Virus record (IMG/VR): IMGVR_UViG_3300042386_001493
Coordinates: 1 to 64,000 of that record
Reading direction: 5' to 3' (one strand)
DNA length: 64,000 nt
DNA from: a virus
Taxonomy: Duplodnaviria > Caudoviricetes
In this document: piece after piece, positions 1 through 64,000 of the stretch
How positions within the stretch are numbered: the first letter of the stretch is position 1
How the letters are laid out: the number at the start of each line of letters is the position of its first letter
The notes under the pieces: generated by a model
Told to the model about the DNA's origin: nothing
Seen by the model: only the letters and a program-made list of their open reading frames with translations
The model's database searches: none
Position numbers and translations under genes: made by a program

Positions 1-2
1 TT

Positions 3-191
3 TGCTGCAATTGCCTGAAGTCTTACAATTTCAACAGTAGCAACATTAAACGGAACATCTGGTTTAATGATTAATTTAGCAATCATTGTTAAGGCGGTTG
101 TTAACTCTTCGTCATTCATATAGTCAGCAATCTCAGTCAAACCATTGACCATATCTATAGTTGTTCCTGTTTGTTTAACTTGCTCTATCAT
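3..191 (-). CDS. Hypothetical protein, truncated by the window edge (MIEQVKQTGTTIDMVNGLTEIADYM...)
   Basis: ATG at 191 just after the stop of the upstream ORF; frame stays open to the window start; not in the ORF track. Confidence 0.7.
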   Translation of the reverse strand, partial: MIEQVKQTGTTIDMVNGLTEIADYMNDEELTTALTMIAKLIIKPDVPFNVATVEIVRLQAIAA

Positions 192-192
192 T

Positions 193-483
193 TTACTTAC
201 CCTCCGTTAGTTGTTCTAAAAGATCCATTTCAATTATAGCAAGCCTTACCTTTGTATTACCTTCTCCAAGTATTACAACAATTGCTGGAGACTTATCAAT
301 CCCCGACTTTATTGAATCAGTAACAGCCTTAGCCCATACATCTTTATTTAATGTAAAAGATTTTCCAACTTCTTTAAAATCAACTATAAAGTTTCTCCAA
401 GTTGCATCGCCTTTTTTATTATTGCGACCAGAGTTTTTATGTTGTTTAGCCCCAATTCTTTTAGATTCGCTTCTTTCACTCAT
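193..483 (-). CDS. Holliday junction resolvase-like PD-(D/E)xK nuclease
   Basis: SE..NSGR..KGDA..VDFKE pattern; lies downstream of RecA; start at MSERSE (483). Confidence 0.6.
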   Translation of the reverse strand: MSERSESKRIGAKQHKNSGRNNKKGDATWRNFIVDFKEVGKSFTLNKDVWAKAVTDSIKSGIDKSPAIVVILGEGNTKVRLAIIEMDLLEQLTEGK

Positions 484-658
484 TAACAAAATCCTTCTTT
501 TTTCTTTTTGGTGGAATTAACCCAACTTTAGATATATGTTTTTTAGAACACATCCAGGTTGCATCACCAGTTTCTCTCCAATACCTTAAAGAACTAACTT
601 CTTCTTGACAAGTTTTGCATGGAAACTTGCCTGGATATATTGTAAAATTGTTAGACAT
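476..658 (-). CDS. Small zinc-binding protein
   Basis: CKTC...CSKKH; overlaps both neighbours in operon fashion. Confidence 0.6.
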   Translation of the reverse strand: MSNNFTIYPGKFPCKTCQEEVSSLRYWRETGDATWMCSKKHISKVGLIPPKRKKKDFVNE

Positions 659-1664
659 TACTTAGTTTAGTCCTTAACTGTTGTTGTAAGTCTAAATCTT
701 CTTTTATTCTATTAATAATTCCTTCTCTTCCTTGTACCTTTGTACCGTCATCTAATTGATACCAGGCTCCAGTTCTATTTAATAGACCAACTGACTCAGC
801 CGTATCAACAAGATCACCAATAGCGTCAATGCCAATATTATCTCCACGGAAATAGAAATCGTATTCCCCAGATTGGAATCCAGGAGACGTTTTAGAAAAT
901 TGTAACTCCCAACGAATCTTTCTACCAATCTTTTCTTCAATGAGTTTATCGCCAACCTTAATCTTACCTTTGATAGCCTGATTGTCGGACTCAGAGGAAA
1001 ATAACTTGATAACACAAGATGAATAGAATTTAGTAGCCTGCCCACCAGAAGGCTGCTGGCTAGTATACATAGCACTAATATTGTTACGGCTCTGACTAAT
1101 AAGAACCAAAAGAGTTGGCTTAATTTTATTATTTGCATAATTAAGCATTTTCCAAGCGTTACTAAAATCACGAGACTCCGCTCCAATCTGTTTTGTATTT
1201 TCTAAAGCCTTCATTTCATCTGTATCTTTTTCAAAATATATGGCAGGAAGCATAGAAGTTATAGAGTCGATGACAATTAAATCAACTCCAGCATTTATAA
1301 GTCCAACACCAACATCTACCATATCGCTAATAGTTCTTGCTTGAGAGTAAATTAATTTTGTTGGATCAACCCCTAATTTCTTTGCCCAATCTTCAGAGTA
1401 TGACATTTCAGAATCAATCCATGCACAGACCTTGCCTTCTGCTTGCGCCAAAGCAATCATCTGTAAACACATAGATGACTTAGCCGATGACTTACTTCCC
1501 CATACCAGGACTTGTCTACCGTATGGTAGTCCACCGCCTAGGGCACGGTTTAATCCAAAACTTGGTGTTGGTTGATAATCAAAACTAATACCTTCGCCAG
1601 TTCCAAGTCGTTTTCTAAGTCTTGGATCTAATTGAGATAATACATCTTCTACACTAACTGACAT
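651..1664 (-). CDS. recA: RecA-family recombinase
   Basis: ALGGGLPYGR, variant Walker A GSKSSAKS, WIDSE, Walker B LIVIDS, SGGQATKFYSS, GAWY, QG motifs. Confidence 0.95.
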   Translation of the reverse strand: MSVSVEDVLSQLDPRLRKRLGTGEGISFDYQPTPSFGLNRALGGGLPYGRQVLVWGSKSSAKSSMCLQMIALAQAEGKVCAWIDSEMSYSEDWAKKLGVDPTKLIYSQARTISDMVDVGVGLINAGVDLIVIDSITSMLPAIYFEKDTDEMKALENTKQIGAESRDFSNAWKMLNYANNKIKPTLLVLISQSRNNISAMYTSQQPSGGQATKFYSSCVIKLFSSESDNQAIKGKIKVGDKLIEEKIGRKIRWELQFSKTSPGFQSGEYDFYFRGDNIGIDAIGDLVDTAESVGLLNRTGAWYQLDDGTKVQGREGIINRIKEDLDLQQQLRTKLSNV

Positions 1665-4600
1665 TTACATCCTCCATTATAACGGTTCCATCTTTGGTTT
1701 TACCAAAACTAAATTTATACGATTTACCTTCTTCAATATGCATATATGCTTTAGGAAATGCAGTAGGAAATACTGTAACAGAGTGTAAGTCTCTAGCCGT
1801 ATCTGCTAAAGTTAAAGAAGCCATTTTCTTTCCAGCCTTTGTAATTCTTGGTTTAAAAGAAACTACAAACATTTCTTCCTCACTATATGGTAATTGTTTG
1901 TAACCTAAAAACTTAACAAGTGCATTTGAAGATTCTTTTATTTCATCAACAGGAATTGCAGAGACAATCCTATTGTCATTAGCAAGAACCAAATAAGTAC
2001 GACCCGTCTCAATAGTCGTTCCTTCTTCATCAAATATACCAACACTCCCAGTTTTGTCAAGAATTTCAACTCGTGACCATCCCTTTCCTCGTTTAATTGC
2101 TTTAACCATACCCATTAAAATGTATGATCCCTTTTCTTCAAATGAATCAACGTCTTGAATAAATGCATAATAGTGTGAGGGAATTGTTATGTTAAACTCT
2201 GGTAGATTTAAGTATTCATAAATATTTTCTTTAATCTCACTATCGTTTCTTTCATTATCGGCAAAGGTTGCTGCACCAATAAGTCTAAGAGCGTTAAGCG
2301 CTCTACTGTTTACGCCATTACCTTTTGTAAAGGTAAATTCTTCAAGTTCTTTGTATGTTTTAAATGGACGAGCAGCAATATATTTTTCAGCAATGTTATT
2401 AGAAATAAACTTAATTCCTGTTAGCCCAAACCTTATGCCTTTACCTTCAATTTTAAAATCAAGATCTGAATCATTTATATGAGGTAGTTTAACTGATATG
2501 CCCATACGTTTTGCTTCAATTAGATATTCTGTTCTACCGTCTTTATCCTTTTCATTTTTAAGAAGGGCAAACATAAACTCAAGTGGATAGTAGTATTTTA
2601 ACCACGCCGTCCAATACGAGAGCGTAGAGTAAGCAACCGCATGAGACTTGTTGAACGAGTATCCCGCATGCGCCTCAAAGTCATGCCATAGATCACGAGC
2701 CTGATTGGGAGCAATATAGGCAGAAGCACCAGTAATAAAACGTTCTTTATAAATATCGAACTCTTTTGCATCTTTCTTCTTTCCAATAATTTTACGTACC
2801 TTGTCAGCATCAGACATTGACATTCCACCTAGGTGAACACAAGCCTGCATAACTTGCTCTTGATACAGGATACACCCATATGTATCATCTGTGAACTCTT
2901 TCATAATTTGGTGGGTATAGGAAACATTCTGCTTACCATGCTTACGAGCAATATAGTCTTTACCAATAGTATTCATAGCACCTGGACGAACTAAAGCATT
3001 TGATGCTGCTAACTCATTAAAGTTCTTTACTCCCATTTTTACTAGGAGGTTTGTATATGGTGTTGCTTCACACTGGAATACACCTTTTGTATACCCGTCT
3101 GAAAGCATCTCATATACTTTGGGATCTGCCATATCAATTGATAAAAGATCGATGTCTTTGTAGTGATTTTGTTTAATCATATCAATAGCATCTTTTACTA
3201 CGCTTAAAGTTTTAAGACCTAATGCGTCAATTTTAATAAGACCAATCTTTTCAGCCTCTTCCATATCAACACCAACCACAGGAATGCGATCATCGGATCC
3301 AGGAGAAGAGCGAGTTTCCAATGGCGCATACCTAAATATTGGATCCTTACTAGTAACCACACCAGCAGCATGAATGCCAGTACCTCTAATACGACCACGT
3401 AATTGTTCTCCATAAATCTCCACCTCTGGATATTTTTCTCTAAACCACAGTGTAGTTTTAGAGGTACAATATTCATCCCAAGTATCGACTAACTTTAATA
3501 CTTTGTTAACATCTGTTAATGGTATATCTAAAACTCGTGCAACATCTCTTACAACACCTTTATCTTTAAACTCAAGGAATGTAGCAATAGATGCTACGTG
3601 TCTATACTGTCTAACTAAATAATCTTTTACTTCATCACGACGAGTATCTTGAATGTCCGTATCAATATCAGGAAAGTCGTTACGTTCTGGATTAATAAAA
3701 CGGAAAAACAAAAGACCATGTTCTATTGGATCAATTGTTGTAATACCAAGTAAATAACAAACTAAAGAACCAGCAGATGATCCACGACCTGGACCAACTA
3801 AAACACCTTCTTTTTTAGCCCAATTAATCATATTGCTTACTACAAGAAAATATGGTGCAAATTTTTTATTACGAATAATTTCTAACTCTTCGTCAAGTCT
3901 TTGTTCATAAATATCATTTCCAAGCCAGTTGTCGGTAAGCCGATATTTTTCAAGTCCTGCAAACGCTAAGTTTGCTAACTCTTGATCTGGGTTTTTATAT
4001 TGAACTGGTAAAAGATTTAGCCCATCTTTAATGTCATAGTCTTCTACTGTATCTGCTAAAAGTGTTGTGTTTGAGTATATGTCTGGTCGATCAATACCCT
4101 GCAGTTCCATTGCTGCCTTAATTTCTTCATAAGATAATAGATGGATATCAAATTTATTAAATGTTATTTGGCGGTCTTCTCCGTATAAATAGTCAAGTCT
4201 TTCCATCATATCTGTTTTCTTTTTAGACTTTTCGTATGTTGCTTCTTTGTTTATTTTTTCATGTGTATTTAAAATTAACTTAAATTCTTGTATTTCTTTT
4301 TGCAATGTATCTGAATGATGACAGTCTGGTGTAACAACAACCTTTATATCAAACTCATCAGCAAGTTCAATAAGATATTTATTTATTTCTGGTGTGTTGT
4401 GTGGCATAACCTCAATATAGTAATCGCTACCAAAGTTATCTTTAAACCAGTTAATGTTCTTTTTAGCAATTGCAAACTCTTGCTCTTCTAGTGCTTTAAC
4501 AATAACGCTACTAGGACAAGCAGAGGTTACAATAATTCCTTCTTTATACTTTTTAAGAATCTCAAAGTCAAACCTTGGTTTCTTAAAAAACCCATCTGTC

Positions 4601-4941
4601 CATGCAATTTCACTAATCTTGTTAAGGTTTTCCAAACCTTTTTGGTTCTTGGCTAGAAGGACAATGTGGTTATAGACAAGATCTTGTTGACCTTCTCTTT
4701 CAGACTTATCTCTTTTATCAGATATATCTGCACACATGTATCCTTCTAAACCAAGGATTGGCTTAATACCCTTTTCTTTTGCAGCACGATACAACTCTCT
4801 GTGACCAGAAAGTGTACCGTGATCTGTAATTGCAAGAGCGTTCATACCCAACTTGCTAGCACGGTCTACATACTCTTGTGGAGTTGCTATGCCGTCAAAT
4901 AGGGAGTAGTGAGTATGAACATGTAAGCCTACATAGTTCAT
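1654..4941 (-). CDS. dnaE: DNA polymerase III alpha subunit (family C) with PHP domain
   Basis: HVHTHYSLFDG, ITDHG, GPGRGSSAGSLV, PDIDTD, GIHAAGVV, KIDALGL, YQEQVMQ, YSFNKSHAVAY. Confidence 0.97.
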   Translation of the reverse strand: MNYVGLHVHTHYSLFDGIATPQEYVDRASKLGMNALAITDHGTLSGHRELYRAAKEKGIKPILGLEGYMCADISDKRDKSEREGQQDLVYNHIVLLAKNQKGLENLNKISEIAWTDGFFKKPRFDFEILKKYKEGIIVTSACPSSVIVKALEEQEFAIAKKNINWFKDNFGSDYYIEVMPHNTPEINKYLIELADEFDIKVVVTPDCHHSDTLQKEIQEFKLILNTHEKINKEATYEKSKKKTDMMERLDYLYGEDRQITFNKFDIHLLSYEEIKAAMELQGIDRPDIYSNTTLLADTVEDYDIKDGLNLLPVQYKNPDQELANLAFAGLEKYRLTDNWLGNDIYEQRLDEELEIIRNKKFAPYFLVVSNMINWAKKEGVLVGPGRGSSAGSLVCYLLGITTIDPIEHGLLFFRFINPERNDFPDIDTDIQDTRRDEVKDYLVRQYRHVASIATFLEFKDKGVVRDVARVLDIPLTDVNKVLKLVDTWDEYCTSKTTLWFREKYPEVEIYGEQLRGRIRGTGIHAAGVVTSKDPIFRYAPLETRSSPGSDDRIPVVGVDMEEAEKIGLIKIDALGLKTLSVVKDAIDMIKQNHYKDIDLLSIDMADPKVYEMLSDGYTKGVFQCEATPYTNLLVKMGVKNFNELAASNALVRPGAMNTIGKDYIARKHGKQNVSYTHQIMKEFTDDTYGCILYQEQVMQACVHLGGMSMSDADKVRKIIGKKKDAKEFDIYKERFITGASAYIAPNQARDLWHDFEAHAGYSFNKSHAVAYSTLSYWTAWLKYYYPLEFMFALLKNEKDKDGRTEYLIEAKRMGISVKLPHINDSDLDFKIEGKGIRFGLTGIKFISNNIAEKYIAARPFKTYKELEEFTFTKGNGVNSRALNALRLIGAATFADNERNDSEIKENIYEYLNLPEFNITIPSHYYAFIQDVDSFEEKGSYILMGMVKAIKRGKGWSRVEILDKTGSVGIFDEEGTTIETGRTYLVLANDNRIVSAIPVDEIKESSNALVKFLGYKQLPYSEEEMFVVSFKPRITKAGKKMASLTLADTARDLHSVTVFPTAFPKAYMHIEEGKSYKFSFGKTKDGTVIMEDVNVS

Positions 4942-4944
4942 CTA

Positions 4945-5601
4945 TTACCAGTCTACGTTGGTAGCAGATGAAGTTGTTGGACCGTCAAAGCCTAAGTAGA
5001 ATGCTTCTTGTTCAGCATAAGGAATTTTCTTTAATGCTAACTCAAGAGGATAAGGCTTAAATGCTGACCAGTCAAATGGCTCTGTATCTGGTGCACCTGG
5101 AATGGTTGTGTAACTTGTTTCAGTACCCTGACCATTTCGCTTTACTTTCCAGACTACGTTTGAGATGCTACCTGTTTCAAGTGCATACTCACGAATTGTA
5201 TTAAATGCTGATTGCTTGCTAACACCCATTGACCAAATAGCCACATACGGTGCTTCAATGCCATCGTCGACTAAAACATTGCAATAGAAACGAAGACGTG
5301 CTCTCCAGCCAGCCTTTACATCTTTACGATGCATTTCTTCTGCCCAGTCACGACCTTCTGATTCCATTGTGTCTACAGCCTTGCGCTTGTAGTCTTTTGG
5401 ATTTGTATGTTCCTTAACGACTAGAGCAAGACCACGGTCTGCATTATAATTTGCAGAGTCTTCATCTAATTCTTCAATGAAACGGATTTTTACTGCTTGT
5501 CCATCGGCAATTTTTAACCATCTTACCTTTGGAGAGTTTTCATCATATTTTGGTTTTTCGAGCAGGGCATTTATATTTTTTAGTCCCTTTACTACGCTCA
5601 T
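4945..5601 (-). CDS. Single-stranded DNA-binding protein (gp32-like)
   Basis: Between primase and polymerase; KIRF, RFYCNVLV, KRNGQGTETSY pattern; short acidic/aromatic tail (NVDW). Confidence 0.7.
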   Translation of the reverse strand: MSVVKGLKNINALLEKPKYDENSPKVRWLKIADGQAVKIRFIEELDEDSANYNADRGLALVVKEHTNPKDYKRKAVDTMESEGRDWAEEMHRKDVKAGWRARLRFYCNVLVDDGIEAPYVAIWSMGVSKQSAFNTIREYALETGSISNVVWKVKRNGQGTETSYTTIPGAPDTEPFDWSAFKPYPLELALKKIPYAEQEAFYLGFDGPTTSSATNVDW

Positions 5602-5623
5602 ATATTCTCCTTCGTTTGTTATA

Positions 5624-6547
5624 TTAGTTTAACATAGTTGATATAGATTTGTCAAATTGAAACTCTATGCTTCGAATTGCCTCATCATCCATATCGCCTA
5701 TATCTTTATATTTTTTATCTATGTTTATTACGGTCACTAATGAGCCAAGTTTTTCAATTAACTTATCTCTCATTATTGAACCAGCCTCGTCATTGTCTGC
5801 AACAAGAACAACATTGTTGAAGTATTTTGCTAACAGTTTGATCTGTGATGCAGATACGTTAGCCCCCAGAGTTGCCACTGCTGGGAATCCTACTTGGTCT
5901 AGCCTTATAGCATCAAAAGATGATTCAACTACATACACAATACTAGATGCTTTAATTCTGTGTAAGTTAAACAATATTTTACCTTTTGGAAGTCCTGGAG
6001 TATTTTTAAACTCTTTACCTTCTACAGATCGACCAACAAAGCCAAGTGTTAATCCATCTGGAGAGTGAACTGGTATAGTCAACATATCTTGTTTTTCTGA
6101 ATAACCAAGTCCAAACTTTTTAACTGAATCTTCTGTTATGTATCTTCCAGCATAATATCTCATTGCTCTTGGAGACTCTAGAGCCTGATTATTTAATCTT
6201 TTAATTAACACCTCGTCATACTGAACAAAATCTGGTGGAGCATACATTGCTTTATTAATTACACTCTCAATATTAGTTTCTGTTTGTTTGCTTTTTATAT
6301 ATCTTGCCGCTTCAAAATAAGTTCTACCAGTTACAAACATTACAAACTCTTCAAGATTTTTAGTTGTTTGACATCCAAAACAAAAGAATAGTCCACTATC
6401 TTTTGCAATTTCAGCAGCAGGAGTTCTAGTGTTATTATGATATGGACAATAGATTATGTAATCATTGCCAAACTCTGCTTCGACATCAATACCTGCACCA
6501 CTAAGCACTCTTTGTATTTGTTCTTTACTATAAATGTTATTTACCAT
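5624..6547 (-). CDS. dnaG: DNA primase (CHC2 zinc finger + TOPRIM)
   Basis: CPYH...CFGC zinc finger; VVES-FDAI and DNDEAG TOPRIM motifs; likely start MVNNIY at 6547. Confidence 0.92.
   Translation of the reverse strand: MVNNIYSKEQIQRVLSGAGIDVEAEFGNDYIIYCPYHNNTRTPAAEIAKDSGLFFCFGCQTTKNLEEFVMFVTGRTYFEAARYIKSKQTETNIESVINKAMYAPPDFVQYDEVLIKRLNNQALESPRAMRYYAGRYITEDSVKKFGLGYSEKQDMLTIPVHSPDGLTLGFVGRSVEGKEFKNTPGLPKGKILFNLHRIKASSIVYVVESSFDAIRLDQVGFPAVATLGANVSASQIKLLAKYFNNVVLVADNDEAGSIMRDKLIEKLGSLVTVINIDKKYKDIGDMDDEAIRSIEFQFDKSISTMLN
5626..5634 (-). promoter_or_regulatory. Extended -10 (TGTTAAACT) upstream of SSB
   Basis: Variant of the recurrent motif. Confidence 0.45.
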
Positions 6548-7760
6548 CTTCGTAATCCTTATATCTGTAATAACCTTTGTCAAAATCTACTTGTACTAAA
6601 AAGTCTCCCATAAAACCGTTACGATTTTTTCTAAATACACATTCAATAATATCACTATTTGTAGCACGACCTAATGCCATAACCCAGTCAGCATCGTAAG
6701 CAATTTGTCTAGACCATGCAGTCTGACCAAGTGTTGGTGCGCTGCTTAAATCTTTTACATCGTCAGGAGTAGCAGAAGAAATAGCAATAATTGGAACCTC
6801 TTCTGATATAGCCATTAACTTTAATTCACGAGAAAGGTTTTTCATTCTAACTGTTTCATTCTCAGATTTTTGATTTGGAGACATAAGTTGTAAATAGTCT
6901 ACAATTATAAAGTCTGGTTTATACTGATCAATTTTTCCACGAATAACAGATGGGTTTACTTCTCCACCACTATCATTAGAGATAATATGAAACTCTGGTT
7001 TGCCTTCTATTTTATTTTTATGCCAATTCTTTAACATATCAATTTCAACTTCACCATTGCTAAGTTTGCGATGAGACCAAAGACCTTCACCCATAATAGC
7101 AAACACACGATTACGAACTTCTGTCTCAGACATTTCTAAAGAAATAACTAATGGAGACTTACCTTGTTTCCATGCCTGAACTGCAAAGTAAAGTGCTAGC
7201 CATGATTTACCAATTCCAGGATAAGCCAAAAAGACACCTAGTTGTCCTGGCATAATTCCAGAAGGTAGGTAGTTATCAAATCCTGGTAAACCTGTTTTAA
7301 TTCCAATTTGACCAGTCTCTTTTTGTTCTTTAATCTTTTCAAAATATGCAACGGCAGACTCTAGGTCTGTTGCATCAATATCACGTATGGCAGATGTATT
7401 CTTTTTTAGTTCAGATGTTTTTGTAATAAGACCATTAAGGGCTTCTGTGCCATTACCAGTTTGAACTTCTCCTGCTGCAGATCTTAAAATATCTTTTAGG
7501 CTATCGTTTAAGTATTCAGTCTGTAACTCTTCAAGATGGTGTTTAGTTGCACCAACATTCTCTACTGGCTGGAAGTCTCTAAACTTTTCTACAACCAAAG
7601 AGGTTGGAGGAACTACACTATTATTTTCAAAATACAACCTTATAAAATTCCAAACATCATTATGAGTCCTAAGAAGGTTTTCAACATTAGCCTGTAGAAG
7701 TACGTGCATTTGTTTGTCTTGTAATAATGCTGAGATAACTCTTGCTTCTGTATTATTCAC
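6537..7760 (-). CDS. dnaB: Replicative DNA helicase (DnaB family)
   Basis: Walker A AYPGIGKS, SLEMS, IVDYLQLM, IAYDAD, KNRNG. Confidence 0.95.
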   Translation of the reverse strand: MNNTEARVISALLQDKQMHVLLQANVENLLRTHNDVWNFIRLYFENNSVVPPTSLVVEKFRDFQPVENVGATKHHLEELQTEYLNDSLKDILRSAAGEVQTGNGTEALNGLITKTSELKKNTSAIRDIDATDLESAVAYFEKIKEQKETGQIGIKTGLPGFDNYLPSGIMPGQLGVFLAYPGIGKSWLALYFAVQAWKQGKSPLVISLEMSETEVRNRVFAIMGEGLWSHRKLSNGEVEIDMLKNWHKNKIEGKPEFHIISNDSGGEVNPSVIRGKIDQYKPDFIIVDYLQLMSPNQKSENETVRMKNLSRELKLMAISEEVPIIAISSATPDDVKDLSSAPTLGQTAWSRQIAYDADWVMALGRATNSDIIECVFRKNRNGFMGDFLVQVDFDKGYYRYKDYEDGK

Positions 7761-8061
7761 TGAGCCACCTCCTTGCTAATTTTCTTCGCTCTATTCGTTC
7801 TAATGTATCTTTTTCAAAATCTAGTTTACCGTTAATAATCTTTTCTGCATTATATGCAAAATAGTTCCAATTTGGTTCTTGTGCAATACTAAAATAATAT
7901 TCTAGCAAATCATAACAAGCAGAAATACCATAGGACTCTACTAAGGCATCAGCAGACCATTGCTCTACATTTAAATTTAAAGATGGCTTTTGCTCATACT
8001 TTGCTGTATGTAACTTACTGTACCTACTAAGCAAAGCCATGCGGTCTTTGCGTTCAGCCAT
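7753..8061 (-). CDS. Hypothetical protein in replication operon
   Basis: 102-aa ORF overlapping the dnaB start and the upstream stop. Confidence 0.7.
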   Translation of the reverse strand: MAERKDRMALLSRYSKLHTAKYEQKPSLNLNVEQWSADALVESYGISACYDLLEYYFSIAQEPNWNYFAYNAEKIINGKLDFEKDTLERIERRKLARRWLSE

Positions 8062-8273
8062 TAGTCTTTGCTATCAGCCTCTAATTGTGCTTCTTGAATT
8101 TTTTCAGTTAGTTTGTCTTCAACAAACTTATAGACTCTATCAAAAGCCTGATCTGAGTTTTCACCATCACGCTTAGAATCAACAACCCCTAGATCAATTC
8201 TTAAAGACTGAAAATTGCCCAGATTAAGTGTATATCCTAGAGTTACTGATACTTTTGTATTATTGTTTTCCAT
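8061..8273 (-). CDS. Small phage protein (VTLGYTLNLGNFQSLRIDLG)
   Basis: Start MENNN at 8273 with GGTGGGG RBS; NLGNFQS motif familiar from actinophage replication regions. Confidence 0.7.
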   Translation of the reverse strand: MENNNTKVSVTLGYTLNLGNFQSLRIDLGVVDSKRDGENSDQAFDRVYKFVEDKLTEKIQEAQLEADSKD

Positions 8274-8292
8274 ACCCCACCTTTTCTCTATT

Positions 8293-8835
8293 TTAAATGT
8301 TTTCAGACCAGATTGGAATATACCTTCCGTCATCTGTCTTTGTATATGTAAGTATACCTTTTCCCATTCGTCGTGTCAACTCTTGGTTCGTAGGCGTCAT
8401 ATTATTTGTTATTAGTCCATCTTTTCTTGGTTGCCCCATATGTATAGATGCCAGTATATCACGAATCACCTTCACTGCGCTTTCTGAATAGTATGATCTT
8501 ATTTGCCATCCAGTTCTTCCATTAATGGTAGATCCTACTGGTGGCGGAATAACTCCTTTTTTAATTAATGTTGGCATATATTTTCTATGACGATTAATTA
8601 ATCTAGCAGTCTCAGCAACCGTATACGCTTTTTCTCTATTTTTTCTAAAATCAGTTCTTAAGCAAGTCTCAACCCTATCTTTATTAATGTTATATACAGA
8701 CACTAAACCAGTAGATCTTGAACTATGGTAAAGCCTTACAAGGTCTCCATTAAGAAACCAAATTTTTTTACTTCCTTTTACTATAGACTCGTTATTGTAA
8801 GTTTGGCTCTCGATAATTCCTTTGCCAGTAACCAT
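8293..8835 (-). CDS. MerR-like helix-turn-helix DNA-binding protein
   Basis: YTVAETARLINRH...KKGVIPPP...RSYYSE winged-HTH pattern. Confidence 0.65.
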   Translation of the reverse strand: MVTGKGIIESQTYNNESIVKGSKKIWFLNGDLVRLYHSSRSTGLVSVYNINKDRVETCLRTDFRKNREKAYTVAETARLINRHRKYMPTLIKKGVIPPPVGSTINGRTGWQIRSYYSESAVKVIRDILASIHMGQPRKDGLITNNMTPTNQELTRRMGKGILTYTKTDDGRYIPIWSENI

Positions 8836-8972
8836 CTGCCCTCTCCGCTTTCAGTTGGTGGATGATAAAACCTTCTTGATCCACACCGAATACAATACGT
8901 TTCCATATGCTGTACGCTTGTATATTGTCTGTCAATAAACAAACGACCAGAACACTTACTACAAAAAATCAT
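8781..8972 (-). CDS. Small zinc-ribbon protein
   Basis: CSKC...CIRC; likely start MIFCSK at 8972. Confidence 0.65.
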   Translation of the reverse strand: MIFCSKCSGRLFIDRQYTSVQHMETYCIRCGSRRFYHPPTESGEGRWLLAKELSRAKLTITSL

Positions 8973-8985
8973 ACAAAAGTTACTT

Positions 8986-9429
8986 TTAGTTTGGAAGTCC
9001 GACAGCAATTAAGTTTACAGCCAAAGACAAGTTGCCAGAAGCATTAAACCTAACAAAGCCATCAACCTTAGAGGTTGTTATGTCTCGTAAAACAACTGTA
9101 ACGTTTTGTCCTGCTGCTTCGCCAGTAATATTTTTTGCTGTTGCCGTAACTATTGGAGGAAATTTAAATTCACTTTGAAACGAATAAGTAAAAGCCTTTT
9201 CATTGCCTGCGCTAACTGTGCTATTTGAAAAAATTGGAATATAGGCTCCTATTATTTTTGCATTTGATGTTTTTATTGTTTCTTTACTTGACGATCCGTT
9301 ATCAATAGTTGTAAAGTTATAAGTTGCAGAAGAGACCTGTGTAGACAAATCGTTTACTGCTTTTGCTAACTCATAGATATAAGTAACATCTAGTGGTTGC
9401 CCACGCTCTGGTAATGGTATTTTTGACAT
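8986..9429 (-). CDS. Minor tail protein with C-terminal H-type-lectin/gp53-like domain
   Basis: F..PPIVTAT...VNLIAVG C-terminus; last gene of tail module; AGGAGG RBS. Confidence 0.55.
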   Translation of the reverse strand: MSKIPLPERGQPLDVTYIYELAKAVNDLSTQVSSATYNFTTIDNGSSSKETIKTSNAKIIGAYIPIFSNSTVSAGNEKAFTYSFQSEFKFPPIVTATAKNITGEAAGQNVTVVLRDITTSKVDGFVRFNASGNLSLAVNLIAVGLPN

Positions 9430-9444
9430 TTATCCTCCTGTTTA

Positions 9445-9453
9445 ATTATACCA
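9445..9453 (-). promoter_or_regulatory. Extended -10 TGGTATAAT
   Basis: Upstream of start 9429. Confidence 0.6.
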
Positions 9454-9874
9454 AAGAAACTATACTTGATTCAAATATAGTTAATTCAGCATTTCTTGTC
9501 TTGTTAATTCCTTCAACCTGGACTGCAACCCTAACATTTATTGTAGCAGAATCTTTTTTAACAAATCCATATGTGTGTATTGGCGATGTTCCGTGATACT
9601 CATAGGTTCCGTTGTCAAATTTTACAAAAATATCATATTTGGGTCTAGTATTCTCATCACCCCAGACTGCAATTAAACTATTTCCGTTTCTCGAAAGATT
9701 TCCGCTTACAGGCTCAATGGTATTTGCAACTGCTGTAAATATTGAAGAATAATGAGAAGTTCTGTTTTTATCATCAGACACAATCCTGTATCTTAAAACA
9801 TACTCATTGTCGTCATTTACTGGTGGCAATTGACTCCTTGGAATAACTAATTTTTTAATCCCTGCATCAGCCAT
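9446..9874 (-). CDS. Minor tail protein (beta-rich)
   Basis: Position in tail-tip cluster; TAATG coupling with upstream gene. Confidence 0.5.
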   Translation of the reverse strand: MADAGIKKLVIPRSQLPPVNDDNEYVLRYRIVSDDKNRTSHYSSIFTAVANTIEPVSGNLSRNGNSLIAVWGDENTRPKYDIFVKFDNGTYEYHGTSPIHTYGFVKKDSATINVRVAVQVEGINKTRNAELTIFESSIVSLV

Positions 9875-11058
9875 TACGACACACCAACAGAAAATCTAAA
9901 TTCAACATAGTTGCTAGTATTGGGAGACTTTATAACGGTTTCTTGATTTTCATTTTTTACAATAGAATACCCCGTTAGTCCATAAAGTGGATTAACTGTT
10001 TGAGTATTTTCTAATCTTAAAGCATCTAATGCAATATAATAGTTATTAGAAGGAACATTAAACTCTCCACTTTCATCTGTAATAACACAAGCATAAATTT
10101 TTATTACAGTTGCTATTTCCCAACTAAAATTTTCTGTTTTGTATAAATCTTGTAATTTTTTTGATATTACAAAATATCTATTTTCTTCAAAGTCTGCAAG
10201 TGTATTGTACTCTCCTTCTGAATCTGCCAAATTTCCAGAACTTCCCTGGTTTAGTTCTGCTTCAAACCTTGCATACTGTGCTCCGTCAGGAGAAGAAAAC
10301 TCAACAAGAATTCTAACTGTTTCAGGTATTGAGGCTGAATTTCCATCTCTGTTTACTAAAGAAAACGCTAATTTTAATTCATCGTTTGGAGAGTTTCTTG
10401 ATAGATCAATGTTGGCTCCTGTTAATCTTATATGATTTGATTCTGATTCAATTACAAAGTGATCAAGGGTTTCATCGCTTTCAGAACTAAGAGTTAAGTT
10501 TGCTTGATCGCCCCTAATTAAAATTACGTTATTTAAAAACCTACACCTTTCATACCTATTTGCACGAGATGGATTAAAGAAAATAGTGTTATCGGCATTT
10601 GTTTTAAATACTACACCGTTATTATCAAGAATTATATTGCCAGCGCCACCATCAAGCGCTTCAGGCTTTGATAGAATTTCTGTCGTTGCAGCGCTAGTAG
10701 CATACTGCCAACCTTCTGTTGTTGTAAATGCAAAAATTGTTTTACTATCGTAAACTCCAGCAGAAGGATTTGATCCAGCAGAGTATAAACCTATTTCTGA
10801 TATTTCATATCTTTCTTCTGTTGGTAATTCTGCAGTAAATACAATTTTGTCAACACCGTTTTCGTTTACAAATCCTCTAGAAGAGATTGGCACTCTAAAC
10901 ATTTCAAATTCTAAATTCTTTTTTAAAGAAAAATCTGCAGAAGTATCGTTAGTATCTAGTGGTGTTGGTCCACATCCAATTGCAATATATGACGCATATG
11001 CTGGAGCCTGGCCAAGCAAATATTTGCCAATAATATTTTTCCCAATACTGGTTATCAT
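9874..11058 (-). CDS. Tail tip/baseplate protein
   Basis: MITSIGK...YIAIGCG...EMFRVPI...ISEIGLY N-terminal domain typical of fibre-attachment/baseplate proteins. Confidence 0.6.
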   Translation of the reverse strand: MITSIGKNIIGKYLLGQAPAYASYIAIGCGPTPLDTNDTSADFSLKKNLEFEMFRVPISSRGFVNENGVDKIVFTAELPTEERYEISEIGLYSAGSNPSAGVYDSKTIFAFTTTEGWQYATSAATTEILSKPEALDGGAGNIILDNNGVVFKTNADNTIFFNPSRANRYERCRFLNNVILIRGDQANLTLSSESDETLDHFVIESESNHIRLTGANIDLSRNSPNDELKLAFSLVNRDGNSASIPETVRILVEFSSPDGAQYARFEAELNQGSSGNLADSEGEYNTLADFEENRYFVISKKLQDLYKTENFSWEIATVIKIYACVITDESGEFNVPSNNYYIALDALRLENTQTVNPLYGLTGYSIVKNENQETVIKSPNTSNYVEFRFSVGVS

Positions 11059-11564
11059 GATTCATTCCCATCAAATTGCACAATATATATTGTACCACTT
11101 GTGCTTAGTTCAACCTCAATTTGCTCATCATTGTTTAAACCTATTGCCTCTATAATTAGATCGCCTTGCCCATCAACGTAAACATTTGCATCATTTAATC
11201 CATTGCCCTTATTTGGAGTTTTTTCATTAAAATTAATAGAAAATCCAGAAAAGTATTGATCTGATGTTTTTTGTAAACCAAGAATGTTATTAGGATTGTA
11301 CTGTTGCTGTAAGGACTTGATGTTTTTTATTGGTTCATAAGATATGTCTTGTCCATTAATTGTGTCATTTCTTGATATGCTTACTAATTCTTGAGCAGAA
11401 AGGTCTTCAAAATATAACGTCGCCATTTCGTTTATTAATTGATCATTATCTTCAAACAATATAATATCTGGTGTTGCTGCTTTTATATGATTAACATTTG
11501 ATGTTGACAGTATTTGATTTAAGGTTGCGGGAGTTTGTGGTGTTGCAGATAAACTAATTGACAT
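11055..11564 (-). CDS. Tail-module hypothetical protein
   Basis: 169-aa ORF coupled to its neighbours. Confidence 0.6.
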   Translation of the reverse strand: MSISLSATPQTPATLNQILSTSNVNHIKAATPDIILFEDNDQLINEMATLYFEDLSAQELVSISRNDTINGQDISYEPIKNIKSLQQQYNPNNILGLQKTSDQYFSGFSINFNEKTPNKGNGLNDANVYVDGQGDLIIEAIGLNNDEQIEVELSTSGTIYIVQFDGNES

Positions 11565-11566
11565 TT

Positions 11567-14500
11567 TTATACCTCACTTAAATAAATAGTCATATCTGGA
11601 CCATCTATATTTCTTGAATACTCTATATTATATACTACAAACCTATCATTTTCTGTAGCAACTAAATCTAAATCATTAGAATCTTTATAATTAATTGTTA
11701 CAATATCTCCTAGTTGTATTGTTGGTGTAGCAAATATTTTTACACCTATTGATTTTTTAGGAGTCATAATTTTATTAATAATCCATCCCATTAGGGCTTC
11801 TGCATCATCTTCTGTTTGAATATAGTCAGTGCTTATAGAAAATTCATTTTTGCCATAAATCAACCTACTTAATTTAATTTCATCATATTTGTTTTTTTGA
11901 ACTAATGGAGAATAAGTTAAGGTATTTCCTTTAAATGGTGGGTCTGAAAGATTTCCTTTTTTCTTAAAATATTCATCTACTGTTAGTTCGTGAGTTGTGT
12001 TTTGTGTAAAAGCAATACCCTGAATTCTTAACCAATTTCCCGCTGTTTCATCTAACACTAAAAAATTATCTGTTGAATTAAATATTAAAAATTCAGCACC
12101 ATACGAGTCTGAGTAAAAACCAGAAACTGTGTATGCAAGGTTTTTATTGATTGGTGGAGCCAACTTAGAGTATAGGGCTGGATATGCTTTATCATACCTA
12201 ATATTAAAATAGGCGCACTCACGCATTATAGATCCAAACTCTTCAAAATATATGTTATATTTGGGTGGCTGTTGTGCACTTATTCCAGAGAGGTGAGTTG
12301 ATTGAACAACTCCACTCATTGCATACTTTCTAAATGATTCATTAGTGCCAACCTCTTTATTTTTAAATGCAGAGGATAATGTTTCTGTTACGGAAGAGTC
12401 AAAACCTTCAGCATAGTTTCCAGATAAAGCATAAACATGTTCAAACATGCATCTTGAAGATCCACGAGAAAATAATGCCATATTATTGTATATTGGAAGT
12501 GGGTCGGTATCGTCAACAACTTGAATTAACTGATTATTAATATATAGAAAAAACCTTCTTGTATTACCAATATCTTGATATTCTACCGTTAGATCATATA
12601 CCGTTGTGTCTTCTTCTGCTGATACTCTTTGATACCCTGCAAAAGTTCCACTGTCAACATTTATTTGAGTAAGTCCGCCATACAACTTAATTGGAATTGC
12701 CTTGTCTGATGCGGTTTCTTTTTTAATTTTATAGAATACAACATTGTTAATAGAGATGTTTGACTGACCGCTTTGATTTAAATTTAAATACGATTCAACA
12801 TTATTTGCTGTTAATGCAATAATTTCAAAATAATAGCCATTGTTTGTTTCGGGATTAACCAAAATACCAATGCCTCCAGACCCTCCACCAATGTTTGGAT
12901 CTTGAGTTGGCACTGTGCTGCCAGTCTGATAGTATGTCATAGTGCCAAATGGCGTTTGACCCCTTATCTCATTATTTTCTATTTTTCCAACAACTCTAAT
13001 CCTAGTTCCAAATGTTTTAAAGGCACTGTCTAATTTTTTATAAACATAAGAAACAAAATTAATAGGGTTTTCTGTGGGTTTAAATGATGGTCCATTAATA
13101 ATTAAAGCAGAAGCCTGAACAACTCCAGCCCGAGTTGATGATAATTGGTTTACTTCTGTTTCTGTTAAAAAATTTGTAACATTTGAATTTTTAATAATTC
13201 CATTTCTAGATGCTTGTTTTGCTAAGTCATTACTAATTCCTGCAGCACCTATAGATGTTGCGGGTATTGTAGGATTAATTTCTGTTGTAAATAAATATTG
13301 AGATTGCATTTCTATTCCACGAACATTGTTTTTATCAGACCAATAGGGATTTATTCCTGCAAAATGAGAAGTTACTTGAGTTCCAAACTGACCACGACCG
13401 TGTTCATAAACTTCTCCTGCCTGCAACCTTGTTATAGAACCAATTGACTCGTAATATGGTGTTGAAAAAATACGAATAAGACCAGTTCGATATATTTTTC
13501 CGTTAAAAGGAAGGGCTGCAAAATATTTTTGATACTCTTGGTTATTAGAAATGTATACGTTTCCAACTCCAGTAATACTGTATTGTACGGCATCATACCT
13601 TATAATTTCTCCGTTTGAATAAAAATATCCCTGATTTCTTGACAAATAATATACGTTTTCTCCAATGTCAATTGTATTATTAATAATTGAATTACCAAAA
13701 ACAGTTGGTAATTCGTTAGATAAATCTGAGTTTAATGGCATTGCTGCTAAAATATAGTTTCCATTTTCACTTATTTTTTCATTTATTGTTTTTAACGGCT
13801 CGACGTTAGCAACTTCCCAAAGCAAGGTTGGTTTATAAATCCAAGTTTTTTCTTCTTCAAGAACGTTTGCTTGGTTAACAGATCCATAAGATCTTTGAAT
13901 ATACCTTGTTGTATAATTTATTTTGCCATCATTAAATATTGTTTTATCTTCAGCAGTTATTGCAATAATGTTTGGGATATTTGATGTTGTTTGATTTTCA
14001 ATAATGCCAGAAACTGACTGATTATTGTTTCCAAGCAACTGGATATCTGCACTTCTTTGAAGTTCTGTTGGCATTAAGTAGTCTTTGCTCATTACAATAA
14101 AATTGTTATATTCATCAAAAAACATTGATGTTTGTGTTGCTACTGCAAGTTGATTTAAAACTTCAGCAACATTCTGATCTGGTGCTATAAATAAATAAGG
14201 AATTATGGGGTCTTGCTCGTTGTCAACTCTTTTAAAAGAATAATTAGCAAATCCAATATAATCTAGCAATAAACAAATAGCATAACTAAGTGATACATTT
14301 GTAACAAGCATTCTTGGTGCTGGCATAGACTCTAAAAAGAAATAAAAATCTCTTAACTCTAAAGATAAAATACCTCCAGTTACATCAGACTGGGGCATGC
14401 CCTCTGAGTACAAGGTTTTTATAGGTACGCAATAGTCATAGTTTTCTACATTAAGAATTTTTTCATAAAAAGTAAACTTAATATTTTTTCTTAAATAGTT

Positions 14501-15883
14501 GCTAATAATACTATTTGTGTTAATTGGATTAAACGCTTGCTCTGCATCAAAAATAGAAATAGATCCAGTAGATGCTAAAAGTTGTCCAACTGGCAAAGCG
14601 GTGTTTCCAAGATCTGAAAGAGATTTTTTTATGTTGTAACTTATAACTTCATCAGAAATATCAACAACTAGTCTTGGAGACATTTCAATTAAATCAAAGG
14701 TTGAATCTTTTTTATTCATTATTTCTGCAACAATTCTAATACCACGAATGTATGCAAACTCCCTGTATCTAGACTCTCCACTTGTTGGATCTACAAAAAA
14801 TCCTGGCGATACAAGATCTTTTACAAAATTAGTTTTTGGATTTATGGACTCAGATCCAATTGTCCATCCGTAGGTAGGAGTAAATGTTTCATAGGCCTGA
14901 CTTGTACTATTCCAGACATGATATGTTCCTATACTGTTGCTTGTTTCTAAAACAAGATAAGCGTAGCCGTTTATTGAAGATTCAGGAAGCAAGGTAGTTG
15001 AAGAATACGTCTCTGCAAAAACAAAAGTATCGGCATACTCACTTGGAATTATTAACCCATACTCTAGTTCTACATATCCGTCTGATCCAATTATAGGGCT
15101 ACCGTCTGACCTTGTAGAGTTTTCATTAAATGAATATGCATCTACCCAATTATTATTTTTTAAATATTGAACTTTCCATCTTTTAGGAGTAGTCTTGTTT
15201 AATTCTCCAAAAAAAGGATCTGCATTTACTGAAGAAAAATTAATAAAATCTTGTAAGTCTACATTGCCAATGTTTGTTTGCATTTTAATTACAATTCTAT
15301 TTGTTGGTACTTGCTCTTTATAGACCACAAACGGCACAGCATCATCAATGTAATAAGAACCATTTAAAATATTTTTTGCAATACCACGTTCTACATTGTT
15401 TTCTTTTCTGTAAGAGTTCCAATATTTAAATTCATCATACCTAGAGGACATGTAGTATCTGGGTCTTTGTGCCATAAACACTCCAGAGTTTGAAAGATAT
15501 TGATTGCTTCTATCAAAAAACAAAGGCTTGTTAATTCCAGACCTTGGTCTAAATGGTTTTAAACAATCTTCTAATGAGTACAATAGTTTTCTTTTTTGCT
15601 CTATTGATGTAAATAGTTGTGGAAGGTTTTGATCATCTACCCCACCATTTATAGATATTTCAGAATCTGTAGCATCTGTGTAGTAATCTCCAGCATCTAG
15701 TGAGTCAAAAGATGACGGTAGTGTTTGAAATTTAATCTCATCCCCAGTAGGTCTATATCTATAGTTTCCAACATGAAAAATATTATCTGGCATGTTCATG
15801 TTCCATTCAGCAAGAACTAAAGATCTTGTTTGAATTGTTGGAGATGTTTCAAAATGAGTTTTTAATTCTTGACTTACAAACAA
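11567..15883 (-). CDS. Large tail tip/hub (Tal-like) protein
   Basis: Second gene after tape measure; FFDEYNNFIV and PTIQLGDIVTI hub-like motifs; probable TTG start at 15883 with GGAAGAGG RBS. Confidence 0.7.
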   Translation of the reverse strand: MFVSQELKTHFETSPTIQTRSLVLAEWNMNMPDNIFHVGNYRYRPTGDEIKFQTLPSSFDSLDAGDYYTDATDSEISINGGVDDQNLPQLFTSIEQKRKLLYSLEDCLKPFRPRSGINKPLFFDRSNQYLSNSGVFMAQRPRYYMSSRYDEFKYWNSYRKENNVERGIAKNILNGSYYIDDAVPFVVYKEQVPTNRIVIKMQTNIGNVDLQDFINFSSVNADPFFGELNKTTPKRWKVQYLKNNNWVDAYSFNENSTRSDGSPIIGSDGYVELEYGLIIPSEYADTFVFAETYSSTTLLPESSINGYAYLVLETSNSIGTYHVWNSTSQAYETFTPTYGWTIGSESINPKTNFVKDLVSPGFFVDPTSGESRYREFAYIRGIRIVAEIMNKKDSTFDLIEMSPRLVVDISDEVISYNIKKSLSDLGNTALPVGQLLASTGSISIFDAEQAFNPINTNSIISNYLRKNIKFTFYEKILNVENYDYCVPIKTLYSEGMPQSDVTGGILSLELRDFYFFLESMPAPRMLVTNVSLSYAICLLLDYIGFANYSFKRVDNEQDPIIPYLFIAPDQNVAEVLNQLAVATQTSMFFDEYNNFIVMSKDYLMPTELQRSADIQLLGNNNQSVSGIIENQTTSNIPNIIAITAEDKTIFNDGKINYTTRYIQRSYGSVNQANVLEEEKTWIYKPTLLWEVANVEPLKTINEKISENGNYILAAMPLNSDLSNELPTVFGNSIINNTIDIGENVYYLSRNQGYFYSNGEIIRYDAVQYSITGVGNVYISNNQEYQKYFAALPFNGKIYRTGLIRIFSTPYYESIGSITRLQAGEVYEHGRGQFGTQVTSHFAGINPYWSDKNNVRGIEMQSQYLFTTEINPTIPATSIGAAGISNDLAKQASRNGIIKNSNVTNFLTETEVNQLSSTRAGVVQASALIINGPSFKPTENPINFVSYVYKKLDSAFKTFGTRIRVVGKIENNEIRGQTPFGTMTYYQTGSTVPTQDPNIGGGSGGIGILVNPETNNGYYFEIIALTANNVESYLNLNQSGQSNISINNVVFYKIKKETASDKAIPIKLYGGLTQINVDSGTFAGYQRVSAEEDTTVYDLTVEYQDIGNTRRFFLYINNQLIQVVDDTDPLPIYNNMALFSRGSSRCMFEHVYALSGNYAEGFDSSVTETLSSAFKNKEVGTNESFRKYAMSGVVQSTHLSGISAQQPPKYNIYFEEFGSIMRECAYFNIRYDKAYPALYSKLAPPINKNLAYTVSGFYSDSYGAEFLIFNSTDNFLVLDETAGNWLRIQGIAFTQNTTHELTVDEYFKKKGNLSDPPFKGNTLTYSPLVQKNKYDEIKLSRLIYGKNEFSISTDYIQTEDDAEALMGWIINKIMTPKKSIGVKIFATPTIQLGDIVTINYKDSNDLDLVATENDRFVVYNIEYSRNIDGPDMTIYLSEV

Positions 15884-15884
15884 T

Positions 15885-16526
15885 TTAAACCTCTTCCAGA
15901 GATACCGAAATATTCCAAAGGTCGTGATTTGTTCCGCCACGTTTGACAACGCTGTAGTTAAAATCAGAAAAATAAACTTCTACAATTTGATTGTATTTAC
16001 CTAGGTGTCCAAAAGATGCATCTGTGGTTTCTCCATCAACTGGAAAATTAGTATATTTATCATATGCTAAATACATCCAAAAAGGACCTTGATGATTTTC
16101 ATACCAATCTAAAACCTCAACCCCTCCTGCACCACCATCTGCAGTAAACTCTGAACTTGTTCCTTTATTAGGAGATAGTCCAGTTGAAGCAAAATCTGCT
16201 TTGTCAGAATATGCACGGGATGGCAAATTATTCCAAGATACACTCATAGTAAGTTTATCTGCAATATGATAAGACCTCATCCTACCATTGATAGTTCTTT
16301 CTCGTTTTTCAATTCTTTCTGAGTTAAAGGACATGTCTTCTCTGTTGTGATCTGATAATATTAAAAATTGATTAATACCGCCTGTGGTAAGGCTTGAATT
16401 AGCCCCTATTTCTTGTCCAGTTGGCACGTAAAGGCCATTACTCAGGGTTCCCGCATTCTCTGACCATAGAATTGATTGTGGTCTTTGATACCTCTTTCTA
16501 CCCGAAATATACGCTGAGGTTGCCAT
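15885..16526 (-). CDS. Distal tail (Dit-like) protein
   Basis: Directly after tape measure; RTINGRMRSY and C-terminal WNISVSLEEV. Confidence 0.65.
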   Translation of the reverse strand: MATSAYISGRKRYQRPQSILWSENAGTLSNGLYVPTGQEIGANSSLTTGGINQFLILSDHNREDMSFNSERIEKRERTINGRMRSYHIADKLTMSVSWNNLPSRAYSDKADFASTGLSPNKGTSSEFTADGGAGGVEVLDWYENHQGPFWMYLAYDKYTNFPVDGETTDASFGHLGKYNQIVEVYFSDFNYSVVKRGGTNHDLWNISVSLEEV

Positions 16527-19500
16527 TATTTTTGCCCCTTAATTCTTTGATTGTCTATTCGTCTAATTTGTGTCATAACGGTCTTTGCAATATCGTCGGG
16601 ACTTGAATCAGATTTAACATTAACATTTAGACTATAATTATACACTGAAGACCCTCCGTATGAGCCATCATTTATTTTATTAAGATTATTTACTCCAAAT
16701 GAATCAACGGCATTTCTACGAACAACAAACTCTCCAGGAGTAAGCATTGCTGGAATTGTATCAGTACCCCTTGAGTATCCTCCAGAAACATAGTATTTAG
16801 GAATTATACCGCCCATTGCTCTTGCACGATAAGAAACCGTTGGTGTTGCTGCAGCAGAAAATGACGACAAAGGATTGTAAGAAGTTTTTGTAGGTGGGAT
16901 TATTGTATATCCACCACCTCTTGGACCAGATGCGCTTGCTGTTGATGCTGGCTTTGGCACTATTGTTGGCATAACTGGTGTTGGTCCATAAAGACCACCA
17001 GACAACCCCTGATTGTATGCAGTGTTTGTGTTGGTAGGAGGTTTTGATATAGGAGTTTTTTGCAAATCTTTCATAATGTTTGTTAAGTCTGCAAGTTGTG
17101 CTCTGCTTTCTGCAAGAGAGTCGTTATTTTCTTTTGTTATTCTTGCTACTTTTTCTGCATCTGTTTCTGCTGCTGGATTAGCAAATGTTAAAAGTGATGC
17201 AGCGCCTAACTCTTTGCTTGTAATTCCATCCCACAACGCTTTCATTCTTTTAAGCGTGTCTTCGTGACCACGTAAAACTGCTTGATACTCTACACCCCGA
17301 ACTCTTGCACCGTCTACCCCTAAAGCCACAGCCTCCCACTTTGCTCGTTGTGCCTCAATTGCATCAAGTTCTGCTTGAAGTTTAGCCTGTAATGGTAATA
17401 TTGATAATTTGTTTATATTATAATTTGCATCTTGTAATCTTAAAATTTCAGCAGAAACTTTAAGTGAGTCTTGATCAAGTGCATAAACTTTTTCAGAAAT
17501 TGTATAAAGTTTTTCTTCAATTTGTACTCTTGTTAACCCGTTAGTGTTTGTTAGTTTGCCAATTTCTTTTTCTCTTGCAACTTGTAATAAGTTTGAATTT
17601 CTTTCTTTTGCTTTTCTTGCTTCTTCTGCTCTTTGTTGTTGTATTGCCTTTGCTGCAGCAGAAAGGTCTCCTCTTGTTAATGCATCGGCAATTGTAATTC
17701 TTGATGACTCCTTAGCAGCAATATCATCAGTAATATCTGATATTTGTTGAAGGGCCTTTTCTTGTGCATCATATTTTTTATTGATTGACTCTGCAGCCTT
17801 ATCAATTAATGACAGGTCATGATTTAAGATTGTTGACTGTGCATTAAGCAGTGCTATTGGTCTATCGTAATTTTCTTCCATTAGTCGTTGTTGTATATCA
17901 ATTAATTTTTCATTAGCATCAATTAATTTATTTGCAGCATCAATTTGTGGCTGATAAATATTTCTTGCTTCTCTTTCAATAACATCAAAATATTCCATTG
18001 CCATGCTTACTTCTTTTTTTATCCGTTCTGCAGGATTTATTATATCTTGTGTTCTTGTTTGATTTCTTTTAAGTTCTCTTAGTGTAGCAATCATTCTATC
18101 AATTTCTTCTTTTGTTTTACCACTTGCAAAAGCAAGGGCAATTTGCTCATTTGTAACAATTTCTAATGCCTCTGCAGCAGACAGTCCAGCAGCCTTTAAA
18201 TTTGTGAATGTTGCACTCTGTGCTCTTAGTACTTGAGTCTGACTTCTAGCATTGTCTTCAAACTCTCCAAGAGTTGCCTCATTTAGTGCCTTTGCTAATT
18301 TTTTTCCATCTGCAGTTATTTTAACAATACCGTTTTTAATTGTTATAAATTTCTTTTGAATTGCTGGATCTAAATCAGATATAAAATCAATAAGTTCTTG
18401 GTTTATCCCTTGCGCTCTAAGTTGTTGATTAATTCCTTTAAATATTTTAATGTCTCCGCCTGAAGAATTCATTACTCTTCTTAGTTCGTCAATTCCGCCA
18501 CGGGCATTGACTGATGCATCCCTTACTAACTTTAATCTTTTAAGTAGTTCATCTAAAGTTGTATCTCTTTCTCCTGAGCCAGGAGTTGCCCCCTTATTTG
18601 TTCCTTTTTCTATTGCTGCGTTAAAACCTTTTGCTAAGTATGCTGCTATAGCATCTTGTTCTGACATACCTTTAAATTCAGCAAGTGCTGCTGCTCTAAT
18701 TTGTGGATCTACTTTTCCAACTAAATAATTAACAAGCAATGTTTTATTTATAAGTGGTTTACCTTCAGATAATTTATCAAAATTAGTTAAGGCATCTGCA
18801 AATAATGTTGGATTTTCACCAGCAAGTTTTTGAACAACTGTTTTATCTATTTTATCTGGCAGTATTGAAATTTTTGATAATGCATCATTTGCAACTGTTA
18901 ATTGTTTTACTCCATTAGTAGTAAGGTCTAGTTGAACTCCATACTTTTGTTGAAATTTTGCAAGAATATCTAATGCGGTCATGTCTTTATCAAAGGCAAC
19001 TTCGTTAGTGTTTATATAATTAAGCATTAAGTCAATTGTTTTTGCATTTGTACCAGTCTGCGTTATTAACTCAAGAAGTGTGCTTGCCCCTGCAAAACCT
19101 TCTTTTCCTACAACCGTATTTATTTTTGCTTGAATTTCTGGAACTTGTTTGGATGCATCTAAAAGAGCAATTACCGCATTTGGACTTAACTCTCCAGAAG
19201 CAAAACCAATCTGTATGACCTTTTTAAAATCTGTATTTGCAAGATCATTTAATTCATCTTTAGCAATATCTTTAAACACTTTAATGGCATCTGAAGCATT
19301 TTTGTATAAATTATCGATAGATGTTCCAATTGCTTTGTCAAAATTTTCTGTAGATATTTGACCTGATAATTTAATAACATCGTTTATCGTTTGTTGATTT
19401 GCATTATTTAAACTATCTAAACCAATTTTTCTTTGATCTTCAATATCTTTAATTTCTTTTTCAGTTTTTGCATTTTTAAGTTTTAAATCATATTGTTGAT

Positions 19501-22500
19501 TTAATGCATCTACAAGTTGTTGATTTTGAACAATTGCTTCAAGTCCTAGTTGAATGCTTGCAGCATCAAGTTTTGCATTTGCTTGCTGAACTTTATTTAA
19601 ATCAAATGCTGATTTAGTTAATAATGCAATTGATGCGGCTAAAGCAATTGGGGCGCCAAGACCTCCAGTTCCAGCCGTAACTGCGCCTGCTCCTAAAAGA
19701 ATACCAGCAATTCCCTGTGCAGCGGTTCCAGCACTTACTTGTTTTCTATTGTTTTGTGCCTGATCAAATGCTGTTTGTAAGTTTGTTGCAGAATCTTTTT
19801 TAATTGCTAATGCAATTTGAAGTGGATCTTTAGTTAAATTTTCGCCATTTATACCAAATAAAGATACAAGTTCTCCACTAATCATTAATGGTATTTCATA
19901 ACTGCCTAGTTTTTCTCCTAATGCTGAAGCAATACTCTTTGCTTGTTCTGTTGTAACTACTCCCTGCAATATTGCAGTTGATAATTGATTTGCCATATTT
20001 GTTGCAATTTCTTTATCTGTTTTTCCTGCTTTTCCTTGAGTAGCAATATCTGCAATTAAACTTTTTCCAAATTCACTTTCTAAAACATTTTGTCCAAATT
20101 TTCTTTGTTGGTCAACAGTTCCAGAAATAAGGTTTTGTCTTTTTCGATCTGCAGACTCTTTTGATGAAACTGTTCCAGTAATTTTTGATAACTCAATTAA
20201 TTTAGTGTTGGTCATTGACATAGCCTTAGCAAGATTTATGCCTTCTTGTCTAGCCTTTTCCATATCTTTATTAAACTTATAAATTACTGCGGTAATAGAA
20301 ACTAGCCCTGCAACAAATAATCCAAGTGGATTAGTAAGCATAGGGGCAATACTTGCAAGAGCAGAGACACCCATCATCGCCATACCCACGCTATTGTTAC
20401 CAGTCATGAATCCTGCCATTGCTCCAATACCCGCAATTCCAGCAACAGGGCCAGCAACCGATCCAACTCTTTGTGCTCTTTGTGCTCTTACTTCACGTTT
20501 TTGTTCTTTTAATTGTTGTTTGGTTAATGGGGCTGCCTGTGTAGCAAGTTTGTTTTTGTCTTCAATTGTTTTTAATTCTTGTTTTAATGCAACAAGTCTT
20601 CTTTGCTCTACCTTTTCAATTTGACGCCTTAATGATTTTTGTTCAGAACGGAATTGTTTCTCTATTGCTGAAATAGCCATTCCTGGTGATGTTCTAGCAT
20701 CAATTTTTGGAGCATCTGATAGCCCTGCAACTTTTGGTGTTGGTCCAAATTTTCCAAATTTACGAACACTTGCTACTTGTGCTGGATTAAGATTTGTAAC
20801 TCTGTTGTCAAGAGATGGATTTTTAGTTGGCGTTCTGCTACTTCTTGGTTCTGTGTTTTGAGAACTAAATTGAGTAAAGCCTTTATTATTAAGAATTCCT
20901 TCTTTGTTTTGCATAACGGCATATGTTTTTTTATTTACAAAACTTGGCTTGTCTCCAAGTTTAATAATTGATCGTGAAATTTCTTTCCAAATTTGTGGAG
21001 TTCTTACTGCCGATACACCAAGAATACCTTTTGCTTGATAAATCTTTGAAATATTTACTTTGCCTGAATTGTGTGCTTTAACTTCAAGATCTGCTATTCT
21101 TGCAAGGTGTCCTAATTGTTTTGCATTTGTTGGTTGTTTTTCTTGTTGTGCAAAAGCATAACTTTGTTTTAATTTTGAAATATCTCTATCTGTATATCCT
21201 AGTTCTTTTAATATTCTAGGATCATTAATAAGTTTTCCAACAGATTTTTTACCAGCACGGTTTAAATATTGACCAATGCCTTCATGATCAGAAATTGTAA
21301 GCCCACTTTGCCATTTAGTTTTTGGATCTAATGGTTTAAATATATGGGATTCTGATTTCTTTCCCATAAATTTGTTAATTTCATTTGTTGTCAAACCCTG
21401 TTTTCTTAGTTCTTTAGTAAGAGCAAGGTTTTCTCTATCTAAACCAAGTCCAGCAGTTTTTTGATTGTATTTTTGTCTTAATTCTCTTACTTCTCGTGGA
21501 GCACCACTTCCTGCTTTTCCAAGTCTACCAATATATCTATTAAGTGTTTCTGGAATAGTTTTTCTCGTAGACATCGTTCCATATTGGCTAGGTGCTTCTT
21601 TAAAGGCATATTTTATTTGACGGTCAAGTTGTTCTTTAGTAAAAGTAGATTGTATAATACCTTTTTTATCACTGTAAATATATTTTCCAGATTTTTCATC
21701 ATAGGTAATTCTTGAAAGAAGTTCTTGGAATCCTTCTCTGTTCTTTTTGTATGCTTGTTGTGCTTCAGTATCTACTCCTAAGTTGCGGCCATACTTTAAC
21801 TCTATTTCTTTTTGCAATGTTTGATTTGGTGTTCCTGAAGTTTTTCCACTTAGTGCTTGTAAAACAGAAGAGTCTTCTCTATTATATTGTGCTTGTTGTC
21901 CTGCTCTTACTCCAGCAACCATGTTTGCACCGCCACCAGTACCTGCTGTTTTTTCTCTTATTCTGTTGATTGCTTCATCTAGGTTGGTGCCTGCGGGTAA
22001 GGATCTAAACCTTCCAGCCCCAGTAGTTCCATCATCAAATGCTTGTAGTTTTCCATTGACCATTGCATCAATGATTGGCTGGAATCTTGGATCTTGTGCT
22101 ACGTCAGTTGGGATTACCGCTTCTCCAGGCATTAATACTGCTGGTACGTTATCCTTATTTCCTGTTCCTGGAACATAGGTTGACCCCCTTGCAAACTTTT
22201 TAGGAGTAAACCTTCCACCTGGCATCATCATACCTGGATTTGCCATAGCAAATCTTGTTGCTGCTACGGTTGCATCAATATAGGCTTGACGTAATAATCT
22301 AACTGCCGTTGTTTCTACTGCAAATGATTGCGTTAGGCGTGTATGAGCCTGATTTAAAGATGCCGCTACTGTGGCTGCTTCTAGTTGTTCGCTATTTAAA
22401 TAACTTGTTTGTTGGGCAAGAAGGTTTGTATTTGTCCCAGCCCTTAAAAATCCAGAACGCATTGTTATAAATAGTTTTATTATGTTTGCAACACCGTTGG

Positions 22501-24196
22501 CAAGTAAGCCAAAAGTCATTAATAGCACTGGTCCAATAACTCCAACAAGGGTTGATGCTACAACAATAAACTTCTTAGTGCCCTCACCAAGATTATCAAA
22601 CTTGTCTAATAGCCTACCAACTACTTGAACAATTGGTGTAACTGCTTCTAAAAATGTTTTTCCTATCGGCGCTATAGCAACCTTAAGTTTTTCTATTGAC
22701 TCTTTAAAATTAGTTCCAACAGCATCTTCTAAAACACCTAATTCTCGTTCAGATAATATTGCAAGTTCTTCAATTGAAGCCCCCGCAAGATTTAAAACCC
22801 TAGCAGCCTGAGTTCCTTCTTTTGTTACGTTTTGAAATAAAGTTGATAGTCTTGAAAATTGAAACTTACCAAATAGTTGTTCAATAGCACGAGCACGGTT
22901 TAGAGGATCAAGAGTATCTAATGCCTTAGAAAAATCAATTACTGTGTTTCTTATGTTTCCTTTATTAGTTTCAACAATTGCATTAATGTTTACCCCAAGT
23001 TTTCCAAGAAATGCTGCTGCCTTGTCTGATGGATTAATTAAAGAGGCAAGACCTGATTTAAGGGCGTTAGCACCTTCTGATGCATTAATACCACCTTCTT
23101 TCATTGCTGTTAAGAAAAATGCTAGATCTTCAACAGATCCACCAAGTTGTTTTACTACTGGTCCTGCTTTAGGAATTGCTTCTGTTAAATCTTCAATAGA
23201 TACTACAGTTTGGTTTTCAACTGCGTTAAGAAAATTAATTTTACTTGCTAAATCTTCTGCTGCTACACCAAAAGCATTTGTTACTGATATTGTTGTTTCT
23301 AATGCTTGTGCTTGCTCTACTCCGCCAAGAACTGCAAGGCGAGTTGCTTGTGCTACTTGGGCTGTAAGTTCTGCCCCTGTTTTACCCATTGCTGCGGCAT
23401 TAGCAGCCATTTCCATAGTTTCTGTAACTGCAACACCATATTTTGTAAATTCTTTGGCAAGTTGTTCTACATCAGCCAAAGCCTTATTGGTCTGGTCAGT
23501 TGTTGTAAACATATCTCCATAAACACGTTTAAACCTAATGGCTTGTTTTTCAAGATCCATAAATGTTTTAGCAGCGGCGGTACCAAAATAAGCAAGGGGA
23601 ATTGTAAAGCCAACCATAAGTTGACGTCCTGCCCACTGTGTATTCTTACCAAAATTTAAAAGGTTAGTAGATCCCTGTTTTAATAGTTGATTTAACAATG
23701 CTTGTTTTTGTGCTGCTACTGCTAATTTTGTAGAGTAGTCTTTCATGTTTAAAGTGTTTGGAGTTATTGAAATTGCTTTCATTGCTCCAGAAGCATCACG
23801 ACCCATCTTGATATACTGGGTCTGCATCTTCTTAACACGCTCTTCGGCCACCTTGCCAATTGTGTTAAATTCTTGTTTAAATAATCTGCCAAATGTTTTT
23901 GTAGATCCGCCTGCATAACGGAAATACTCACGCATAGAGAGTTTATTTGTCTCCAGTGCGTGAGTAAATGATTCTGTTGAGGTTCTTACTAACCCCATTT
24001 GTGCACGGAATTTACCCGTTGCATTTATTGAATTTAAAAGATTGGTCTGCAAGCCTTTTTGAGCGGCTGCTGCGGCAGCGCTACTTTTTGCTACAGATGA
24101 ATGGAAGGTTGCTAATTGACGTTGGAGATTTTTAAGTTCTGCCAGTGCCGCCGACGTATCAATATGTACGCCAATATTAGCATTTACATCAGCCAT
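16526..24196 (-). CDS. Tape measure protein (TP901-type core) with internal hydrophilic insert
   Basis: 2556 aa, Ala/Leu-rich helical; core motifs (EGGINASEGANALKSGLASL); hydrophobic segments; follows tail tube and chaperones. Confidence 0.93.
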   Translation of the reverse strand: MADVNANIGVHIDTSAALAELKNLQRQLATFHSSVAKSSAAAAAAQKGLQTNLLNSINATGKFRAQMGLVRTSTESFTHALETNKLSMREYFRYAGGSTKTFGRLFKQEFNTIGKVAEERVKKMQTQYIKMGRDASGAMKAISITPNTLNMKDYSTKLAVAAQKQALLNQLLKQGSTNLLNFGKNTQWAGRQLMVGFTIPLAYFGTAAAKTFMDLEKQAIRFKRVYGDMFTTTDQTNKALADVEQLAKEFTKYGVAVTETMEMAANAAAMGKTGAELTAQVAQATRLAVLGGVEQAQALETTISVTNAFGVAAEDLASKINFLNAVENQTVVSIEDLTEAIPKAGPVVKQLGGSVEDLAFFLTAMKEGGINASEGANALKSGLASLINPSDKAAAFLGKLGVNINAIVETNKGNIRNTVIDFSKALDTLDPLNRARAIEQLFGKFQFSRLSTLFQNVTKEGTQAARVLNLAGASIEELAILSERELGVLEDAVGTNFKESIEKLKVAIAPIGKTFLEAVTPIVQVVGRLLDKFDNLGEGTKKFIVVASTLVGVIGPVLLMTFGLLANGVANIIKLFITMRSGFLRAGTNTNLLAQQTSYLNSEQLEAATVAASLNQAHTRLTQSFAVETTAVRLLRQAYIDATVAATRFAMANPGMMMPGGRFTPKKFARGSTYVPGTGNKDNVPAVLMPGEAVIPTDVAQDPRFQPIIDAMVNGKLQAFDDGTTGAGRFRSLPAGTNLDEAINRIREKTAGTGGGANMVAGVRAGQQAQYNREDSSVLQALSGKTSGTPNQTLQKEIELKYGRNLGVDTEAQQAYKKNREGFQELLSRITYDEKSGKYIYSDKKGIIQSTFTKEQLDRQIKYAFKEAPSQYGTMSTRKTIPETLNRYIGRLGKAGSGAPREVRELRQKYNQKTAGLGLDRENLALTKELRKQGLTTNEINKFMGKKSESHIFKPLDPKTKWQSGLTISDHEGIGQYLNRAGKKSVGKLINDPRILKELGYTDRDISKLKQSYAFAQQEKQPTNAKQLGHLARIADLEVKAHNSGKVNISKIYQAKGILGVSAVRTPQIWKEISRSIIKLGDKPSFVNKKTYAVMQNKEGILNNKGFTQFSSQNTEPRSSRTPTKNPSLDNRVTNLNPAQVASVRKFGKFGPTPKVAGLSDAPKIDARTSPGMAISAIEKQFRSEQKSLRRQIEKVEQRRLVALKQELKTIEDKNKLATQAAPLTKQQLKEQKREVRAQRAQRVGSVAGPVAGIAGIGAMAGFMTGNNSVGMAMMGVSALASIAPMLTNPLGLFVAGLVSITAVIYKFNKDMEKARQEGINLAKAMSMTNTKLIELSKITGTVSSKESADRKRQNLISGTVDQQRKFGQNVLESEFGKSLIADIATQGKAGKTDKEIATNMANQLSTAILQGVVTTEQAKSIASALGEKLGSYEIPLMISGELVSLFGINGENLTKDPLQIALAIKKDSATNLQTAFDQAQNNRKQVSAGTAAQGIAGILLGAGAVTAGTGGLGAPIALAASIALLTKSAFDLNKVQQANAKLDAASIQLGLEAIVQNQQLVDALNQQYDLKLKNAKTEKEIKDIEDQRKIGLDSLNNANQQTINDVIKLSGQISTENFDKAIGTSIDNLYKNASDAIKVFKDIAKDELNDLANTDFKKVIQIGFASGELSPNAVIALLDASKQVPEIQAKINTVVGKEGFAGASTLLELITQTGTNAKTIDLMLNYINTNEVAFDKDMTALDILAKFQQKYGVQLDLTTNGVKQLTVANDALSKISILPDKIDKTVVQKLAGENPTLFADALTNFDKLSEGKPLINKTLLVNYLVGKVDPQIRAAALAEFKGMSEQDAIAAYLAKGFNAAIEKGTNKGATPGSGERDTTLDELLKRLKLVRDASVNARGGIDELRRVMNSSGGDIKIFKGINQQLRAQGINQELIDFISDLDPAIQKKFITIKNGIVKITADGKKLAKALNEATLGEFEDNARSQTQVLRAQSATFTNLKAAGLSAAEALEIVTNEQIALAFASGKTKEEIDRMIATLRELKRNQTRTQDIINPAERIKKEVSMAMEYFDVIEREARNIYQPQIDAANKLIDANEKLIDIQQRLMEENYDRPIALLNAQSTILNHDLSLIDKAAESINKKYDAQEKALQQISDITDDIAAKESSRITIADALTRGDLSAAAKAIQQQRAEEARKAKERNSNLLQVAREKEIGKLTNTNGLTRVQIEEKLYTISEKVYALDQDSLKVSAEILRLQDANYNINKLSILPLQAKLQAELDAIEAQRAKWEAVALGVDGARVRGVEYQAVLRGHEDTLKRMKALWDGITSKELGAASLLTFANPAAETDAEKVARITKENNDSLAESRAQLADLTNIMKDLQKTPISKPPTNTNTAYNQGLSGGLYGPTPVMPTIVPKPASTASASGPRGGGYTIIPPTKTSYNPLSSFSAAATPTVSYRARAMGGIIPKYYVSGGYSRGTDTIPAMLTPGEFVVRRNAVDSFGVNNLNKINDGSYGGSSVYNYSLNVNVKSDSSPDDIAKTVMTQIRRIDNQRIKGQK

Positions 24197-24218
24197 TCAT
24201 TTACACCTCTTTTATTAT

Positions 24219-24551
24219 TTAGTTGTTTGCAAGCACTGTATTTAAAAGAGCGTTTGCATCTGCTAGTTTAACTCCAGAAGCGGCTTCAATAATTTTATAA
24301 ACTGTTGGAAGGTCTAAGACCTCTTCTAGTTTACTAATATCTTTAGACAGGTCTGGATTGTACTGCTCCATAGCAATTTGTACGCACTCAATAAGAAGAG
24401 TCATTGACTTATCGTTATCTTCTGCTACCCCTGCTACCTGCTCAAACTTTTTCATAAATGGACGAAGCAGAGAAATCTTAAGTGAGCGTACCTTAATTTT
24501 TGTGCCGTCCATGAGAACAAGTTCTTCACCCTCGTGTACTGTTGTTGCCAT
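24219..24551 (-). CDS. Tail assembly chaperone, short form (gpG-like)
   Basis: Between tail tube and tape measure; paralogous to the N-terminal half of 24598-25293; AGGAGG RBS. Confidence 0.75.
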   Translation of the reverse strand: MATTVHEGEELVLMDGTKIKVRSLKISLLRPFMKKFEQVAGVAEDNDKSMTLLIECVQIAMEQYNPDLSKDISKLEEVLDLPTVYKIIEAASGVKLADANALLNTVLANN

Positions 24552-24580
24552 TTGTGTATCCTCCTATATAGGCTATGTCA

Positions 24581-24589
24581 ATTATAGCA
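24581..24589 (-). promoter_or_regulatory. Extended -10 TGCTATAAT
   Basis: Intergenic, before the short chaperone and tape measure. Confidence 0.7.
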
Positions 24590-24597
24590 TAGGGAAG

Positions 24598-25293
24598 TTA
24601 TTTTGTTAGATCTTCGTAATCCAAACCCATACCTATACCAAACCCTGCTTTCTGTGCATTAGGTCCTTGTAATGCTAAAATATCGTTGCCGTCAACAGTT
24701 TTTCCTTTGCTAAAAACTCTTGCTTTCATATCTTCCCATTCCCTTTGACCTTTATCTTTATTTGATTCTTTGTCTAGGTCTACCCCCTGAATTGCAGCCA
24801 AGAATTTTTTTTCTGTATAGTCTAATTCTCTAATTACCTCTAGGGTTGCCATTAACTCTGGCATTGATAAAGAAGTTTCTAACTCTTGGTAGTCTTTCCA
24901 AATACCGAGCAAAAATACCTCTGCTTCTAGTTTTGCAAGGTCTAGGGTTTCCCAGGTTTGACCACTACCAATTGCTTGATCCTTTACTGGCTCTTCTAAC
25001 TTTTTATTAATCTTAATGCCAGCAGCGGCATCTAGTACTTTATATACGGTGGGCATATCTATACTGTCCTCAACATCCTTAACAGTACCTGAAATTTTAG
25101 GATAGTATTGTTTCATACAGATTCTAACACATTCTATTAATATACCAATTGCGTCATCATCATTTTTTGTGTTTTTAATATTATTAAATGTCAACATGAA
25201 CTCACGAAGATATTTTATTTTTAATGGTATTATTTCTAATTCTGTCCCATCAAATAAATAGACTATATCACTTTTATATATTGTAGTTGCCAT
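24598..25293 (-). CDS. Tail assembly chaperone, long form (gpGT-like)
   Basis: Shares MATT..DGT..LKI..LR.FM..LIECV..MPTVYK with the next gene, plus a C-terminal extension (LGIWKDYQELETSLSMPEL). Confidence 0.7.
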   Translation of the reverse strand: MATTIYKSDIVYLFDGTELEIIPLKIKYLREFMLTFNNIKNTKNDDDAIGILIECVRICMKQYYPKISGTVKDVEDSIDMPTVYKVLDAAAGIKINKKLEEPVKDQAIGSGQTWETLDLAKLEAEVFLLGIWKDYQELETSLSMPELMATLEVIRELDYTEKKFLAAIQGVDLDKESNKDKGQREWEDMKARVFSKGKTVDGNDILALQGPNAQKAGFGIGMGLDYEDLTK

Positions 25294-25301
25294 AGAATTC
25301 T

Positions 25302-25310
25302 ATTCTATCA
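25302..25310 (-). promoter_or_regulatory. Extended -10 TGATAGAAT
   Basis: 8 nt before ATG 25293, no SD; just after a terminator. Confidence 0.6.
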
Positions 25311-25320
25311 CAAACACAAC

Positions 25321-25347
25321 AAAAAACCCACCTCCGAAGAAGTGGGT
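25321..25347 (-). terminator. Intrinsic terminator after major tail gene
   Basis: ACCCACTTC-TTCG-GAGGTGGGT then T-run (cUUCGg loop). Confidence 0.85.
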
Positions 25348-25369
25348 ATTTGTTTAATCTGAATTTAGA

Positions 25370-26002
25370 TTATGATTGACCGTATGTGCGATCTACGATT
25401 TTACCGTAAGATCCTGATGTATCTTCTGGCAATAAACGGAATGATACTTCAAACATTGAAGCCTCATCACGCTTTGCTGATACAGTTACGTTTTCAATTG
25501 ACAAAGCACGGTATGCTGTGTAAACTCTTTCAACATCGGCTGCAGTTGCTGGGTTTCCAGTTCCTGGGCCAACAGCAACTAATCCTCGCTCCAATGGAAC
25601 TTCTCCAATGTCGCCAGCAGAAAGATTTAATGTTCTTCCTGTAGATGCTGCCTTGTTTCCTGAAATTTCGTCATCAGAATACGCTAGAGCAAGAAGCAAG
25701 TTTTCTAAAGTTGCTTCGGCAAAGGCTGTTGCAAGATTTACCTGCATACCTTGCTTAAATAGTCTAGCAACGTCAAGAACCTGATCTACCTGGACTTCAC
25801 CGAAATCTGGTTGGAACTGTAATTCAAGACCGTTCATTGTATAACCTACGTTAGTGTAGTCTGCTTCATCTGTAAGTGTATCCTTAAAAGACTCACTTGC
25901 ATCAAATGTTTCCAGTGTTGCTGGAGTTAAAGTTGTGTCAGCAATAAAAAGTGCTGCTGCACCAACGATAATGTTGTTCGACGTACCACGGCTATATGGC
26001 AT
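25370..26002 (-). CDS. Major tail tube protein
   Basis: NIIVGAAALF, VGYTMNGLE, FAEATLENL, FEVSFRLLP; has its own promoter and terminator. Confidence 0.88.
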   Translation of the reverse strand: MPYSRGTSNNIIVGAAALFIADTTLTPATLETFDASESFKDTLTDEADYTNVGYTMNGLELQFQPDFGEVQVDQVLDVARLFKQGMQVNLATAFAEATLENLLLALAYSDDEISGNKAASTGRTLNLSAGDIGEVPLERGLVAVGPGTGNPATAADVERVYTAYRALSIENVTVSAKRDEASMFEVSFRLLPEDTSGSYGKIVDRTYGQS

Positions 26003-26064
26003 GTATTTTACCTCTTTTCATAATAGTAGATATTAAGTTGTATGGCGTTGTTTCCTCGATACTA

Positions 26065-26073
26065 ATTATATCA
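26065..26073 (-). promoter_or_regulatory. Extended -10 TGATATAAT
   Basis: Intergenic, before the tail tube gene. Confidence 0.7.
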
Positions 26074-26078
26074 CCGTT

Positions 26079-26657
26079 TTAAGAATATCGTTTATTTGAA
26101 CCTTGCACGCTTACCGTATGATAGTCATACTCAATAACTAACTTGTTTAGCCCCAAGGTTCTAGCAGAAGCCAACTCTACGATATCCCTGCTTTCATCTG
26201 CTTGATACACCTTCAAGTTATGAAAAAATACATTTTTAGGGATTACGGCACCCGCCTCATCCTCTATATCATTATTTGCTATCCAAAAGTTTAAGGCTTG
26301 GGCTGCAACATCTTCTCGATCAAGACATTCTATTATTACCCTAGTTGTATCAAATAATTTAGAAAGATTAGGGCTATAAATAAAATATATTAACTGTTCT
26401 CTTTTATGCTTGTAAAATGGGGTAGGTCTAAATCTCATAAGTCTATCAAATATAATTACGGTAGTATCAGGATTATTTCTAATAAAAGGAATGTCATTAT
26501 ATATACCTTCTACACTGTCAGGTACTTGAGCGGGAAAAAATGGCTGAAATGGTTCAAGTCCAGTTGGCATTAAATCAAACTCTTGAAGTTCGCTGTGAAT
26601 AAAAGCGTTAATAAATATTGGGGGAAACCCAGTTTCTTTTGATACTAAAGAGGTCAT
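26079..26657 (-). CDS. Tail terminator-like protein
   Basis: Synteny: immediately before the tail tube gene. Confidence 0.55.
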   Translation of the reverse strand: MTSLVSKETGFPPIFINAFIHSELQEFDLMPTGLEPFQPFFPAQVPDSVEGIYNDIPFIRNNPDTTVIIFDRLMRFRPTPFYKHKREQLIYFIYSPNLSKLFDTTRVIIECLDREDVAAQALNFWIANNDIEDEAGAVIPKNVFFHNLKVYQADESRDIVELASARTLGLNKLVIEYDYHTVSVQGSNKRYS

Positions 26658-26661
26658 AATA

Positions 26662-27339
26662 CTATTCTACACCAATCTTTGCATTAACAATCCATCTAAA
26701 TCCAGTATCTACACCTTTTGACTTGCCTAGTCTTGCCCCAGACTTTATTTGTTTTTTAAATATTACTGGTTTTTTAATGTAGTCATATATACCGCTAGCA
26801 CGTAAAAATGATTGTTTAAAATACCTTAAAATAAATTCGTCTATTGTTTTTTCAAAAGATCCTTGAGCCTGACTTCCTCCAGGATTTCTAACTGTTACAG
26901 AATTTTTAGTAAATACAGTTTCACCACCTTCATTAAAAACAAGAACTGGAGATTTTACTGGTTTAATGACAACTGGAATTCCTTCTTCCATAATCTTAGC
27001 CTTATTATAGAATGGCACATTTGATTCTTTTTTTACACTTCTTGATTGTGTAAATGTTGAATTAATGCTTAGTCCTAAATTGCTAACAGTATAATTAATG
27101 TTAAATAGTCTTGCGCTTGGACTGCCTGTTTGATACCACTCATATACGTGCTGAAGTGCTGCAGGATTTCCTCTTGCAGAAACATCTACATATTTAGCCA
27201 TTGCATCTATTGTTTCAATTCCTAAGTTTTTTAAAAAAATTGTTTTACCTTTTTGAGCACCATCTAAAAAACCAAATGCATATTGGACTATGTTGTTCAT
27301 TTCTTTATTAAAACTTGCTGTGTTGGTTCTAACTATCAT
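26662..27339 (-). CDS. Neck/tail-completion protein
   Basis: Synteny; LQHVYEW and KAKIMEEG motifs. Confidence 0.55.
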   Translation of the reverse strand: MIVRTNTASFNKEMNNIVQYAFGFLDGAQKGKTIFLKNLGIETIDAMAKYVDVSARGNPAALQHVYEWYQTGSPSARLFNINYTVSNLGLSINSTFTQSRSVKKESNVPFYNKAKIMEEGIPVVIKPVKSPVLVFNEGGETVFTKNSVTVRNPGGSQAQGSFEKTIDEFILRYFKQSFLRASGIYDYIKKPVIFKKQIKSGARLGKSKGVDTGFRWIVNAKIGVE

Positions 27340-27785
27340 TAGTCTTCTACTGTTTGATTTTCTGTTCTACGTAATAAAAACTTAAAATATTCTACTGATC
27401 CAAAAGGACCAGAAAATGGTTCTACTGTTGCTATCTCATAGATTGTTCCACGTCCAGACCTTGACCCTGCTGTTTCTCTATAAATAAGTTCATCGTTAGC
27501 ATTACGAATATTTGTAATTAAAATGTTTGTAATAGCATTATCTGTTTTATTTGATGATACCCTAGGATCTGATTTTGTTCTTGCTATTAGTTTATTTTCA
27601 TGTTGTAGAAATGCTTCTGGTTTGATTTGTTCAGTACCCGCTCCACCTACAGATGTAGCATTACATATAATTGTTCTATCATAAAACCAAGTTCTGCTTG
27701 CTTGTCCGTATTGAGTTTGATTTATTATTGGATAGTATAAATCAGCCTTCATTGGATAAAGAAAGTCTGTTGTGCAGTCTTCCAT
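27339..27785 (-). CDS. Head closure (stopper)-like protein
   Basis: Synteny and size, following the adaptor gene. Confidence 0.55.
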   Translation of the reverse strand: MEDCTTDFLYPMKADLYYPIINQTQYGQASRTWFYDRTIICNATSVGGAGTEQIKPEAFLQHENKLIARTKSDPRVSSNKTDNAITNILITNIRNANDELIYRETAGSRSGRGTIYEIATVEPFSGPFGSVEYFKFLLRRTENQTVED

Positions 27786-28771
27786 TATAATACTCCTGGA
27801 CGGATGATATTCTCTTTATATTTTTCTAAAATTTTATCTACTAATATATTGCCAGTGCCTTCTATTAAGCGATCATCATATTGAATTTTATATTGATCAG
27901 TGCTAAAACTTTTAACATATCTCTTGTAATAGTCCATTTTGCCACACTTAATATCATCAATTAACATTAATGTTGCATCTTGAATATCATAAGGAACAAC
28001 TTTATATCCAGTCTCTAACAACATAATGTAATCTGCTCCTTCTGGAAATGCAACTCCAGGAACGACAGTTTGAGTATGTCCACTATCTTCTGTATCAAAC
28101 ATGCTAATAGAATCTGAGTATCCTAATGGAATACGTGCATATCTTCGTTCTGCCCGATTTATAGAATCAACTGCCTCCATTGGATCTTTAGTAATTGCTG
28201 TTTTATCTTTAGTAATTAAAAAAGTATAGTCTAATAACTCTGGTCCGTCTGCGTTGTCTATATCATAAACTAGTTGTGCATTTTCATATACTTTTAAAAT
28301 TTTGTGAGTTCTTTTCCAAAGCGGTAAATAATCATTTCCTTGTCCAACAACTTCTAAATAAGTTCTATCATAATAAAATCCACCGACAGCAGCATCAATA
28401 ATTGCTCTTGCTAAATTTTCATAACCTGTATAAAGTGCTATGTCGGTTGCTGTGCCAGATACGGCTAAAGGTGTTGGATCTACGTATGGTCTCATAATTT
28501 CTAAATTATCTTGTACTACAATATCACCACGTACAATGTTTGCTCCAGAAGATCCACCATCTTCATAAATTGTTAAAGCATATGATTTATCATATTTAAC
28601 AAAATCATCATCTAAAGAGTAGGTTATTTTTTTACTAGCATTAGACTCAATGGTCTCTTCAATTTCTGTTAATTCTGCAACATTTTCAATAACAATAACA
28701 TAGTCAGCATTAGCATCTGGAACTGTATAGGTTACAGAAAGTGGATAGGGTGGAAGACGTAATATTTGCAT
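27785..28771 (-). CDS. Head-tail adaptor protein
   Basis: ARAIID...GYKVVPYDIQDAT...GTGNILVDKIL pattern; downstream of capsid. Confidence 0.65.
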   Translation of the reverse strand: MQILRLPPYPLSVTYTVPDANADYVIVIENVAELTEIEETIESNASKKITYSLDDDFVKYDKSYALTIYEDGGSSGANIVRGDIVVQDNLEIMRPYVDPTPLAVSGTATDIALYTGYENLARAIIDAAVGGFYYDRTYLEVVGQGNDYLPLWKRTHKILKVYENAQLVYDIDNADGPELLDYTFLITKDKTAITKDPMEAVDSINRAERRYARIPLGYSDSISMFDTEDSGHTQTVVPGVAFPEGADYIMLLETGYKVVPYDIQDATLMLIDDIKCGKMDYYKRYVKSFSTDQYKIQYDDRLIEGTGNILVDKILEKYKENIIRPGVL

Positions 28772-28773
28772 TT

Positions 28774-29127
28774 TTATTTACCGTAATATGATGCTACCTC
28801 TTCAGGTGGTGCAATTCTTACCAACCTGTGGGTTAACCATTTTTCGGATGCCTCCTTTGAGACTATGTTGTACCCTACCTTAAGAGCACCTAGGTTATCC
28901 ATGTGTAGGTTTCTTTCTGAGTATAACGCTATTTTGTTTATCATACTTTTTGCTTTATCTGCTTCTTGAACTTGTTCTTCTGTTTTTTCTGGTGGAATCC
29001 AACTAGCCAAGATTTCTAAAATTTCAAGTTTAGTGGTTGATTCAAACAACTCTATATTATTTTTTTTTGCATATGCCTTTAATGCCATTACAGTTTTAGT
29101 CGATAATTCTTCTATTGTTAAACTCAT
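28774..29127 (-). CDS. Protein with Rho-N/HeH-like N-terminal domain
   Basis: ELSTKTVMALKAYAKKNNIEL...KLEIL helix-extended-helix motif. Confidence 0.55.
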   Translation of the reverse strand: MSLTIEELSTKTVMALKAYAKKNNIELFESTTKLEILEILASWIPPEKTEEQVQEADKAKSMINKIALYSERNLHMDNLGALKVGYNIVSKEASEKWLTHRLVRIAPPEEVASYYGK

Positions 29128-29149
29128 AATTCTCCTATGCTTATTTGTA

Positions 29150-29158
29150 ATTATACCA
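29150..29158 (-). promoter_or_regulatory. Extended -10 TGGTATAAT
   Basis: Just after the capsid terminator. Confidence 0.7.
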
Positions 29159-29160
29159 GA

Positions 29161-29199
29161 ATAAGAATAAGGCGGGTAGTTTTTACGCTACCCGCCCTA
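29161..29199 (-). terminator. Intrinsic terminator after major capsid gene
   Basis: GGCGGGTAG...CTACCCGCC stem followed by TTATTCTT. Confidence 0.8.
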
Positions 29200-29218
29200 A
29201 TATTTGATCTTTTAGATC

Positions 29219-30370
29219 TTAGGAATCAGCGCTATCTGAGTCAACATAAGCGACTGCATCTAGTTCTTCCCATTGGATACCAAAGCGTACAAATACTGTG
29301 TACTCAATTGTATCTTTCTTTGGCTTGTATTCACGGTTTACAGTGATGTCTCTCTGGAAACCCCATACACGGTTCTGAGGGAATGTCAAATCGACATAAC
29401 CTGCAGGGTAGTAAGGAACTTCTAGAACGTCTACACCAAGTACACGGGTTGTGCGTGAGTTGCCAGTTGTCTGTGCACCACCATCAAGGAATGCTTGACG
29501 ATTTGCTTCAGTACTTCCTGGACGGTTAGCAAATGCTTCTGCAACTGCATCAGCAAGTGTACCGTTGTTACGAACAATACCAGCAAAAGCATCAGTACCT
29601 GCGTAGAACTTAAGGTTTGACTTAAGTGCACGATACTTACGAGGCATTGCTAATAGCAAGCCTTGCATTACTGATGTTGAGTAGTTGTTGTCTGAAACTG
29701 TTGCAGCATATTCGTGAGCGTCGTTTCCGACTGTTCCACGAGTTTGCTTAACAAAGCCAGGCATGATGGAAAGGAAGGCATCTGCGCCTGATCCTAGACC
29801 ATTAATTGCAAGGTCTTCAATATCGTTAGCGAATGCATTGGTCATTAAGCGAACTAAATGATCTTCAAGTGCTCCACCTTCAATATTGTCTTCTAGTGCT
29901 TCAGTTGATACTTCCCAATCAAGACGAATCTTTTTGGTAGTTAATTCAACCTTTGAGAATGTTGCACCAATGTTTGTGTAATCTGGTGCGCCTTGTGCGG
30001 CTGCACGGATAACACGCTCTCCAACGTTGACCTTTTCGATCTCCATTGTATTGGCACGCATTGTAACTCTACGACCATCTTTAGCGAGAACTGTTGCATC
30101 CCACACATAGTCGATGAAGCGACGTGCTTGTTCTGGTGCTAGAATACCACCTGCTGCGCCTGTTGGGTTTACTGCGTTTGCTCCAGATGTTGATCCGAAT
30201 GCTGCAGTTGCAGTGTTACCAAGTTGTGATCCTACAGACGCTGCTGCAGAATCTAAACCAGTAGCACTACCTACGCCACCAGATACGAATGAGCCTTGAG
30301 AGTTAATCTCTGCGCCTGCTCCGCCTGATCCTGGGTAGTTTTTTTCTAGGTCTTTATTTTGTTCCGACAT
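29219..30370 (-). CDS. Major capsid protein (HK97 fold)
   Basis: GGILAPEQARRFID, EALEDNIEG, FANDIEDLAING; GGAGGTG RBS; followed by terminator. Confidence 0.93.
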   Translation of the reverse strand: MSEQNKDLEKNYPGSGGAGAEINSQGSFVSGGVGSATGLDSAAASVGSQLGNTATAAFGSTSGANAVNPTGAAGGILAPEQARRFIDYVWDATVLAKDGRRVTMRANTMEIEKVNVGERVIRAAAQGAPDYTNIGATFSKVELTTKKIRLDWEVSTEALEDNIEGGALEDHLVRLMTNAFANDIEDLAINGLGSGADAFLSIMPGFVKQTRGTVGNDAHEYAATVSDNNYSTSVMQGLLLAMPRKYRALKSNLKFYAGTDAFAGIVRNNGTLADAVAEAFANRPGSTEANRQAFLDGGAQTTGNSRTTRVLGVDVLEVPYYPAGYVDLTFPQNRVWGFQRDITVNREYKPKKDTIEYTVFVRFGIQWEELDAVAYVDSDSADS

Positions 30371-30398
30371 TATTTTCACCTCCTAGTGATTTTGTACT

Positions 30399-31718
30399 TT
30401 AGTTAAATAGGTCGGTTGATGTGAGGAAACGACCGCCCCATAGGGATTTCTGAACTTTTGAGGGTTCAAACTGCACGATCTCGCCTAGATCGCCAGACTT
30501 GCGGAAAGCGGTGTCTTGTTCTACAAGATCTACTCGCTTACCAAACTCATTAAAAACTCCCTTTACATTTTTTACTTCATCAGATACGGTCTTAACCTCA
30601 CCTGATACGGTGTCAAGAGACTTACTCAATGCAACAATTTGCTCGTGAAGAGACTTAACGGTTGTTGCTAAATCGCCAAAGGCATTTGTAAGAGAATTTT
30701 TGATTTCTGTAACTGCCTCAACAATTACTTCATCAGACTTTGCTACAACAGTTTCAGTTGCAACAACTTCTCCCTCTTCTGTTTTTTCAACAGAAGAATC
30801 TGCACTACCATCGCTAGATTTAGCAAGAGCAAGTTCTTCAACTGCTGGTGCCTCCTCAGCAACTGCAACAGTTTCTTCAACTGCTACTGGCTGTGCCTCT
30901 GGAGCGACCTTTACTTCTTCAACTGCAGTGTCAACCACTGCTTCTGTTGTTTCAGTCATAGGACTAACCTCCTTTGTAATCTTAATTGTACTAATGCCTT
31001 TAGCACTATCAACTAAGAACTTTAGTGTTTCTGTATTATTTTTGTCTCCCTTTTCAATAAAGCCAATGTTTTGCATTGCCTTTCCTGATGTAGGGCTTGT
31101 TTCGTTTTCAGACTCTGACACCATAACGATTCCAGTTTCTGAATCCCAAAACACATTTTCAATTTCTGCCTTTGAAAGATATCCACTAACAACATTTTTA
31201 CCATCTACCTTTTCGATAGATACAATGTTTGCAAATTGGTTTGCAGGATTATCAACCAACGACAACTCAAATAAATCATATTCTTTAATTACACGTATAG
31301 TTTTGCTTAGTTCTTCGTTGTATGCGTCGTCCCAATTTTTAATGTTACCGCCAATAGAAAAACCTTTGTATGTTCCGTCTAAAACCTTTTCCCATGCATC
31401 TTGTGCACCTTTTGAAACATATGCTGAAACATATACTCCACTATAAAACTTCTTAACTGATGGATCAAAATAACGATCTTCTTTAAATGATACAATTTTT
31501 CCAACTGCGGATGGTTGGTGCATCTCACGCAAGTTTCCTCTAAAATTTTTGAATGCTTCAACGCTTGACTCTGTTGTTACGATGTCGCCTTGCTTATCAA
31601 TATTATCTAAAGTAGCAAAACCAGAAACCATACGACGCTCTATGTCTACTTTACCAATAGGCATTGATAGGCGAACGCTGTCGCCAGTAGTTTCCCAATG
31701 AGCCTTATTTATTAACAT
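30399..31718 (-). CDS. Prohead protease fused to acidic scaffold domain
   Basis: VSGFAT, REMHQ, GFSIGG, ELSLVDNPAN; E/V/A-rich and coiled-coil C-terminal half. Confidence 0.88.
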   Translation of the reverse strand: MLINKAHWETTGDSVRLSMPIGKVDIERRMVSGFATLDNIDKQGDIVTTESSVEAFKNFRGNLREMHQPSAVGKIVSFKEDRYFDPSVKKFYSGVYVSAYVSKGAQDAWEKVLDGTYKGFSIGGNIKNWDDAYNEELSKTIRVIKEYDLFELSLVDNPANQFANIVSIEKVDGKNVVSGYLSKAEIENVFWDSETGIVMVSESENETSPTSGKAMQNIGFIEKGDKNNTETLKFLVDSAKGISTIKITKEVSPMTETTEAVVDTAVEEVKVAPEAQPVAVEETVAVAEEAPAVEELALAKSSDGSADSSVEKTEEGEVVATETVVAKSDEVIVEAVTEIKNSLTNAFGDLATTVKSLHEQIVALSKSLDTVSGEVKTVSDEVKNVKGVFNEFGKRVDLVEQDTAFRKSGDLGEIVQFEPSKVQKSLWGGRFLTSTDLFN

Positions 31719-31728
31719 ATCGTTATCT

Positions 31729-31737
31729 ATTATACCA
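31729..31737 (-). promoter_or_regulatory. Extended -10 TGGTATAAT
   Basis: Before the protease gene. Confidence 0.7.
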
Positions 31738-31759
31738 AATATTATTACACTTATCTCAA

Positions 31760-33355
31760 TTATTGAGATGAGCGACCTTCACCCTGTGCATTACGACCAG
31801 AGATGGTTGTAGTAGAGTCAGAATTGTTATTTGTTCGTTCTGCATCTCTTTGACGATTTCCTGCCAAATTAGCCCTTGTATCAGTTGCCTGTCTTGCAGA
31901 CATAACAAATGGCTCATCTCCATCGGCTCTTTGTGGAAGATCTAACTTTTCACGAGCCTCATTTGGAGTCATAACCTGTGTTTTTACATAACGCTCAATA
32001 ATTTGAGATTGAGCAATTTCATCTGTAAGTGTTAGTTCATTAAACTTAAGTTCAAGGATATCTGTTTTTTCACGAATAATTTTATTAACAACCTTTTCAA
32101 GATGCTTTTGTGCTGGACGAGATACTTGCTCTTTAAAGGTACGATCTTGTGATAATGCCGCTGCAATTCCAGAATCTGCTCCACCAAGTTTAGAGATTGG
32201 AACCTGATGTGCAATTAGGATATCATCACGATTTTGTTTGCGATATTCTTTAAATGATCCTTCTTGAATACCGTTTTCAATTGGCTCCATCTTAAACTCA
32301 ACCTTATTGTTTTCAGTATCTCCAGGAAGTGGGATATAAAGAGTTCTATGTGATTGAGATTTTAGTCCTGTTTGTAAAAATCTAAACATCTTGTCTTCAC
32401 CGTCAGATGATAATTTTGCACCCTTTAAGGTTACGATGTATCTAGGAACTGCCTTGTTTTCAAAGTAGTCAATGTTGTATTGTGATGCTAATTGATCACC
32501 AATAAGTGATGGCATAGCAGCAACAATGTCTGGAATACCATAAAATGTATTTAATGGAGAGTATTCTTTATAGTGAATAATCTCATTTGGACGTGCATCA
32601 TTAGTCATTGGGTTTGGATTTTTAGCACCAAAGTTTCTAAAATAAACTACTGAGTTGCCAATAATTTGAACAAAGCCATCATGTAAACGACGAACACGAA
32701 CAGTGGTTGCAGGTATATGACCAACGTAGCCAATTTCACCAGTTACAGTTCTACCAATTTCAATAAACCCATTACCAGTTGCTTGAACATCTGTATAAAA
32801 TTTTTCCATAGTCTTAGTAAATGAATCATCATCGTTAAGGTTTTCTAGCCAATCCTTTAACTCAAGTTTCATTCTTTCAATTCTGTTACGAGCACGATCA
32901 ACTGCTGCTTGATCTTCATTCATTTCAAACCTAAGCATTGTTCTATCTGCAATATCAAAACGGTATCCAAGACCAACTACGTTTTCTACCTTAGCATCAA
33001 TAGCAGCATGATTAGCAAATGATGTGTCATAGAAGTTGGCTAACTCATACATGTTATATGGTGGAGTAATTACGTCAAATAGTCCGTAACCATTTCTATA
33101 TACCGTGCCAGGATTAATAGCCTTTGATCCTGCATCTACTCCAGATGGTGTAGCATTAGCAGAATCTAAATATTCATTTGTTGCAAAGTTCATTGCCTTT
33201 GTAACATTTCTTGCAGTTTTTCTACGGAAATTTTGTTCTAACCCTGTAAAATCTTTTAATGTATCCCAAGTTTTATTAAATGGGTCTTGTTGTGAAAATG
33301 GATTGTCATTTTTTTCTTGTGTGTTTAATCCAACTCTTACGTATTCTTCACTCAT
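31760..33355 (-). CDS. Portal protein
   Basis: TGNGFIE, NEIIH, FYGIPD, YFENKAVPR, MTPNEAREKLDLP. Confidence 0.92.
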   Translation of the reverse strand: MSEEYVRVGLNTQEKNDNPFSQQDPFNKTWDTLKDFTGLEQNFRRKTARNVTKAMNFATNEYLDSANATPSGVDAGSKAINPGTVYRNGYGLFDVITPPYNMYELANFYDTSFANHAAIDAKVENVVGLGYRFDIADRTMLRFEMNEDQAAVDRARNRIERMKLELKDWLENLNDDDSFTKTMEKFYTDVQATGNGFIEIGRTVTGEIGYVGHIPATTVRVRRLHDGFVQIIGNSVVYFRNFGAKNPNPMTNDARPNEIIHYKEYSPLNTFYGIPDIVAAMPSLIGDQLASQYNIDYFENKAVPRYIVTLKGAKLSSDGEDKMFRFLQTGLKSQSHRTLYIPLPGDTENNKVEFKMEPIENGIQEGSFKEYRKQNRDDILIAHQVPISKLGGADSGIAAALSQDRTFKEQVSRPAQKHLEKVVNKIIREKTDILELKFNELTLTDEIAQSQIIERYVKTQVMTPNEAREKLDLPQRADGDEPFVMSARQATDTRANLAGNRQRDAERTNNNSDSTTTISGRNAQGEGRSSQ

Positions 33356-33719
33356 CATTACCATACTTATCATAGGTTTGTCGTGCTGCTACCCAAGCAC
33401 CATGATCATTCATGGAAGGAATTAAGCCATTCTTCATTCTATCTAGTTGTTCAGAATGCTCTTCCTCGCTAATTCTTGTAAGTCCAGGAACAAATACTGC
33501 ACTTCCTTCACCGTCATCACCGTAATGAATAGCAACTTTTTTTAATTCTGAAATTTTTGTAATATCACCACGCTCTGCTGGTATGTTTAATATGCTACCA
33601 GAGCCATCTGTAAACCATGAACCATCTGACTTTTTGTACACGTAAAGACCCCAATTGTAATCTTTTTCTATTACTTTGCGTCGGACATTGCCAACTTTTT
33701 TAAGAATATCGTTATTCAT
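33348..33719 (-). CDS. Hypothetical protein upstream of portal
   Basis: Overlaps the portal start; ATG at 33719 lies 7 nt from a -10 element. Confidence 0.7.
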   Translation of the reverse strand: MNNDILKKVGNVRRKVIEKDYNWGLYVYKKSDGSWFTDGSGSILNIPAERGDITKISELKKVAIHYGDDGEGSAVFVPGLTRISEEEHSEQLDRMKNGLIPSMNDHGAWVAARQTYDKYGNDE

Positions 33720-33726
33720 AACCATC

Positions 33727-33735
33727 AGTATAGCA
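33727..33735 (-). promoter_or_regulatory. Extended -10 TGCTATACT
   Basis: 7 nt before ATG 33719. Confidence 0.65.
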
Positions 33736-33737
33736 TA

Positions 33738-36700
33738 TTATAGGGCTGAAGCGACAGTCGTTGACCAAGTTACAGCCTGATATATTTGCATTTTGTCTGA
33801 GTCTACACTTAAACCACTTTCATCATCAAATATTATTTTATTAGTGCCTAGGTATGCTCGATAGATGTCTCCTGGATTTACTCCATACAAGTTTGATGAT
33901 CCTATAACCAATGTTTCATACCAAGTTTTATTTGTTTGCCAATAGGACCACGTAAAGTTAATGGCATCCTCTGTTTTTACCCTAAGCCAAGGTCTTGTAA
34001 CTGTTCCCTGAATTTGTTGTAAATTATTTGCTTGATAGTATGCCACATTATTAAAGAGTACAGGGCCATTAATATTAATTGCTCCTAAAAATTCATCAAA
34101 ATTAAGTGCGGTAGAAAAAAATATTCCAAGAACTCCCCACTCTTTAGAAGTAAGGATTGGCTCTCTAACCTCTAGACCATTCCAATAATATTGAAAATCA
34201 TCAACTATTTGACCAGTTGAAAGACTTTTTGCAAAAACTCTTGCTCTTGATCCAGTGTCACTATCTGCTACTATGTAAAATTTAAAGGTATCTTCCTTGT
34301 AAATAATTTCAAACAATTCTGTTGGAACTGGTGGAAACTCATCTTCTGAATATCTAAGCCAAAGTTGTACTGCACTAACAAGATAATCTGAAGACAATGC
34401 CTGATTTATTGGTAAAGAAATACCACGATCTTCTAAAGAAAGAATATCTCCACGAACTTGAATTCCAGAGTCTTTTGTTAAATAAAGGTATGGCGTAGTG
34501 CCTTTATAAATAGTAAAAGGGTTTTTAGATTTATAGTCATAATAAATTCCTGAACGTTTATAGGGAAATAAGTCAACTCCAAATCTTGTTCCAACAGGAT
34601 TAAACGAGTTATCATTAAATGCTTGAGAGGCAAGTTGAAGTCTATTTAATAGAATTGGTTTATTTAATATTCCCCGTACTTTAAATTCTAAATGATAAAC
34701 AATTGCGAGATCATTAAAATCTACAGTTTTACTTGGATAAACTATTGCATTATTTACAACTTCAAACTTTGTTGTTTCCCAATTTTCATATTCATCTACA
34801 TCAATAATGGAGTCACGTAAAACTGGTTGAGTAATGGTAAAATCACTATCTAATAAGTTAGCACCATCTTCGATATATTGAAAAGTTAAATAACATCTAA
34901 CTGCAGAATCCGTGGTGTCATATTTATAAGTTTTTACAGCATTCTGATTGGCATCTTCGTAGTTATTCCATCCAGTTAGTAGTTGATTGTCAAATTGATA
35001 GTATGTTTGTTGAGTTGGTTGAAAATAATTTTGATATAAATCTGCGTAAGTCCAGGCTGAAACAGTTTCATTTTCTATTAAAGAGGTTGGTGACGGAACG
35101 CCTACGTTAAACTGTAAAAAATCTAAATCATAAAATTGATTGCCAACGTCATTGGTTACAAACTGAGCAAAATAAGAAAGCGGCAGATAGTCTTGCCAAG
35201 ATCCAGAGACGCCTATATCTAAAAAGTAAGAATCATAATTTTCTATAGGTAGTAGGGTGTAACTTGATAAATGATTAAATAATGCAATAGCATTCTCTTC
35301 TTCTGTGATACCAGAAACAGACATGTCGTCAAAAATTGCTATACCATCAGAATTAAAATAATCAGATATAAGGGTTGTATTTTTTGTTGTAGCAAACCCA
35401 ACAGAATACATTTTTCCTAAAAAGGTTTTGCTTAAAGAGCCATCTCCACCTATATAAACTTTAAGTGAATTTCGACTACCAAAAAACGTAGAGACATTTC
35501 CGCCAAAAGTTTCTATTAATAACTCTATATTAATACCTGCAGAAAATAATTGATGGGATTCAATAACTTCAGATGTATATATTACTTGGTTGATATCGTT
35601 ATAGTATAGGTTATATGTAATTACATTTTGATCTTGTTCAATTGAAAAATAATTATTGTTTAAAGAATTATAAATTTTAAACAAGGTTTGATTAGAGTTA
35701 AGGTTGTGATTACTAAATACACCGTAAAAACAATCAACCTTAGTATTTAGAATATTAAAATTATCAAAGTTAAGGTAGCAAGTTTTTGTATTCCAAGAAC
35801 TATTAGGCCTAAAGGTTATAAAGGTTTCATCATCAATTGGTCCAGAAACGCTATTTTGAATTGACTTATTATCTTCATACAGTTCGGTTAAAGTTTTATC
35901 TGATAAAAAAATTTCTGGAAGTTCGTATTCAGGAGTTCTTAAAACTTTTGTTGTTGTTGTTAAATTATCAAAAGACCCTTGTTGCCATTGAGCAAAATCT
36001 GGATAACTGTAGTTAGCGGTGTAATCTGCAAAAGAATAATCAATAAATGCAGATGTTCCTCCGTAAGAAGAGTTAATTCCTTCTGGAGAAATAACTCCTT
36101 GTCCATAAACCCATCTCCTTTTTGCTACATTTATAGGAACCTGATAAGAATAAATAGCAACACAGTCTATATCAATTGGAGTAATATCGTTATATGCATA
36201 AAATCCTAGCCAGTCTTGGCTTTTATTTGATTCATTACGTTCTTCTGGTAGTTCAAGGTTATCAGTTTCAATTGTTAAAGATATAACTTCTTCTCCATTT
36301 AAAATTAAACTTGCAGCATTTCTAATTAATCTAATTTGAATAAGCATTGGCCTAAACCATTCTCCAACAAAATGAGAAGAAAAGTTTTTACCTATTACTA
36401 ATGTTAAAAATCCATTATCAGCATAAAGACCATCTTCTGATGCTATTGGACCAAATATTTTTTTAGAAGTAGGAGAGTCTGAATTTATTCTTGCCCAAAA
36501 CTCTACGGTGTAGTCTTTATACTGACCAACTTTATTTAAAAACCCTTTTCCTGGAACAATTAAGGATGGTTCTCCGCTAGGATTTGCTCTAAGAGTTGTT
36601 ATATTTGATGCTCCATAAACTAAAGGTATGCTTGTATTTTTTGCAAAAAGACTATTATCTGAAACTATATGATAGGCATTATCAAGAACATTGTTTCCAG

Positions 36701-37385
36701 ACACTCCGTAGGCTGGTGAAGGAATTACTTGATCTGAAGTTAATGCTATTTCCGCTGGCATTGATATTGGGACAACCCCAAGTGATTGATAATTAAATTC
36801 TTCAGACCATTGACCAACGCTGACTCCATTTATATAATACAAATAGTCAGAGGATGTTGCACCACCAGTTTGAGAAGTTATTTTTATTACAACCCTAAGT
36901 GTTGTATTTTCACTGACTATTTCTGAAGTTTGTGAAACAAAAACCCAAGAATTTTCTGTAAGATTTTCATAAGTTTTTAATTTTTGGACTACACTTGCTG
37001 TTGTTGTGTCTGTGTATTCAAAACCAATAGATATAGAGTTTATGTGTACGCTGTCAACGTATATGTGAGCACCTACACAAAATGTACCAAGATCTGCATT
37101 TAAGTCTGAAAAGTTTACTAACTCTGGGCTGATGCAAACAATATCTGCAGTTGCTCCTGCAGGAACAGTTCCTAATAGTTTATTTACTTTTACTGTAGAA
37201 AATGGTGCGTCTACGTCTGATGTTTCTAAAGAGGCGGTTGCTCCACTTACCGTCCAAAAACTTTGAATATCCTGATAGTTTAAATTAAATAAACTTATAT
37301 AGTCAACAGTTTGATCCAAAGCCCATAGCGCCAGAGGATGCTCAGAAAATATCTTTTCTGCATATAAGTTAGACGGGTTGGCCAT
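33738..37385 (-). CDS. Large virion protein with carbohydrate-binding/LamG-like domains
   Basis: SEHPLALWALD and YTVEFW...LILNGEEV...IDCVAIY concanavalin/LamG-like pattern; 1215 aa. Confidence 0.6.
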   Translation of the reverse strand: MANPSNLYAEKIFSEHPLALWALDQTVDYISLFNLNYQDIQSFWTVSGATASLETSDVDAPFSTVKVNKLLGTVPAGATADIVCISPELVNFSDLNADLGTFCVGAHIYVDSVHINSISIGFEYTDTTTASVVQKLKTYENLTENSWVFVSQTSEIVSENTTLRVVIKITSQTGGATSSDYLYYINGVSVGQWSEEFNYQSLGVVPISMPAEIALTSDQVIPSPAYGVSGNNVLDNAYHIVSDNSLFAKNTSIPLVYGASNITTLRANPSGEPSLIVPGKGFLNKVGQYKDYTVEFWARINSDSPTSKKIFGPIASEDGLYADNGFLTLVIGKNFSSHFVGEWFRPMLIQIRLIRNAASLILNGEEVISLTIETDNLELPEERNESNKSQDWLGFYAYNDITPIDIDCVAIYSYQVPINVAKRRWVYGQGVISPEGINSSYGGTSAFIDYSFADYTANYSYPDFAQWQQGSFDNLTTTTKVLRTPEYELPEIFLSDKTLTELYEDNKSIQNSVSGPIDDETFITFRPNSSWNTKTCYLNFDNFNILNTKVDCFYGVFSNHNLNSNQTLFKIYNSLNNNYFSIEQDQNVITYNLYYNDINQVIYTSEVIESHQLFSAGINIELLIETFGGNVSTFFGSRNSLKVYIGGDGSLSKTFLGKMYSVGFATTKNTTLISDYFNSDGIAIFDDMSVSGITEEENAIALFNHLSSYTLLPIENYDSYFLDIGVSGSWQDYLPLSYFAQFVTNDVGNQFYDLDFLQFNVGVPSPTSLIENETVSAWTYADLYQNYFQPTQQTYYQFDNQLLTGWNNYEDANQNAVKTYKYDTTDSAVRCYLTFQYIEDGANLLDSDFTITQPVLRDSIIDVDEYENWETTKFEVVNNAIVYPSKTVDFNDLAIVYHLEFKVRGILNKPILLNRLQLASQAFNDNSFNPVGTRFGVDLFPYKRSGIYYDYKSKNPFTIYKGTTPYLYLTKDSGIQVRGDILSLEDRGISLPINQALSSDYLVSAVQLWLRYSEDEFPPVPTELFEIIYKEDTFKFYIVADSDTGSRARVFAKSLSTGQIVDDFQYYWNGLEVREPILTSKEWGVLGIFFSTALNFDEFLGAININGPVLFNNVAYYQANNLQQIQGTVTRPWLRVKTEDAINFTWSYWQTNKTWYETLVIGSSNLYGVNPGDIYRAYLGTNKIIFDDESGLSVDSDKMQIYQAVTWSTTVASAL

Positions 37386-37402
37386 AGTTCTCCTATCCTC
37401 TT

Positions 37403-37411
37403 ATTATAGCA
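37403..37411 (-). promoter_or_regulatory. Extended -10 TGCTATAAT
   Basis: Intergenic, before 37385. Confidence 0.7.
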
Positions 37412-37420
37412 GGATGAAGG

Positions 37421-39454
37421 CTAGTATAATTTAATTTCGCAAGCGTCTGTTGAGCAATACTTTTCAGACTCTGCGTCAAGATTATCCTTGCCATCATAGA
37501 TAGCGGACCAATCAATTTTACCAATTTTTCCAACGTAAGAGTTATATTCTTCTCTTGTAATATTTGTATATGGTTGTTGAGGATAAGTTTTATTACCCAT
37601 CGGCAGAAATGAAACTGCCTTTAATTGACCTTCATACATGTGTAATGCTGGAGCAATATGCTTAGTCTCAGATTCCTTGTCAAATGATAAAGTTACAGAT
37701 ACTCCATTGTCAGACCAATACTTTTGAGCGGTAGCAGCCAAACCAATCTTTTCAAAAAGACTTACATCTTTTTCAGAACGAGGATGTCCAGATGCTACTG
37801 GGAAATATACTACTGAAGTGTTTGCAGATACTACGTCATCTTCAATTTTATACCCTGCCGCTTTAAATAAATGCACCATTGGATCTGTATTGCCAAACCT
37901 TATAGCACGAAGATAGAATTCTCCTCCTGGACCCCAATGAACTCCTGGTGTTGCACCAGATAATAGGGAAACAGATCCTGAAGGTTTGACGGTAGTTACA
38001 CGAATTGACTCACGTACACATAGCCATTCTGAGTATGAGTGATCGTATGCACGAATCTTTTTATACCCTTCGTCCATCCACTCACGAATTACTGGCATAC
38101 CTTTTGTGTCTGCAAATGATGCAATACCAGTTAGAGATGTTCCAATACGACGATTACGTTGCATAATTCCATTTGTGGTTTGCCAATGTGTTGGCATAAG
38201 TGTAACGGTCTTACCATATAGATATGCAAACTTTAGTGTACGAAGAAAATCTTCTTTGTCTTCATGACGGTTTAAATGAACTTCTACAAGTGTGCATAAC
38301 TCATAACTTTCTAATGGTTGTTCAGCGCAAGGATTAAATCCCATAACACGAGAATCTTTATAGTCTGCAGGATCTGCTAGTCTTCCATAATCTCTAGCAA
38401 CGTCTAGCCAAATAAATCCTGGCTCACCATTGTCTGCAATTAAATTAACATAGTCTTCATATTTTGTTCCAACCTCTGCAGCAATAGAATTATTAGACAT
38501 CCATGCCCATCCTGGATTTTCTGAATCAAATGAGTTTCTGTCTGGAAAAACCTCTGCATTTTTTAAATTAATAAAATCTTTGTCTTCTGGTAATCCTAAA
38601 GCCAAGGTAGCAGAACGACGAACATTTCCAGAAACAACACATGTACCAATAAGGTTAACAATATCTACAATTGCACGAGAATCAAGTTTTTCTCCTGCTC
38701 TACCGCCGATTACTGCGTCTATCTTGTTATGTAGTGCAATGAGTGGTGCTGGACCGCTAGCAACCCCTCCAAAGCCTTTTATAGGGGCACCTAGAGGACG
38801 GATAAGGTCGTAGTTAAACTTTTGTATAGCCTGATTAGGACGTAGGTATGAGTTTAATAACATTCTTACAGAGTCTACCCAACCTTCACGAGTATCTGGA
38901 ATTTCCCATACATTTTCTGGCTCTGTAGGAGCATTAATAGTGATTTCTTTGTCTTGACCGACGGTATCAAAACCTACACCTATACCTAACATTAAAGCAT
39001 CCATAACCCAAGCAAACAATGCTCCTGGATCATTACGATCAATATCACGAGTAGACACCATTGCACAGTTTTGTAGAGAAGCAGAGTTGCGCTTTTCCAT
39101 AGTCATAGGAGTTCCAAATGCCCAAAGACCTCTACCTGGCGGAGTCCATTTTAAATTAAACATACGGTCATATGCTTCTTGAGCAGATTTTTGACTCTTG
39201 TTATCGTTCCACGGTAGACGATTATCTTTAGCGTGGTTTTTTTGTACTGAGTACATTCCTTCAATTACCCGCTTACAAACCTCATGCCATCTTTCTTTTG
39301 TTCCGTCTTCTTTCATACGAGAGTATGTGCGTATAAACGTAATTTCTCCTAATGAATTAGAGCCTGCGTCTGAGAATCCAAAGGGTGCAGGAGTTAATGA
39401 GTACTTTGTTACAAAGTCCTCTGATAGACGAAATGAGAATACGCTTTCTGACAT
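37421..39454 (-). CDS. nrdJ: Class II (adenosylcobalamin-dependent, monomeric-type) ribonucleotide reductase
   Basis: RTYSR, PPGRGLW, SLQNC, VSGNVRRSA, NPCAEQ..LCTL, TVKPSGS, C-terminal CSTDAC; no small-subunit gene nearby. Confidence 0.93.
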   Translation of the reverse strand: MSESVFSFRLSEDFVTKYSLTPAPFGFSDAGSNSLGEITFIRTYSRMKEDGTKERWHEVCKRVIEGMYSVQKNHAKDNRLPWNDNKSQKSAQEAYDRMFNLKWTPPGRGLWAFGTPMTMEKRNSASLQNCAMVSTRDIDRNDPGALFAWVMDALMLGIGVGFDTVGQDKEITINAPTEPENVWEIPDTREGWVDSVRMLLNSYLRPNQAIQKFNYDLIRPLGAPIKGFGGVASGPAPLIALHNKIDAVIGGRAGEKLDSRAIVDIVNLIGTCVVSGNVRRSATLALGLPEDKDFINLKNAEVFPDRNSFDSENPGWAWMSNNSIAAEVGTKYEDYVNLIADNGEPGFIWLDVARDYGRLADPADYKDSRVMGFNPCAEQPLESYELCTLVEVHLNRHEDKEDFLRTLKFAYLYGKTVTLMPTHWQTTNGIMQRNRRIGTSLTGIASFADTKGMPVIREWMDEGYKKIRAYDHSYSEWLCVRESIRVTTVKPSGSVSLLSGATPGVHWGPGGEFYLRAIRFGNTDPMVHLFKAAGYKIEDDVVSANTSVVYFPVASGHPRSEKDVSLFEKIGLAATAQKYWSDNGVSVTLSFDKESETKHIAPALHMYEGQLKAVSFLPMGNKTYPQQPYTNITREEYNSYVGKIGKIDWSAIYDGKDNLDAESEKYCSTDACEIKLY

Positions 39455-39515
39455 TTATTATTTACCTTTCATAGCAAAATTGAGTGAGTACTTCTTATTT
39501 TACGAAGTGGTCTTA

Positions 39516-39524
39516 AGTATATCA
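39516..39524 (-). promoter_or_regulatory. Extended -10 TGATATACT
   Basis: Upstream of nrdJ. Confidence 0.6.
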
Positions 39525-39631
39525 CAAATTTAAAAAGAAAAACACGCTTAAAAAAATATGTAAATCTTTTGTTGAGGGTTAGTGCTTTTGTTTTTTTAAA
39601 GTCTATATGTTATTTATAATGCTTGTTTTTA

Positions 39632-39640
39632 TGGTATAAT
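39632..39640 (+). promoter_or_regulatory. Extended -10 TGGTATAAT
   Basis: Upstream of the + strand gene at 39671. Confidence 0.7.
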
Positions 39641-39670
39641 TATAGAAAGTTTACCACAGCGGAGGTGCCT

Positions 39671-40327
39671 ATGAATAATGTTTGGATAGTAGTTCCAGTT
39701 ATTTCTAACGATATTGATTTAACATCATATGTTGATAGACTATCTGGCGGCTATACCGCCCCAGAAACATATGAAAAAACTGTTTTTAACCCTGAAACAC
39801 AAGCAAGTGAAAAAGAAGATGTGGCTCATCCATATGCTGGTCAAGTGTCACATGATTTTTCAAATAAAATTATTTTTGTAAACAAAGTAGACGGGTACGG
39901 CGAGTATGAAGGCGTAGTTCATTTGGAAGATTTTAATGATATAGGCATATATCGTTATTGGAATACTGGACTAGAGTATGCTTTTGCAAATGGGGCAGAC
40001 TCAGTAATCTTAACAAATGGTGTTTTTGAATTTGATCCATTTGTAATTAAAGAAGCATATGATGAATTTTCTAAGGGTGAATCAGAGGTTATAAATATCT
40101 CTGATGGGGCTATGTTGTTAGTTTCATCATCTTCTAGCCTACGTGCTGATGAGCAATTTCAAATATGGTTTGGTGATAATGATTTTTATCGTAGAGCAGA
40201 GCCTGTATTAGGATATTCTCGTTCAGAATATTTATGGGGAGATTATTTAATTGATTCTAGTTCTACCGAATCTTTTGATAGCATTGTTGCTTCTGATCAA
40301 GTAAAATATAATGCTAAGTGGAACTAA
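39671..40327 (+). CDS. GT2-like glycosyltransferase homologue, possibly degenerate
   Basis: WIVVPV, WNTGLEYA, LRADEQFQIWFGDNDF; expected NDD/DxD reads TNG; GGAGG RBS before ATG 39671. Confidence 0.55.
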   Translation: MNNVWIVVPVISNDIDLTSYVDRLSGGYTAPETYEKTVFNPETQASEKEDVAHPYAGQVSHDFSNKIIFVNKVDGYGEYEGVVHLEDFNDIGIYRYWNTGLEYAFANGADSVILTNGVFEFDPFVIKEAYDEFSKGESEVINISDGAMLLVSSSSSLRADEQFQIWFGDNDFYRRAEPVLGYSRSEYLWGDYLIDSSSTESFDSIVASDQVKYNAKWN

Positions 40328-41288
40328 TTTTTTCAAACAATCTATTCCACTCTTTAGACCTTAAATCCCAAGAGTAATTTTCATTATAAAAATCTGATTG
40401 TTTTTGTAATTTACTTTGTGTTTCTATAGACCAATAATTGTCAATCTCTTCATTTAGTGTTTTTGCATATGCTGGAATAAATGTTTCTGGTACCGCTTGC
40501 ATTGGCATAAGCCTTGCATATTCTGATCCAGTTTCATATAATGCACCAAGATTAGTTGTAACCATACGACATCCCGCAGCACCAGCCTCAACCATAGCCA
40601 AACAACATGTTTCTTCAAACGTACTTGGGTATGCAAATATATGAGATTCTTGTAAGGCTTTTTTAATTACATCATTTGTAGCGTATCCCATATAATTAAC
40701 GTTTTTCATATTACGGGCTATTTCAAAATGTTCTTCGTATACCCCGTTTGTATGAGCCTCATATCCAGTTCCATACATCTTTGCTGATGAATAAATATCA
40801 AGTTCAACATCATCTCTATTTAGCATTTCAAATGCTGGCAAAAGCATGTCTAATCCACGAAATGGGGCAGAAGTATAAATTAACTTTATCTTGCCATCTT
40901 TTGTCTTAGGTTTAAACTCTATTGGGTCAATAGCATTTTTAATTACATATGCATTTTCAAGAGGGATTTTAAATATCCAGCGATACTTTTCATGTTGCCA
41001 GTGAGAAATATATACAAATGAATTTATGGCATTCATAAATAAGGGATCTGTATATCCTGATCTTAACGATTCATCACTATGAGCCAAATGCTGCCATAGC
41101 AAATTCTTTTTTGTATATTTTACATTTTTAAAATATGGATTAGATAGCAAAAGGTTAATATCTTTATGCTGTGCTATATTAGTATATTTATATAGTCCAG
41201 ATTTTAATATTTCTGTACCGCCCATTGGGGGCAAAGATTCTTCTACCACCCCAATATCGTTTTGTGGAACCTGCTGCAACCAATCCAT
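40314..41288 (-). CDS. Glycosyltransferase family 4 (GT-B)
   Basis: MGGTE, YTSAPFRGL, YPSTFEETCCLAMVEAGAAGC, TNLGAL; start MDWLQ with AGGAG RBS. Confidence 0.88.
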   Translation of the reverse strand: MDWLQQVPQNDIGVVEESLPPMGGTEILKSGLYKYTNIAQHKDINLLLSNPYFKNVKYTKKNLLWQHLAHSDESLRSGYTDPLFMNAINSFVYISHWQHEKYRWIFKIPLENAYVIKNAIDPIEFKPKTKDGKIKLIYTSAPFRGLDMLLPAFEMLNRDDVELDIYSSAKMYGTGYEAHTNGVYEEHFEIARNMKNVNYMGYATNDVIKKALQESHIFAYPSTFEETCCLAMVEAGAAGCRMVTTNLGALYETGSEYARLMPMQAVPETFIPAYAKTLNEEIDNYWSIETQSKLQKQSDFYNENYSWDLRSKEWNRLFEKISST

Positions 41289-41296
41289 GCTATCTC

Positions 41297-42019
41297 CTAA
41301 TTGTAAGTTTTTTTCTGCCAAAACTGTTGTTTATATGAACGAACTATTTTTGATTTTAATAAGAAACCATTTTTACGATTTTCTTCTTCATCAAATTCTA
41401 CAACATCGCTTTTCCAGTCTTCTCTCTTAAATGGAATAACCTGACAGATAGGAGTTCCCTTTTCAAGAATAAAAACATTTTTGTCAATTATGGAATCCAA
41501 TAGTTGAAATGGAAACTCAACACCAAGTTTATACATATCAGTATCCACAACACCAGAAAATGTTCTAAATGGAAGATCGTGCCTGTTTGTTGGGTGCGTA
41601 AACAGACAACTATAGCCTTTTGGAGTAATAACTCTCCATCCTGGTCTCCACTTAAGAAGACTTGAAGAGCCACCAAATGGTCCTGGTAATCCTGGTGCTT
41701 GATCTGGTCCGTGTTGTCCTATAAGATTAATATTTGTTGCCCAACGAACATTAATCATTCCTTTATCATTTTTTCTAAACTCCATATCAAATGGTAATTC
41801 AAACATGTAGCCTGTACTTAAAGCGTCAAGAAAAGGAGAGCATCCCTTTAATGTTAAGTTACTAACTGCAACCCCATCTTTTGATAAACCGTCTAATTTT
41901 TCTTCATCCATTCTTGTTGGCATATCTTTATACCATTGTGGAAGAGACTGAACTGCTGGCTTTGGACTTTCAAACAAAAGTTCTGTTTCTTTATCAAATG
42001 CTTCAAATTGTAATTTCAT
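41297..42019 (-). CDS. DUF6065-like protein
   Basis: PQWYK, GCSPFLDALSTGY, TPKGYSCLFTHP, GVVDTD, GTPICQVIPFKRE. Confidence 0.55.
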   Translation of the reverse strand: MKLQFEAFDKETELLFESPKPAVQSLPQWYKDMPTRMDEEKLDGLSKDGVAVSNLTLKGCSPFLDALSTGYMFELPFDMEFRKNDKGMINVRWATNINLIGQHGPDQAPGLPGPFGGSSSLLKWRPGWRVITPKGYSCLFTHPTNRHDLPFRTFSGVVDTDMYKLGVEFPFQLLDSIIDKNVFILEKGTPICQVIPFKREDWKSDVVEFDEEENRKNGFLLKSKIVRSYKQQFWQKKTYN

Positions 42020-42723
42020 TATTTATTTTCCTGTGGATAATTTTTTTGTAAAACATCCATCCAATGAAGTTTAAATGTTTTTTGATGAGTTACTCTAACT
42101 TTGGGATCCGCCCAAATTTCAAAACCAGAATTAATGGCTTTTGTGCACCAAGAAAGATCTTCACCAATAAGTATAAACTCAGGATTTGTGTCTTTGTTTT
42201 CATCTGTATTGGGTATTGCTACTGGGCCAAACCAAGGTCTTGGCATTTTTTCAAATACTCCTTGTTTAACGGCTAGGAACCCAAATCCAGCCCCAGCAAC
42301 TTTGAATGGCTCATTCTTATCAAGGAGCATTTGTTCTGGCATCATTCCGCCTCTAGGCTGATTATAAATAGGAACGTGGCGATCTTCCATTAAATAGCAT
42401 CCAGAAATAATATCTTTTTCAGAATTATATAATGCAAAAAAGTCTGATGGCTCCCACTCAATATCTGAATCAATCCAAATAATTTTGTCGTAAGTCCATT
42501 CACCACTACATGGCTCTGTCATATTTATATTATTTGTATCCCAGCCACCAATTGTACACTCACGGGCCATTGCAACTAAAGATCCACCTTGATTTAAAAA
42601 GTTCCAAGATAAGCCTTCTTCATTTAGTATGTATGTTGTTTTAAGAATACTTCTCATATATCCAGGAGTAAATCCATTTCCTGGAGTAGCGATTACTACA
42701 TTAAAATGTGGCTTATTTGCCAT
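42019..42723 (-). CDS. Glycosyltransferase (GT-A/GT2-like)
   Basis: IATPG, WIDSDI (DxD), GFGFLAVKQGVFE, GEDLSWC. Confidence 0.8.
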   Translation of the reverse strand: MANKPHFNVVIATPGNGFTPGYMRSILKTTYILNEEGLSWNFLNQGGSLVAMARECTIGGWDTNNINMTEPCSGEWTYDKIIWIDSDIEWEPSDFFALYNSEKDIISGCYLMEDRHVPIYNQPRGGMMPEQMLLDKNEPFKVAGAGFGFLAVKQGVFEKMPRPWFGPVAIPNTDENKDTNPEFILIGEDLSWCTKAINSGFEIWADPKVRVTHQKTFKLHWMDVLQKNYPQENK

Positions 42724-43384
42724 AGTTATCTAACCTTACCTTTACTTTTTTATAATGCGACAAACTTACTGTAGGATCTAAGTATATCTTAAATCCTGCT
42801 TTCTGTGCTTTTTTGCACCAAGAAAAATCTTCTCCGTAAGGAATAAAAATTTCTTTTTCCCCATCTTCTGAAGTCATTTTTTCAAATACTGACTCAAACC
42901 ATGGTCTTTTTATATTTTCAAATACGCCTTGTTTCATTGCTATAAAACCAAATCCTGCAGCAAAAATTTCTTCTTCCTTATTGCTTTTTAAAATTTTATC
43001 AATTTCTGTTGCTGCATCTTCTACTGCTACAGAAAACATTGGTACCATTTTTTCATTAAAATATAAACCAGAAACAATATCTTTATCAGATTCATATATT
43101 TTCATAAAGTCTGTTATTTCCCATCCAATATCAGAATCAATCCAAAAAATTTTATCATATGTTACTTGTCCACGAACTGGGCTATTATTAAAAGGATCGA
43201 GATATTGATCCCCCATTGCTGTTGCTTCTCTAGCGGTACTAACCATAGATGAATATTCATTTAAGAACATATATGAAATACCTACTTGATTTAGATATGA
43301 AATAGTTTGTATTAGACTTTTTACATATTCTGCTTCCATATTTCTACCAGGAGTAGCGATAAGAATATTTACATGTGGATTCAT
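42713..43384 (-). CDS. Glycosyltransferase (GT-A/GT2-like), paralogue of the downstream gene
   Basis: IATPG, WIDSDI, GFGFIAMKQGVFE, GEDFSWC; TAATG-coupled start at 43384. Confidence 0.8.
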   Translation of the reverse strand: MNPHVNILIATPGRNMEAEYVKSLIQTISYLNQVGISYMFLNEYSSMVSTAREATAMGDQYLDPFNNSPVRGQVTYDKIFWIDSDIGWEITDFMKIYESDKDIVSGLYFNEKMVPMFSVAVEDAATEIDKILKSNKEEEIFAAGFGFIAMKQGVFENIKRPWFESVFEKMTSEDGEKEIFIPYGEDFSWCKKAQKAGFKIYLDPTVSLSHYKKVKVRLDNYGK

Positions 43385-44199
43385 TAGTTTCTCCAAAATT
43401 CTTGACCAGAATATTTATTTATTACATATTCAGATAATAGTTCTTGTTTATTTATATTTCGACGGGATATAGAAGATCTTACATCATGTTGTCCTATAAG
43501 TCCATAGACATTATCATCTTCTTTAATGTTGTTTGCTATATTTGAATAATCATGGGTAAATCTTTCAATACCGTAAAAATCATAAATCTTGTTAATTTCT
43601 TCTTCTGGATTTGCTATTAAATCATCGTATTCTACAAAATGGAAATACTTTCTGTTGTCTGGATGCATTGCAAATGCTATACCATATAAGCAGTTATCAA
43701 TAATGCCTTTTGGTCTCATTAAACTATCACACCTAATATCATCTGCTGGACGGTAAAAATTAAATTCCTGTCTTGTCTGTATTTCAGAATCAATAAAATT
43801 ATTTTTATTTGGATTTTTCTTAACTAGACTTATAAATGATGCAAGGATATCTGTTATTCCTCTTATTGGTAGTATTATTTTTGGTTCATATCCAAGATTT
43901 CTTTGCAATACCCCGAAATGTTCAGGCATTGACCATTCTCTTGATTTATCAATAATGATAGGTTTATTTGTATCAGAGTAGTATCCTTCTAATACCCCCA
44001 TAATTGTATTTGGCATTACTACAGGTTTGGGATATGCAGAGTATTGTTCTGATGCCAAAATACTACGTTCTAAATTAAATATCATTCCACACATAGGTGA
44101 ATTTGCTGATGAATAAATATCAGGATTTTGATTTAATATAGATGATATTAGAGTACTACCAGATCTTGGAAGACCTGCCATAAAATAAAAATTTTTCAT
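43384..44199 (-). CDS. Sulfotransferase family protein
   Basis: PAPS-binding loop GLPRSGSTL, DKSREW, R..DILAS, YDDL..P. Confidence 0.88.
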   Translation of the reverse strand: MKNFYFMAGLPRSGSTLISSILNQNPDIYSSANSPMCGMIFNLERSILASEQYSAYPKPVVMPNTIMGVLEGYYSDTNKPIIIDKSREWSMPEHFGVLQRNLGYEPKIILPIRGITDILASFISLVKKNPNKNNFIDSEIQTRQEFNFYRPADDIRCDSLMRPKGIIDNCLYGIAFAMHPDNRKYFHFVEYDDLIANPEEEINKIYDFYGIERFTHDYSNIANNIKEDDNVYGLIGQHDVRSSISRRNINKQELLSEYVINKYSGQEFWRN

Positions 44200-44217
44200 A
44201 TTACCCCCGTAATATCT

Positions 44218-44226
44218 ATTATAGCA
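44218..44226 (-). promoter_or_regulatory. Extended -10 TGCTATAAT
   Basis: Before the sulfotransferase-glycosyltransferase operon. Confidence 0.7.
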
Positions 44227-44246
44227 GAGAGATATTTTTTTTCAAA

Positions 44247-47200
44247 TTATGCAAGTTCAATATCAGTTAAATTATAATTAGATATTGGTAATGTCAATGC
44301 TTGAGTAGTCCATGTAGCACCATCAGTTGATACATATATGCCTAGGTTTTCATTTACTGTTGAGGTATTTATGTCTCCTGATCCTGAAATTGCTGTCCAT
44401 AGGTTGTTGCCATAGGCTACTGAAAATATATCATTTACAAAGTTTAAGGTTTTGGTAGTCCAGGTTACTCCATCGGTTGAAGTTCTTAGGGCTCCAAAAT
44501 TGCCACCTGCTACCCAAATACTGTTTCCGTAGGCTATTGATCGTATAGTTCCACTTCCAAAGTTTGAAGTTTGTGTGGTCCAGGTTGTGCCATCTGTTGA
44601 GGTACGGAGTGTGCCTGAAATTCCACCTGCTATCCAGAGGTTATTTCCGTAGGCTACTGATATTATACGTGTAGTTCCAAAGTTAGAGGTGCGTGTAGTC
44701 CAGGTTATGGCATCGGTTGAGGTGCGCAATTGGCCTCCATCCCCACCTGCTATCCAAAGGCTGTTGCCGTAGGCTGCTGACCATATAGTGGTATTTCCAA
44801 AGTTAGAGGTTTGGGTAGTCCAGGTAGTGCCGTCTGTTGAGGTACGGAGTTGTCCTGTATAGCCAGTTGCTACCCAAAGGCTGTTGCCGTAGGCTACTCT
44901 TTGTATTTGTGTATTTCCAAAGTTAGAGGTGCGTGTGGTCCAGGTTGTTCCATCCGTTGAGGTACGTAACTGGCCTGTATTTCCACCTGCTATCCAAAGA
45001 TTGTTTCCGTAGTCTACTGAGTTTATCTGTGTATTACCAAAGTTAGAGGTGCGTGTGGTCCAGGTTGTTCCGTTTGTTGATGTACGGACTTGTCCTGAAC
45101 CACCACCTGCTACCCACAGGTTATTGCCGTAGGCTACTGATGTTATAAAAGTATTGCCAAAGTTGGAGGTTTGTGTTACCCATCTATTTGGTGTTTTTCC
45201 ATCTACATATATTGAATAAGTGTTATTATAAGAATTTACTTTTTCTACCCAACCCAAAACTCCTGTTCTAGTTGAGGCATATGTAGAATTTGATGTATTA
45301 AATGTATAAAATATTCCTTGATCTGATGCTAATATATCTGTGTTTATTGATGTAATAATTGGTGATATTGATGGGGTGTAGGAAATTCGTAGTTGTCCTG
45401 CCTCACCACCTATTGCCCATAGGTTGTTGCCGTAGGCTACTGAGTTTATAACGGTACTTCCAAAGTTAGAGGTTTGGGTAGTCCAGGTTATGGCATCTAT
45501 TGAGGTACGTAACTGGCCTGCATCTCCAACTATTGCCCAAAGGTTGTTAGCGTAGGCTACTGAGTTTATAGTTGTAGCACCAAAGTTAGAGGTGCGGGTG
45601 GTCCAAGTTATTGCATCAGTTGAGGTGCGGAGATTGCCTGCCTCACCACCTGCTACCCAGAGGTTGTTGCCGTAGATTATTTTGTTTATAAGTGAAGCAC
45701 CAAAGTTTGAGGTTTGGGTGGTCCACGTTATAGCGTCTGTTGAGGTGCGGAGTTGTCCTGAATATCCACCTGCTATCCAAAGGCTATTACTATAGACTGC
45801 TGTGCGTATACCTGAAGTTCCAAAGTTTGAGGTTTGGGTGGTCCATGTTATTGTATCTGTTGAGGTACGGAGTTGTCCTGAACCACCAACTGCTACCCAG
45901 AGGTTATTTCCGTAGGCTATTTCGTTTATAAGTGAAGCACCAAAGTTTGAGGTTCTGGTAGTCCATGTTATTGCATCTGTTGAGGTGCGTAGTTGGCCAT
46001 TAGCCCCTCCTATTACCCAAAGGTTGTTGTTATGGGCTAATGCAAATATACTGTCAACAGCAGAAAAGTTAGAGGTTTGGGTAGTCCATGTTATTGCATC
46101 TGTTGAGGTGCGTAGTGTGCTAAAGATTCCACTTGCTACCCACAGGTTATTGCCGTAGGCTATGTCTCTTATAGCAAGGTTTCCAGAAATATTTGAAGTT
46201 TGAGTAGTCCATTGCAAATTTTGAATGGTATATGAAATTAAATTATTACTAGTAACAAAATTATTATCTGCTATTAATCCAAATGCTGTATTTCCAAATG
46301 CAGATATTGACTTTATATTGTTGAATAATGGTGTTACGGTTGAGGTGCGGACTTGGCCTGCACTACCGCCTGCTACCCAAAGGCTGTTGCCGTAGGCTAC
46401 TGATTGTATACGTGTATTTCCAAAGTTAGAGGTTTGGGTATCCCAGGTTGTGCCATCTGTTGAGGTACGGAGTGTGCCTGTGTAGCCAACTGCTATCCAT
46501 AGGCTGTTGGCGTAGGCTATTGACTCTATGCGTGTAGTTCCAAAGTTGGAGGTGCGTGTGGCCCAGGTTATGGCATCTGTTGAGGTACGAATTCGGCCAT
46601 ATACTCCACCTGCTACCCAAAGGTTGTTGCCATAGGCTACTGAGAATATAGTTGTTCCAAAGTTGGAGGTGCGGGTGGCCCAGGTTATGGCATCTGTTGA
46701 GGTACGTATTTGGCTTCCAGTACCACCTGCTACCCACAGGTTATTGCCGTAGGCTATTGCATATATATTTGAGGTTCCAAAGTTGGAGGTTTGGGTGGTC
46801 CAAGTTGTGCCATCGGTTGAGGTGCGGATTTGTCCTGTATAGCCGCCTGCTACCCAAAGGCTGTTGCCGTAGGCTATTGATTGTATCTCTGTATTACCAA
46901 AGTTAGAGGTGCGGGTGGTCCAGGTTATGGCATCTGTTGAGGTGCGGAGTTGTCCTGTATTACCACCTGCTATCCATAGGCTGTTGGCGTAGGCTACTGA
47001 TTGTATAAAAGAGGTTCCAAAGTTTGAGGTACGAGTGGTCCAGGTTATGGCATCTGTTGAGGTACGGAGTGTGCCTGAACTACCACCTACTACCCACAGG
47101 TTATTGCCGTAGGCTACTGATGTTATAAAAAAGTTTCCAAAGTTAGAGGTGCGGGTGGTCCAAAAAATTCCTGCCTGATACAAACTTCTATATTGATTAT

Positions 47201-49412
47201 ATTGATCTGTATTTCTATCAGAATATAAAAGAGATCCATTTATATTTGATATTGCTTTATAGCGTTCTGTTGTTGCTATGCCGCTTGATTTTACGTTGGT
47301 ATCTACAGAAGCAATAGCATTTAAAATACTAATAGTAGTCCATGATATTCTATCAGTAGACACTCTTGTATTTGTTCCTGTTGAAGATGCTACTGTTGAT
47401 ATATTTGGATTATATAATAAGATTGAGGTACGGAGTTGGCCTGACTCTCCACCTGCTACCCAAAGGCCGTTTCCATAGGCTACTGATGTTATACTTGAAG
47501 TTCCAAAGTTGGAGGTTTGCGTAGTCCAAGTTATTGCATCTGTTGAGGTGCGGAGTTGGCCTGTATTTCCACCTGCTATCCAAAGATTGTTTCCGTAGTC
47601 TACTGAGTTTATCTGTGTATTACCAAAGTTAGAGGTGCGTGTGGTCCAGGTCGTACCATCCGTTGAGGTACGTAACTGGCCTGTATCCCCACCTATTGTC
47701 CATAGGTTGTTGCCATAGGATATTGCTCTTATGGCTGTACTTCCAAAGTTTGAGGTACGGGTAGTCCAGGTTATGGCATCTGTTGAGGTACGAAGTGTTC
47801 CTGTATAGCCGCCTGCTATCCAAAGATTGTTTCCGTAGTTTAACCTTAGTATATCCGTATTACCAAAGTTTGAAGTTTGGGTAGTCCAGGTGGTGCCGTC
47901 TGTTGATGTTCGTAGTTGTCCTCTATTTCCACCTGCTACCCAGAGGCTGTTTCCATAGGCTATTGAGTGTATAAAAGAGGTTCCAAAGTTGGAGGTACGA
48001 GTGGTCCAGGTTGTGCCATCTGTTGAGGTGCGTAGTGTTCCTGCATTACCACCTGCTATCCAAAGGTTATTGCCGTAGGCTATTGAGTATATACGTGTAC
48101 TTCCAAAGTTGGAGGTGCGGGTATCCCAGGTTGTGCCATCTGTTGAAATTTGTATTTGTCCAGTATCTCCACCTGCTATCCATAGGCTGTTGCCGTAGGC
48201 TACTGAGCGTATTGTTGTGCTTCCAAAGTTAGAGGTTTGTGTATTCCAACTAGATATTGCATTATTATTTTCAGCAATTTGCACATTATTTATATTACTT
48301 GATCCAAATCCAGCATCTATTGTTGTCCATGATATGGAGTCGGTAGAAAATAAGAGTCTATTATTGTTCCCGCCGACAATATAATTATTTAAAGTAGGAT
48401 TATATGAAATATCGTTTAAAGAATCATCTGCTGAAGTGCGGATTTGTCCTTGATTTCCACCTGCTACCCAGAGGCTGTTGCCATAGGCTACTGAGTATAT
48501 ATCTGAAGTTCCAAAGTTAGAGGTTTGGGTGGTCCAGGTTATGGTATCTGTTGAGGTGCGCAATTGGCCATATTGCCCACCTGCTACCCAAAGACTGTTG
48601 CCGTAGGCTACTGAGAATATACTTGTATTACCAAGGTTTGAGGTTCTGGTAGTCCAGGTTGTGCCATCTGTTGATGTGCGTAGTTGTCCTGAATTTCCAC
48701 CTGCTATCCAAAGGTTATTGCCGTAGGCTATTGAGCCTATAGATGTACCACCAAAGTTGGAGGTTTGGGTAGTCCAGGTTATGGCATCTGTTGAGGTGCG
48801 TAAGGTGCCTGTATTTCCACCTGCTATCCAAAGACTGTTGCCGTAGGCTATTGAGCGTATTGCTGAAGTTCCAAAGTTTGAGGTTTGAGTGGTCCAAGTT
48901 GTGCCATCTGTTGAGGTGCGCAATTGGCCATATTGCCCACCTGCTACCCAAAGGCTGTTGCCGTAGGCTACTGAAAATATATTTGTATTACCAAAGTTTG
49001 AGGTTTGAGTGGTCCAAGTTGTGCCATCTGTTGAGGTGCGCAATTGGCCTGTATAGCCGCCTGCTATCCATAGGCTGTTGCCGTAGGCTACTAATCGTAT
49101 ATCCGTATTTCCAAAGTTGGAGGTACGAGTGGTCCAGGTTATGGTATCGGTTGAGGTGCGAAGTGTGCCAGATTGCCCACCTGCTACCCAAAGGTTATTT
49201 CCATAGGCTACTGCTCTTATCTGTGTGTTTCCAAAGTTTGAGGTTTGTGTGGTCCAGAATGTGCCATTATTTGACGGTATATTAATATCAAAAGTTGTTA
49301 AATCTCCAGTAGATGATCTTAATGTTCCATCAGTTCCAGTAATAAAAAGTTTTTTTAAAAAGTTGAATGTTGATACAAATACAGCGCTAGCAGTAATTCC
49401 TAAGATTGGCAT
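44247..49412 (-). CDS. Multi beta-propeller (BNR/Asp-box-like) putative receptor-binding protein
   Basis: 35 copies of a ~40-aa repeat with S-T-D-G-x-T-W Asp-box; start MPILGITAS at 49412 overlaps the upstream TAA. Confidence 0.85.
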   Translation of the reverse strand: MPILGITASAVFVSTFNFLKKLFITGTDGTLRSSTGDLTTFDINIPSNNGTFWTTQTSNFGNTQIRAVAYGNNLWVAGGQSGTLRTSTDTITWTTRTSNFGNTDIRLVAYGNSLWIAGGYTGQLRTSTDGTTWTTQTSNFGNTNIFSVAYGNSLWVAGGQYGQLRTSTDGTTWTTQTSNFGTSAIRSIAYGNSLWIAGGNTGTLRTSTDAITWTTQTSNFGGTSIGSIAYGNNLWIAGGNSGQLRTSTDGTTWTTRTSNLGNTSIFSVAYGNSLWVAGGQYGQLRTSTDTITWTTQTSNFGTSDIYSVAYGNSLWVAGGNQGQIRTSADDSLNDISYNPTLNNYIVGGNNNRLLFSTDSISWTTIDAGFGSSNINNVQIAENNNAISSWNTQTSNFGSTTIRSVAYGNSLWIAGGDTGQIQISTDGTTWDTRTSNFGSTRIYSIAYGNNLWIAGGNAGTLRTSTDGTTWTTRTSNFGTSFIHSIAYGNSLWVAGGNRGQLRTSTDGTTWTTQTSNFGNTDILRLNYGNNLWIAGGYTGTLRTSTDAITWTTRTSNFGSTAIRAISYGNNLWTIGGDTGQLRTSTDGTTWTTRTSNFGNTQINSVDYGNNLWIAGGNTGQLRTSTDAITWTTQTSNFGTSSITSVAYGNGLWVAGGESGQLRTSILLYNPNISTVASSTGTNTRVSTDRISWTTISILNAIASVDTNVKSSGIATTERYKAISNINGSLLYSDRNTDQYNQYRSLYQAGIFWTTRTSNFGNFFITSVAYGNNLWVVGGSSGTLRTSTDAITWTTRTSNFGTSFIQSVAYANSLWIAGGNTGQLRTSTDAITWTTRTSNFGNTEIQSIAYGNSLWVAGGYTGQIRTSTDGTTWTTQTSNFGTSNIYAIAYGNNLWVAGGTGSQIRTSTDAITWATRTSNFGTTIFSVAYGNNLWVAGGVYGRIRTSTDAITWATRTSNFGTTRIESIAYANSLWIAVGYTGTLRTSTDGTTWDTQTSNFGNTRIQSVAYGNSLWVAGGSAGQVRTSTVTPLFNNIKSISAFGNTAFGLIADNNFVTSNNLISYTIQNLQWTTQTSNISGNLAIRDIAYGNNLWVASGIFSTLRTSTDAITWTTQTSNFSAVDSIFALAHNNNLWVIGGANGQLRTSTDAITWTTRTSNFGASLINEIAYGNNLWVAVGGSGQLRTSTDTITWTTQTSNFGTSGIRTAVYSNSLWIAGGYSGQLRTSTDAITWTTQTSNFGASLINKIIYGNNLWVAGGEAGNLRTSTDAITWTTRTSNFGATTINSVAYANNLWAIVGDAGQLRTSIDAITWTTQTSNFGSTVINSVAYGNNLWAIGGEAGQLRISYTPSISPIITSINTDILASDQGIFYTFNTSNSTYASTRTGVLGWVEKVNSYNNTYSIYVDGKTPNRWVTQTSNFGNTFITSVAYGNNLWVAGGGSGQVRTSTNGTTWTTRTSNFGNTQINSVDYGNNLWIAGGNTGQLRTSTDGTTWTTRTSNFGNTQIQRVAYGNSLWVATGYTGQLRTSTDGTTWTTQTSNFGNTTIWSAAYGNSLWIAGGDGGQLRTSTDAITWTTRTSNFGTTRIISVAYGNNLWIAGGISGTLRTSTDGTTWTTQTSNFGSGTIRSIAYGNSIWVAGGNFGALRTSTDGVTWTTKTLNFVNDIFSVAYGNNLWTAISGSGDINTSTVNENLGIYVSTDGATWTTQALTLPISNYNLTDIELA
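44355..49256 (-). repeat. Coding ~120-nt tandem repeats in five blocks of seven
   Basis: Blocks begin at about 49256, 48248, 47162, 46211 and 45182; consensus WTT(Q/R)TSNFGxxxIxS(V/I)AYGNxLW(V/I)AGGxxGxLRTSTDxxT. Confidence 0.95.
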
Positions 49413-51664
49413 TATGCGCTTAAATCCCCTACAGCCACCCAAGTATTTGCTGCTCTTTTAACAATTGTGGCGACAGACCATTGTCCTCTTAGTTTTAAAC
49501 CAGGACTTCCATTTACTGTTGTAGTTGCTGGAGTTACCGCTGCAATTGTTATTTGTCCTGCTCCAGTTTGTAAAATATTTATTTGTGATCCTATTGCAAA
49601 ATTTGCAGTAGCATCTGTTGGTATATTTAGTGTACCCGCAGTTGCTCCATTACTTAACTCAAGCCATTTATCTTTATCTGCTAGAACTACTGTGTATGCA
49701 TTTGTTGTAAATGTAGGTGTTGAAATAGTTAAAGTAGAAGAAGCAAACTCAACTGCTTGTGACACCGAATTAAGAGTGCCCCCAACAAGAATTTTGTCAT
49801 TAGTAGAATCCCAAGCAATTCTGCCATCTGTTGTAGAAGATGTAGTAGATAGAGTAAGGAGTGGTGTATCAATTGTTGGACTTGTTAAAGTTTTATTTGT
49901 AAGGGTTTCAGATACATCTTTAAGAGCAGTTCCATTCATAGAGTATGACTTACCAGAAGCAAGATTTATGTGTTCCGATGAAGTCCAAGAATCTGTAGAG
50001 TCAACCCAGTTAAAGGTTTTATCGGTTGTGCCTTTAAGTGTAATACCTCCGCCATCGGCAGTTATGTCTGTTGGAGTTTCTACATCTCCAAGAATAATAT
50101 TTTTATCTTCAACAACTAGGTTAGTTGAGTTAATATTTGTAGTTGTACCGTTTACGGTAAAGTTTCCAGATACCGTCAAAGAAGGAACTGTAAATTCTCC
50201 AGATGAAGATACATTAGCAAGGATTGTTCCGCTTGAGTTTTGCCATTCTTGCAGGTTAGCGGTTTGTGATGCTATGCCTCTAATAACTTGTCCAATATTT
50301 GTTGTAGCAGTTGTGGTAACTTCCATTTGTGCGCCGTAGTTAGTAGTACCACCAGTACGCATTTTTCCAGTTGATGTTACAAAAGATACACCTGTAATAA
50401 AATCTGAAACAAATGCGCCATCTGATTGAATTCTTGCCAATAGTGTACCAGCACTATCCTGCCATTGTTGAAGGTTGGCGGTTTGGGAGGTTGCACCACG
50501 AACAACTATCGGAGTAATTGCTGCCGTACCAGCAACAAAACTTCCAACGGCAGACAAAGTAAATGTTCCACCTGTACCTGCTACATCTGTAAATCCTGAA
50601 CCAAGAACCGTAAAGGTTGTTGATGTAACTGCTGTGACTGTCCAAGTTCCATTGTAAGTGCCACCACTTACTGATGCCACTGTAACTCGCTGACCTGCTT
50701 GCACAAGTGATGTGCCACCATAGGTAAAGACTGCAACTGTCGCAGATGTATATGCAGCCGATGTGATTGCCGTAGTAGTTGAACCATTGATGCTTGTGGT
50801 AGTCCCTGCGTATATTTGTCCAGCAGAATTAATTCCTGAAAGAACAGTTCCAGCACTACCCCTCCATTGTTGTAGGTCTGAAGTTTGAGTTGAAATACCT
50901 ATTACTTGTAAAGATGGATAACTTCCTGCTGTTGATGTGACAGCAAAATAGGCAGAATTATTTCCTGATTGAAATACTAGTTGGCTTCCTCCGCCACCTA
51001 CATATCCCATTGAACCTGAAATACGTAAATTACCACTTGCCTGGATTGATGCCAACGTTGTACCAGCATTATTCTGCCATTGTTGAAGGTCGTTTGATTG
51101 TGACGTTGCGCCTCTCACAACTATTCCAGTAGTAGTATTATTTATAGGAATTACTGATAATTGTGTTCCTGTTATTAAGGTTCCAAGATTTAGTGCGCCA
51201 GTATTTCTTAGGCTTGCCCTTACCGTTCCATCAAAATTGTGCCATTCTTGCAGGTTAGCGGTTTGAGATTCGGTGCCCTTTACAATTAAACCAATAGTTT
51301 CAGCATTAGCAGTAGTAATCTGTTGCACTCCACCAGTAAAAGTATTGGCGGTAGCAAGATAAGGAACACCAGTAATTGCTGAACCTGCTGGAATTGTTAC
51401 TGTGCCAGTAAAAGTGGGGGAAGCAAGTGGGGCTTTAGCATCTATCTGAGTTTGAATTGCTGAAGTTACACCATCTACATAATTTAATTCTGTAGAAGTT
51501 GCTGTAAGATCAACGTTCTCGTTAATTTTTGGGGTAGTTAAAGTTTTATTTGTAAGAGTTTGTGTATCCGATGTGGTAATAACTTGATTACCATTGACCG
51601 TAGCAGAGTTTCCTTCTACGATCAAACCATTCTTGACCCTAAAATCTTTATTTGTTGTAGTCAC
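49412..51664 (-). CDS. Tail fibre/adaptor protein
   Basis: GTG start; N-terminal KDFRVKNGL; TLTNKTLT fibre repeats; five SQTxxLQ(E/Q)W-type repeats; C-terminal ...WVAVGDLSA domain. Confidence 0.8.
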   Translation of the reverse strand: MTTTNKDFRVKNGLIVEGNSATVNGNQVITTSDTQTLTNKTLTTPKINENVDLTATSTELNYVDGVTSAIQTQIDAKAPLASPTFTGTVTIPAGSAITGVPYLATANTFTGGVQQITTANAETIGLIVKGTESQTANLQEWHNFDGTVRASLRNTGALNLGTLITGTQLSVIPINNTTTGIVVRGATSQSNDLQQWQNNAGTTLASIQASGNLRISGSMGYVGGGGSQLVFQSGNNSAYFAVTSTAGSYPSLQVIGISTQTSDLQQWRGSAGTVLSGINSAGQIYAGTTTSINGSTTTAITSAAYTSATVAVFTYGGTSLVQAGQRVTVASVSGGTYNGTWTVTAVTSTTFTVLGSGFTDVAGTGGTFTLSAVGSFVAGTAAITPIVVRGATSQTANLQQWQDSAGTLLARIQSDGAFVSDFITGVSFVTSTGKMRTGGTTNYGAQMEVTTTATTNIGQVIRGIASQTANLQEWQNSSGTILANVSSSGEFTVPSLTVSGNFTVNGTTTNINSTNLVVEDKNIILGDVETPTDITADGGGITLKGTTDKTFNWVDSTDSWTSSEHINLASGKSYSMNGTALKDVSETLTNKTLTSPTIDTPLLTLSTTSSTTDGRIAWDSTNDKILVGGTLNSVSQAVEFASSTLTISTPTFTTNAYTVVLADKDKWLELSNGATAGTLNIPTDATANFAIGSQINILQTGAGQITIAAVTPATTTVNGSPGLKLRGQWSVATIVKRAANTWVAVGDLSA

Positions 51665-51692
51665 TGAAGTTCCCTATCCCCTCAGATACATA

Positions 51693-54074
51693 TTAGGCTT
51701 CTATAAGCGTCTTATGCACCTTTACTGTTGTCTCGTCTGATGCCGTTACAAGTAGTCTAACATTTCCGCCTGAGTAATCTGCATTAGTTGTTCCTAAAGA
51801 TGCTGCTGCATTGATTACATCTGCGTATTCTGTAAGAGCAACGTTGTTGCCTCCGTCTACGTTAACAAGGATTTCTATGGTTTGAATTTCTGTACCCTTT
51901 TTCATTTGTACTAAATATTTAGCACTTGAGTATGTGGTTGCTGACCAAGAGTCAACTACGGTTGCAGTTCCACTTGTAAGTGCTTGTGTAGCAGTTCCAA
52001 TTAATGCATCTGTCAGTGTAAGCGATGTTGCAGTTGCTGCACCAATGTTTGGAGTTGTAAGTGTTGGAGAGGTGCCAAATACTAGAGCGCCAGACCCTGT
52101 TTCGTCAGAGATTACTGATGCTAGTTCTGTTGAAGTGGTTGCTGCAAAAACGTCCAATTTGTTGTTTGTAAGAGCAACAGTACCTGTAGCATCTGGAAGA
52201 GTAATTGTTCTGTCTGCAGTTGGATCAGTTACTGTAATAGTTGTTTCATGGTCGTTTGCTGTAGCACCTTCAAGAACGATACTTCCGTCTGAAAGGGTAA
52301 GTCCTGAAATTGTTGGTGATGTTAGAGTTTTGTTTGTTAAAGTGTCCGTTGAAGAGGTAGTGACAACATTAACACCTTCAACAGCAATAACACCTGCTGA
52401 AACTCTTGAAATTGTTGTGTCTGTAGCATGGCCTAACTCAACAGTTCCTACACCTAAAGCGGTGGAAGTTGAAGCAACTAATCCACTAATCGGTAAGCCA
52501 GTTGCATTTGTTAAAGTTCCTGATGCTGGAGTTCCAAGTGCTGGAGTAGTTAGTGTTGGCGATGTGAGAGTTTTATTTGTAAGGGTTTGTGTATCTGTTA
52601 ATGTTACTACAGTTGAATCAATATCAAGAGTGTTTCCAGTCTTGTCTAATCCTGTACCCGCAACAATTTGTCCAAGACCAGTAAACTGAGTAAAGGTAAG
52701 TGCTGTAGTTCCAACTGTAATTGCACCATCGTTAGTTAATACATAACCTTGATCAGCGTTTACAGTTCCTTCTTCTACGAATACCGCAAAATTTGAAGTA
52801 AGTTCAGCACCTTCATCACAATCTTGTGCACGATCTGGATTACCAAATGGTCGAACTATATAAATACCGTTTTCTGAAGCAGTTGATTGATTCTTAACAA
52901 GAATACGCTCATTAACAACAAGAGTTACTCCGTCAATAACATCTCCATTGTTAAGATCACTGAAAAGGTTAACGTTTGCAGTTGTTGCTGCACGTACTGA
53001 TGGTTTCCAGTCAATACCTACAACTGCTGTATCAACATAACCTTTTGTTGCTGCATCTGATGAATCAGTTGGTGTACCAAGACCTGTAATCTTGTAAGTT
53101 GCCATACTGACGTTGCCAGTTGGTGCTCCAACAGCGCTTAGTGCAAACTCTGAAGGGTCTACAGAAATTGCGCCTGTTGAATCATCATAGTCAAGACCAT
53201 TTCCTACAACAGTTCCAATTGCATCTTGTGCTCTTTCGTCTGTGAAGTATTTGTTTGTTGAACCTTCTGCAATATCGTCAGATCCAAGAGTACGTGAACC
53301 ACCAAGAGATGTTGATGTACCGTTAATAGTAATTGCTGAGTTTGATAGTTTATCGTTTGCAATTGATCCTGCAAGCATTGTGTTTGTTACAGAACCTGTA
53401 TCTCCAGTTGTTACAACAGTTCCAGTTACGTCTGGAAGAGTAATTGTACGGTCTGCTGTAGGGTTTGTTACTGTAAGAGTTGTCTCGTTAGCATCTGCTG
53501 ATGAACCTTCAAAAACAATGCTTGAATCTGAAAGTGCAAGTCCTGAAACCACTGGGCTTGTAAGAGTCTTATTTGTAAGTGTTTCAGTTCCTGCAAGAGT
53601 TGCAAAGTCTTGATCTGTTAGTGCTGTATTAAACTCTGCAATAGTTCCTGTAATTGTGTTTGTAGTTAGTGAAACCGATTTGTTTGTAAGTGTATCAGTT
53701 GTGTCTTTAAGAACTACCGTTCCAGTTGCATTTGGAAGTGTAATTGTTCTATCTTCAGTTGGATCGGTTACTTGAAGGGTAGTTTCAAAGTCATTTGCAG
53801 TTGCACCTTCAAATGAAACGCTTGCTTGAAATACTCCAACTGGTTGTGTTTCTTTCCAGGCAATTCCATTTGTTGCTTGATCGTCTGCTGTAAGCACATA
53901 GTTATTTGTTCCAACTGCTAGACGAGTTACTGCATCTGCACCAGATGCAACTAGTAAATCACCTTTTGCGTCTACTAATGCTTCTGTTAATATATCGTGG
54001 TTGTTTACAGTTGCAGTTGATCCTTCAACTACTAGTCCCGCTTTTACTCTAAAATCTTTTGTTACGGTTGCCAT
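51693..54074 (-). CDS. Tail fibre protein
   Basis: [10 protein letters not shown]-terminus; AKGDLL motif; three (F/L)EG..A..ETT..PTxDRTITLP repeats; DAATKGYVD; [13 protein letters not shown]. Confidence 0.85.
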
Positions 54075-54089
54075 CTTATATCTCCTTGG

Positions 54090-54536
54090 TTAGGCCTTTA
54101 ATCCCATACGCATGTAGCGTAGGGTTATAGGTGTAATTCCCCCTACTGGAACAACAGTTAGTGAAACTGTGTCTCCAGCCCTTGAAACAGAGATGGTGCC
54201 AATATTCCCATCATTGTCAATTGTTGCATACTGAGTAAAGTTAACATCTGTACCGTCAATCAGAATGCTAAGTTCTGTAGAAAAGTACTTGTTAGCCCCA
54301 CCTACCACATATTTGAGTGAGATCATATATTTCATTGATCTAAACTCGCTTGCTAAAAAGTTATCAAAAACCGTTGGGTTTTCAATTCCATTAATTGTTG
54401 ACTCGTTATTACCATCTGATCCAAGATCGGTAGACCTAGCAGAAGTACTATCAATTAAGTCTATATAGTTTTGTTCCGTTGGTCTATCACCTGTTTGAAA
54501 CAGGGCTTTTACATTGGTGGTTGATATCTTTGCCAT
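54090..54536 (-). CDS. Fibre-base protein
   Basis: FQTGDRPTEQNYIDLIDS N-terminus; C-terminal domain similar to that of 51693-54074. Confidence 0.6.
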   Translation of the reverse strand: MAKISTTNVKALFQTGDRPTEQNYIDLIDSTSARSTDLGSDGNNESTINGIENPTVFDNFLASEFRSMKYMISLKYVVGGANKYFSTELSILIDGTDVNFTQYATIDNDGNIGTISVSRAGDTVSLTVVPVGGITPITLRYMRMGLKA

Positions 54537-54542
54537 AGGTCT

Positions 54543-54551
54543 ATTATAGCA
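54543..54551 (-). promoter_or_regulatory. Extended -10 TGCTATAAT, leaderless spacing
   Basis: 6 nt before ATG 54536. Confidence 0.75.
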
Positions 54552-54556
54552 TTATG

Positions 54557-54817
54557 TTAAAGAATATAGTTAGAAAAACCAATCATCTGAACACCAATTA
54601 CTGGTGGATTGTTTGGGCTATAGCCTTGAATGCCAATATTGGTTATGCTTAGTCTAAATGGAAGAATTTCTGTTAATATAACTACCTTCGAATAATTGAC
54701 TAATGCAACAGGATTTGATGCTGGCTTAATGTCTGAAATTGCTATTGTTGGAGAAATTGTTGCTGCTGAAACTAATACCGCTAAAGCAATACCTTGGGAA
54801 ATCGAGGTTGTTGCCAT
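54557..54817 (-). CDS. Small virion-module hypothetical protein
   Basis: 86 aa; TAATG-coupled to the upstream gene. Confidence 0.6.
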   Translation of the reverse strand: MATTSISQGIALAVLVSAATISPTIAISDIKPASNPVALVNYSKVVILTEILPFRLSITNIGIQGYSPNNPPVIGVQMIGFSNYIL

Positions 54818-55263
54818 TATGAATCCTGATCTGTTACTTCACCAAGCATAATCATTTCGCCTTGACATACTGTCCAAATACGATCATTGTCTGTTAGTTG
54901 AATATCAAAAACATCTCCAGTTCTTAACTGTTTTGATTGTACTGCAGATACCGTTACTGTAAATTCTCCTGGATCATCAAACTCTGTTGCATAAGGATAG
55001 ACTGTAAATAATAAATCATCTCCGACATCGTCTGAATACCTTCTAAAATCTCCTTTTATGTCCCAACCAGTGATATCTCCACTTTCATCATTTGTATAAT
55101 CTAAAGGATTTCCTAAATCATCTTCTACGTAAATTCTAAAAGATATAGTATCTCCTATTACAGCAGTCCAGTTAATTAATGGTGGCTTATTGCCAAGGTT
55201 ATATACTGAAGGTGTTGTTACATTTGTAATTGAACTTTCATCAGGGTTTCTATATGTAGCCAT
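54817..55263 (-). CDS. BppU-N-like baseplate/anchor domain protein
   Basis: IGDT..F...FDIQL..WTVCQG...EVT; paralogue of 62406-62747 and 62880-63281. Confidence 0.55.
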   Translation of the reverse strand: MATYRNPDESSITNVTTPSVYNLGNKPPLINWTAVIGDTISFRIYVEDDLGNPLDYTNDESGDITGWDIKGDFRRYSDDVGDDLLFTVYPYATEFDDPGEFTVTVSAVQSKQLRTGDVFDIQLTDNDRIWTVCQGEMIMLGEVTDQDS

Positions 55264-55269
55264 TATTTA

Positions 55270-55278
55270 ATTATACCA
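55270..55278 (-). promoter_or_regulatory. Extended -10 TGGTATAAT, leaderless spacing
   Basis: 6 nt before ATG 55263. Confidence 0.75.
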
Positions 55279-55800
55279 TTAAGCAAGTCCATTTTTTAAT
55301 GCCCCCCATGTTCCGTTGCCCTTTGGTTGACCAACAATCAATATTCCAGTAGTTGCATTAGATTTTGCTACTACTGCTACCGCTCCAGAACCAGTTGCTG
55401 GTTGTGTTGCTGTTAATCCTCCACCATCTGCTACATAAAGAACATTGCCAGCAGTAAATGAATTTGTATTTGCATCAAGGATTACACCAGAAATAGTAAC
55501 AACGCCATCTGTATTATTTCCAATTGCAGAACTTGTTAGTCCTAATACTGGAAATGTGGCAATGTTATCAGAGTCACATTTTCCTATTGTTGTTTTTGTA
55601 TTAAATCCAGTAACAAAAACTGGTGTTGCTTTTGCAATACTTGCACCACTTACATTTCTAACCTCTATTGTATGATTTACAAGATCAGGAAGAATTAATT
55701 CAATTTGTTCCGCTAAGTCTTGCAAATCTTCATGAATGTTTACTGGATCGCTAGAAAGCGGAAAGGGAATATCATAATTTGCGGTTGCACCAGTAGCCAT
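55279..55800 (-). CDS. Virion decoration/fibre-like protein
   Basis: IPFPLSSDPVNIHEDLQDLAEQIE N-terminus; GNVLYV..GGLTATQP capsid-cement-like domain. Confidence 0.55.
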   Translation of the reverse strand: MATGATANYDIPFPLSSDPVNIHEDLQDLAEQIELILPDLVNHTIEVRNVSGASIAKATPVFVTGFNTKTTIGKCDSDNIATFPVLGLTSSAIGNNTDGVVTISGVILDANTNSFTAGNVLYVADGGGLTATQPATGSGAVAVVAKSNATTGILIVGQPKGNGTWGALKNGLA

Positions 55801-55809
55801 AATCTTATT

Positions 55810-55818
55810 ATTATACCA
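55810..55818 (-). promoter_or_regulatory. Extended -10 TGGTATAAT
   Basis: 9 nt before ATG 55800, no SD. Confidence 0.7.
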
Positions 55819-55865
55819 CTTCCTAAAGCAATATTTTTAATAAATGTGCGGGTATATTGATAAAG

Positions 55866-55895
55866 TTGACTTTAATCCCTAAATCATGTTATAAT
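55866..55895 (+). promoter_or_regulatory. Sigma70-type promoter TTGACT-N18-TATAAT with TG extension
   Basis: Upstream of the lysozyme-like gene. Confidence 0.75.
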
Positions 55896-55942
55896 TAATA
55901 TACTACCGAAAGGTAGTTTTTGTTTCTAAGGAGGTAACACTA

Positions 55943-56494
55943 ATGAGAAACATTGAAAAGAAGGTTTGGTTGGGGTTACTATCTATTGTTGGTTTGGTTG
56001 CGCCTTTTAGCAATTCTGCTAATGCTTTAGATAATAATTTATTGACTAAACCCTCCGTTGAAGCCGTTCCAGCCCCTACAGGGGCTTTTCTGGTTTCTAA
56101 GGAGAGTATATTAAAAAAATATGAAAATGCTCATAAATTAACTGATAGCCAGTTAGTTGACCTATTGAAGGCTATAGGGTTTAAAGGTGATAAATTAAGA
56201 ACAGCATGTGCAATTGCAAAGGCTGAATCTAATGGAAGACCTTTTGCTTTTAATGGCAACTCAGAAACTGGAGATAGTTCTTATGGAGTATTTCAAATAA
56301 ATATGATAGGAAAACTGGGTCCTGATCGTAGAGAAAAATTCGATCTTGACTCTAACGTTGAATTATTTAACCCAGTTACTAATTCACAAATAACATTTCA
56401 CATGACTAAGGGTGGTAAAGATTGGTCAGCATGGAGTTCTGTGAATGGACCACGGTATCAAGAATGGTACAGCAAGTATCCTTGTAAAGTCTAA
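55943..56494 (+). CDS. Secreted lysozyme-like/lytic transglycosylase
   Basis: Signal peptide (..SANA); AIAKAES, DSSYGVFQIN, DWSAW; AAGGAGG RBS. Confidence 0.85.
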   Translation: MRNIEKKVWLGLLSIVGLVAPFSNSANALDNNLLTKPSVEAVPAPTGAFLVSKESILKKYENAHKLTDSQLVDLLKAIGFKGDKLRTACAIAKAESNGRPFAFNGNSETGDSSYGVFQINMIGKLGPDRREKFDLDSNVELFNPVTNSQITFHMTKGGKDWSAWSSVNGPRYQEWYSKYPCKV

Positions 56495-56504
56495 TAATTA
56501 AAAT

Positions 56505-56540
56505 ACCCTCCTTGCTTTTGGCTTGGAGGGTTTTTTATTT
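56505..56540 (+). terminator. Intrinsic terminator after lysozyme-like gene (possibly bidirectional)
   Basis: ACCCTCC...GGAGGGT then TTTTTATTT, between convergent genes. Confidence 0.75.
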
Positions 56541-56577
56541 TAAACATTAAACATTTTATTGTAAATATAGGTTTAGT

Positions 56578-57168
56578 CTATTCGTGTTTTTTAATACTTG
56601 CTCTAATTTCTTTTTCAAATATATTATATTTAGTAGGAATCCAAAAAGACGGAGTTGTGTATCTTACGCCTTTAGTTATTTCACGCACACCATGTATGTA
56701 CATAGTATTTGATGGGAAAAAAACTAATGTTCCAGCCTTGGGCTTAAACTCTAGTTTGTGATCTGGAAAATATATTTCTCCACCTTCATAGTCATCATTT
56801 AAATATATAACAGCCCCATAATCAACTATAAATGCTTCATTTGGATGCCCCTCTGGATCTTCTCCATCTGCATGTAATGGTTGATACTCTCCTACATCCC
56901 ATCTTCTTATTCCAGCAGAATTAGTTTCAAGTGGTCTGCCAAAATGAAACTCAATCTCTTTTTGTACCCTATTAATTGCATTTAATAAAATTTTATGAAT
57001 CTCTGGTTTTTCTTTATGAAGTTTTTCTGTAACTTTGTCTGGTATGCCAGCCATTGAATTAGATCCCCAAGAAATTGAATCATCAATTGAAGATAAAATC
57101 AAGTCTAAGTCTTCTTTAGAAATAAAGTTTTCTTTAATAACTATATTTTTTGTTGATCCTATTTTCAT
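56578..57168 (-). CDS. 2OG-Fe(II) oxygenase, prolyl-4-hydroxylase-like
   Basis: HAD..YLNDDYEGGE..HGV..GVRY. Confidence 0.9.
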   Translation of the reverse strand: MKIGSTKNIVIKENFISKEDLDLILSSIDDSISWGSNSMAGIPDKVTEKLHKEKPEIHKILLNAINRVQKEIEFHFGRPLETNSAGIRRWDVGEYQPLHADGEDPEGHPNEAFIVDYGAVIYLNDDYEGGEIYFPDHKLEFKPKAGTLVFFPSNTMYIHGVREITKGVRYTTPSFWIPTKYNIFEKEIRASIKKHE

Positions 57169-57179
57169 TATATTTCTCC

Positions 57180-57338
57180 TTAGTTAGGTAATTTATATTG
57201 TTCTGCTATTTCTTTTGCTTTGTCAAAATTTGATACATCAATCATTGAATATAAAACATAGCACAACCATTGGTAAGATGATTTCTCACAATACCCTTTT
57301 GATTGCATTGTTTTAGCAATGTCTTCTATAATTTCCAT
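57180..57338 (-). CDS. 52-aa hypothetical protein (MEIIEDIAKTMQSKGYCEK...)
   Basis: TAATG-coupled to the upstream oxygenase; stop overlaps the RBS of the next gene; below ORF-track cutoff. Confidence 0.65.
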   Translation of the reverse strand: MEIIEDIAKTMQSKGYCEKSSYQWLCYVLYSMIDVSNFDKAKEIAEQYKLPN

Positions 57339-57859
57339 TATTTATATTCCATAAACAAATTAATGGCATATCTAGTTCCTGAAATAACACTATGTGCTAC
57401 GTGTGCATATGGGTAGTTAGAAGGAAATAAAACCATTGAATTTTTTATTGGTTTTTCTTTAATTCCAAAATTAACAAACTCTATTTCTCCGCCCTCATAA
57501 CTATCGTTTAAATAAATAACACAACTTGTTACCCTATTTGATACATGTTTAGATCCATCATCATAATGCATAACATATTTTTGATTAGGCTCATACTTTA
57601 ATGCCTCTATTGTAAAGTATGTTAATTCTGGTAAATAATACATATTCCTATATTGTCCTAAAAATTTATCTATTCCGCTTTGTACAATATTAAAAATTTT
57701 TTCATACTTTTCTTTATCGTTAAAATATATAACAGAGTTAGACCTATCTTCTACTTTAACATTTTCTGGCTTAGACCATTCATACTTATTTATTTCTTCT
57801 ATTAGCATTTCTGGATTTTCTAAAACATCATAATAAAATTCTATACCATTTTTAGACAT
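57338..57859 (-). CDS. 2OG-Fe(II) oxygenase, prolyl-4-hydroxylase-like
   Basis: HYD..YLNDSYEGGE..FPSNYPYAH..GTRY; likely start MSKNG at 57859. Confidence 0.9.
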   Translation of the reverse strand: MSKNGIEFYYDVLENPEMLIEEINKYEWSKPENVKVEDRSNSVIYFNDKEKYEKIFNIVQSGIDKFLGQYRNMYYLPELTYFTIEALKYEPNQKYVMHYDDGSKHVSNRVTSCVIYLNDSYEGGEIEFVNFGIKEKPIKNSMVLFPSNYPYAHVAHSVISGTRYAINLFMEYK

Positions 57860-58568
57860 TGCTATGCCTTTCGTCTTTTGTATAAAGTTTAATTTTTTTA
57901 ACTTCATGTTCTCCAATTTTATTACCATATTGATCGGTGGCACTTCTATAAAAATCAGACCATTTTGGAATTTTATTGTTTTCTAAAATAACATTTCCAT
58001 AATTTGTTAAATTTTTGTGATATTCATTTATATCGTATGGATTGTTATTTAAAGTCATTGTAGATTCATTTAAGTTAAAAAGAGATATTGGCATTACTGC
58101 CATAAAAGGTTCGTTTGCCTTAAAGGTTATTGAAACATTTGGCTTTGTAATTTTCCAAGAAACTGGTATTGGAGAATTCCAAAAACTTGTACTAATAATA
58201 TTAGTTAGTGGCGATGCTCCGTCAATAACTAGGTTTGGTGGTCCAAAAAACAAAAGACTAACATTTGGATCTGTTTTAAAAAACCACCCAATATTAAAAA
58301 TTAAGGTTGCAGTTCCTCTATTTGTATCAACAAACTCTTGTCCCTCTAAAACCTTTATATGATTTCCTTCTTCTGTGTCGTTTCCATCCCATATTACGGT
58401 TATATCTTTTGGAAATGAGAATCCCCAACCCATTTGATTGGTTAGGGATAATGGAAAACAGCGATATGCATGACCATCAAATGTTTTATCCATCCACTCT
58501 CTTTTTACTGGAAGTTGCTCTATCTTTGCTGCTCCCTGAAAAATTTCGTATGCTTCAATATTATACAT
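57852..58568 (-). CDS. DUF6065 family protein
   Basis: REWMD..HAYRCFPL..N.MGW, GPPN, WKITKPN, F.ANEPF. Confidence 0.7.
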   Translation of the reverse strand: MYNIEAYEIFQGAAKIEQLPVKREWMDKTFDGHAYRCFPLSLTNQMGWGFSFPKDITVIWDGNDTEEGNHIKVLEGQEFVDTNRGTATLIFNIGWFFKTDPNVSLLFFGPPNLVIDGASPLTNIISTSFWNSPIPVSWKITKPNVSITFKANEPFMAVMPISLFNLNESTMTLNNNPYDINEYHKNLTNYGNVILENNKIPKWSDFYRSATDQYGNKIGEHEVKKIKLYTKDERHSNV

Positions 58569-59234
58569 TTATGCTGTTGTTCTATTTTTTAAAATTTCAT
58601 TTGCTCCGTGTGCTCGATCATTATAATCAAACATTGTCACTGCTGAATATTTTAATCCTTCTTCTACTGGAAGCGCTGCATGTGAATAAATAAAGGTAGA
58701 TGGAAACAAAACAATATCTCCTTCTTCTGGTTGATAAGTATAATTTAGGTATGGGAAAAATAATCCACCACCAACAAAGTTATCATTTAAATACATGACT
58801 GTTGAAACTGTACAAATATAACTAAAACCATGATCTGAGTGAACTCCAAAATGGTGCCCTGGTCCATACTTTACAAAATTAACTGCTTCTTGATATCTCA
58901 TTTGAATGTTATACATAGAACAATAATGGCTTAAGCATGATTGCAACCTAACATCGATATCTTCATAAATATTTTTTAAATCTGAATTGGCTACAGATGG
59001 ATTATTGGTTATATCATATTTTCTAACTTTAAAGTCTACACAATCTCGGTAATCTTTCATTGTTTGATAGTCGCCTACTTGTGCTTCAGACCACTTAAAA
59101 AATGTATCTTTATCTTTATTATTATCGATTACACTTTCTAATCTTTCTACCAAGTTTAATGATTTATTTAAACTATTTTTGTAAATAAAAACACCATTTG
59201 CTGGATTTAAAATTTCAATATTTGTTGCTTCCAT
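58569..59234 (-). CDS. 2OG-Fe(II) oxygenase, prolyl-4-hydroxylase-like
   Basis: HSD..YLNDNFVGGGL..FPSTFIYSH..GLKY. Confidence 0.9.
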   Translation of the reverse strand: MEATNIEILNPANGVFIYKNSLNKSLNLVERLESVIDNNKDKDTFFKWSEAQVGDYQTMKDYRDCVDFKVRKYDITNNPSVANSDLKNIYEDIDVRLQSCLSHYCSMYNIQMRYQEAVNFVKYGPGHHFGVHSDHGFSYICTVSTVMYLNDNFVGGGLFFPYLNYTYQPEEGDIVLFPSTFIYSHAALPVEEGLKYSAVTMFDYNDRAHGANEILKNRTTA

Positions 59235-59291
59235 AGCAGACCCCTTTTCGTTATTTTAATTATACACCATATAGAGTTTTATACGCTACTA

Positions 59292-59300
59292 TGGTAAAAT
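59292..59300 (+). promoter_or_regulatory. Extended -10 TGGTAAAAT, leaderless spacing
   Basis: 6 nt before ATG 59307. Confidence 0.7.
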
Positions 59301-59306
59301 ATATAG

Positions 59307-59903
59307 ATGATCAATAAAAAATCTATAATCCCGTCTGGATATTATGGCAACTCTAAAGAAAATATAGTAATTATTAATAATTTTATATCTCATGATGATA
59401 TAAAAAAAATAAAAATATTTTGCTCAGAATTAAATACCTTTATGTCTATTCCTGGAGACAATTGGGATAATCGTGTTTGCAATAACTCAATCCTTAAAGA
59501 AATTGCTCCTGATATTGAACAAATATTATCTACTTATCAAAAAAAACATAAAAAAATTATAGAAGATTTTTTTAGTATTGAATTAAAAGATAATGTGCCA
59601 AGCGTTGTTATATGGAGACAGGGTGATCTTCAACCACCACATGCAGATAAAGAAAATCTTGATGGAAGCCCAAACCTATATCCTGAAAACGACATTGCTT
59701 CCTTGTTCTATCTTAATAATGAGTATATTGGCGGAGAAATTTATTTTCCAACACAAGGATTACAATTTAAATTAAATGCTGGAGATGCGGTATTTTTTCC
59801 AGGAGATGTTAACTATCAACATGGTGTTACTGAGGTAACTGAAGGAAAAAGATTTACCTGTCCAGCATTTTGGAATGTTATAAAAAATAATAAAAATATT
59901 TAA
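59307..59903 (+). CDS. 2OG-Fe(II) oxygenase, prolyl-4-hydroxylase-like
   Basis: HAD..YLNNEYIGGE..HGV..GKRF; leaderless-type start. Confidence 0.9.
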   Translation: MINKKSIIPSGYYGNSKENIVIINNFISHDDIKKIKIFCSELNTFMSIPGDNWDNRVCNNSILKEIAPDIEQILSTYQKKHKKIIEDFFSIELKDNVPSVVIWRQGDLQPPHADKENLDGSPNLYPENDIASLFYLNNEYIGGEIYFPTQGLQFKLNAGDAVFFPGDVNYQHGVTEVTEGKRFTCPAFWNVIKNNKNI

Positions 59904-59915
59904 TATTTTATTAAA

Positions 59916-60149
59916 TTATTCTGGTAGTGTAAAAGTATCTGTTTCTGAATTATAAATAACTCCTGCTTGAACAATTCCACCTTCTATAGCAGTTTGACCA
60001 GTAACATCTTTAATTATAGGATTACTCATCATCATTGCATAAAATTTTTCACTTGCTGTAATTACCTGAACAACCTCATTGTCAATTATTAAAGCAATAT
60101 AAAACAAGTTATCTGGCAATGCTGGAACTTCACTATCTTCTATAGCCAT
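59916..60149 (-). CDS. Small acidic protein, possible fibre-associated chaperone
   Basis: ALIIDNEVVQVI...GVIYNSETDTF pattern reminiscent of small genes that follow fibre genes. Confidence 0.55.
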   Translation of the reverse strand: MAIEDSEVPALPDNLFYIALIIDNEVVQVITASEKFYAMMMSNPIIKDVTGQTAIEGGIVQAGVIYNSETDTFTLPE

Positions 60150-60172
60150 TTTTTCTCTTTTCTGTTATATTA

Positions 60173-60181
60173 ATTATAGCA
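60173..60181 (-). promoter_or_regulatory. Extended -10 TGCTATAAT
   Basis: Before 60149. Confidence 0.65.
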
Positions 60182-60198
60182 CTTATGACGCAAAGGCT

Positions 60199-60432
60199 TT
60201 ACCATTTTCCAATCGGACATTTTGAAGCCTCTAGTCTTGTTTTTATTTCCATAAAACAGCCACATTTTTTACATGTTTTTGTTAATTGTATTAATTCTGG
60301 GCAAGATATGCATATGTCTAACCTTTTATTTTTAATTTCAATATCAACCGACTTTGTATTTGGATTTAACAAGTCAAAAGGCGTAGTTCCATATTTTTCT
60401 TTATATTGTTGCCATTTATTTTTTTCTGACAT
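60199..60432 (-). CDS. Cys-rich small protein (DUF6171-like)
   Basis: RLDICISC...CKKCGC...CPIGKW. Confidence 0.7.
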   Translation of the reverse strand: MSEKNKWQQYKEKYGTTPFDLLNPNTKSVDIEIKNKRLDICISCPELIQLTKTCKKCGCFMEIKTRLEASKCPIGKW

Positions 60433-60450
60433 TTTTCCCCCTTTATTTTA

Positions 60451-61050
60451 TTACAAACAGAATAGGAACGTTGTACTTGTACAGACACATTGATAATCAG
60501 ATGAACCGCTAGTGTATACTCCGTCAAAGTAACAATTTCCAAATACATTCAAGCATCCGCCTCCAGCAATAGCACATGGTTGTGGAGAAGGTGGTGGGAA
60601 TGGTGGTGGGAATGGTGGTGGGAATGGTGGTGGGAATGGAGGTGGGAATGGAGGTGGGAATGGAGGTGGTGCTGGGAATGGCGGTGGGAATGGTGGTGGG
60701 AATGAAGGTCCAAATGATGGTGGGAATGAAGGTGCTGGTGCTGCTGGTGTAACTGAACTAGTAGGTGATGAAAAATCAGAGTCTAAAATAGTATTATTTA
60801 ACTTTACTGTAAATGTATATGCAGTTCCATTTGATAATCCAGTTACTACTATTGGTGAACTAGATCCAGTTTGTGAAATTGAACTAGGTGATGAAACAAC
60901 TGTATAAGTTAAAGAAGAATCTGGTTTACCTAAATATGTTGGTACTGTAAATGTTACAGACGCTTGACCGTTACCAGCGGTTGCAGTTCCAATTGTTGGT
61001 GTTCCTGGTGTACGACCAGCAGAAGATAATACGGGTCCTAGTCTTGACAT
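60451..61050 (-). CDS. FN3 domain + polyproline (PPPF)n stalk + six-Cys tip protein
   Basis: PGTPTIGTATAG..VTGLSNGTAYTFTV FN3 signature; start MSRLG at 61050 overlaps the upstream TAA. Confidence 0.85.
   Translation of the reverse strand: MSRLGPVLSSAGRTPGTPTIGTATAGNGQASVTFTVPTYLGKPDSSLTYTVVSSPSSISQTGSSSPIVVTGLSNGTAYTFTVKLNNTILDSDFSSPTSSVTPAAPAPSFPPSFGPSFPPPFPPPFPAPPPFPPPFPPPFPPPFPPPFPPPFPPPSPQPCAIAGGGCLNVFGNCYFDGVYTSGSSDYQCVCTSTTFLFCL
60590..60730 (-). repeat. 12-nt coding tandem repeat encoding PPPF/PPSF
   Basis: GG(T/A)GGTGGGAAT units on the + strand, six consecutive plus degenerate copies. Confidence 0.95.
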
Positions 61051-61778
61051 TATGCAACTAAGTCTCCAAGAACAACCCAAGAGTCAGTAGCACGTTTAAT
61101 ACATACGGCAGATGACCATTGTGCTCTTAATTTTAATCCTGGAGTTCCGTCTACAGTTGTAGTTCCTGGAGTAGTTGCTGCAATAGTTACCTGTCCCGTG
61201 CCTGTTTGTAAAATTGTAATTTGTGCACCTGTTGCAAATGCTTGGTTGGCGTTTGTTGGAATTGACAAGGTAACTGCAGAAGCACTTGACACCTCAACCA
61301 TTTTTCCATTATCGGCAAGAACAAGTTCATAAGCAACTGTTTGTGGGTTAATTGAAAGATTTATAACTGGAGCAGTTAAAGTTTTATTGGTTAGTGTTGC
61401 GCTATTAGTAAGTGTAACATCTGGTGTTGTCCAGGCTAGTCCTGATGCCGTTGCAGAGTTGGCTGTTAAAACGGTTCCATTACTTCCAACAGATAAAATA
61501 GATAATGTGTCATTTGCTGAAGCAGAAAGTAGGTCACCTTTTGCTGCAAAATCTGTTTTTAATAGTGCAGTTGAAAGATCAATTGCAGTTATTTGAGTTT
61601 GTAAACTATTAAGTGTATAAGCAATAGATGGACTTACAAGGTTTGCTGCATTAGAGTTTGCCGAATTATAATTTTCGTCTCCATAGTGATATAAACGAAA
61701 TGCTGCCTGTATGTCGGCAGGATCTGATAATCCTGGAATTTTAGTTGGTATTAACGTACCTATTGATTCTGCTGCCAT
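61050..61778 (-). CDS. Short fibre/adaptor protein
   Basis: AKGDLL and TLTNKTLT motifs; C-terminal ...WVVLGDLVA domain paralogous to that of 49412-51664. Confidence 0.75.
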   Translation of the reverse strand: MAAESIGTLIPTKIPGLSDPADIQAAFRLYHYGDENYNSANSNAANLVSPSIAYTLNSLQTQITAIDLSTALLKTDFAAKGDLLSASANDTLSILSVGSNGTVLTANSATASGLAWTTPDVTLTNSATLTNKTLTAPVINLSINPQTVAYELVLADNGKMVEVSSASAVTLSIPTNANQAFATGAQITILQTGTGQVTIAATTPGTTTVDGTPGLKLRAQWSSAVCIKRATDSWVVLGDLVA

Positions 61779-61794
61779 ATATCACCTCATTAGA

Positions 61795-61803
61795 ATTATA
61801 TCA
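61795..61803 (-). promoter_or_regulatory. Extended -10 TGATATAAT
   Basis: Before 61778. Confidence 0.7.
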
Positions 61804-61815
61804 TAAAGATATAGA

Positions 61816-62406
61816 CTAAGACTCCTCATCTTCTAAAATTGTTATAAATAAATGTGTTGTTACTTGCCCCTCTAAAACCGCCCAATCTCCATATGGGCCA
61901 GAATCTACATCTGTTCTATGCTCAACTGCTTTAAAGTTTATAACTAAATTTTGATTGTTTCCAGCAAGAGCGGGTATGCTCATAGAGGCTGCAATTGGAT
62001 TATCATTTACAATACTAAATTGAACACTAAAGTTACTAGAAGTTAGTGATGTTAAAGAGGTAATATTTGAAATAGGAATCACAATTTGTGCAATTCCATT
62101 GGTGTAGGTTGTTGTGTGATTAACTGAATAAATTGTTGGATTTAACTCTAGCACCTCAATCCAGGTATTTGCTCCAGGTTGAGATACGTATTGATATAGA
62201 TATCCATAATCTGTACCTGGAGAGGTATTAATATATAGATCATTAAGAAGTGGGGTTTGACCAACTCCCTCTGTATTTGGATTTCCTGCGCCAACAAAAA
62301 CTTGACTTCCACGAGTTCCTGTTGGTCCAATATCTACTAAAAGTTCTACAACTTCTGGGGGACCAAGAACTGTAATGTCATCGTTGTCTAATAAAACATC
62401 AGGCAT
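61816..62406 (-). CDS. Virion-module hypothetical protein
   Basis: GPTGTRGS..G.GNP..NDLYIN motif typical of fibre-associated proteins. Confidence 0.6.
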   Translation of the reverse strand: MPDVLLDNDDITVLGPPEVVELLVDIGPTGTRGSQVFVGAGNPNTEGVGQTPLLNDLYINTSPGTDYGYLYQYVSQPGANTWIEVLELNPTIYSVNHTTTYTNGIAQIVIPISNITSLTSLTSSNFSVQFSIVNDNPIAASMSIPALAGNNQNLVINFKAVEHRTDVDSGPYGDWAVLEGQVTTHLFITILEDEES

Positions 62407-62747
62407 TATACTGCACCTGTTACGTCATCTACTACTGATACTTCTCCTGTAAGAAGTGTATAAATTTGTGTTCCGTCTGTAATCTGAACATCATAAACAT
62501 AAGTAGCAGCAGCAAGAGTTCTACCAACTGCTGGTGTTATTGTACATGTAACAATATCTGTTGTTGCATTCACTACTGCAGAGGCAACGGTCTGTACTCC
62601 AGCAGAACCTCTTACGGTTGAAATTGTAAAAGCAGCGCTATAACCTGCTAAATCAAAAGTCCCGCCATTTGCTGTCTTTGGACGAATTACAAATTGAGAT
62701 GTGTCACCACGGTAATACAAAAAGTTATAAAATCCTGGAAATGCCAT
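62406..62747 (-). CDS. BppU-N-like domain protein
   Basis: YRGDT..FDLAGY..YVYDVQI..LLTG.V.V.DDVT. Confidence 0.6.
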   Translation of the reverse strand: MAFPGFYNFLYYRGDTSQFVIRPKTANGGTFDLAGYSAAFTISTVRGSAGVQTVASAVVNATTDIVTCTITPAVGRTLAAATYVYDVQITDGTQIYTLLTGEVSVVDDVTGAV

Positions 62748-62762
62748 TATTCCTCCTAACTT

Positions 62763-62771
62763 ATTATACCA
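62763..62771 (-). promoter_or_regulatory. Extended -10 TGGTATAAT
   Basis: Before 62747. Confidence 0.7.
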
Positions 62772-62793
62772 TTAAGAATTAACTCTGGTAGAA

Positions 62794-62880
62794 TTATTTT
62801 TTTACTTTAAATACTTTTTTACCAATTTTAATAATTGGTGGAAGATTATCCTTTTTCGCTGATATTTTTACTATTGGCAT
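62794..62880 (-). CDS. 28-aa basic micro-protein (MPIVKISAKKDNLPPIIKIGKKVFKVKK)
   Basis: ATG overlaps the upstream stop (TAATG); fills an otherwise empty gap. Confidence 0.5.
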   Translation of the reverse strand: MPIVKISAKKDNLPPIIKIGKKVFKVKK

Positions 62881-63281
62881 TATAGACCTGGAGTTACATC
62901 ACCTAGCACGCATATGGTTCCAATTACTGGAGTCCATACTGTGTCTGCGTTTGCACCGCTACCGCCTTCAATTATTACTTGTAAATCAAACTGTAGTTCG
63001 GCAACAATTGAGCGGTATTTAGTACCACCCCAATTTTCAGTAATGTTTGCTGGAGCAAAAATTTCAACATACCCATTACCATCGGTAGTAATAAGTTCAT
63101 CTAAAACATCTCCATTGGAATCATAAGATGTAGCGCTATATGTCCAGTCTGAGGTGTCGTATGGTGTGGTTTCGTCATCTTCAAAAAACTCTACCTTTAG
63201 GGTTGCACTATCTCCACGGACTACTGTCCACTGTATGTTGGCTGGTGTTGCGCCATATTTTTCAATTGTAGATACGCACAT
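62880..63281 (-). CDS. BppU-N-like domain protein
   Basis: VRGDS..FDLQV..WTPVIGTICVLGDVT. Confidence 0.6.
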   Translation of the reverse strand: MCVSTIEKYGATPANIQWTVVRGDSATLKVEFFEDDETTPYDTSDWTYSATSYDSNGDVLDELITTDGNGYVEIFAPANITENWGGTKYRSIVAELQFDLQVIIEGGSGANADTVWTPVIGTICVLGDVTPGL

Positions 63282-63289
63282 AATATTTG

Positions 63290-63298
63290 ATTATACCA
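63290..63298 (-). promoter_or_regulatory. Extended -10 TGGTATAAT
   Basis: 8 nt before ATG 63281, no SD. Confidence 0.7.
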
Positions 63299-63299
63299 T

Positions 63300-63356
63300 A
63301 AAATATGCTAACCCCTAGGCGCAGTGGGGGGGGTGGGGGCAACCTAGGGGCAGCAC
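63300..63356 (-). ncRNA. Candidate small hairpin RNA (or terminator) with C-rich loop
   Basis: TGCTGCCCCTAGG-[TTGCCCCCACCCCCCCCACTGCG]-CCTAGGGGTTAGCA then TATTTT; preceded by TGTTATAAT at 63361-63369. Confidence 0.4.
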
Positions 63357-63553
63357 TAAAATTATAACATTATATATTAATAGACATTATATTTGTAACA
63401 AAACGTTATAAACCAGATATATAAAAATTGTTATTGAACCGTTATAAAGGTTTGGCATAAAGTTCGAAAAATCCAGGAGTTATGGTGTATACTTAAAATA
63501 TATAAAGAAAAGAATATACTGTAAATAGGTTTTTAAGATATCTTTATATATAG

Positions 63554-63778
63554 TTACTTAGAATGATCTTTTAAATGTTCGATCATTAAGTCAAAAATTT
63601 TTTCAGTCTTCTCTTCTAATCTTGTAATTTGGTCCTTCATCGAGGATCCATTATTGGGCTTCATTTCGTAAACAATATCTTCTACGTATTTTTTAACAAT
63701 CCATCTTACGCCCATTCCAACAATTGCAAGTATGGACAATAAAGTTAAAATCATTCCTGCCCAGTCTTGAGTTGTCAT
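63554..63778 (-). CDS. Small membrane protein (holin-like)
   Basis: One N-terminal transmembrane helix, then PNNGSSMKDQITRLE coiled coil typical of actinophage membrane proteins. Confidence 0.6.
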   Translation of the reverse strand: MTTQDWAGMILTLLSILAIVGMGVRWIVKKYVEDIVYEMKPNNGSSMKDQITRLEEKTEKIFDLMIEHLKDHSK

Positions 63779-63785
63779 GAATCCA

Positions 63786-63794
63786 ATTATAACA
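63786..63794 (-). promoter_or_regulatory. Extended -10 TGTTATAAT, leaderless spacing
   Basis: 7 nt before ATG 63778. Confidence 0.7.
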
Positions 63795-64000
63795 TTATTT
63801 ATTTTAAATTTCGGCGGGAATTAACGAAGCCGAAAAATAGAGATAACAAACCTTCCACCACCTAATATGTATGACACATACACTATGGTGTAATATATGT
63901 CAAACCTTCTATGCGGCTATATGCTCTATATGAGGTTTGTTATTTAAAGTGTTTATTGACCAGAGAAACGATAATTGTTATACCTGCCAAAATTGCAAGA

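Follow-up and report, generated by a model that had tools for sequence, protein, structure and literature searches.

The two gene cassettes that we describe, summarized in Table 1, each combine a stalk gene, a head gene whose start overlaps the stop of the stalk gene, and a set of enzyme genes whose type follows the type of the head. They are carried by an uncultured aquatic, siphovirus-like phage (genome of about 105 kb, record of 86 kb), and all their features lie on the minus strand of the window, i.e. the whole stretch of 64,000 nucleotides analysed here, with the exception of two plus-strand genes. The interpretation that we propose, and to which we give an even chance, is that these are two modules of stalk, coupled head and head-modifying enzymes, in which the head and its enzymes are exchanged as a single unit while the socket stays the same. 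If this is true, it suggests that the phage chemically decorates the putative host-binding proteins that it encodes, and that the tailoring is tied to the head type.

Table 1. Features of the two cassettes and of the adjoining genes, with their positions in the window
Feature	Position	Strand	Remarks
Convergent 218-aa gene, GT2-like candidate	39671..40327	+	ESM Atlas only
GT-B glycosyltransferase, GT1/GT4 type	40314..41321	-	Pfam Glyco_trans_1_4 E 1.4e-10; phrog_2170 glycosyltransferase E 3.6e-40
Distant DUF6065-like protein	41297..42019	-	phrog_7084 E 4.7e-49; Pfam DUF6065 E 0.005, below cut-off
GT-A-like glycosyltransferase candidate, paralogue b	42019..42723	-	phrog_1574 E 6.6e-49; phrog_34859 E 5.7e-5
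GT-A-like glycosyltransferase candidate, paralogue a	42713..43396	-	phrog_1574 E 9.6e-52; phrog_34859 E 9.5e-6
Sulfotransferase	43384..44199	-	Pfam Sulfotransfer_3 E 7.5e-13, Sulfotransfer_1 E 1.3e-10, both above cut-off
Head 1, 1721 aa from ATG at 49412	44247..49412	-	MPILGITAS peptide, then about five BNR/Asp-box beta-propellers
Stalk/adaptor 1, 750 aa	49412..51664	-	T4 gp10-like docking domain = last ~95 residues, about 49415-49699
793-aa fibre protein, putative common anchor with stalk 1	51693..54074	-	phrog_38058, phrog_2647
2OG-Fe(II) oxygenase PF13640	56578..57168	-	Pfam E 1.4e-9
2OG-Fe(II) oxygenase PF13640, listed GTG start	57338..57943	-	Pfam E 2.7e-15
DUF6065, 238 aa, dUTPase-like fold	57852..58568	-	PF19541 E 2.8e-40
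2OG-Fe(II) oxygenase PF13640, best-conserved paralogue	58569..59234	-	Pfam E 5.6e-11
2OG-Fe(II) oxygenase, prolyl-4-hydroxylase-type PF13640	59307..59903	+	Pfam E 1.6e-7, above cut-off
77-aa ORF, conserved in close relatives	59916..60149	-	Homologues in L072, L083, L084
DUF6171, Cys-rich, 77 aa	60199..60432	-	PF19668 E 2.8e-7, above cut-off; phrog_13558
Head 2, 199 aa from ATG at 61050	60451..61050	-	N-terminal peptide, weak FN3, (PPPF)n-type tract, Cys-rich tail
Stalk/adaptor 2, 242 aa	61050..61778	-	T4 gp10-like docking domain = last ~95 residues, about 61053-61337
196-aa protein preceding stalk 2	61816..62406	-	Homologues in relatives

In the proposed mechanism, the stalk would present a T4 gp10-like docking domain at its C-terminus, and the translationally coupled head would most likely dock onto this domain, end-on, by its short N-terminal peptide. 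Before the particle is assembled in the infected cell, the operon of soluble enzymes would most likely modify the head: the sulfotransferase, the two GT-A, the GT-B, the GT2-like and the DUF6065-like proteins would act on the Thr/Ser-rich propellers of head 1, and the four prolyl-4-hydroxylase-like oxygenases, DUF6065 and DUF6171 on the proline/phenylalanine tract of head 2. That the heads are the substrates of the neighbouring enzymes seems to us somewhat more probable than the contrary; the comparative genomics reported below (co-variation, two reverse searches and a natural exchange) argues for it; against it, the Pro-Pro-Pro-Phe tract is, to our knowledge, not a known prolyl-4-hydroxylase substrate. 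From the enzyme families we infer that the chemistry would be hydroxyproline in one case, O-glycans and sulfate in the other. The RiPP-like logic suggested in the preliminary description is kept as an analogy only, the heads being large and folded and the Pfam scans of the cassettes having returned no leader-recognition or leader-peptidase family.

The observation that two genes end in one domain of about 95 residues is confirmed: residues 656-750 of the 750-aa protein and 148-242 of the 242-aa protein are identical at 59 of 95 positions (62%, E 1e-33). The coupling of adaptor and cargo is confirmed as well, both stalk-to-head junctions reading GCATAATG, where the stop and the start have one base in common. 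The AF2 model of a docking-domain fragment, computed without a partner, has block-mean pLDDT values of 84-98, mostly above 92, for residues 31-125 of the fragment. When compared with the PDB by Foldseek, it matches the Pa223 capsid spike (E 5.5e-6), the N-terminal part of CBA120 TSP4 (E 4e-4), Klebsiella KP1 baseplate chains, T4 gp9 and T4 gp10 (E 0.026), with probabilities of 0.98-1.0, TM by query of 0.41-0.60 and identities of 11-16%. The shared domain is thus confidently modelled with the fold of the T4 gp10 branching domain (CBA120 TSP4, T4 gp9/gp10); the match to T4 gp10 is moderate, and homology falls short of proof. According to published reports, a branching domain and a docking peptide have been proven to pair in Klebsiella podophages (PMC13352976; model in PMC6872550), and the branching domain is the docking partner of the conserved N-terminal peptides of secondary receptor-binding proteins (PMC13352976; PMC6872550). 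By analogy, the start peptide of the head would probably bind the docking domain. The socket role given earlier to this domain thus finds indirect support, in the T4 gp10-type fold and the recurrent gene order.

Stalk 2 matches the minor tail protein phrog_8780 (E 1.9e-15) and the 793-aa fibre protein matches the tail fiber phrog_38058 (E 1.4e-39) and the head decoration phrog_2647 (E 4.8e-36). The N-termini of this fibre protein and of stalk 1 are identical at 18 of 30 residues (E 5e-8), and these first 30 residues of stalk 1 are its presumed virion anchor. The 196-aa protein has no Pfam or PHROG family match; its homologues lie directly upstream of the stalk gene in L072, L079, L080, L083, L085 and L086, and it is 34% identical to its counterpart in the relative G001.

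The same gene order is found in the relatives. In all of 54 related viral loci, many of them near-duplicates, the docking domain is C-terminal and ends 0-3 residues before the stop. The start of the next gene overlaps this stop in 42 of the 54, follows it by 2-32 nt in nine, and is absent or further away in three; stop-start overlap is common in phages, and these counts stand without a baseline. A profile search with the domain yielded 39,486 representative proteins, and among the 150 best of them all 37 single-match rows end, by our own count, at most one residue from the C-terminus. In 190 Gordonia phage records, the domain ends a "minor tail protein" that is followed at once by a minor tail protein of about 200 residues. 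It had been expected that genes ending in the domain would be followed by genes starting with M(P/S)xLG; the coupled next gene is there in most of the loci, but its start peptide varies: besides the hydrophobic class (MPILGI...) there are a basic one (M..SKKRG.KSSAQDNF) and a KDSGGKKP class. The MPILGI.AS start is shared by the BNR propeller head of the window and by the heads of L013, L016 and L020, whose bodies are FN3-plus-glycine-rich. The two heads of the window, MPILGITAS in head 1 and MSRLGPVLSS in head 2, have unrelated bodies, and the likeness of their starts (M-x-x-L-G) is weak and, within the window alone, would be no more than chance; the weight that it carries comes from the relatives only.

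The domain could instead be the distal knob of two short fibres, a trimerisation or receptor-binding tip, the downstream genes being unattached and the overlap ordinary packing. Its fold is predicted with high confidence in isolation, and members of the wider family carry up to 22 copies in tandem or have it ahead of other C-terminal domains, so that its use goes beyond that of a terminal socket; the unlike classes of start peptides point the same way. Given its terminal place here and its tandem arrays elsewhere, it may also serve as a general module in the construction of fibres. We nevertheless hold the knob to be quite unlikely, since the fold matches are attachment or branching domains and not receptor-binding tips, the start of the next gene is conserved while its body changes completely, and the gene order is constant from these aquatic phages to the Gordonia phages. 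Moreover, the same kinds of bodies are fused to fibre anchors, as are BNR repeats homologous to those of head 1 in L066, or to the docking domain itself, as is a glycine-rich body in the single chain of P0098.

The proposed modules would further imply that the enzymes follow the head, and this co-variation, anticipated in the preliminary description, is observed. Prolyl-4-hydroxylase-like oxygenases, together with DUF6065, lie downstream of aromatic-proline-repeat heads in 8 of 9 groups and of glycine-rich heads in 0 of 11 (Fisher p 7e-5; the head groups were assigned by eye, the loci are related by descent and Fisher values overstate their independence). A reverse search centred on the oxygenases gave 80 loci, with an aromatic-proline ORF in 51, DUF6065 in 76 and the docking domain in 49. 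Among those with at least 4 kb of upstream sequence, the repeat ORF is present in 35 of 44, versus 0 of 28 comparison loci, 16 of which had been picked beforehand as non-repeat. The median gap from the repeat gene to the first enzyme gene is 318 nt in these oxygenase-centred loci. In 9 of the 44, no repeat ORF is found by our criterion, and in some of these the stalk gene directly abuts the oxygenases; conversely, the five loci of the L007 group have a repeat head and no oxygenase within about 5 kb downstream. Scanning of the whole 86-kb record placed all four PF13640 matches and both DUF6065-family matches inside the two cassettes.

Of the loci given by the reverse search from the GT-A proteins, 14 reach at least 40% identity, and six of these encode a head-1-like Asp-box protein, which in five independent loci lies directly upstream of the GT-A gene (1-89 nt between). 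Such a protein is present in 0 of the 66 remaining loci, and the docking domain in 0 of the 18 first loci. In L066 and L070, where the sulfotransferase is 60% identical, it is again accompanied by GT-A, a DUF6065-like gene and BNR proteins.

The exchange of a head together with its enzymes at one genomic site is seen directly in G001, a 99% complete relative whose RNR and portal are 87% and 76% identical to those of the window phage. Between the stalk and RNR genes, G001 carries a repeat-plus-Hint-like head, two oxygenases and two DUF6065-type genes, where the window phage has the BNR head, the sulfotransferase and the glycosyltransferases. That the heads are swappable is well supported.

These results also bear on the possibility that the enzymes are host-directed auxiliary functions, placed beside the fibre genes merely by a hypervariable island, the glycosyltransferases and the sulfotransferase remodelling the host surface or the phage DNA and the oxygenases acting on 2-oxoglutarate metabolism or nucleic acids. 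Such a hot-spot predicts neither that the enzyme type follows the head type nor the joint exchange at one site, and the BNR protein directly upstream of GT-A in five loci devoid of the stalk domain is equally foreign to it. Among solved structures, the oxygenases come closest to prolyl hydroxylases of proteins rather than to enzymes acting on nucleic acids or small molecules, and in Pfam scans no cassette enzyme matched a membrane-protein family. In its favour, published work reads the glycosyltransferases of the pelagi- and cyanomyophage "host recognition cluster" as O-chain modifiers preventing co-infection (PMC7029224) and relates the 2OG-Fe(II) oxygenases of cyanophages to nitrogen status or to the repair of DNA (PMC3037559); in NCBIfam the sulfotransferase resembles only the Nod-factor sulfotransferase NoeE, within its first 27 residues, and GT-A relatives occur near glycine-rich heads too (L013, L016, L020). 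We consider a host-directed role unlikely.

Within the first cassette, head 1 contains 32 Asp-box-like motifs with a 40-residue period, arranged in five blocks of six and two single motifs; it is rich in Thr (18%), Ser and Asn and has a weak Kelch match. Of the enzymes announced for this cassette, the sulfotransferase (Sulfotransfer_3, 49.7 bits for a cut-off of 27) and the GT1/GT4 protein stand, the latter likely starting at an internal ATG (MDWLQQ...) that matches its relatives. The label GT2 does not hold for the paralogous pair, which is better described as GT-A-like: the two proteins are 43% identical, have no Pfam match, match the glycosyltransferase family phrog_34859 weakly, and share DxD and ED motifs invariant in 11 sequences; paralogue a also matches STIV A197 (chain 2c0n, E 0.029). 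The DUF6065-like protein falls below the Pfam cut-off, but it aligns with DUF6065 and four invariant residues are common to both. The convergent gene, without a match in Pfam, PHROG or NCBIfam, is kept at the same place in L059-L065 and L067; its neighbours in the ESM Atlas carry the name glycosyltransferase family 2 (TM about 0.7), and this language-model and model-structure likeness is a lead towards a GT2-like enzyme.

The content of the second cassette is as first described: the polyproline protein is followed by the Cys-rich DUF6171, four PF13640 oxygenases and DUF6065. Head 2 has 44 Pro and 18 Phe in its 199 residues, a Cys-rich tail of 45 residues and an fn3 match below the Pfam cut-off (E 0.0022); its residues 10-101 are 61% identical to the G001 head. 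DUF6171 has homologues in L008-L011, L015, L024, L032, L072, L077 and L080-L086, and the 77-aa ORF beside it has no family in Pfam or PHROG. In the oxygenase at 58569..59234, whose nearest solved sequences are the prolyl 4-hydroxylases 3itq and 5hv0 (E 9e-5), the residues His132, Asp134 and His185 (His-x-Asp...His) do not vary among 17 sequences. The one at 57338..57943 matches the same two enzymes (E 1.4e-6) and the chlorovirus-type 5c5t (E 9e-4); its true start is probably further in, because, from the listed GTG, it would share 92 bases with DUF6065. The AF2 model of DUF6065 (pLDDT 79) finds dUTPases as best Foldseek matches (E 3e-4, TM by target 0.6-0.7); its alignment has invariant Trp, Cys, Gly and Pro and no His-x-Asp...His motif.

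The repeat heads of the relatives end in a Hint-like domain (Pfam E 8e-5 to 9e-3, weak and below cut-off), of a self-cleaving type that could release or transfer the tract. Together with the repeat-oxygenase pairing that persists in the 13 of 51 repeat-bearing loci without a visible docking domain, it raises the question of a non-virion product made jointly by head and enzymes, such as a modified polymer, extensin-like or of glycoprotein, that would be shed or deposited on the surface of the host. We find this very unlikely: for 34 of 53 repeat ORFs, a docking-domain gene ends no more than 200 nt from the start, the FN3 and propeller domains of the heads are characteristic of fibre proteins, the adjoining genes encode fibre proteins, and in L066 the BNR repeats are joined to a fibre anchor.

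In conclusion, the docking step would be a variation on the known systems of branching domain and docking peptide. There, the protein with the branching domain carries it close to the N-terminus and also has a tip; here the domain itself forms the end of the stalk, which is tipless, and this is why we propose that the head would be docked end-on.

All the elements that the preliminary description had assigned to the two cassettes were found in place, and the common C-terminal domain of about 95 residues is confirmed by the alignment of the two stalk proteins, which are identical at 59 of 95 positions (E 1e-33). The Pfam search gives no match for either stalk protein; the shared domain matches phrog_8780, annotated as 'minor tail protein', and tblastn locates it, at about 42-45% identity, at the C-terminal end of minor tail proteins from 193 phage records, of which 190 are Gordonia phages. 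A domain profile built from 36 sequences and searched against representative proteins retrieves 39,486 of them at E <=1e-3 (21,279 at 1e-10); by our own count, the domain is C-terminal in 37 of the 37 single-match rows among the best 150 of these. It could be a mere fibre knob, a reading favoured by those family members in which the domain occurs in tandem, in up to 22 copies (P0004, 3206 aa), or precedes other end domains. Such tandem members might be multi-socket hubs or plain shaft. The reading that we prefer is that of a socket for the following gene product, the head.

On the structural side, AlphaFold2 predicts a compact domain of eight strands (mean pLDDT 87 for a 125-residue fragment; 10-residue block means of 84-98, mostly >92, from fragment residue 31 onward). 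The best Foldseek match in the PDB is the Pa223 capsid spike (E 5.5e-6). CBA120 TSP4 is matched in its N-terminal part (E 4e-4), and further matches are T4 gp9 (E 0.016), T4 gp10 (E 0.026), Klebsiella KP1 baseplate chains and the tailspike of an Acinetobacter phage, the gp10-like matches ranging from 0.98 to 1.0 in probability and from 0.41 to 0.60 in TM by query. As modelled, the shared domain is of the T4 gp10-like attachment or branching type at the level of the fold only, since no sequence-level match to known branching domains was obtained, Pfam included. In G7C, CBA120, K1-5 and Klebsiella phages, secondary receptor-binding proteins (RBPs) are held on gp10-like domains by a short, conserved peptide at their N-terminus, which varies from phage group to phage group (PMC6872550), and removal of the branching domain or of the peptide prevents the incorporation of the second protein (PMC13352976).

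The sequence at both stalk-head junctions is GCATAATG, in keeping with the TAATG coupling reported for the two gene pairs. Scanning viral contigs with the domain yielded 54 loci, many of them near-duplicates, and in all 54 the domain ends 0-3 residues ahead of the stop. The start of the next gene overlaps this stop in 42 loci, at a TAATG in 28 of them, with the start displaced 3 bases upstream in 9, and with a GTG lying 7 bases upstream in 5; nine others have a gap of 2-32 nt, and three are without a close next gene (one contig end and two gaps, of 126 and 363 nt). The peptides at the beginning of the next genes are related, namely MPILGI.AS, MPIIPGVSAS, MLNLLGAAAS, MFGLFGF and MPLPPISSG, and are followed by BNR propellers, by FN3 domains with aromatic-proline repeats (Pro with Phe or Tyr), or by glycine-rich bodies with or without FN3. 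MPILGI.AS itself stands ahead of the BNR propeller here and of FN3/glycine-rich bodies in L013, L016 and L020, and peptides related to it are present in L007, L024, L026 and L043. A second, independently fetched set of loci displays other classes, the basic M..SKKRG.KSSAQDNF and KDSGGKKP; there is therefore no single universal plug, in agreement with the group-to-group difference of the peptide in the published systems (PMC6872550). By analogy, we regard the stalk-head docking as a new variant of the branching-domain/docking-peptide system, the binding being predicted. In the Gordonia phages Lilbeanie and Gaea, the next gene encodes a minor tail protein of about 200 aa and starts 2 nt past the stop or with a 4-nt overlap; these cultured pairs could provide a laboratory model of the joint.

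In both cassettes the reading frame of the head extends 10 codons upstream of its ATG without a stop, because the conserved last residues of the stalk are read there in another frame, and the joining of stalk and head by a frameshift at the TAATG is improbable. Fusions found elsewhere support a common fibre: P0098 combines the domain and a glycine-rich body within a single chain, and in L066, a related viral locus, a protein without the docking domain unites a fibre anchor motif and head-1-like blocks, its gene adjoining those of a sulfotransferase, a GT-A enzyme and a DUF6065-like protein. Stalk 1 and the neighbouring 793-aa fibre are identical at 18 of their first 30 residues (E 5e-8), residues 3-30 of stalk 1 have 71% in common with a fibre of G001, the 108-kb close relative, and the start of stalk 2 differs. 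From these alignments, the first 30 residues of stalk 1 and of the 793-aa fibre look like a common anchor.

The IMG/VR record is 86,251 bases long, with an estimated completeness of 81%; the GC content of the window is about 35%, and its minus strand carries almost every gene. In the order of transcription, small conserved proteins precede fibre module 2 (61.8-56.6 kb), then come an SLT-type lysozyme (plus strand), small proteins, the 793-aa fibre and fibre module 1 (51.7-39.7 kb), then the ribonucleotide reductase, a 1215-aa protein without family, the portal, the protease and the major capsid protein, and finally the tail genes, including the tape measure, and the DNA polymerase. The fibre modules are located upstream of the head (capsid) genes and not after the tape measure. 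This gene content makes the phage a long-tailed one of non-T4 type, and a tape measure of 2556 residues points to a very long tail. The middle part of the 793-aa fibre finds PHROGs of two kinds, 'tail fiber' and 'head decoration', and these matches, like those of the fold, are compatible with either the tail or the capsid as the site of the fibres. The ribonucleotide reductase gene, whose G001 copy is 87% identical, is the constant right border of the cassette exchanged between the two phages. The 1215-aa protein gives no PHROG match at E 1e-5 and one weak NCBIfam match; it has a counterpart at the same position in G001 (37% identity over its full length) and in L173 and L174. The positions of the features are collected in the table.

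Positions of the main features; coordinates refer to the window unless preceded by a locus number (L, related viral loci)
Feature	Position	Strand	Remarks
Stalk 1	49412-51664	minus	ends in the shared domain
Stalk 2	61050-61778	minus	ends in the shared domain
Tape measure protein	16526-24196		2556 residues
1215-aa protein	33738-37385		directly upstream of the portal gene
Ribonucleotide reductase	37421-39454		between fibre module and portal gene, within the structural region
Three small phrog_1084 paralogues	62406-62747, 62880-63281, 54817-55263		function unknown; flank the fibre modules
Oxygenase	57338-57943		listed GTG start; 92-base overlap with the DUF6065 gene
DUF6065 (PF19541)	57852-58568		
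DUF6065-like protein	41297-42019		
Protein with GT4-type matches	40314-41321		
Fused stalk and head	L066:6349-8466	minus	705 aa; fibre anchor motif MADKNFKVKNGL, then two head-1-like BNR blocks
Gordonia pairs (Lilbeanie; Gaea)	L057:3180-5890; L058:4032-5863		second protein starts MVLPNARFR or VIPGVRFR
Aromatic-proline head of relative	L024:5770-6720		end domain of about 150 residues
Aromatic-proline head of relative	L042:2791-4128		end domain of about 150 residues
Aromatic-proline head of relative	L007:1901-2788		end domain of about 150 residues
Aromatic-proline head of relative	L038:1075-1935		end domain of about 150 residues
Aromatic-proline head of relative	L026:4767-5678		end domain of about 150 residues
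Aromatic-proline head of relative	L088:14345-15649	minus	end domain of about 150 residues

The two heads are unlike each other. Head 1 (1721 aa, 18% Thr) contains 32 Asp-box-like motifs with a 40-residue period, arranged as five blocks of six and two single motifs, and is read as about five BNR-type propellers. Head 2 (199 aa, with 44 Pro and 18 Phe) gives a weak FN3 signal and contains a Pro/Phe tract; its Cys-rich end is a tail of 45 residues, 7 of them Cys, and it is devoid of the Hint-like domain of its relatives. The end domain of the relatives' repeat heads has Cys as its first residue, finishes with ...HNK and matches Hint_2, PT-HINT and Intein_splicing weakly, always below cut-off (E 8e-5 to 9e-3), which suggests that the repeat tract may undergo self-cleavage or transfer at its end.

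The type of the enzymes follows that of the head, as the idea of a dedicated tailoring set had predicted. The 54 domain loci were scored with the enzymes of the window (phmmer), and their heads were grouped by near-identity, by eye. Among the aromatic-proline heads, 8 of 9 groups have oxygenases in the 6 kb downstream, versus 0 of 11 groups of glycine-rich heads (Fisher p 7e-5). The exception is the L007 group, where in 4 of 5 loci (L008-L011) an oxygenase and DUF6171 stand upstream on the other strand. Outside this count are L003-L006, L012, L021, L028-L030, L035, L040, L052 and L054-L056, among which L012 and L035 bear aromatic repeats of another kind, with DUF6065-like genes after them, and L028 contains oxygenases with no adjoining head. 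The reverse search used a profile of the best-conserved oxygenase paralogue, which found 531 relatives; in the best 80 loci, an ORF with an aromatic-proline tract is present in 51, DUF6065 in 76 and the docking domain in 49. Where at least 4 kb is available upstream of the first enzyme gene (44 loci), the repeat ORF is found in 35 and the docking domain in 33, the repeat ORF being missing from 9 despite sufficient upstream DNA. Of 53 repeat ORFs, 34 start no more than 200 nt from where a docking-domain gene ends, and a median of 318 nt separates the repeat gene from the first enzyme gene. In the 28 comparison loci (309 kb), no aromatic-proline tract occurs (p 2e-12); since 16 of the 28 were preselected as non-repeat and all loci are kin by descent, the p-values show at most how strong the evidence could be. 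That the enzymes may tailor the neighbouring heads is, from these gene associations, a well-supported inference. Some of the 9 loci without the repeat ORF have the stalk gene immediately next to the oxygenases, and our model does not account for the arrangement in L118, L136 and L119, where no head gene separates a docking-domain stalk gene from the oxygenase cluster.

In module 2, the four PF13640 oxygenases (each beyond the 27-bit cut-off), DUF6065 and DUF6171 all exceed their Pfam cut-offs, and in the whole record the 4 oxygenase genes and the 2 DUF6065-type genes all lie inside the two cassettes. The oxygenase gene with the listed GTG start probably begins at an internal ATG, because its relatives begin with MNKNGIEFYY or MSKNGIEFYY. 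In the best-conserved paralogue group, the iron triad His132, Asp134 and His185 (His-x-Asp...His) is invariant in 17 sequences. Among solved structures, the oxygenases come closest to prolyl 4-hydroxylases of the collagen type from Bacillus anthracis, a chlorovirus and Chlamydomonas, the alignments spanning 65-80 residues at E 1e-6 to 1e-4 (PDB chains of known viral and bacterial enzymes compared: 3itq, 5hv0, 5c5t, 2jig). Because of this triad and these relatives, the simplest guess is that the Pro/Phe tract of head 2 would be prolyl-hydroxylated; alternatively, the oxygenases would act on the aromatic residues of the tract. DUF6065, their most faithful companion in the uncultured loci, reaches 138.7 bits in module 2, where 26.6 is the cut-off. 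The gene taken for a second member, after head 1, stays below it at 16.8 bits; by alignment it is a distant relative, and only a possible member. DUF6065 proteins have a predicted dUTPase-like fold (low identity), and their invariant residues are only Trp, Cys, Gly and Pro; the assignment to another cupin-type oxygenase was rejected, given this fold and the lack of His-x-Asp...His. A sequence search of solved structures with DUF6065 gave no match, nor did tblastn against 50,697 GenBank phage records, hence no cultured carrier was found there. The literature collection searched contained no paper on DUF6065 or on Pro-Phe/Tyr repeat strings, and nothing relevant on a phage prolyl hydroxylase with proline-rich tail fibres.

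In module 1, the sulfotransferase and the GT1/GT4 enzyme exceed the Pfam cut-offs. The two genes previously called GT2 have no Pfam match; they belong to phrog_1574, resemble glycosyltransferases weakly, have a DxD that is invariant, and are designated here as GT-A genes. The GT2 likeness of the convergent gene comes from the ESM Atlas only, as a lead. Applied to ten cassette and neighbouring proteins, NCBIfam was useful for one glycosyltransferase only, through GT4-type matches, and for a likeness of the sulfotransferase to NoeE over 27 residues. Head 1 is followed by one GT-B (Pfam), two GT-A-like and one GT2-like glycosyltransferase gene; as in virion glycosylation systems, glycosyltransferases are encoded beside the candidate target gene. 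Scans with the sulfotransferase and DUF6065 as single proteins reached chiefly close relatives, wider reach requiring alignment-based scans. The former retrieved 12 loci: 8 are close relatives (96-99% identity) with unchanged gene order, L066 and L070 have the sulfotransferase at 60% identity, again with GT-A, a DUF6065-like gene and BNR proteins, and two at 33% identity are without a BNR protein. A profile of the GT-A paralogues led to 80 loci. A head-1-like Asp-box protein accompanies 6 of the 14 loci at 40% identity or more, in 5 of them directly upstream of the GT-A gene (1-89 nt apart), and none of the remaining 66. The docking domain is absent from the first 18 GT-A loci (0/18), and the propeller-glycosyltransferase pairing is therefore independent of the socket. 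We infer from the enzyme families that the Thr/Ser residues of head 1 would be O-glycosylated, and the glycan or the protein then sulfated.

The clearest comparative argument available for the tailoring of RBPs by phage-encoded enzymes comes from a natural experiment. G001 (99% complete) is 76% identical to the window in the portal and 77% in the DUF6065 of module 2. The stretch from its second stalk to the ribonucleotide reductase gene encodes a head of 434 aa, made up of two FN3, a Pro/Phe tract and a Hint-like end, and also contains two oxygenases, one DUF6065 and one DUF6065-like gene; at this same site, the window has the BNR head, the sulfotransferase, two GT-A, the DUF6065-like gene, the GT-B and the GT2-like gene. 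Different heads and enzymes at one site imply that both were exchanged together behind the socket. The published reading is that such enzymes are directed at the host, at its metabolism or the remodelling of its surface (PMC3037559, PMC7029224): fibre-island glycosyltransferases are interpreted as remodellers of the host O-chain (PMC7029224), and cyanophage oxygenases are tied to nitrogen status or DNA repair (PMC3037559). A host-directed role, less likely but possible, predicts neither that the enzyme type follows the head type nor that the two are swapped jointly.

The model we tentatively propose, and to which we give somewhat less than an even chance, is that aquatic phages vary their host-binding apparatus by chemistry and domain swapping, a constant gp10-like socket receiving exchanged units of a head and its tailoring enzymes. 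In some units, banks of oxygenases with a dUTPase-fold partner would produce hydroxylated Pro/Phe(Tyr) polymers; in others, BNR propellers would be glycosylated or sulfated. The genome studied here unites the gp10-like joint, a repeat head with hydroxylase-like oxygenases, and a propeller head with glycosyltransferases and a sulfotransferase, in two parallel modules that share one kind of socket. The RiPP-cluster-like logic of the preliminary description survives as an analogy only, the heads being large (199 and 1721 aa) with folded domains, and the Pfam scans of the cassette genes revealing no leader-recognition element or leader peptidase family; membership of a RiPP cluster is rejected. 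If the model is true, long-unexplained 2OG-Fe(II) oxygenase arrays, many glycosyltransferases of fibre islands and 'host recognition clusters', and sulfotransferases acquire concrete candidate substrates among the phage's own proteins. The branching-domain/docking-peptide principle, worked out in coliphages and Klebsiella phages, would then extend to an unannotated family of 39,486 proteins and aid the annotation of fibre loci in uncultured phages and actinophages.

Several known systems invite comparison. The long tail fibre of T4 is built of the segments gp34, gp35, gp36 and gp37, placed end to end; as here, separately encoded segments are joined head to tail in approximately the order of their genes. 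To our knowledge, the joint domains of T4 are unlike those described here, and T4 has no tailoring enzymes. The chlorovirus prolyl 4-hydroxylase acts on the virus's own proline-rich repeats, and the known prolyl 4-hydroxylases share with our oxygenases the PF13640 family, the His-x-Asp...His motif and a proline-rich repeat protein encoded next to the enzyme. The oxygenases of this study differ by their low identity, by their number (four paralogues per cassette, up to 13 in relatives), by a candidate substrate that is a Pro/Phe(Tyr) tract and not X-Pro-Gly or Pro-Ala-Pro-Lys, and by the company of DUF6065 (76/80 loci). Freeman et al., in 2023, reportedly measured glycosylation of mycobacteriophage capsid and tail-tube proteins by phage-encoded glycosyltransferases whose genes lie beside the structural genes; here, a fibre head would be the target, and the glycosyltransferases are joined by a sulfotransferase.

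Closest to the stalk-head joint are the anchor-branch systems: G7C gp66/gp63.1, CBA120 TSP4/TSP2 with TSP1/TSP3, RBP1/RBP2 of Klebsiella KP32, K11 and KP34, and the gp37 adapter of K1-5 (PMC6872550, PMC13352976), an adaptor-only first protein being known from K1-5 gp37 and G7C-like orthologues (PMC6872550). The likeness lies in a small all-beta domain of gp10-like fold, in a next gene made of a short conserved peptide and one of several bodies, and in interchangeable heads. Unlike them, the stalks here are long, with the domain at the extreme C-terminus, so that the joint would be end-on and not a side branch; the peptides are the hydrophobic MPILGI.AS and other classes, and the family spans aquatic uncultured phages and Gordonia phages, that is, a wider range of hosts. 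The host recognition cluster of pelagimyophages and cyanomyophages is likewise a hypervariable island in which fibre genes are mixed with glycosyltransferases and other enzymes (PMC7029224). Its enzymes are read there as O-chain modifiers and its phages differ from the long-tailed, non-T4 phage of this study, in which the enzyme type follows the head and both are swapped together.

Follow-up and report, generated by a model that had tools for sequence, protein, structure and literature searches.

What does a tailed phage encode in a gene made of five blocks of seven near-identical repeats, set apart by six short segments of different character, and are these segments linkers between independent domains or parts of one domain that is interrupted five times? 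The gene lies at positions 44247..49412 (minus strand) of the window, by which we mean the whole stretch of 64,000 nucleotides that was analysed (positions 1 to 64,000 of the IMG/VR record IMGVR_UViG_3300042386_001493). A first-pass annotation had proposed that the six segments fold together into an ancestral propeller, the loops of which each received a recently amplified seven-bladed propeller.

Layout of the gene and sequence of the blades

The gene encodes a multi-propeller protein of 1721 amino acids, counted from the ATG, and ends with a stop codon at 44247-44249. The encompassing open reading frame is slightly longer (44247..49442, minus strand); most likely, the true start is the ATG at 49412-49410, which overlaps the stop codon of the upstream gene as TAATG and agrees with the gene end at 49412 that had been annotated before. 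The pattern W.T.T[SL]N has 35 matches in the translated frame, arranged in five runs of seven that begin at amino acids 63, 399, 761, 1078 and 1421, with a spacing of 39-41 amino acids. As an independent check, Tandem Repeats Finder reports arrays with a period of 120 nucleotides and 71-80% matches over the same stretches; the earlier count of five blocks of exactly seven repeats is thus correct. The repeats are about 40 amino acids long each, and six spacers separate the five blocks. Two other contigs (L002 and L003) have the same layout, which is therefore no accident of assembly.

All features are on the minus strand; spacer residues are numbered on the translated frame. The protein starts with scaffold piece S0 (amino acids 11-62; 49257..49412), in which a conserved motif at the N-terminus (MPILGI.., helical in the model of the relative P0127) is followed by three strands of scaffold blade 1. 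Insert P1 (48429..49256) has seven canonical blades of 40 amino acids. It is followed by S1 (339-398; 48249..48428), which comprises scaffold blade 2 and the first strand of blade 3, and by the seven canonical blades of insert P2 (47421..48248). The remainder of blade 3 and blade 4 are in S2 (675-760, 86 amino acids; 47163..47420), which is 87-99% identical in L002, L004 and L007. Insert P3 (46338..47162), again with seven canonical blades, precedes S3 (1036-1077, 42 amino acids; 46212..46337), a single blade-like unit (blade 5). The seven blades of insert P4 (45378..46211) are the most diverged among the five blocks. S4 (1356-1420, 65 amino acids; 45183..45377) contains blade 6 and strands 1-2 of blade 7, insert P5 (44355..45182) has seven canonical blades, and S5 (1697-1731, 35 amino acids; 44250..44354) contributes the last two strands of blade 7 and a conserved C-terminal strand.

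The blades carry the motif S-x-D-x-x-x-W, with S at blade position 35 (31 of 32), D at position 37 (26 of 27) and W at position 1 (32 of 32), which corresponds to the s-Asp-box consensus, one residue shorter, and not to the 8-residue form. Each block has six complete motifs and a seventh that is split across its two ends, in agreement with what has been described for Asp-box propellers, namely the short form of the consensus and n-1 motifs in a 1+3 closure (PMC2716378). The sequence pattern of each block, which begins with a fourth-strand segment and ends after strand 3 of blade 7, equally fits a 1+3 velcro. In a blade register read by eye, the motif is flanked by strands 3 and 4 of the four that make up a blade; in an AlphaFold2 model of P0127 (a relative, not the window protein), both inserts are modelled with pLDDT values of about 65-93 and their canonical blades have four strands each. 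The inserts thus resemble the Asp-box propellers of GH33 sialidases, GH74, Vps10/sortilin and GH32/GH43 in the S-x-D-x-x-x-W hairpin before the last strand of the blade, in the sequence pattern of 1+3 closure with n-1 motifs and, in the P0127 model, in the four-stranded blades (PMC2716378). They differ in that six of the seven blades in each insert have the short motif, whereas in the propellers described in that source it is restricted to one or two blades of 5-bladed GH32/GH43 proteins, and further in their near-identical blades, the absence of a Pfam BNR match and the combination of five propellers with a blade-like scaffold in a single chain.

In a Pfam scan, the protein (P0001) matched DUF6242 (PF19755) with 69.1 bits (cut-off 29, E 6.5e-19); its relatives P0006 and P0072 are also above the cut-off and P0011 is just above it, with 29.8 bits. 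Kelch_6 and PBSX_XtrA were the only other families listed for P0001, with no match to BNR (PF02012) or PSII_BNR Ycf48 (PF14870). Many relatives are called 'photosystem II assembly factor', a label that comes from their sources; this annotation looks like a misnomer. A sequence search of the PDB matched only the designed symmetric propellers Ika8 and Tako8. Foldseek searches against viral models matched the tail fibre protein of Caulobacter phage Percy as well as DUF6242 and BNR-repeat phage proteins, and against the PDB gave no more than generic matches to multi-propeller proteins; their TM scores are low and they are uninformative on a hub. Megablast of the gene against named phages gave no useful match. 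Asp-box propellers are mostly glycosidases (PMC2716378) and an ancestral GH74 enzyme, 6p2k_A, is found at rank 36 of the Foldseek PDB matches, so that the propellers could be enzymes and not binding modules, namely glycoside hydrolases of the sialidase, GH74 or endosialidase-like depolymerase kind. We regard this as improbable: the blades are near-identical consensus blades with no blade-specific catalytic residues, no such family was among the three found in the Pfam scan, and the PDB sequence search pointed to designed symmetric propellers alone.

Spacers and repeats differ in base composition: the GC content is 0.24-0.33 in the spacers and 0.45-0.50 in the repeats, and the greater AT-richness of the spacers, noticed already in the first-pass annotation, includes synonymous sites (GC3 of 0.09-0.21 versus 0.37-0.46). 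The 36 other open reading frames of the window have a mean GC3 of 0.208 (sd 0.041). Candidate causes of the GC3 excess in the inserts are biased gene conversion or repeated import. Blades are about 75% identical to each other in nucleotides, and 60.5% of four-fold sites are identical among them versus 34.9% expected by chance; the description of the inserts as recently amplified is only partly right. There is no signal by block or by position in the similarity among blades.

Inserts present, absent, doubled and exchanged among relatives

Relatives retain the scaffold, and the inserts are discrete cassettes, of which a relative may have one copy, none, two or a different version. L007 lacks exactly amino acids 57-337, which is block 1 (an indel of 281 amino acids, window 48432-49274), and the flanks of the missing block are 97.0% (S0, 135 nucleotides) and 97.5% (S1, 162 nucleotides) identical. 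The complete, 854 amino acid long P0127 has inserts at sites 3 and 5 only: S0-S1-S2 are contiguous (1-175) and followed by a seven-blade block, contiguous S3-S4 (446-549), a second seven-blade block and S5. With phmmer, four pieces of the window protein were found on P0127 (S1 with E 1e-14, S3 with 7e-7, S4 with 5e-8 and S5 with 7e-4); S0 and S2 were not detected at E<=1e-3 and their correspondences were made by eye. S1 adjoins S2 in P0130, S4 and S5 are contiguous in P0266 and P0268 (read by eye), and P0006 (1476 amino acids) has inserts at sites 1, 2, 3 and 5 and is missing insert 4 only. At site 3, L004 has 14 blades, or two propellers, which directly follow one another without a spacer. 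Each of the five sites is thus seen both filled and empty among the relatives, and when a site is empty the scaffold pieces are contiguous. Homologues with fewer inserts, which the first-pass annotation had suggested searching for, therefore exist with two (P0127) and four (P0006) inserts, in addition to L007 without block 1; relatives carry other insert sets at these five sites, and the spacers behave as a single conserved unit that receives seven-bladed propellers.

The window and L002/L003 are 97-100% identical in nucleotides in every segment except P3, which is 83% identical (79% in amino acids). Of the 275 codons of P3, 104 differ, 46 of them synonymously, compared with 6 of 340 codons in the six scaffold pieces together. 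Because of the 46 synonymous changes, P3 looks exchanged rather than mutagenised. P3 as target of a diversity-generating retroelement was rejected on the same grounds and as no RVT_1 match was found in the 86-kb record (estimated 81% complete).

These relatives also bear on the question whether the spacers could be extra degenerate blades of the adjacent blocks, which would make the protein a series of five propellers, each of eight to nine blades. Spacer lengths of 35-86 amino acids would be enough for about one to two blades, and S1 is homologous to canonical blades: BLASTP gives 29-44% identity, with E values down to 1e-8, for this spacer and for no other. However, every block bears the signs of a closure of its own (the fourth strand comes first, six motifs are complete and the last blade ends after strand 3, as described for Asp-box propellers in PMC2716378), the indel of L007 takes exactly seven blades and leaves both spacers intact, two blocks of L004 are joined with no spacer between them, and in P0127 and P0130 spacers persist in the absence of a neighbouring propeller. 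Extra blades are therefore very unlikely. Instead, host segments are contiguous in relatives that are free of the guest (L007, P0122, P0127, P0130, P0006) and the guest is a complete domain, as is typical for nested domains.

P0122 (301 amino acids) consists of S0-S1, four blades and S5; it was set aside as a mini-version, as it may be an assembly artefact caused by repeat collapse, and was not used for the statement on cassettes. Among the best 150 of 474 matches of the representative search there was no hub-only relative with zero inserts (about 320 amino acids), and a scan of viral contigs with P0127 as query found no relative. Proteins of about 830-856 amino acids were also considered as relatives; most of the 35 proteins of 780-900 amino acids inspected belong to a different phage family that does not have this scaffold, and are presumably tail proteins. 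The canonical propeller itself is not restricted to the scaffold: L006 and P0011 carry it in host domains of an unrelated kind, and proteins such as P0009 combine it with an Mtd_N tail-fibre N-terminus. A stand-alone copy of 290 amino acids is found amid the collagen-like fibre genes of the Actinomycetia phage DSL-LC01.

Fold and possible closure of the scaffold

All six non-repeat segments are blade-like, as the first-pass annotation had claimed: S1 by its BLASTP matches, and the remaining five by motifs read by eye and by their matches to relatives. For modelling, two alignments were discarded, A1 (MAFFT, scaffold and insert fragments) with scattered fragments and A2 (16 full-length family rows) with a misaligned S3-S4 region. 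A3 and A4 were better, and the 13 rows of A4 served as input for the second fold, the AlphaFold2 model of P0127; A4 is shallow and partly misaligned in the scaffold, with the ORF-B rows one blade off at the start of S2. In this model, scaffold residues 18-122 form 3+4+4 strands with block-mean pLDDT values of 56-84: blade 1 with strands 18-22, 26-31 and 35-40, blade 2 with strands 47-53, 58-63, 68-71 and 78-80, and blade 3 with strands 89-95, 98-103, 108-111 and 118-120. Insert sites 1 and 2 lie between modelled scaffold strands. The spacers are thus no disordered linkers where they are modelled. Residues 123-172, 446-550 and most of 819-838 (about 190 residues) have pLDDT values below 50, and the pTM is 0.42; AlphaFold2 used on P0127 with no alignment gave a mean pLDDT of 30 and a pTM of 0.23. 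Of the proposal that the spacers fold into one hub propeller, the part that they are one conserved unit therefore stands, while for its closure the three N-terminal blades are modelled and the rest is below pLDDT 50.

The two halves of the P0127 scaffold (1-175 and 446-854) were docked with ESMFold2 and scored 0.49 (runs of 0.49, 0.51 and 0.48, agreeing in at least 68% of contacts, with partner pLDDT of at least 75), while the best of three controls scored 0.00. This is weak support on the scale of the tool: 51 of 78 solved complexes and 2 of 108 mismatched pairs reach its mark, but scores of 0.60 or below include only 5 of the 78 solved complexes and yet all 4 passing mismatches (of 180), so that for a guess that was not already likely, a score of 0.49 is wrong in the majority of cases.

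It is possible, if doubtful, that the protein is a string of five independent propellers and that the spacers are separately folded short beta linkers or partial blades, which are conserved for spacing or attachment and at no time make up a single domain. The low pTM, the pLDDT below 50 for most of S2b, S3-S4 and S5 and the docking result all leave room for such a string; moreover, distant multi-propeller phage proteins (P0003) part the same propeller by unrelated non-blade domains of about 85 amino acids, and the best Foldseek matches in the PDB are ordinary tandem-propeller proteins (2ymu, BT4673, LRP4, LRP2). A string of independent propellers does not readily explain why all scaffold pieces are kept in order whatever the inserts, why they form contiguous blade arrays when inserts are absent, and why the uninterrupted array at the N-terminus has three regular blades in the model. 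In addition, the strands of all scaffold pieces add up to 28 (at least 13 of these counted by eye), which is exactly the number needed for seven blades, and the conserved C-terminal strand would complement the three-strand unit at the N-terminus.

Split-gene relatives, which cut the chain within a scaffold blade, point in the same direction. Four sequences of the ORF-B type (the L005 ORF-B translation, P0266, P0268 and P0222) have their Met start at the same point, which falls on the B-to-C turn of scaffold blade 3 in the by-eye register; the reading frame upstream of ORF-B in L005 ends 1 nucleotide before the ATG of ORF-B. As the break is inside a scaffold blade, this blade would need completion in trans. 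In the same register, site 2 is at an A-to-B turn and the other four sites are all on the opposite face, which makes a tidy flower less simple.

On balance, we favour the reading that the gene encodes a virion-surface protein of the receptor-binding type, in which a conserved scaffold of blades carries five seven-bladed inserts in its loops. The scaffold of about 315-340 amino acids would consist of seven degenerate blades; it would begin with a helix and three strands, continue with five and a half blades and end with a closing strand at the C-terminus, and this strand, in S5, is proposed to close scaffold blade 1. Five loop positions would interrupt the scaffold, each filled by a self-contained seven-bladed propeller of near-identical short-Asp-box blades of 40 amino acids. 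An insert would start with the outermost strand of its last blade and end after the third strand of that blade; this 1+3 velcro would bring its two ends side by side and so allow it to fit within a loop. It is plausible that the scaffold closes into a single seven-bladed hub, in which case the protein would be a hub with five petals.

A more detailed picture, which may equally well prove right or wrong, is that of a propeller-in-propeller flower. Here, a seven-bladed hub would carry zero to six exchangeable seven-bladed lectin cassettes in its loops, attached by their rim at the missing seventh Asp-box hairpin and with their variable faces outward. The cassettes would be swapped, lost, doubled and imported by recombination, with the scaffold providing homology arms; the GC-rich cassette would be a mobile receptor-binding module among unrelated phage tail or fibre proteins, and in some phages the hub would be split into two polypeptides and rejoined in trans.

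Proposed binding, exchange and comparison with known propellers

Within the blade, entropy is highest at positions 12, 14, 28 and 29 (3.5, 3.3, 2.9 and 2.5 bits; 32 of 35 blades used). The two most variable blade loops presumably share one face of the propeller. In the exchanged P3, 25 of 48 residues differ at positions 10-12, 14-16, 28 and 29, compared with 22 of 188 elsewhere. From the variability at positions 12, 14, 28 and 29 we infer that the inserts may be beta-propeller lectins with a putative sugar site on each blade, and the protein is likely a multivalent glycan-binding protein of the virion with exchangeable cassettes. Up to 35 repeated sites on lectin-like petals would allow high-avidity binding of a host surface glycan, and a swap of cassettes between the conserved scaffold arms would change the specificity. 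The role of an adhesin, suggested at first pass, is a reasonable inference.

Two genes upstream, of 750 and 793 amino acids (49412..54074, minus strand), match PHROGs of virion structural, tail fibre and head decoration proteins, and the pair is conserved in L002, L003 and L007. Downstream are a sulfotransferase, two paralogous glycosyltransferase-like genes, a DUF gene and a group-1 glycosyltransferase (40314..44199, minus strand); these genes are conserved beside the propeller gene in L002-L006 and L008. The PHROGs of the neighbours, the relatives headed by Mtd_N and the structural match to the Caulobacter phage tail fibre suggest, indirectly, a placement at the virion surface. As the gene adjoins the head module, RNR and the sugar-modifying genes and is not beside the tape measure, a role as capsid fibre or decoration protein appears as likely as one in the tail fibre.

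Single-propeller viral models of DUF6242 (PF19755) and BNR-repeat phage proteins (M1PQ47, A0A6J5SXG5) superpose on an insert with target-normalised TM scores of 0.76-0.82, but these and the photosystem II assembly factor-like phage proteins are single or simple tandem propellers and none was seen with an interrupted scaffold. DDB1-type proteins, the YWTD tandems of LRP4/LRP2 and the 14-bladed 2ymu are alike in having several 6-7-bladed propellers per chain; Foldseek returned 2ymu_A, 8s9p_B and 3ei2_A, with low query-normalised TM scores of 0.17-0.28 to entries of this type. DDB1 propellers are built from non-contiguous chain segments. To our knowledge, none of these multi-propeller proteins has five like propellers in the loops of a sixth, or an insert number that varies among close relatives. 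Domain insertions of the A1-B-A2 type, in which a complete guest interrupts a host, have been surveyed, including one host with multiple insertions (PMC13114784); here, host and guests have the same fold and the occupancy of the five sites is combinatorial, and the word propeller is absent from the main text of that survey. A literature search found no description of this nested propeller architecture. Seven-bladed Photorhabdus PLL lectins, other repeat lectins and the Streptomyces umbrella-toxin lectins are proposed to be alike in principle only, in that near-identical blades result in many equivalent sugar sites and avidity and that one particle has several diversified lectin domains (PMC6943638, PMC11186620, 10.1101/2025.04.24.650519); this serves as a working analogy and does not imply membership.

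If the hub is real, it would be an extreme natural case of nesting domains of the same fold, with five guests in one host, and relatives with 2, 4, 5 and 6 inserts offer a natural series for testing the limits of loop insertion and propeller folding. The lasting GC3 excess of the cassettes in AT-rich genomes raises a question on the evolution of repeats in phages. For host recognition, different insert sets at the same five sites look like a modular way to vary viral binding: phages would swap entire binding domains, as cassettes flanked by fixed arms of the scaffold, as opposed to point mutation or exchange of fibre tips.

Seven-bladed blocks in a shared scaffold

The reading frame of the propeller protein (window 44247..49442, minus strand) opens, in its longest version, with TTG. 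Residue 11 is an ATG at position 49412 that overlaps the stop codon of the upstream 750-aa gene as TAATG and has a GGGGA about 12 nucleotides upstream; the protein is therefore taken as 1721 aa (44247..49412), and residue numbers here include the ten residues before the ATG. An anchor pattern identifies 35 repeats, spaced by 39-41 aa, in five runs of seven that start at residues 63, 399, 761, 1078 and 1421. Arrays of period 120 with 71-80% matches were also called by Tandem Repeats Finder, and the related viral contigs L002 and L003 have the same arrangement, confirming the five-by-seven layout of the first-pass annotation. The blocks (P1-P5) are flanked by six spacers: S0 (11-62), S1 (339-398), S2 (675-760), S3 (1036-1077), S4 (1356-1420) and S5 (1697-1731). 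As had also been noted, the spacers are more AT-rich than the repeats, synonymous sites included (GC3 0.09-0.21 versus 0.37-0.46). S1 is 29-44% identical to the canonical 40-aa blades of the blocks (E down to 1e-8).

Consensus and entropy were calculated from the 32 of 35 blades with exact 40-aa spacing: W1, T3, T5, N7, N20 and G27 are invariant or nearly so, and the blade carries the motif S35-x-D37-x-x-x-W1. This motif is one residue shorter than the classical Asp-box and fits the short 's-Asp-box' consensus S/t-x-D/n-x-x-x-W/f/y of Quistgaard and Thirup (PMC2716378). According to the same paper, the Asp-box motif extends across the strand 3-strand 4 loop, a 1+3 'velcro' is the closure of nearly all Asp-box propellers, and none of the n-bladed structures has n motifs. 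Each block of the window protein opens with the post-motif segment (the fourth strand), contains the complete motif six times and terminates with strand 3 of the seventh blade. This pattern reads as the sequence signature of a closed seven-bladed propeller with N- and C-termini on neighbouring strands of one blade; from this topology, such a propeller could sit in a loop of another domain. Pfam matched DUF6242 (69.1 bits, cut-off 29) and neither a BNR nor a Ycf48 family in the window protein, and a sequence search of the PDB matched only designed symmetric propellers (E about 1e-6).

A scan of viral contigs identified eight loci. The N-terminal flanks of one, L007, are 97.0% (S0, over 135 nucleotides) and 97.5% (S1, over 162 nucleotides) identical to the window, yet L007 lacks exactly residues 57-337, corresponding to block 1 (281 aa), and S0 is directly joined to S1. 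L004 has S2, S3, S4 and S5 at 75-94% amino acid identity, with 14 blades, two propellers without a spacer, between S2 and S3. Two natural scaffold sequences served in turn as queries, the uninterrupted S0-S1 of L007 and the N-terminal part of the scaffold of the related protein P0127; they returned a family with a common N-terminal motif and C-terminal strand; one or the other scaffold motif is present in 10 of the 265 proteins collected. P0127 (854 aa, complete) has contiguous S0-S1-S2 (1-175), seven blades (176-445), contiguous S3-S4 (446-549), seven blades (550-820) and S5 (821-854). With phmmer, the window pieces S1 (E 1e-14), S3 (7e-7), S4 (5e-8) and S5 (7e-4) map to P0127 in the same order; S0 and S2 gave no match at 1e-3 and were assigned by eye. 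The C-terminally truncated P0130 has insert 1, then S1 (353-394) adjoining S2 (399-482), followed by an S3-like stretch (by eye) and blades, while P0006 (1476 aa) has S0, inserts 1-3, contiguous S3-S4 (P0127 S3-S4 maps to its residues 1059-1155, E 3e-17), insert 5 and S5. S0-S1 is contiguous in P0007 and P0049 (partly by eye), and S4-S5 in P0266 and P0268 (by eye). All five sites are filled in some relatives and empty in others, and the scaffold pieces are retained in every complete member. The homologues with fewer inserts that the first-pass annotation had suggested looking for do exist (L007, P0127, P0130, P0006), and they give strong support to a reading of the protein as inserts in a scaffold.

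Another complete protein, P0122 (301 aa), consists of S0-S1 about 90% identical to L007, four canonical blades (two almost identical) and S5; either it is a genuine mini-version with a single propeller (27 strands by count), or short-read assembly has collapsed its repeats. P0125, P0132, P0134 and about 25 other proteins of about 830-856 aa form a large family with conserved termini unlike those of the scaffold family and a middle that matches the blade-like query; they are perhaps phage tail proteins, and they may be another host for propeller inserts.

Insertion sites and the proposed closure of a hub

By register, all five insertion sites are in loops; the register is backed by a model for sites 1 and 2 and was read by eye for sites 3-5. 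Site 1 is the link between blades 1 and 2 (last strand to first strand), site 2 the strand 1-2 turn of blade 3, site 3 the boundary of blades 4 and 5, site 4 that of blades 5 and 6, and site 5 the strand 2-3 turn of blade 7. In the usual geometry of the fold, sites 1, 3, 4 and 5 would be on one face and site 2 on the other.

The scaffold of P0127, read by eye in blade register, has 15 strands in residues 1-175, 10 in 446-549 and three in 821-854, for a register total of 28, equal to seven blades; the C-terminal strand is assigned as the completing strand of blade 1, the other three strands of which are N-terminal. AlphaFold2 modelled P0127 with a pLDDT of 30 without an alignment and a mean pLDDT of 68.6 (pTM 0.42) with a 13-row alignment. 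Both inserts have four strands per blade (block-mean pLDDT about 65-93), and in scaffold residues 18-122 (pLDDT 56-84) the 3+4+4 modelled strands agree with the register, with insertion sites 1 and 2 between modelled strands. Residues 123-172, 446-550 and most of S5 are below 50, and there the alignment is thin and partly wrong. ESMFold2 docking of residues 1-175 against 446-854 scored 0.49 (runs 0.49, 0.51, 0.48; at least 68% contact agreement, partner pLDDT at least 75), rated as weak support; 51 of 78 solved complexes and 2 of 108 mismatched pairs attain the mark, and scores of 0.60 or under comprise only 5 of the 78 solved complexes and all four passing mismatches (of 180). The best of three controls was 0.00. 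Foldseek returned only generic multi-propeller matches from the PDB.

In a 49%-identical relative (L005, 5920-11236) the gene is two ORFs, a single base separating the TAA of the first from the ATG of the second, and P0266, P0268 and P0222 have a Met start at the same scaffold point. By eye, this point falls in the third scaffold blade, at its strand 2-3 turn; a gene break inside a scaffold blade makes sense if the blade, and hence the hub, is completed in trans. Of the earlier proposal that the spacers fold into a hub propeller, the single scaffold with inserts is borne out by the relatives and blades 1-3 are modelled; closure into one hub is plausible and, in our judgement, moderately probable.

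Exchange, mobility and base composition of the blades

Between the window and L002/L003, P3 is 82.9% identical in nucleotides and 78.9% in amino acids, whereas every other segment is 97-100% identical in nucleotides. In P3, 104 of 275 codons differ (46 synonymous, 58 nonsynonymous), compared with 8 to 24 of about 276 in each of the other four inserts and 6 of 340 in the six scaffold pieces together. The many synonymous changes and the sharp borders at S2 and S3 indicate a diverged allele imported by recombination, and are at odds with local hypermutation of P3; no reverse transcriptase is present in the 86-kb viral record, which is estimated to be 81% complete. The amino acid differences of P3 cluster at blade positions 10-12, 14-16, 28 and 29 (25 of 48 residues, versus 22 of 188 elsewhere), and entropy among the blades is highest at positions 12 (3.5 bits), 14 (3.3), 28 (2.9) and 29 (2.5). 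In the blade register the clustered positions form the loop leading into strand 1 and the strand 2-3 turn, both of which, in this fold, would be on the face opposite the Asp-box hairpins.

The canonical seven-blade module is mobile: it also occurs within host domains of a very different, non-blade kind (L006, P0011), flanked by unrelated domains of 85 aa (P0003), close to the C-terminus of proteins with an Mtd_N tail-fibre domain at their start (P0009) and, in Actinomycetia phage DSL-LC01 (OQ999401.1, 5998-6870), as a stand-alone gene of 290 aa surrounded by collagen-like fibre genes. In L006 (2-3485) and P0011 the two halves of the host domain flank the propeller, and in L006 the gene family with this host domain is likewise split into two ORFs. 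The DSL-LC01 protein is annotated as 'photosynthesis system II assembly factor'; no match to PF14870 was seen for the window protein, and the label is therefore apparently a misnomer, passed on to relatives.

Nucleotide identity is 0.750 for blade pairs of the same block (105 pairs), 0.746 for the same position in different blocks (70) and 0.744 for all others (420). The 35 blades have no block or position structure in pairwise identity and hence no trace of whole-propeller duplication. Nearly identical pairs are few (block 2 blade 6 with block 5 blade 2, 0.95; block 1 blades 3 and 6, 0.93). Four-fold sites of identical residues are 0.605 identical (4678/7732), versus 0.349 expected from base frequencies, and we estimate from these sequences that blades differ by roughly 0.6 synonymous substitutions per site. 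The propellers had been described as recently amplified: blades are indeed about 0.75 identical, but their pattern is star-like; it is not that of a very recent burst and is consistent with scattered gene conversion among all blades.

GC3 of canonical blades (0.37-0.57; inserts within window 44355-49256) is roughly double the value in the scaffold and in all other genes (36 other window ORFs: mean 0.208, sd 0.041, range 0.13-0.29). The excess is seen in relatives down to 49% identity, with blade and non-blade codons at 0.417 and 0.102 in L004, 0.568/0.551 and 0.246/0.203 in the two ORFs of L005, 0.430 and 0.169 in L007 and 0.415 and 0.101 in L008, and is thus a lasting property and not the mark of one recent transfer. 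Possible causes are repeated import and, among the repeats, biased gene conversion.

Genome setting and putative function

The window also encodes DNA polymerase, tape measure protein, minor tail protein, portal, protease, major head protein and ribonucleotide reductase; its source is a tailed phage. The tape measure protein (16526-24196, minus strand) has 2556 aa, implying an unusually long tail. The propeller gene adjoins the head module and sugar-modifying genes, not the tape measure gene. Its upstream neighbours of 750 and 793 aa match virion structural, tail fibre and head decoration families. The 750-aa protein (49412-51664, minus strand) has internal repeats (self-like tblastn matches of 28-39% identity in L002/L003) and a segment of about 90-180 aa in common with the 'head decoration protein' of Synechococcus phage S-CBS2 and with Gordonia phage minor tail proteins. 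After the propeller gene (40314-44199, minus strand) follow a sulfotransferase, two paralogous glycosyltransferase-like genes, a DUF6065-like gene and a group-1 glycosyltransferase. The position of these genes is kept in L002, L003, L004 and L008 (94-100% amino acid identity) and in L005 (55-74%), and they are present in L006 too; their products might act on the propeller protein, itself very rich in Thr and Ser, or on a sugar of the host surface.

The propeller protein may be on the tail or on the head. Among its viral structure matches are a tail fibre protein from a Caulobacter phage, phage proteins of the BNR and DUF6242 types and cyanophage baseplate proteins. The protein is a variant of kinds already known, phage binding propellers of the Asp-box type and nested domain architectures; a propeller scaffold carrying several like propellers was not described in the full-text literature searched or in the accessible part of a domain-insertion survey (PMC13114784), where the word 'propeller' is absent from the main text. 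By analogy, we infer a putative glycan-binding surface role; a glycosidase role appears less likely from the sequence because no blade is special and no GH family matched. As a virion surface protein, it would offer glycans a repeated binding site on each of up to 35 near-identical blades, in the manner of seven-bladed propeller lectins; specificity would be set by the variable blade face, and gain, loss and exchange of cassettes would tune host recognition.
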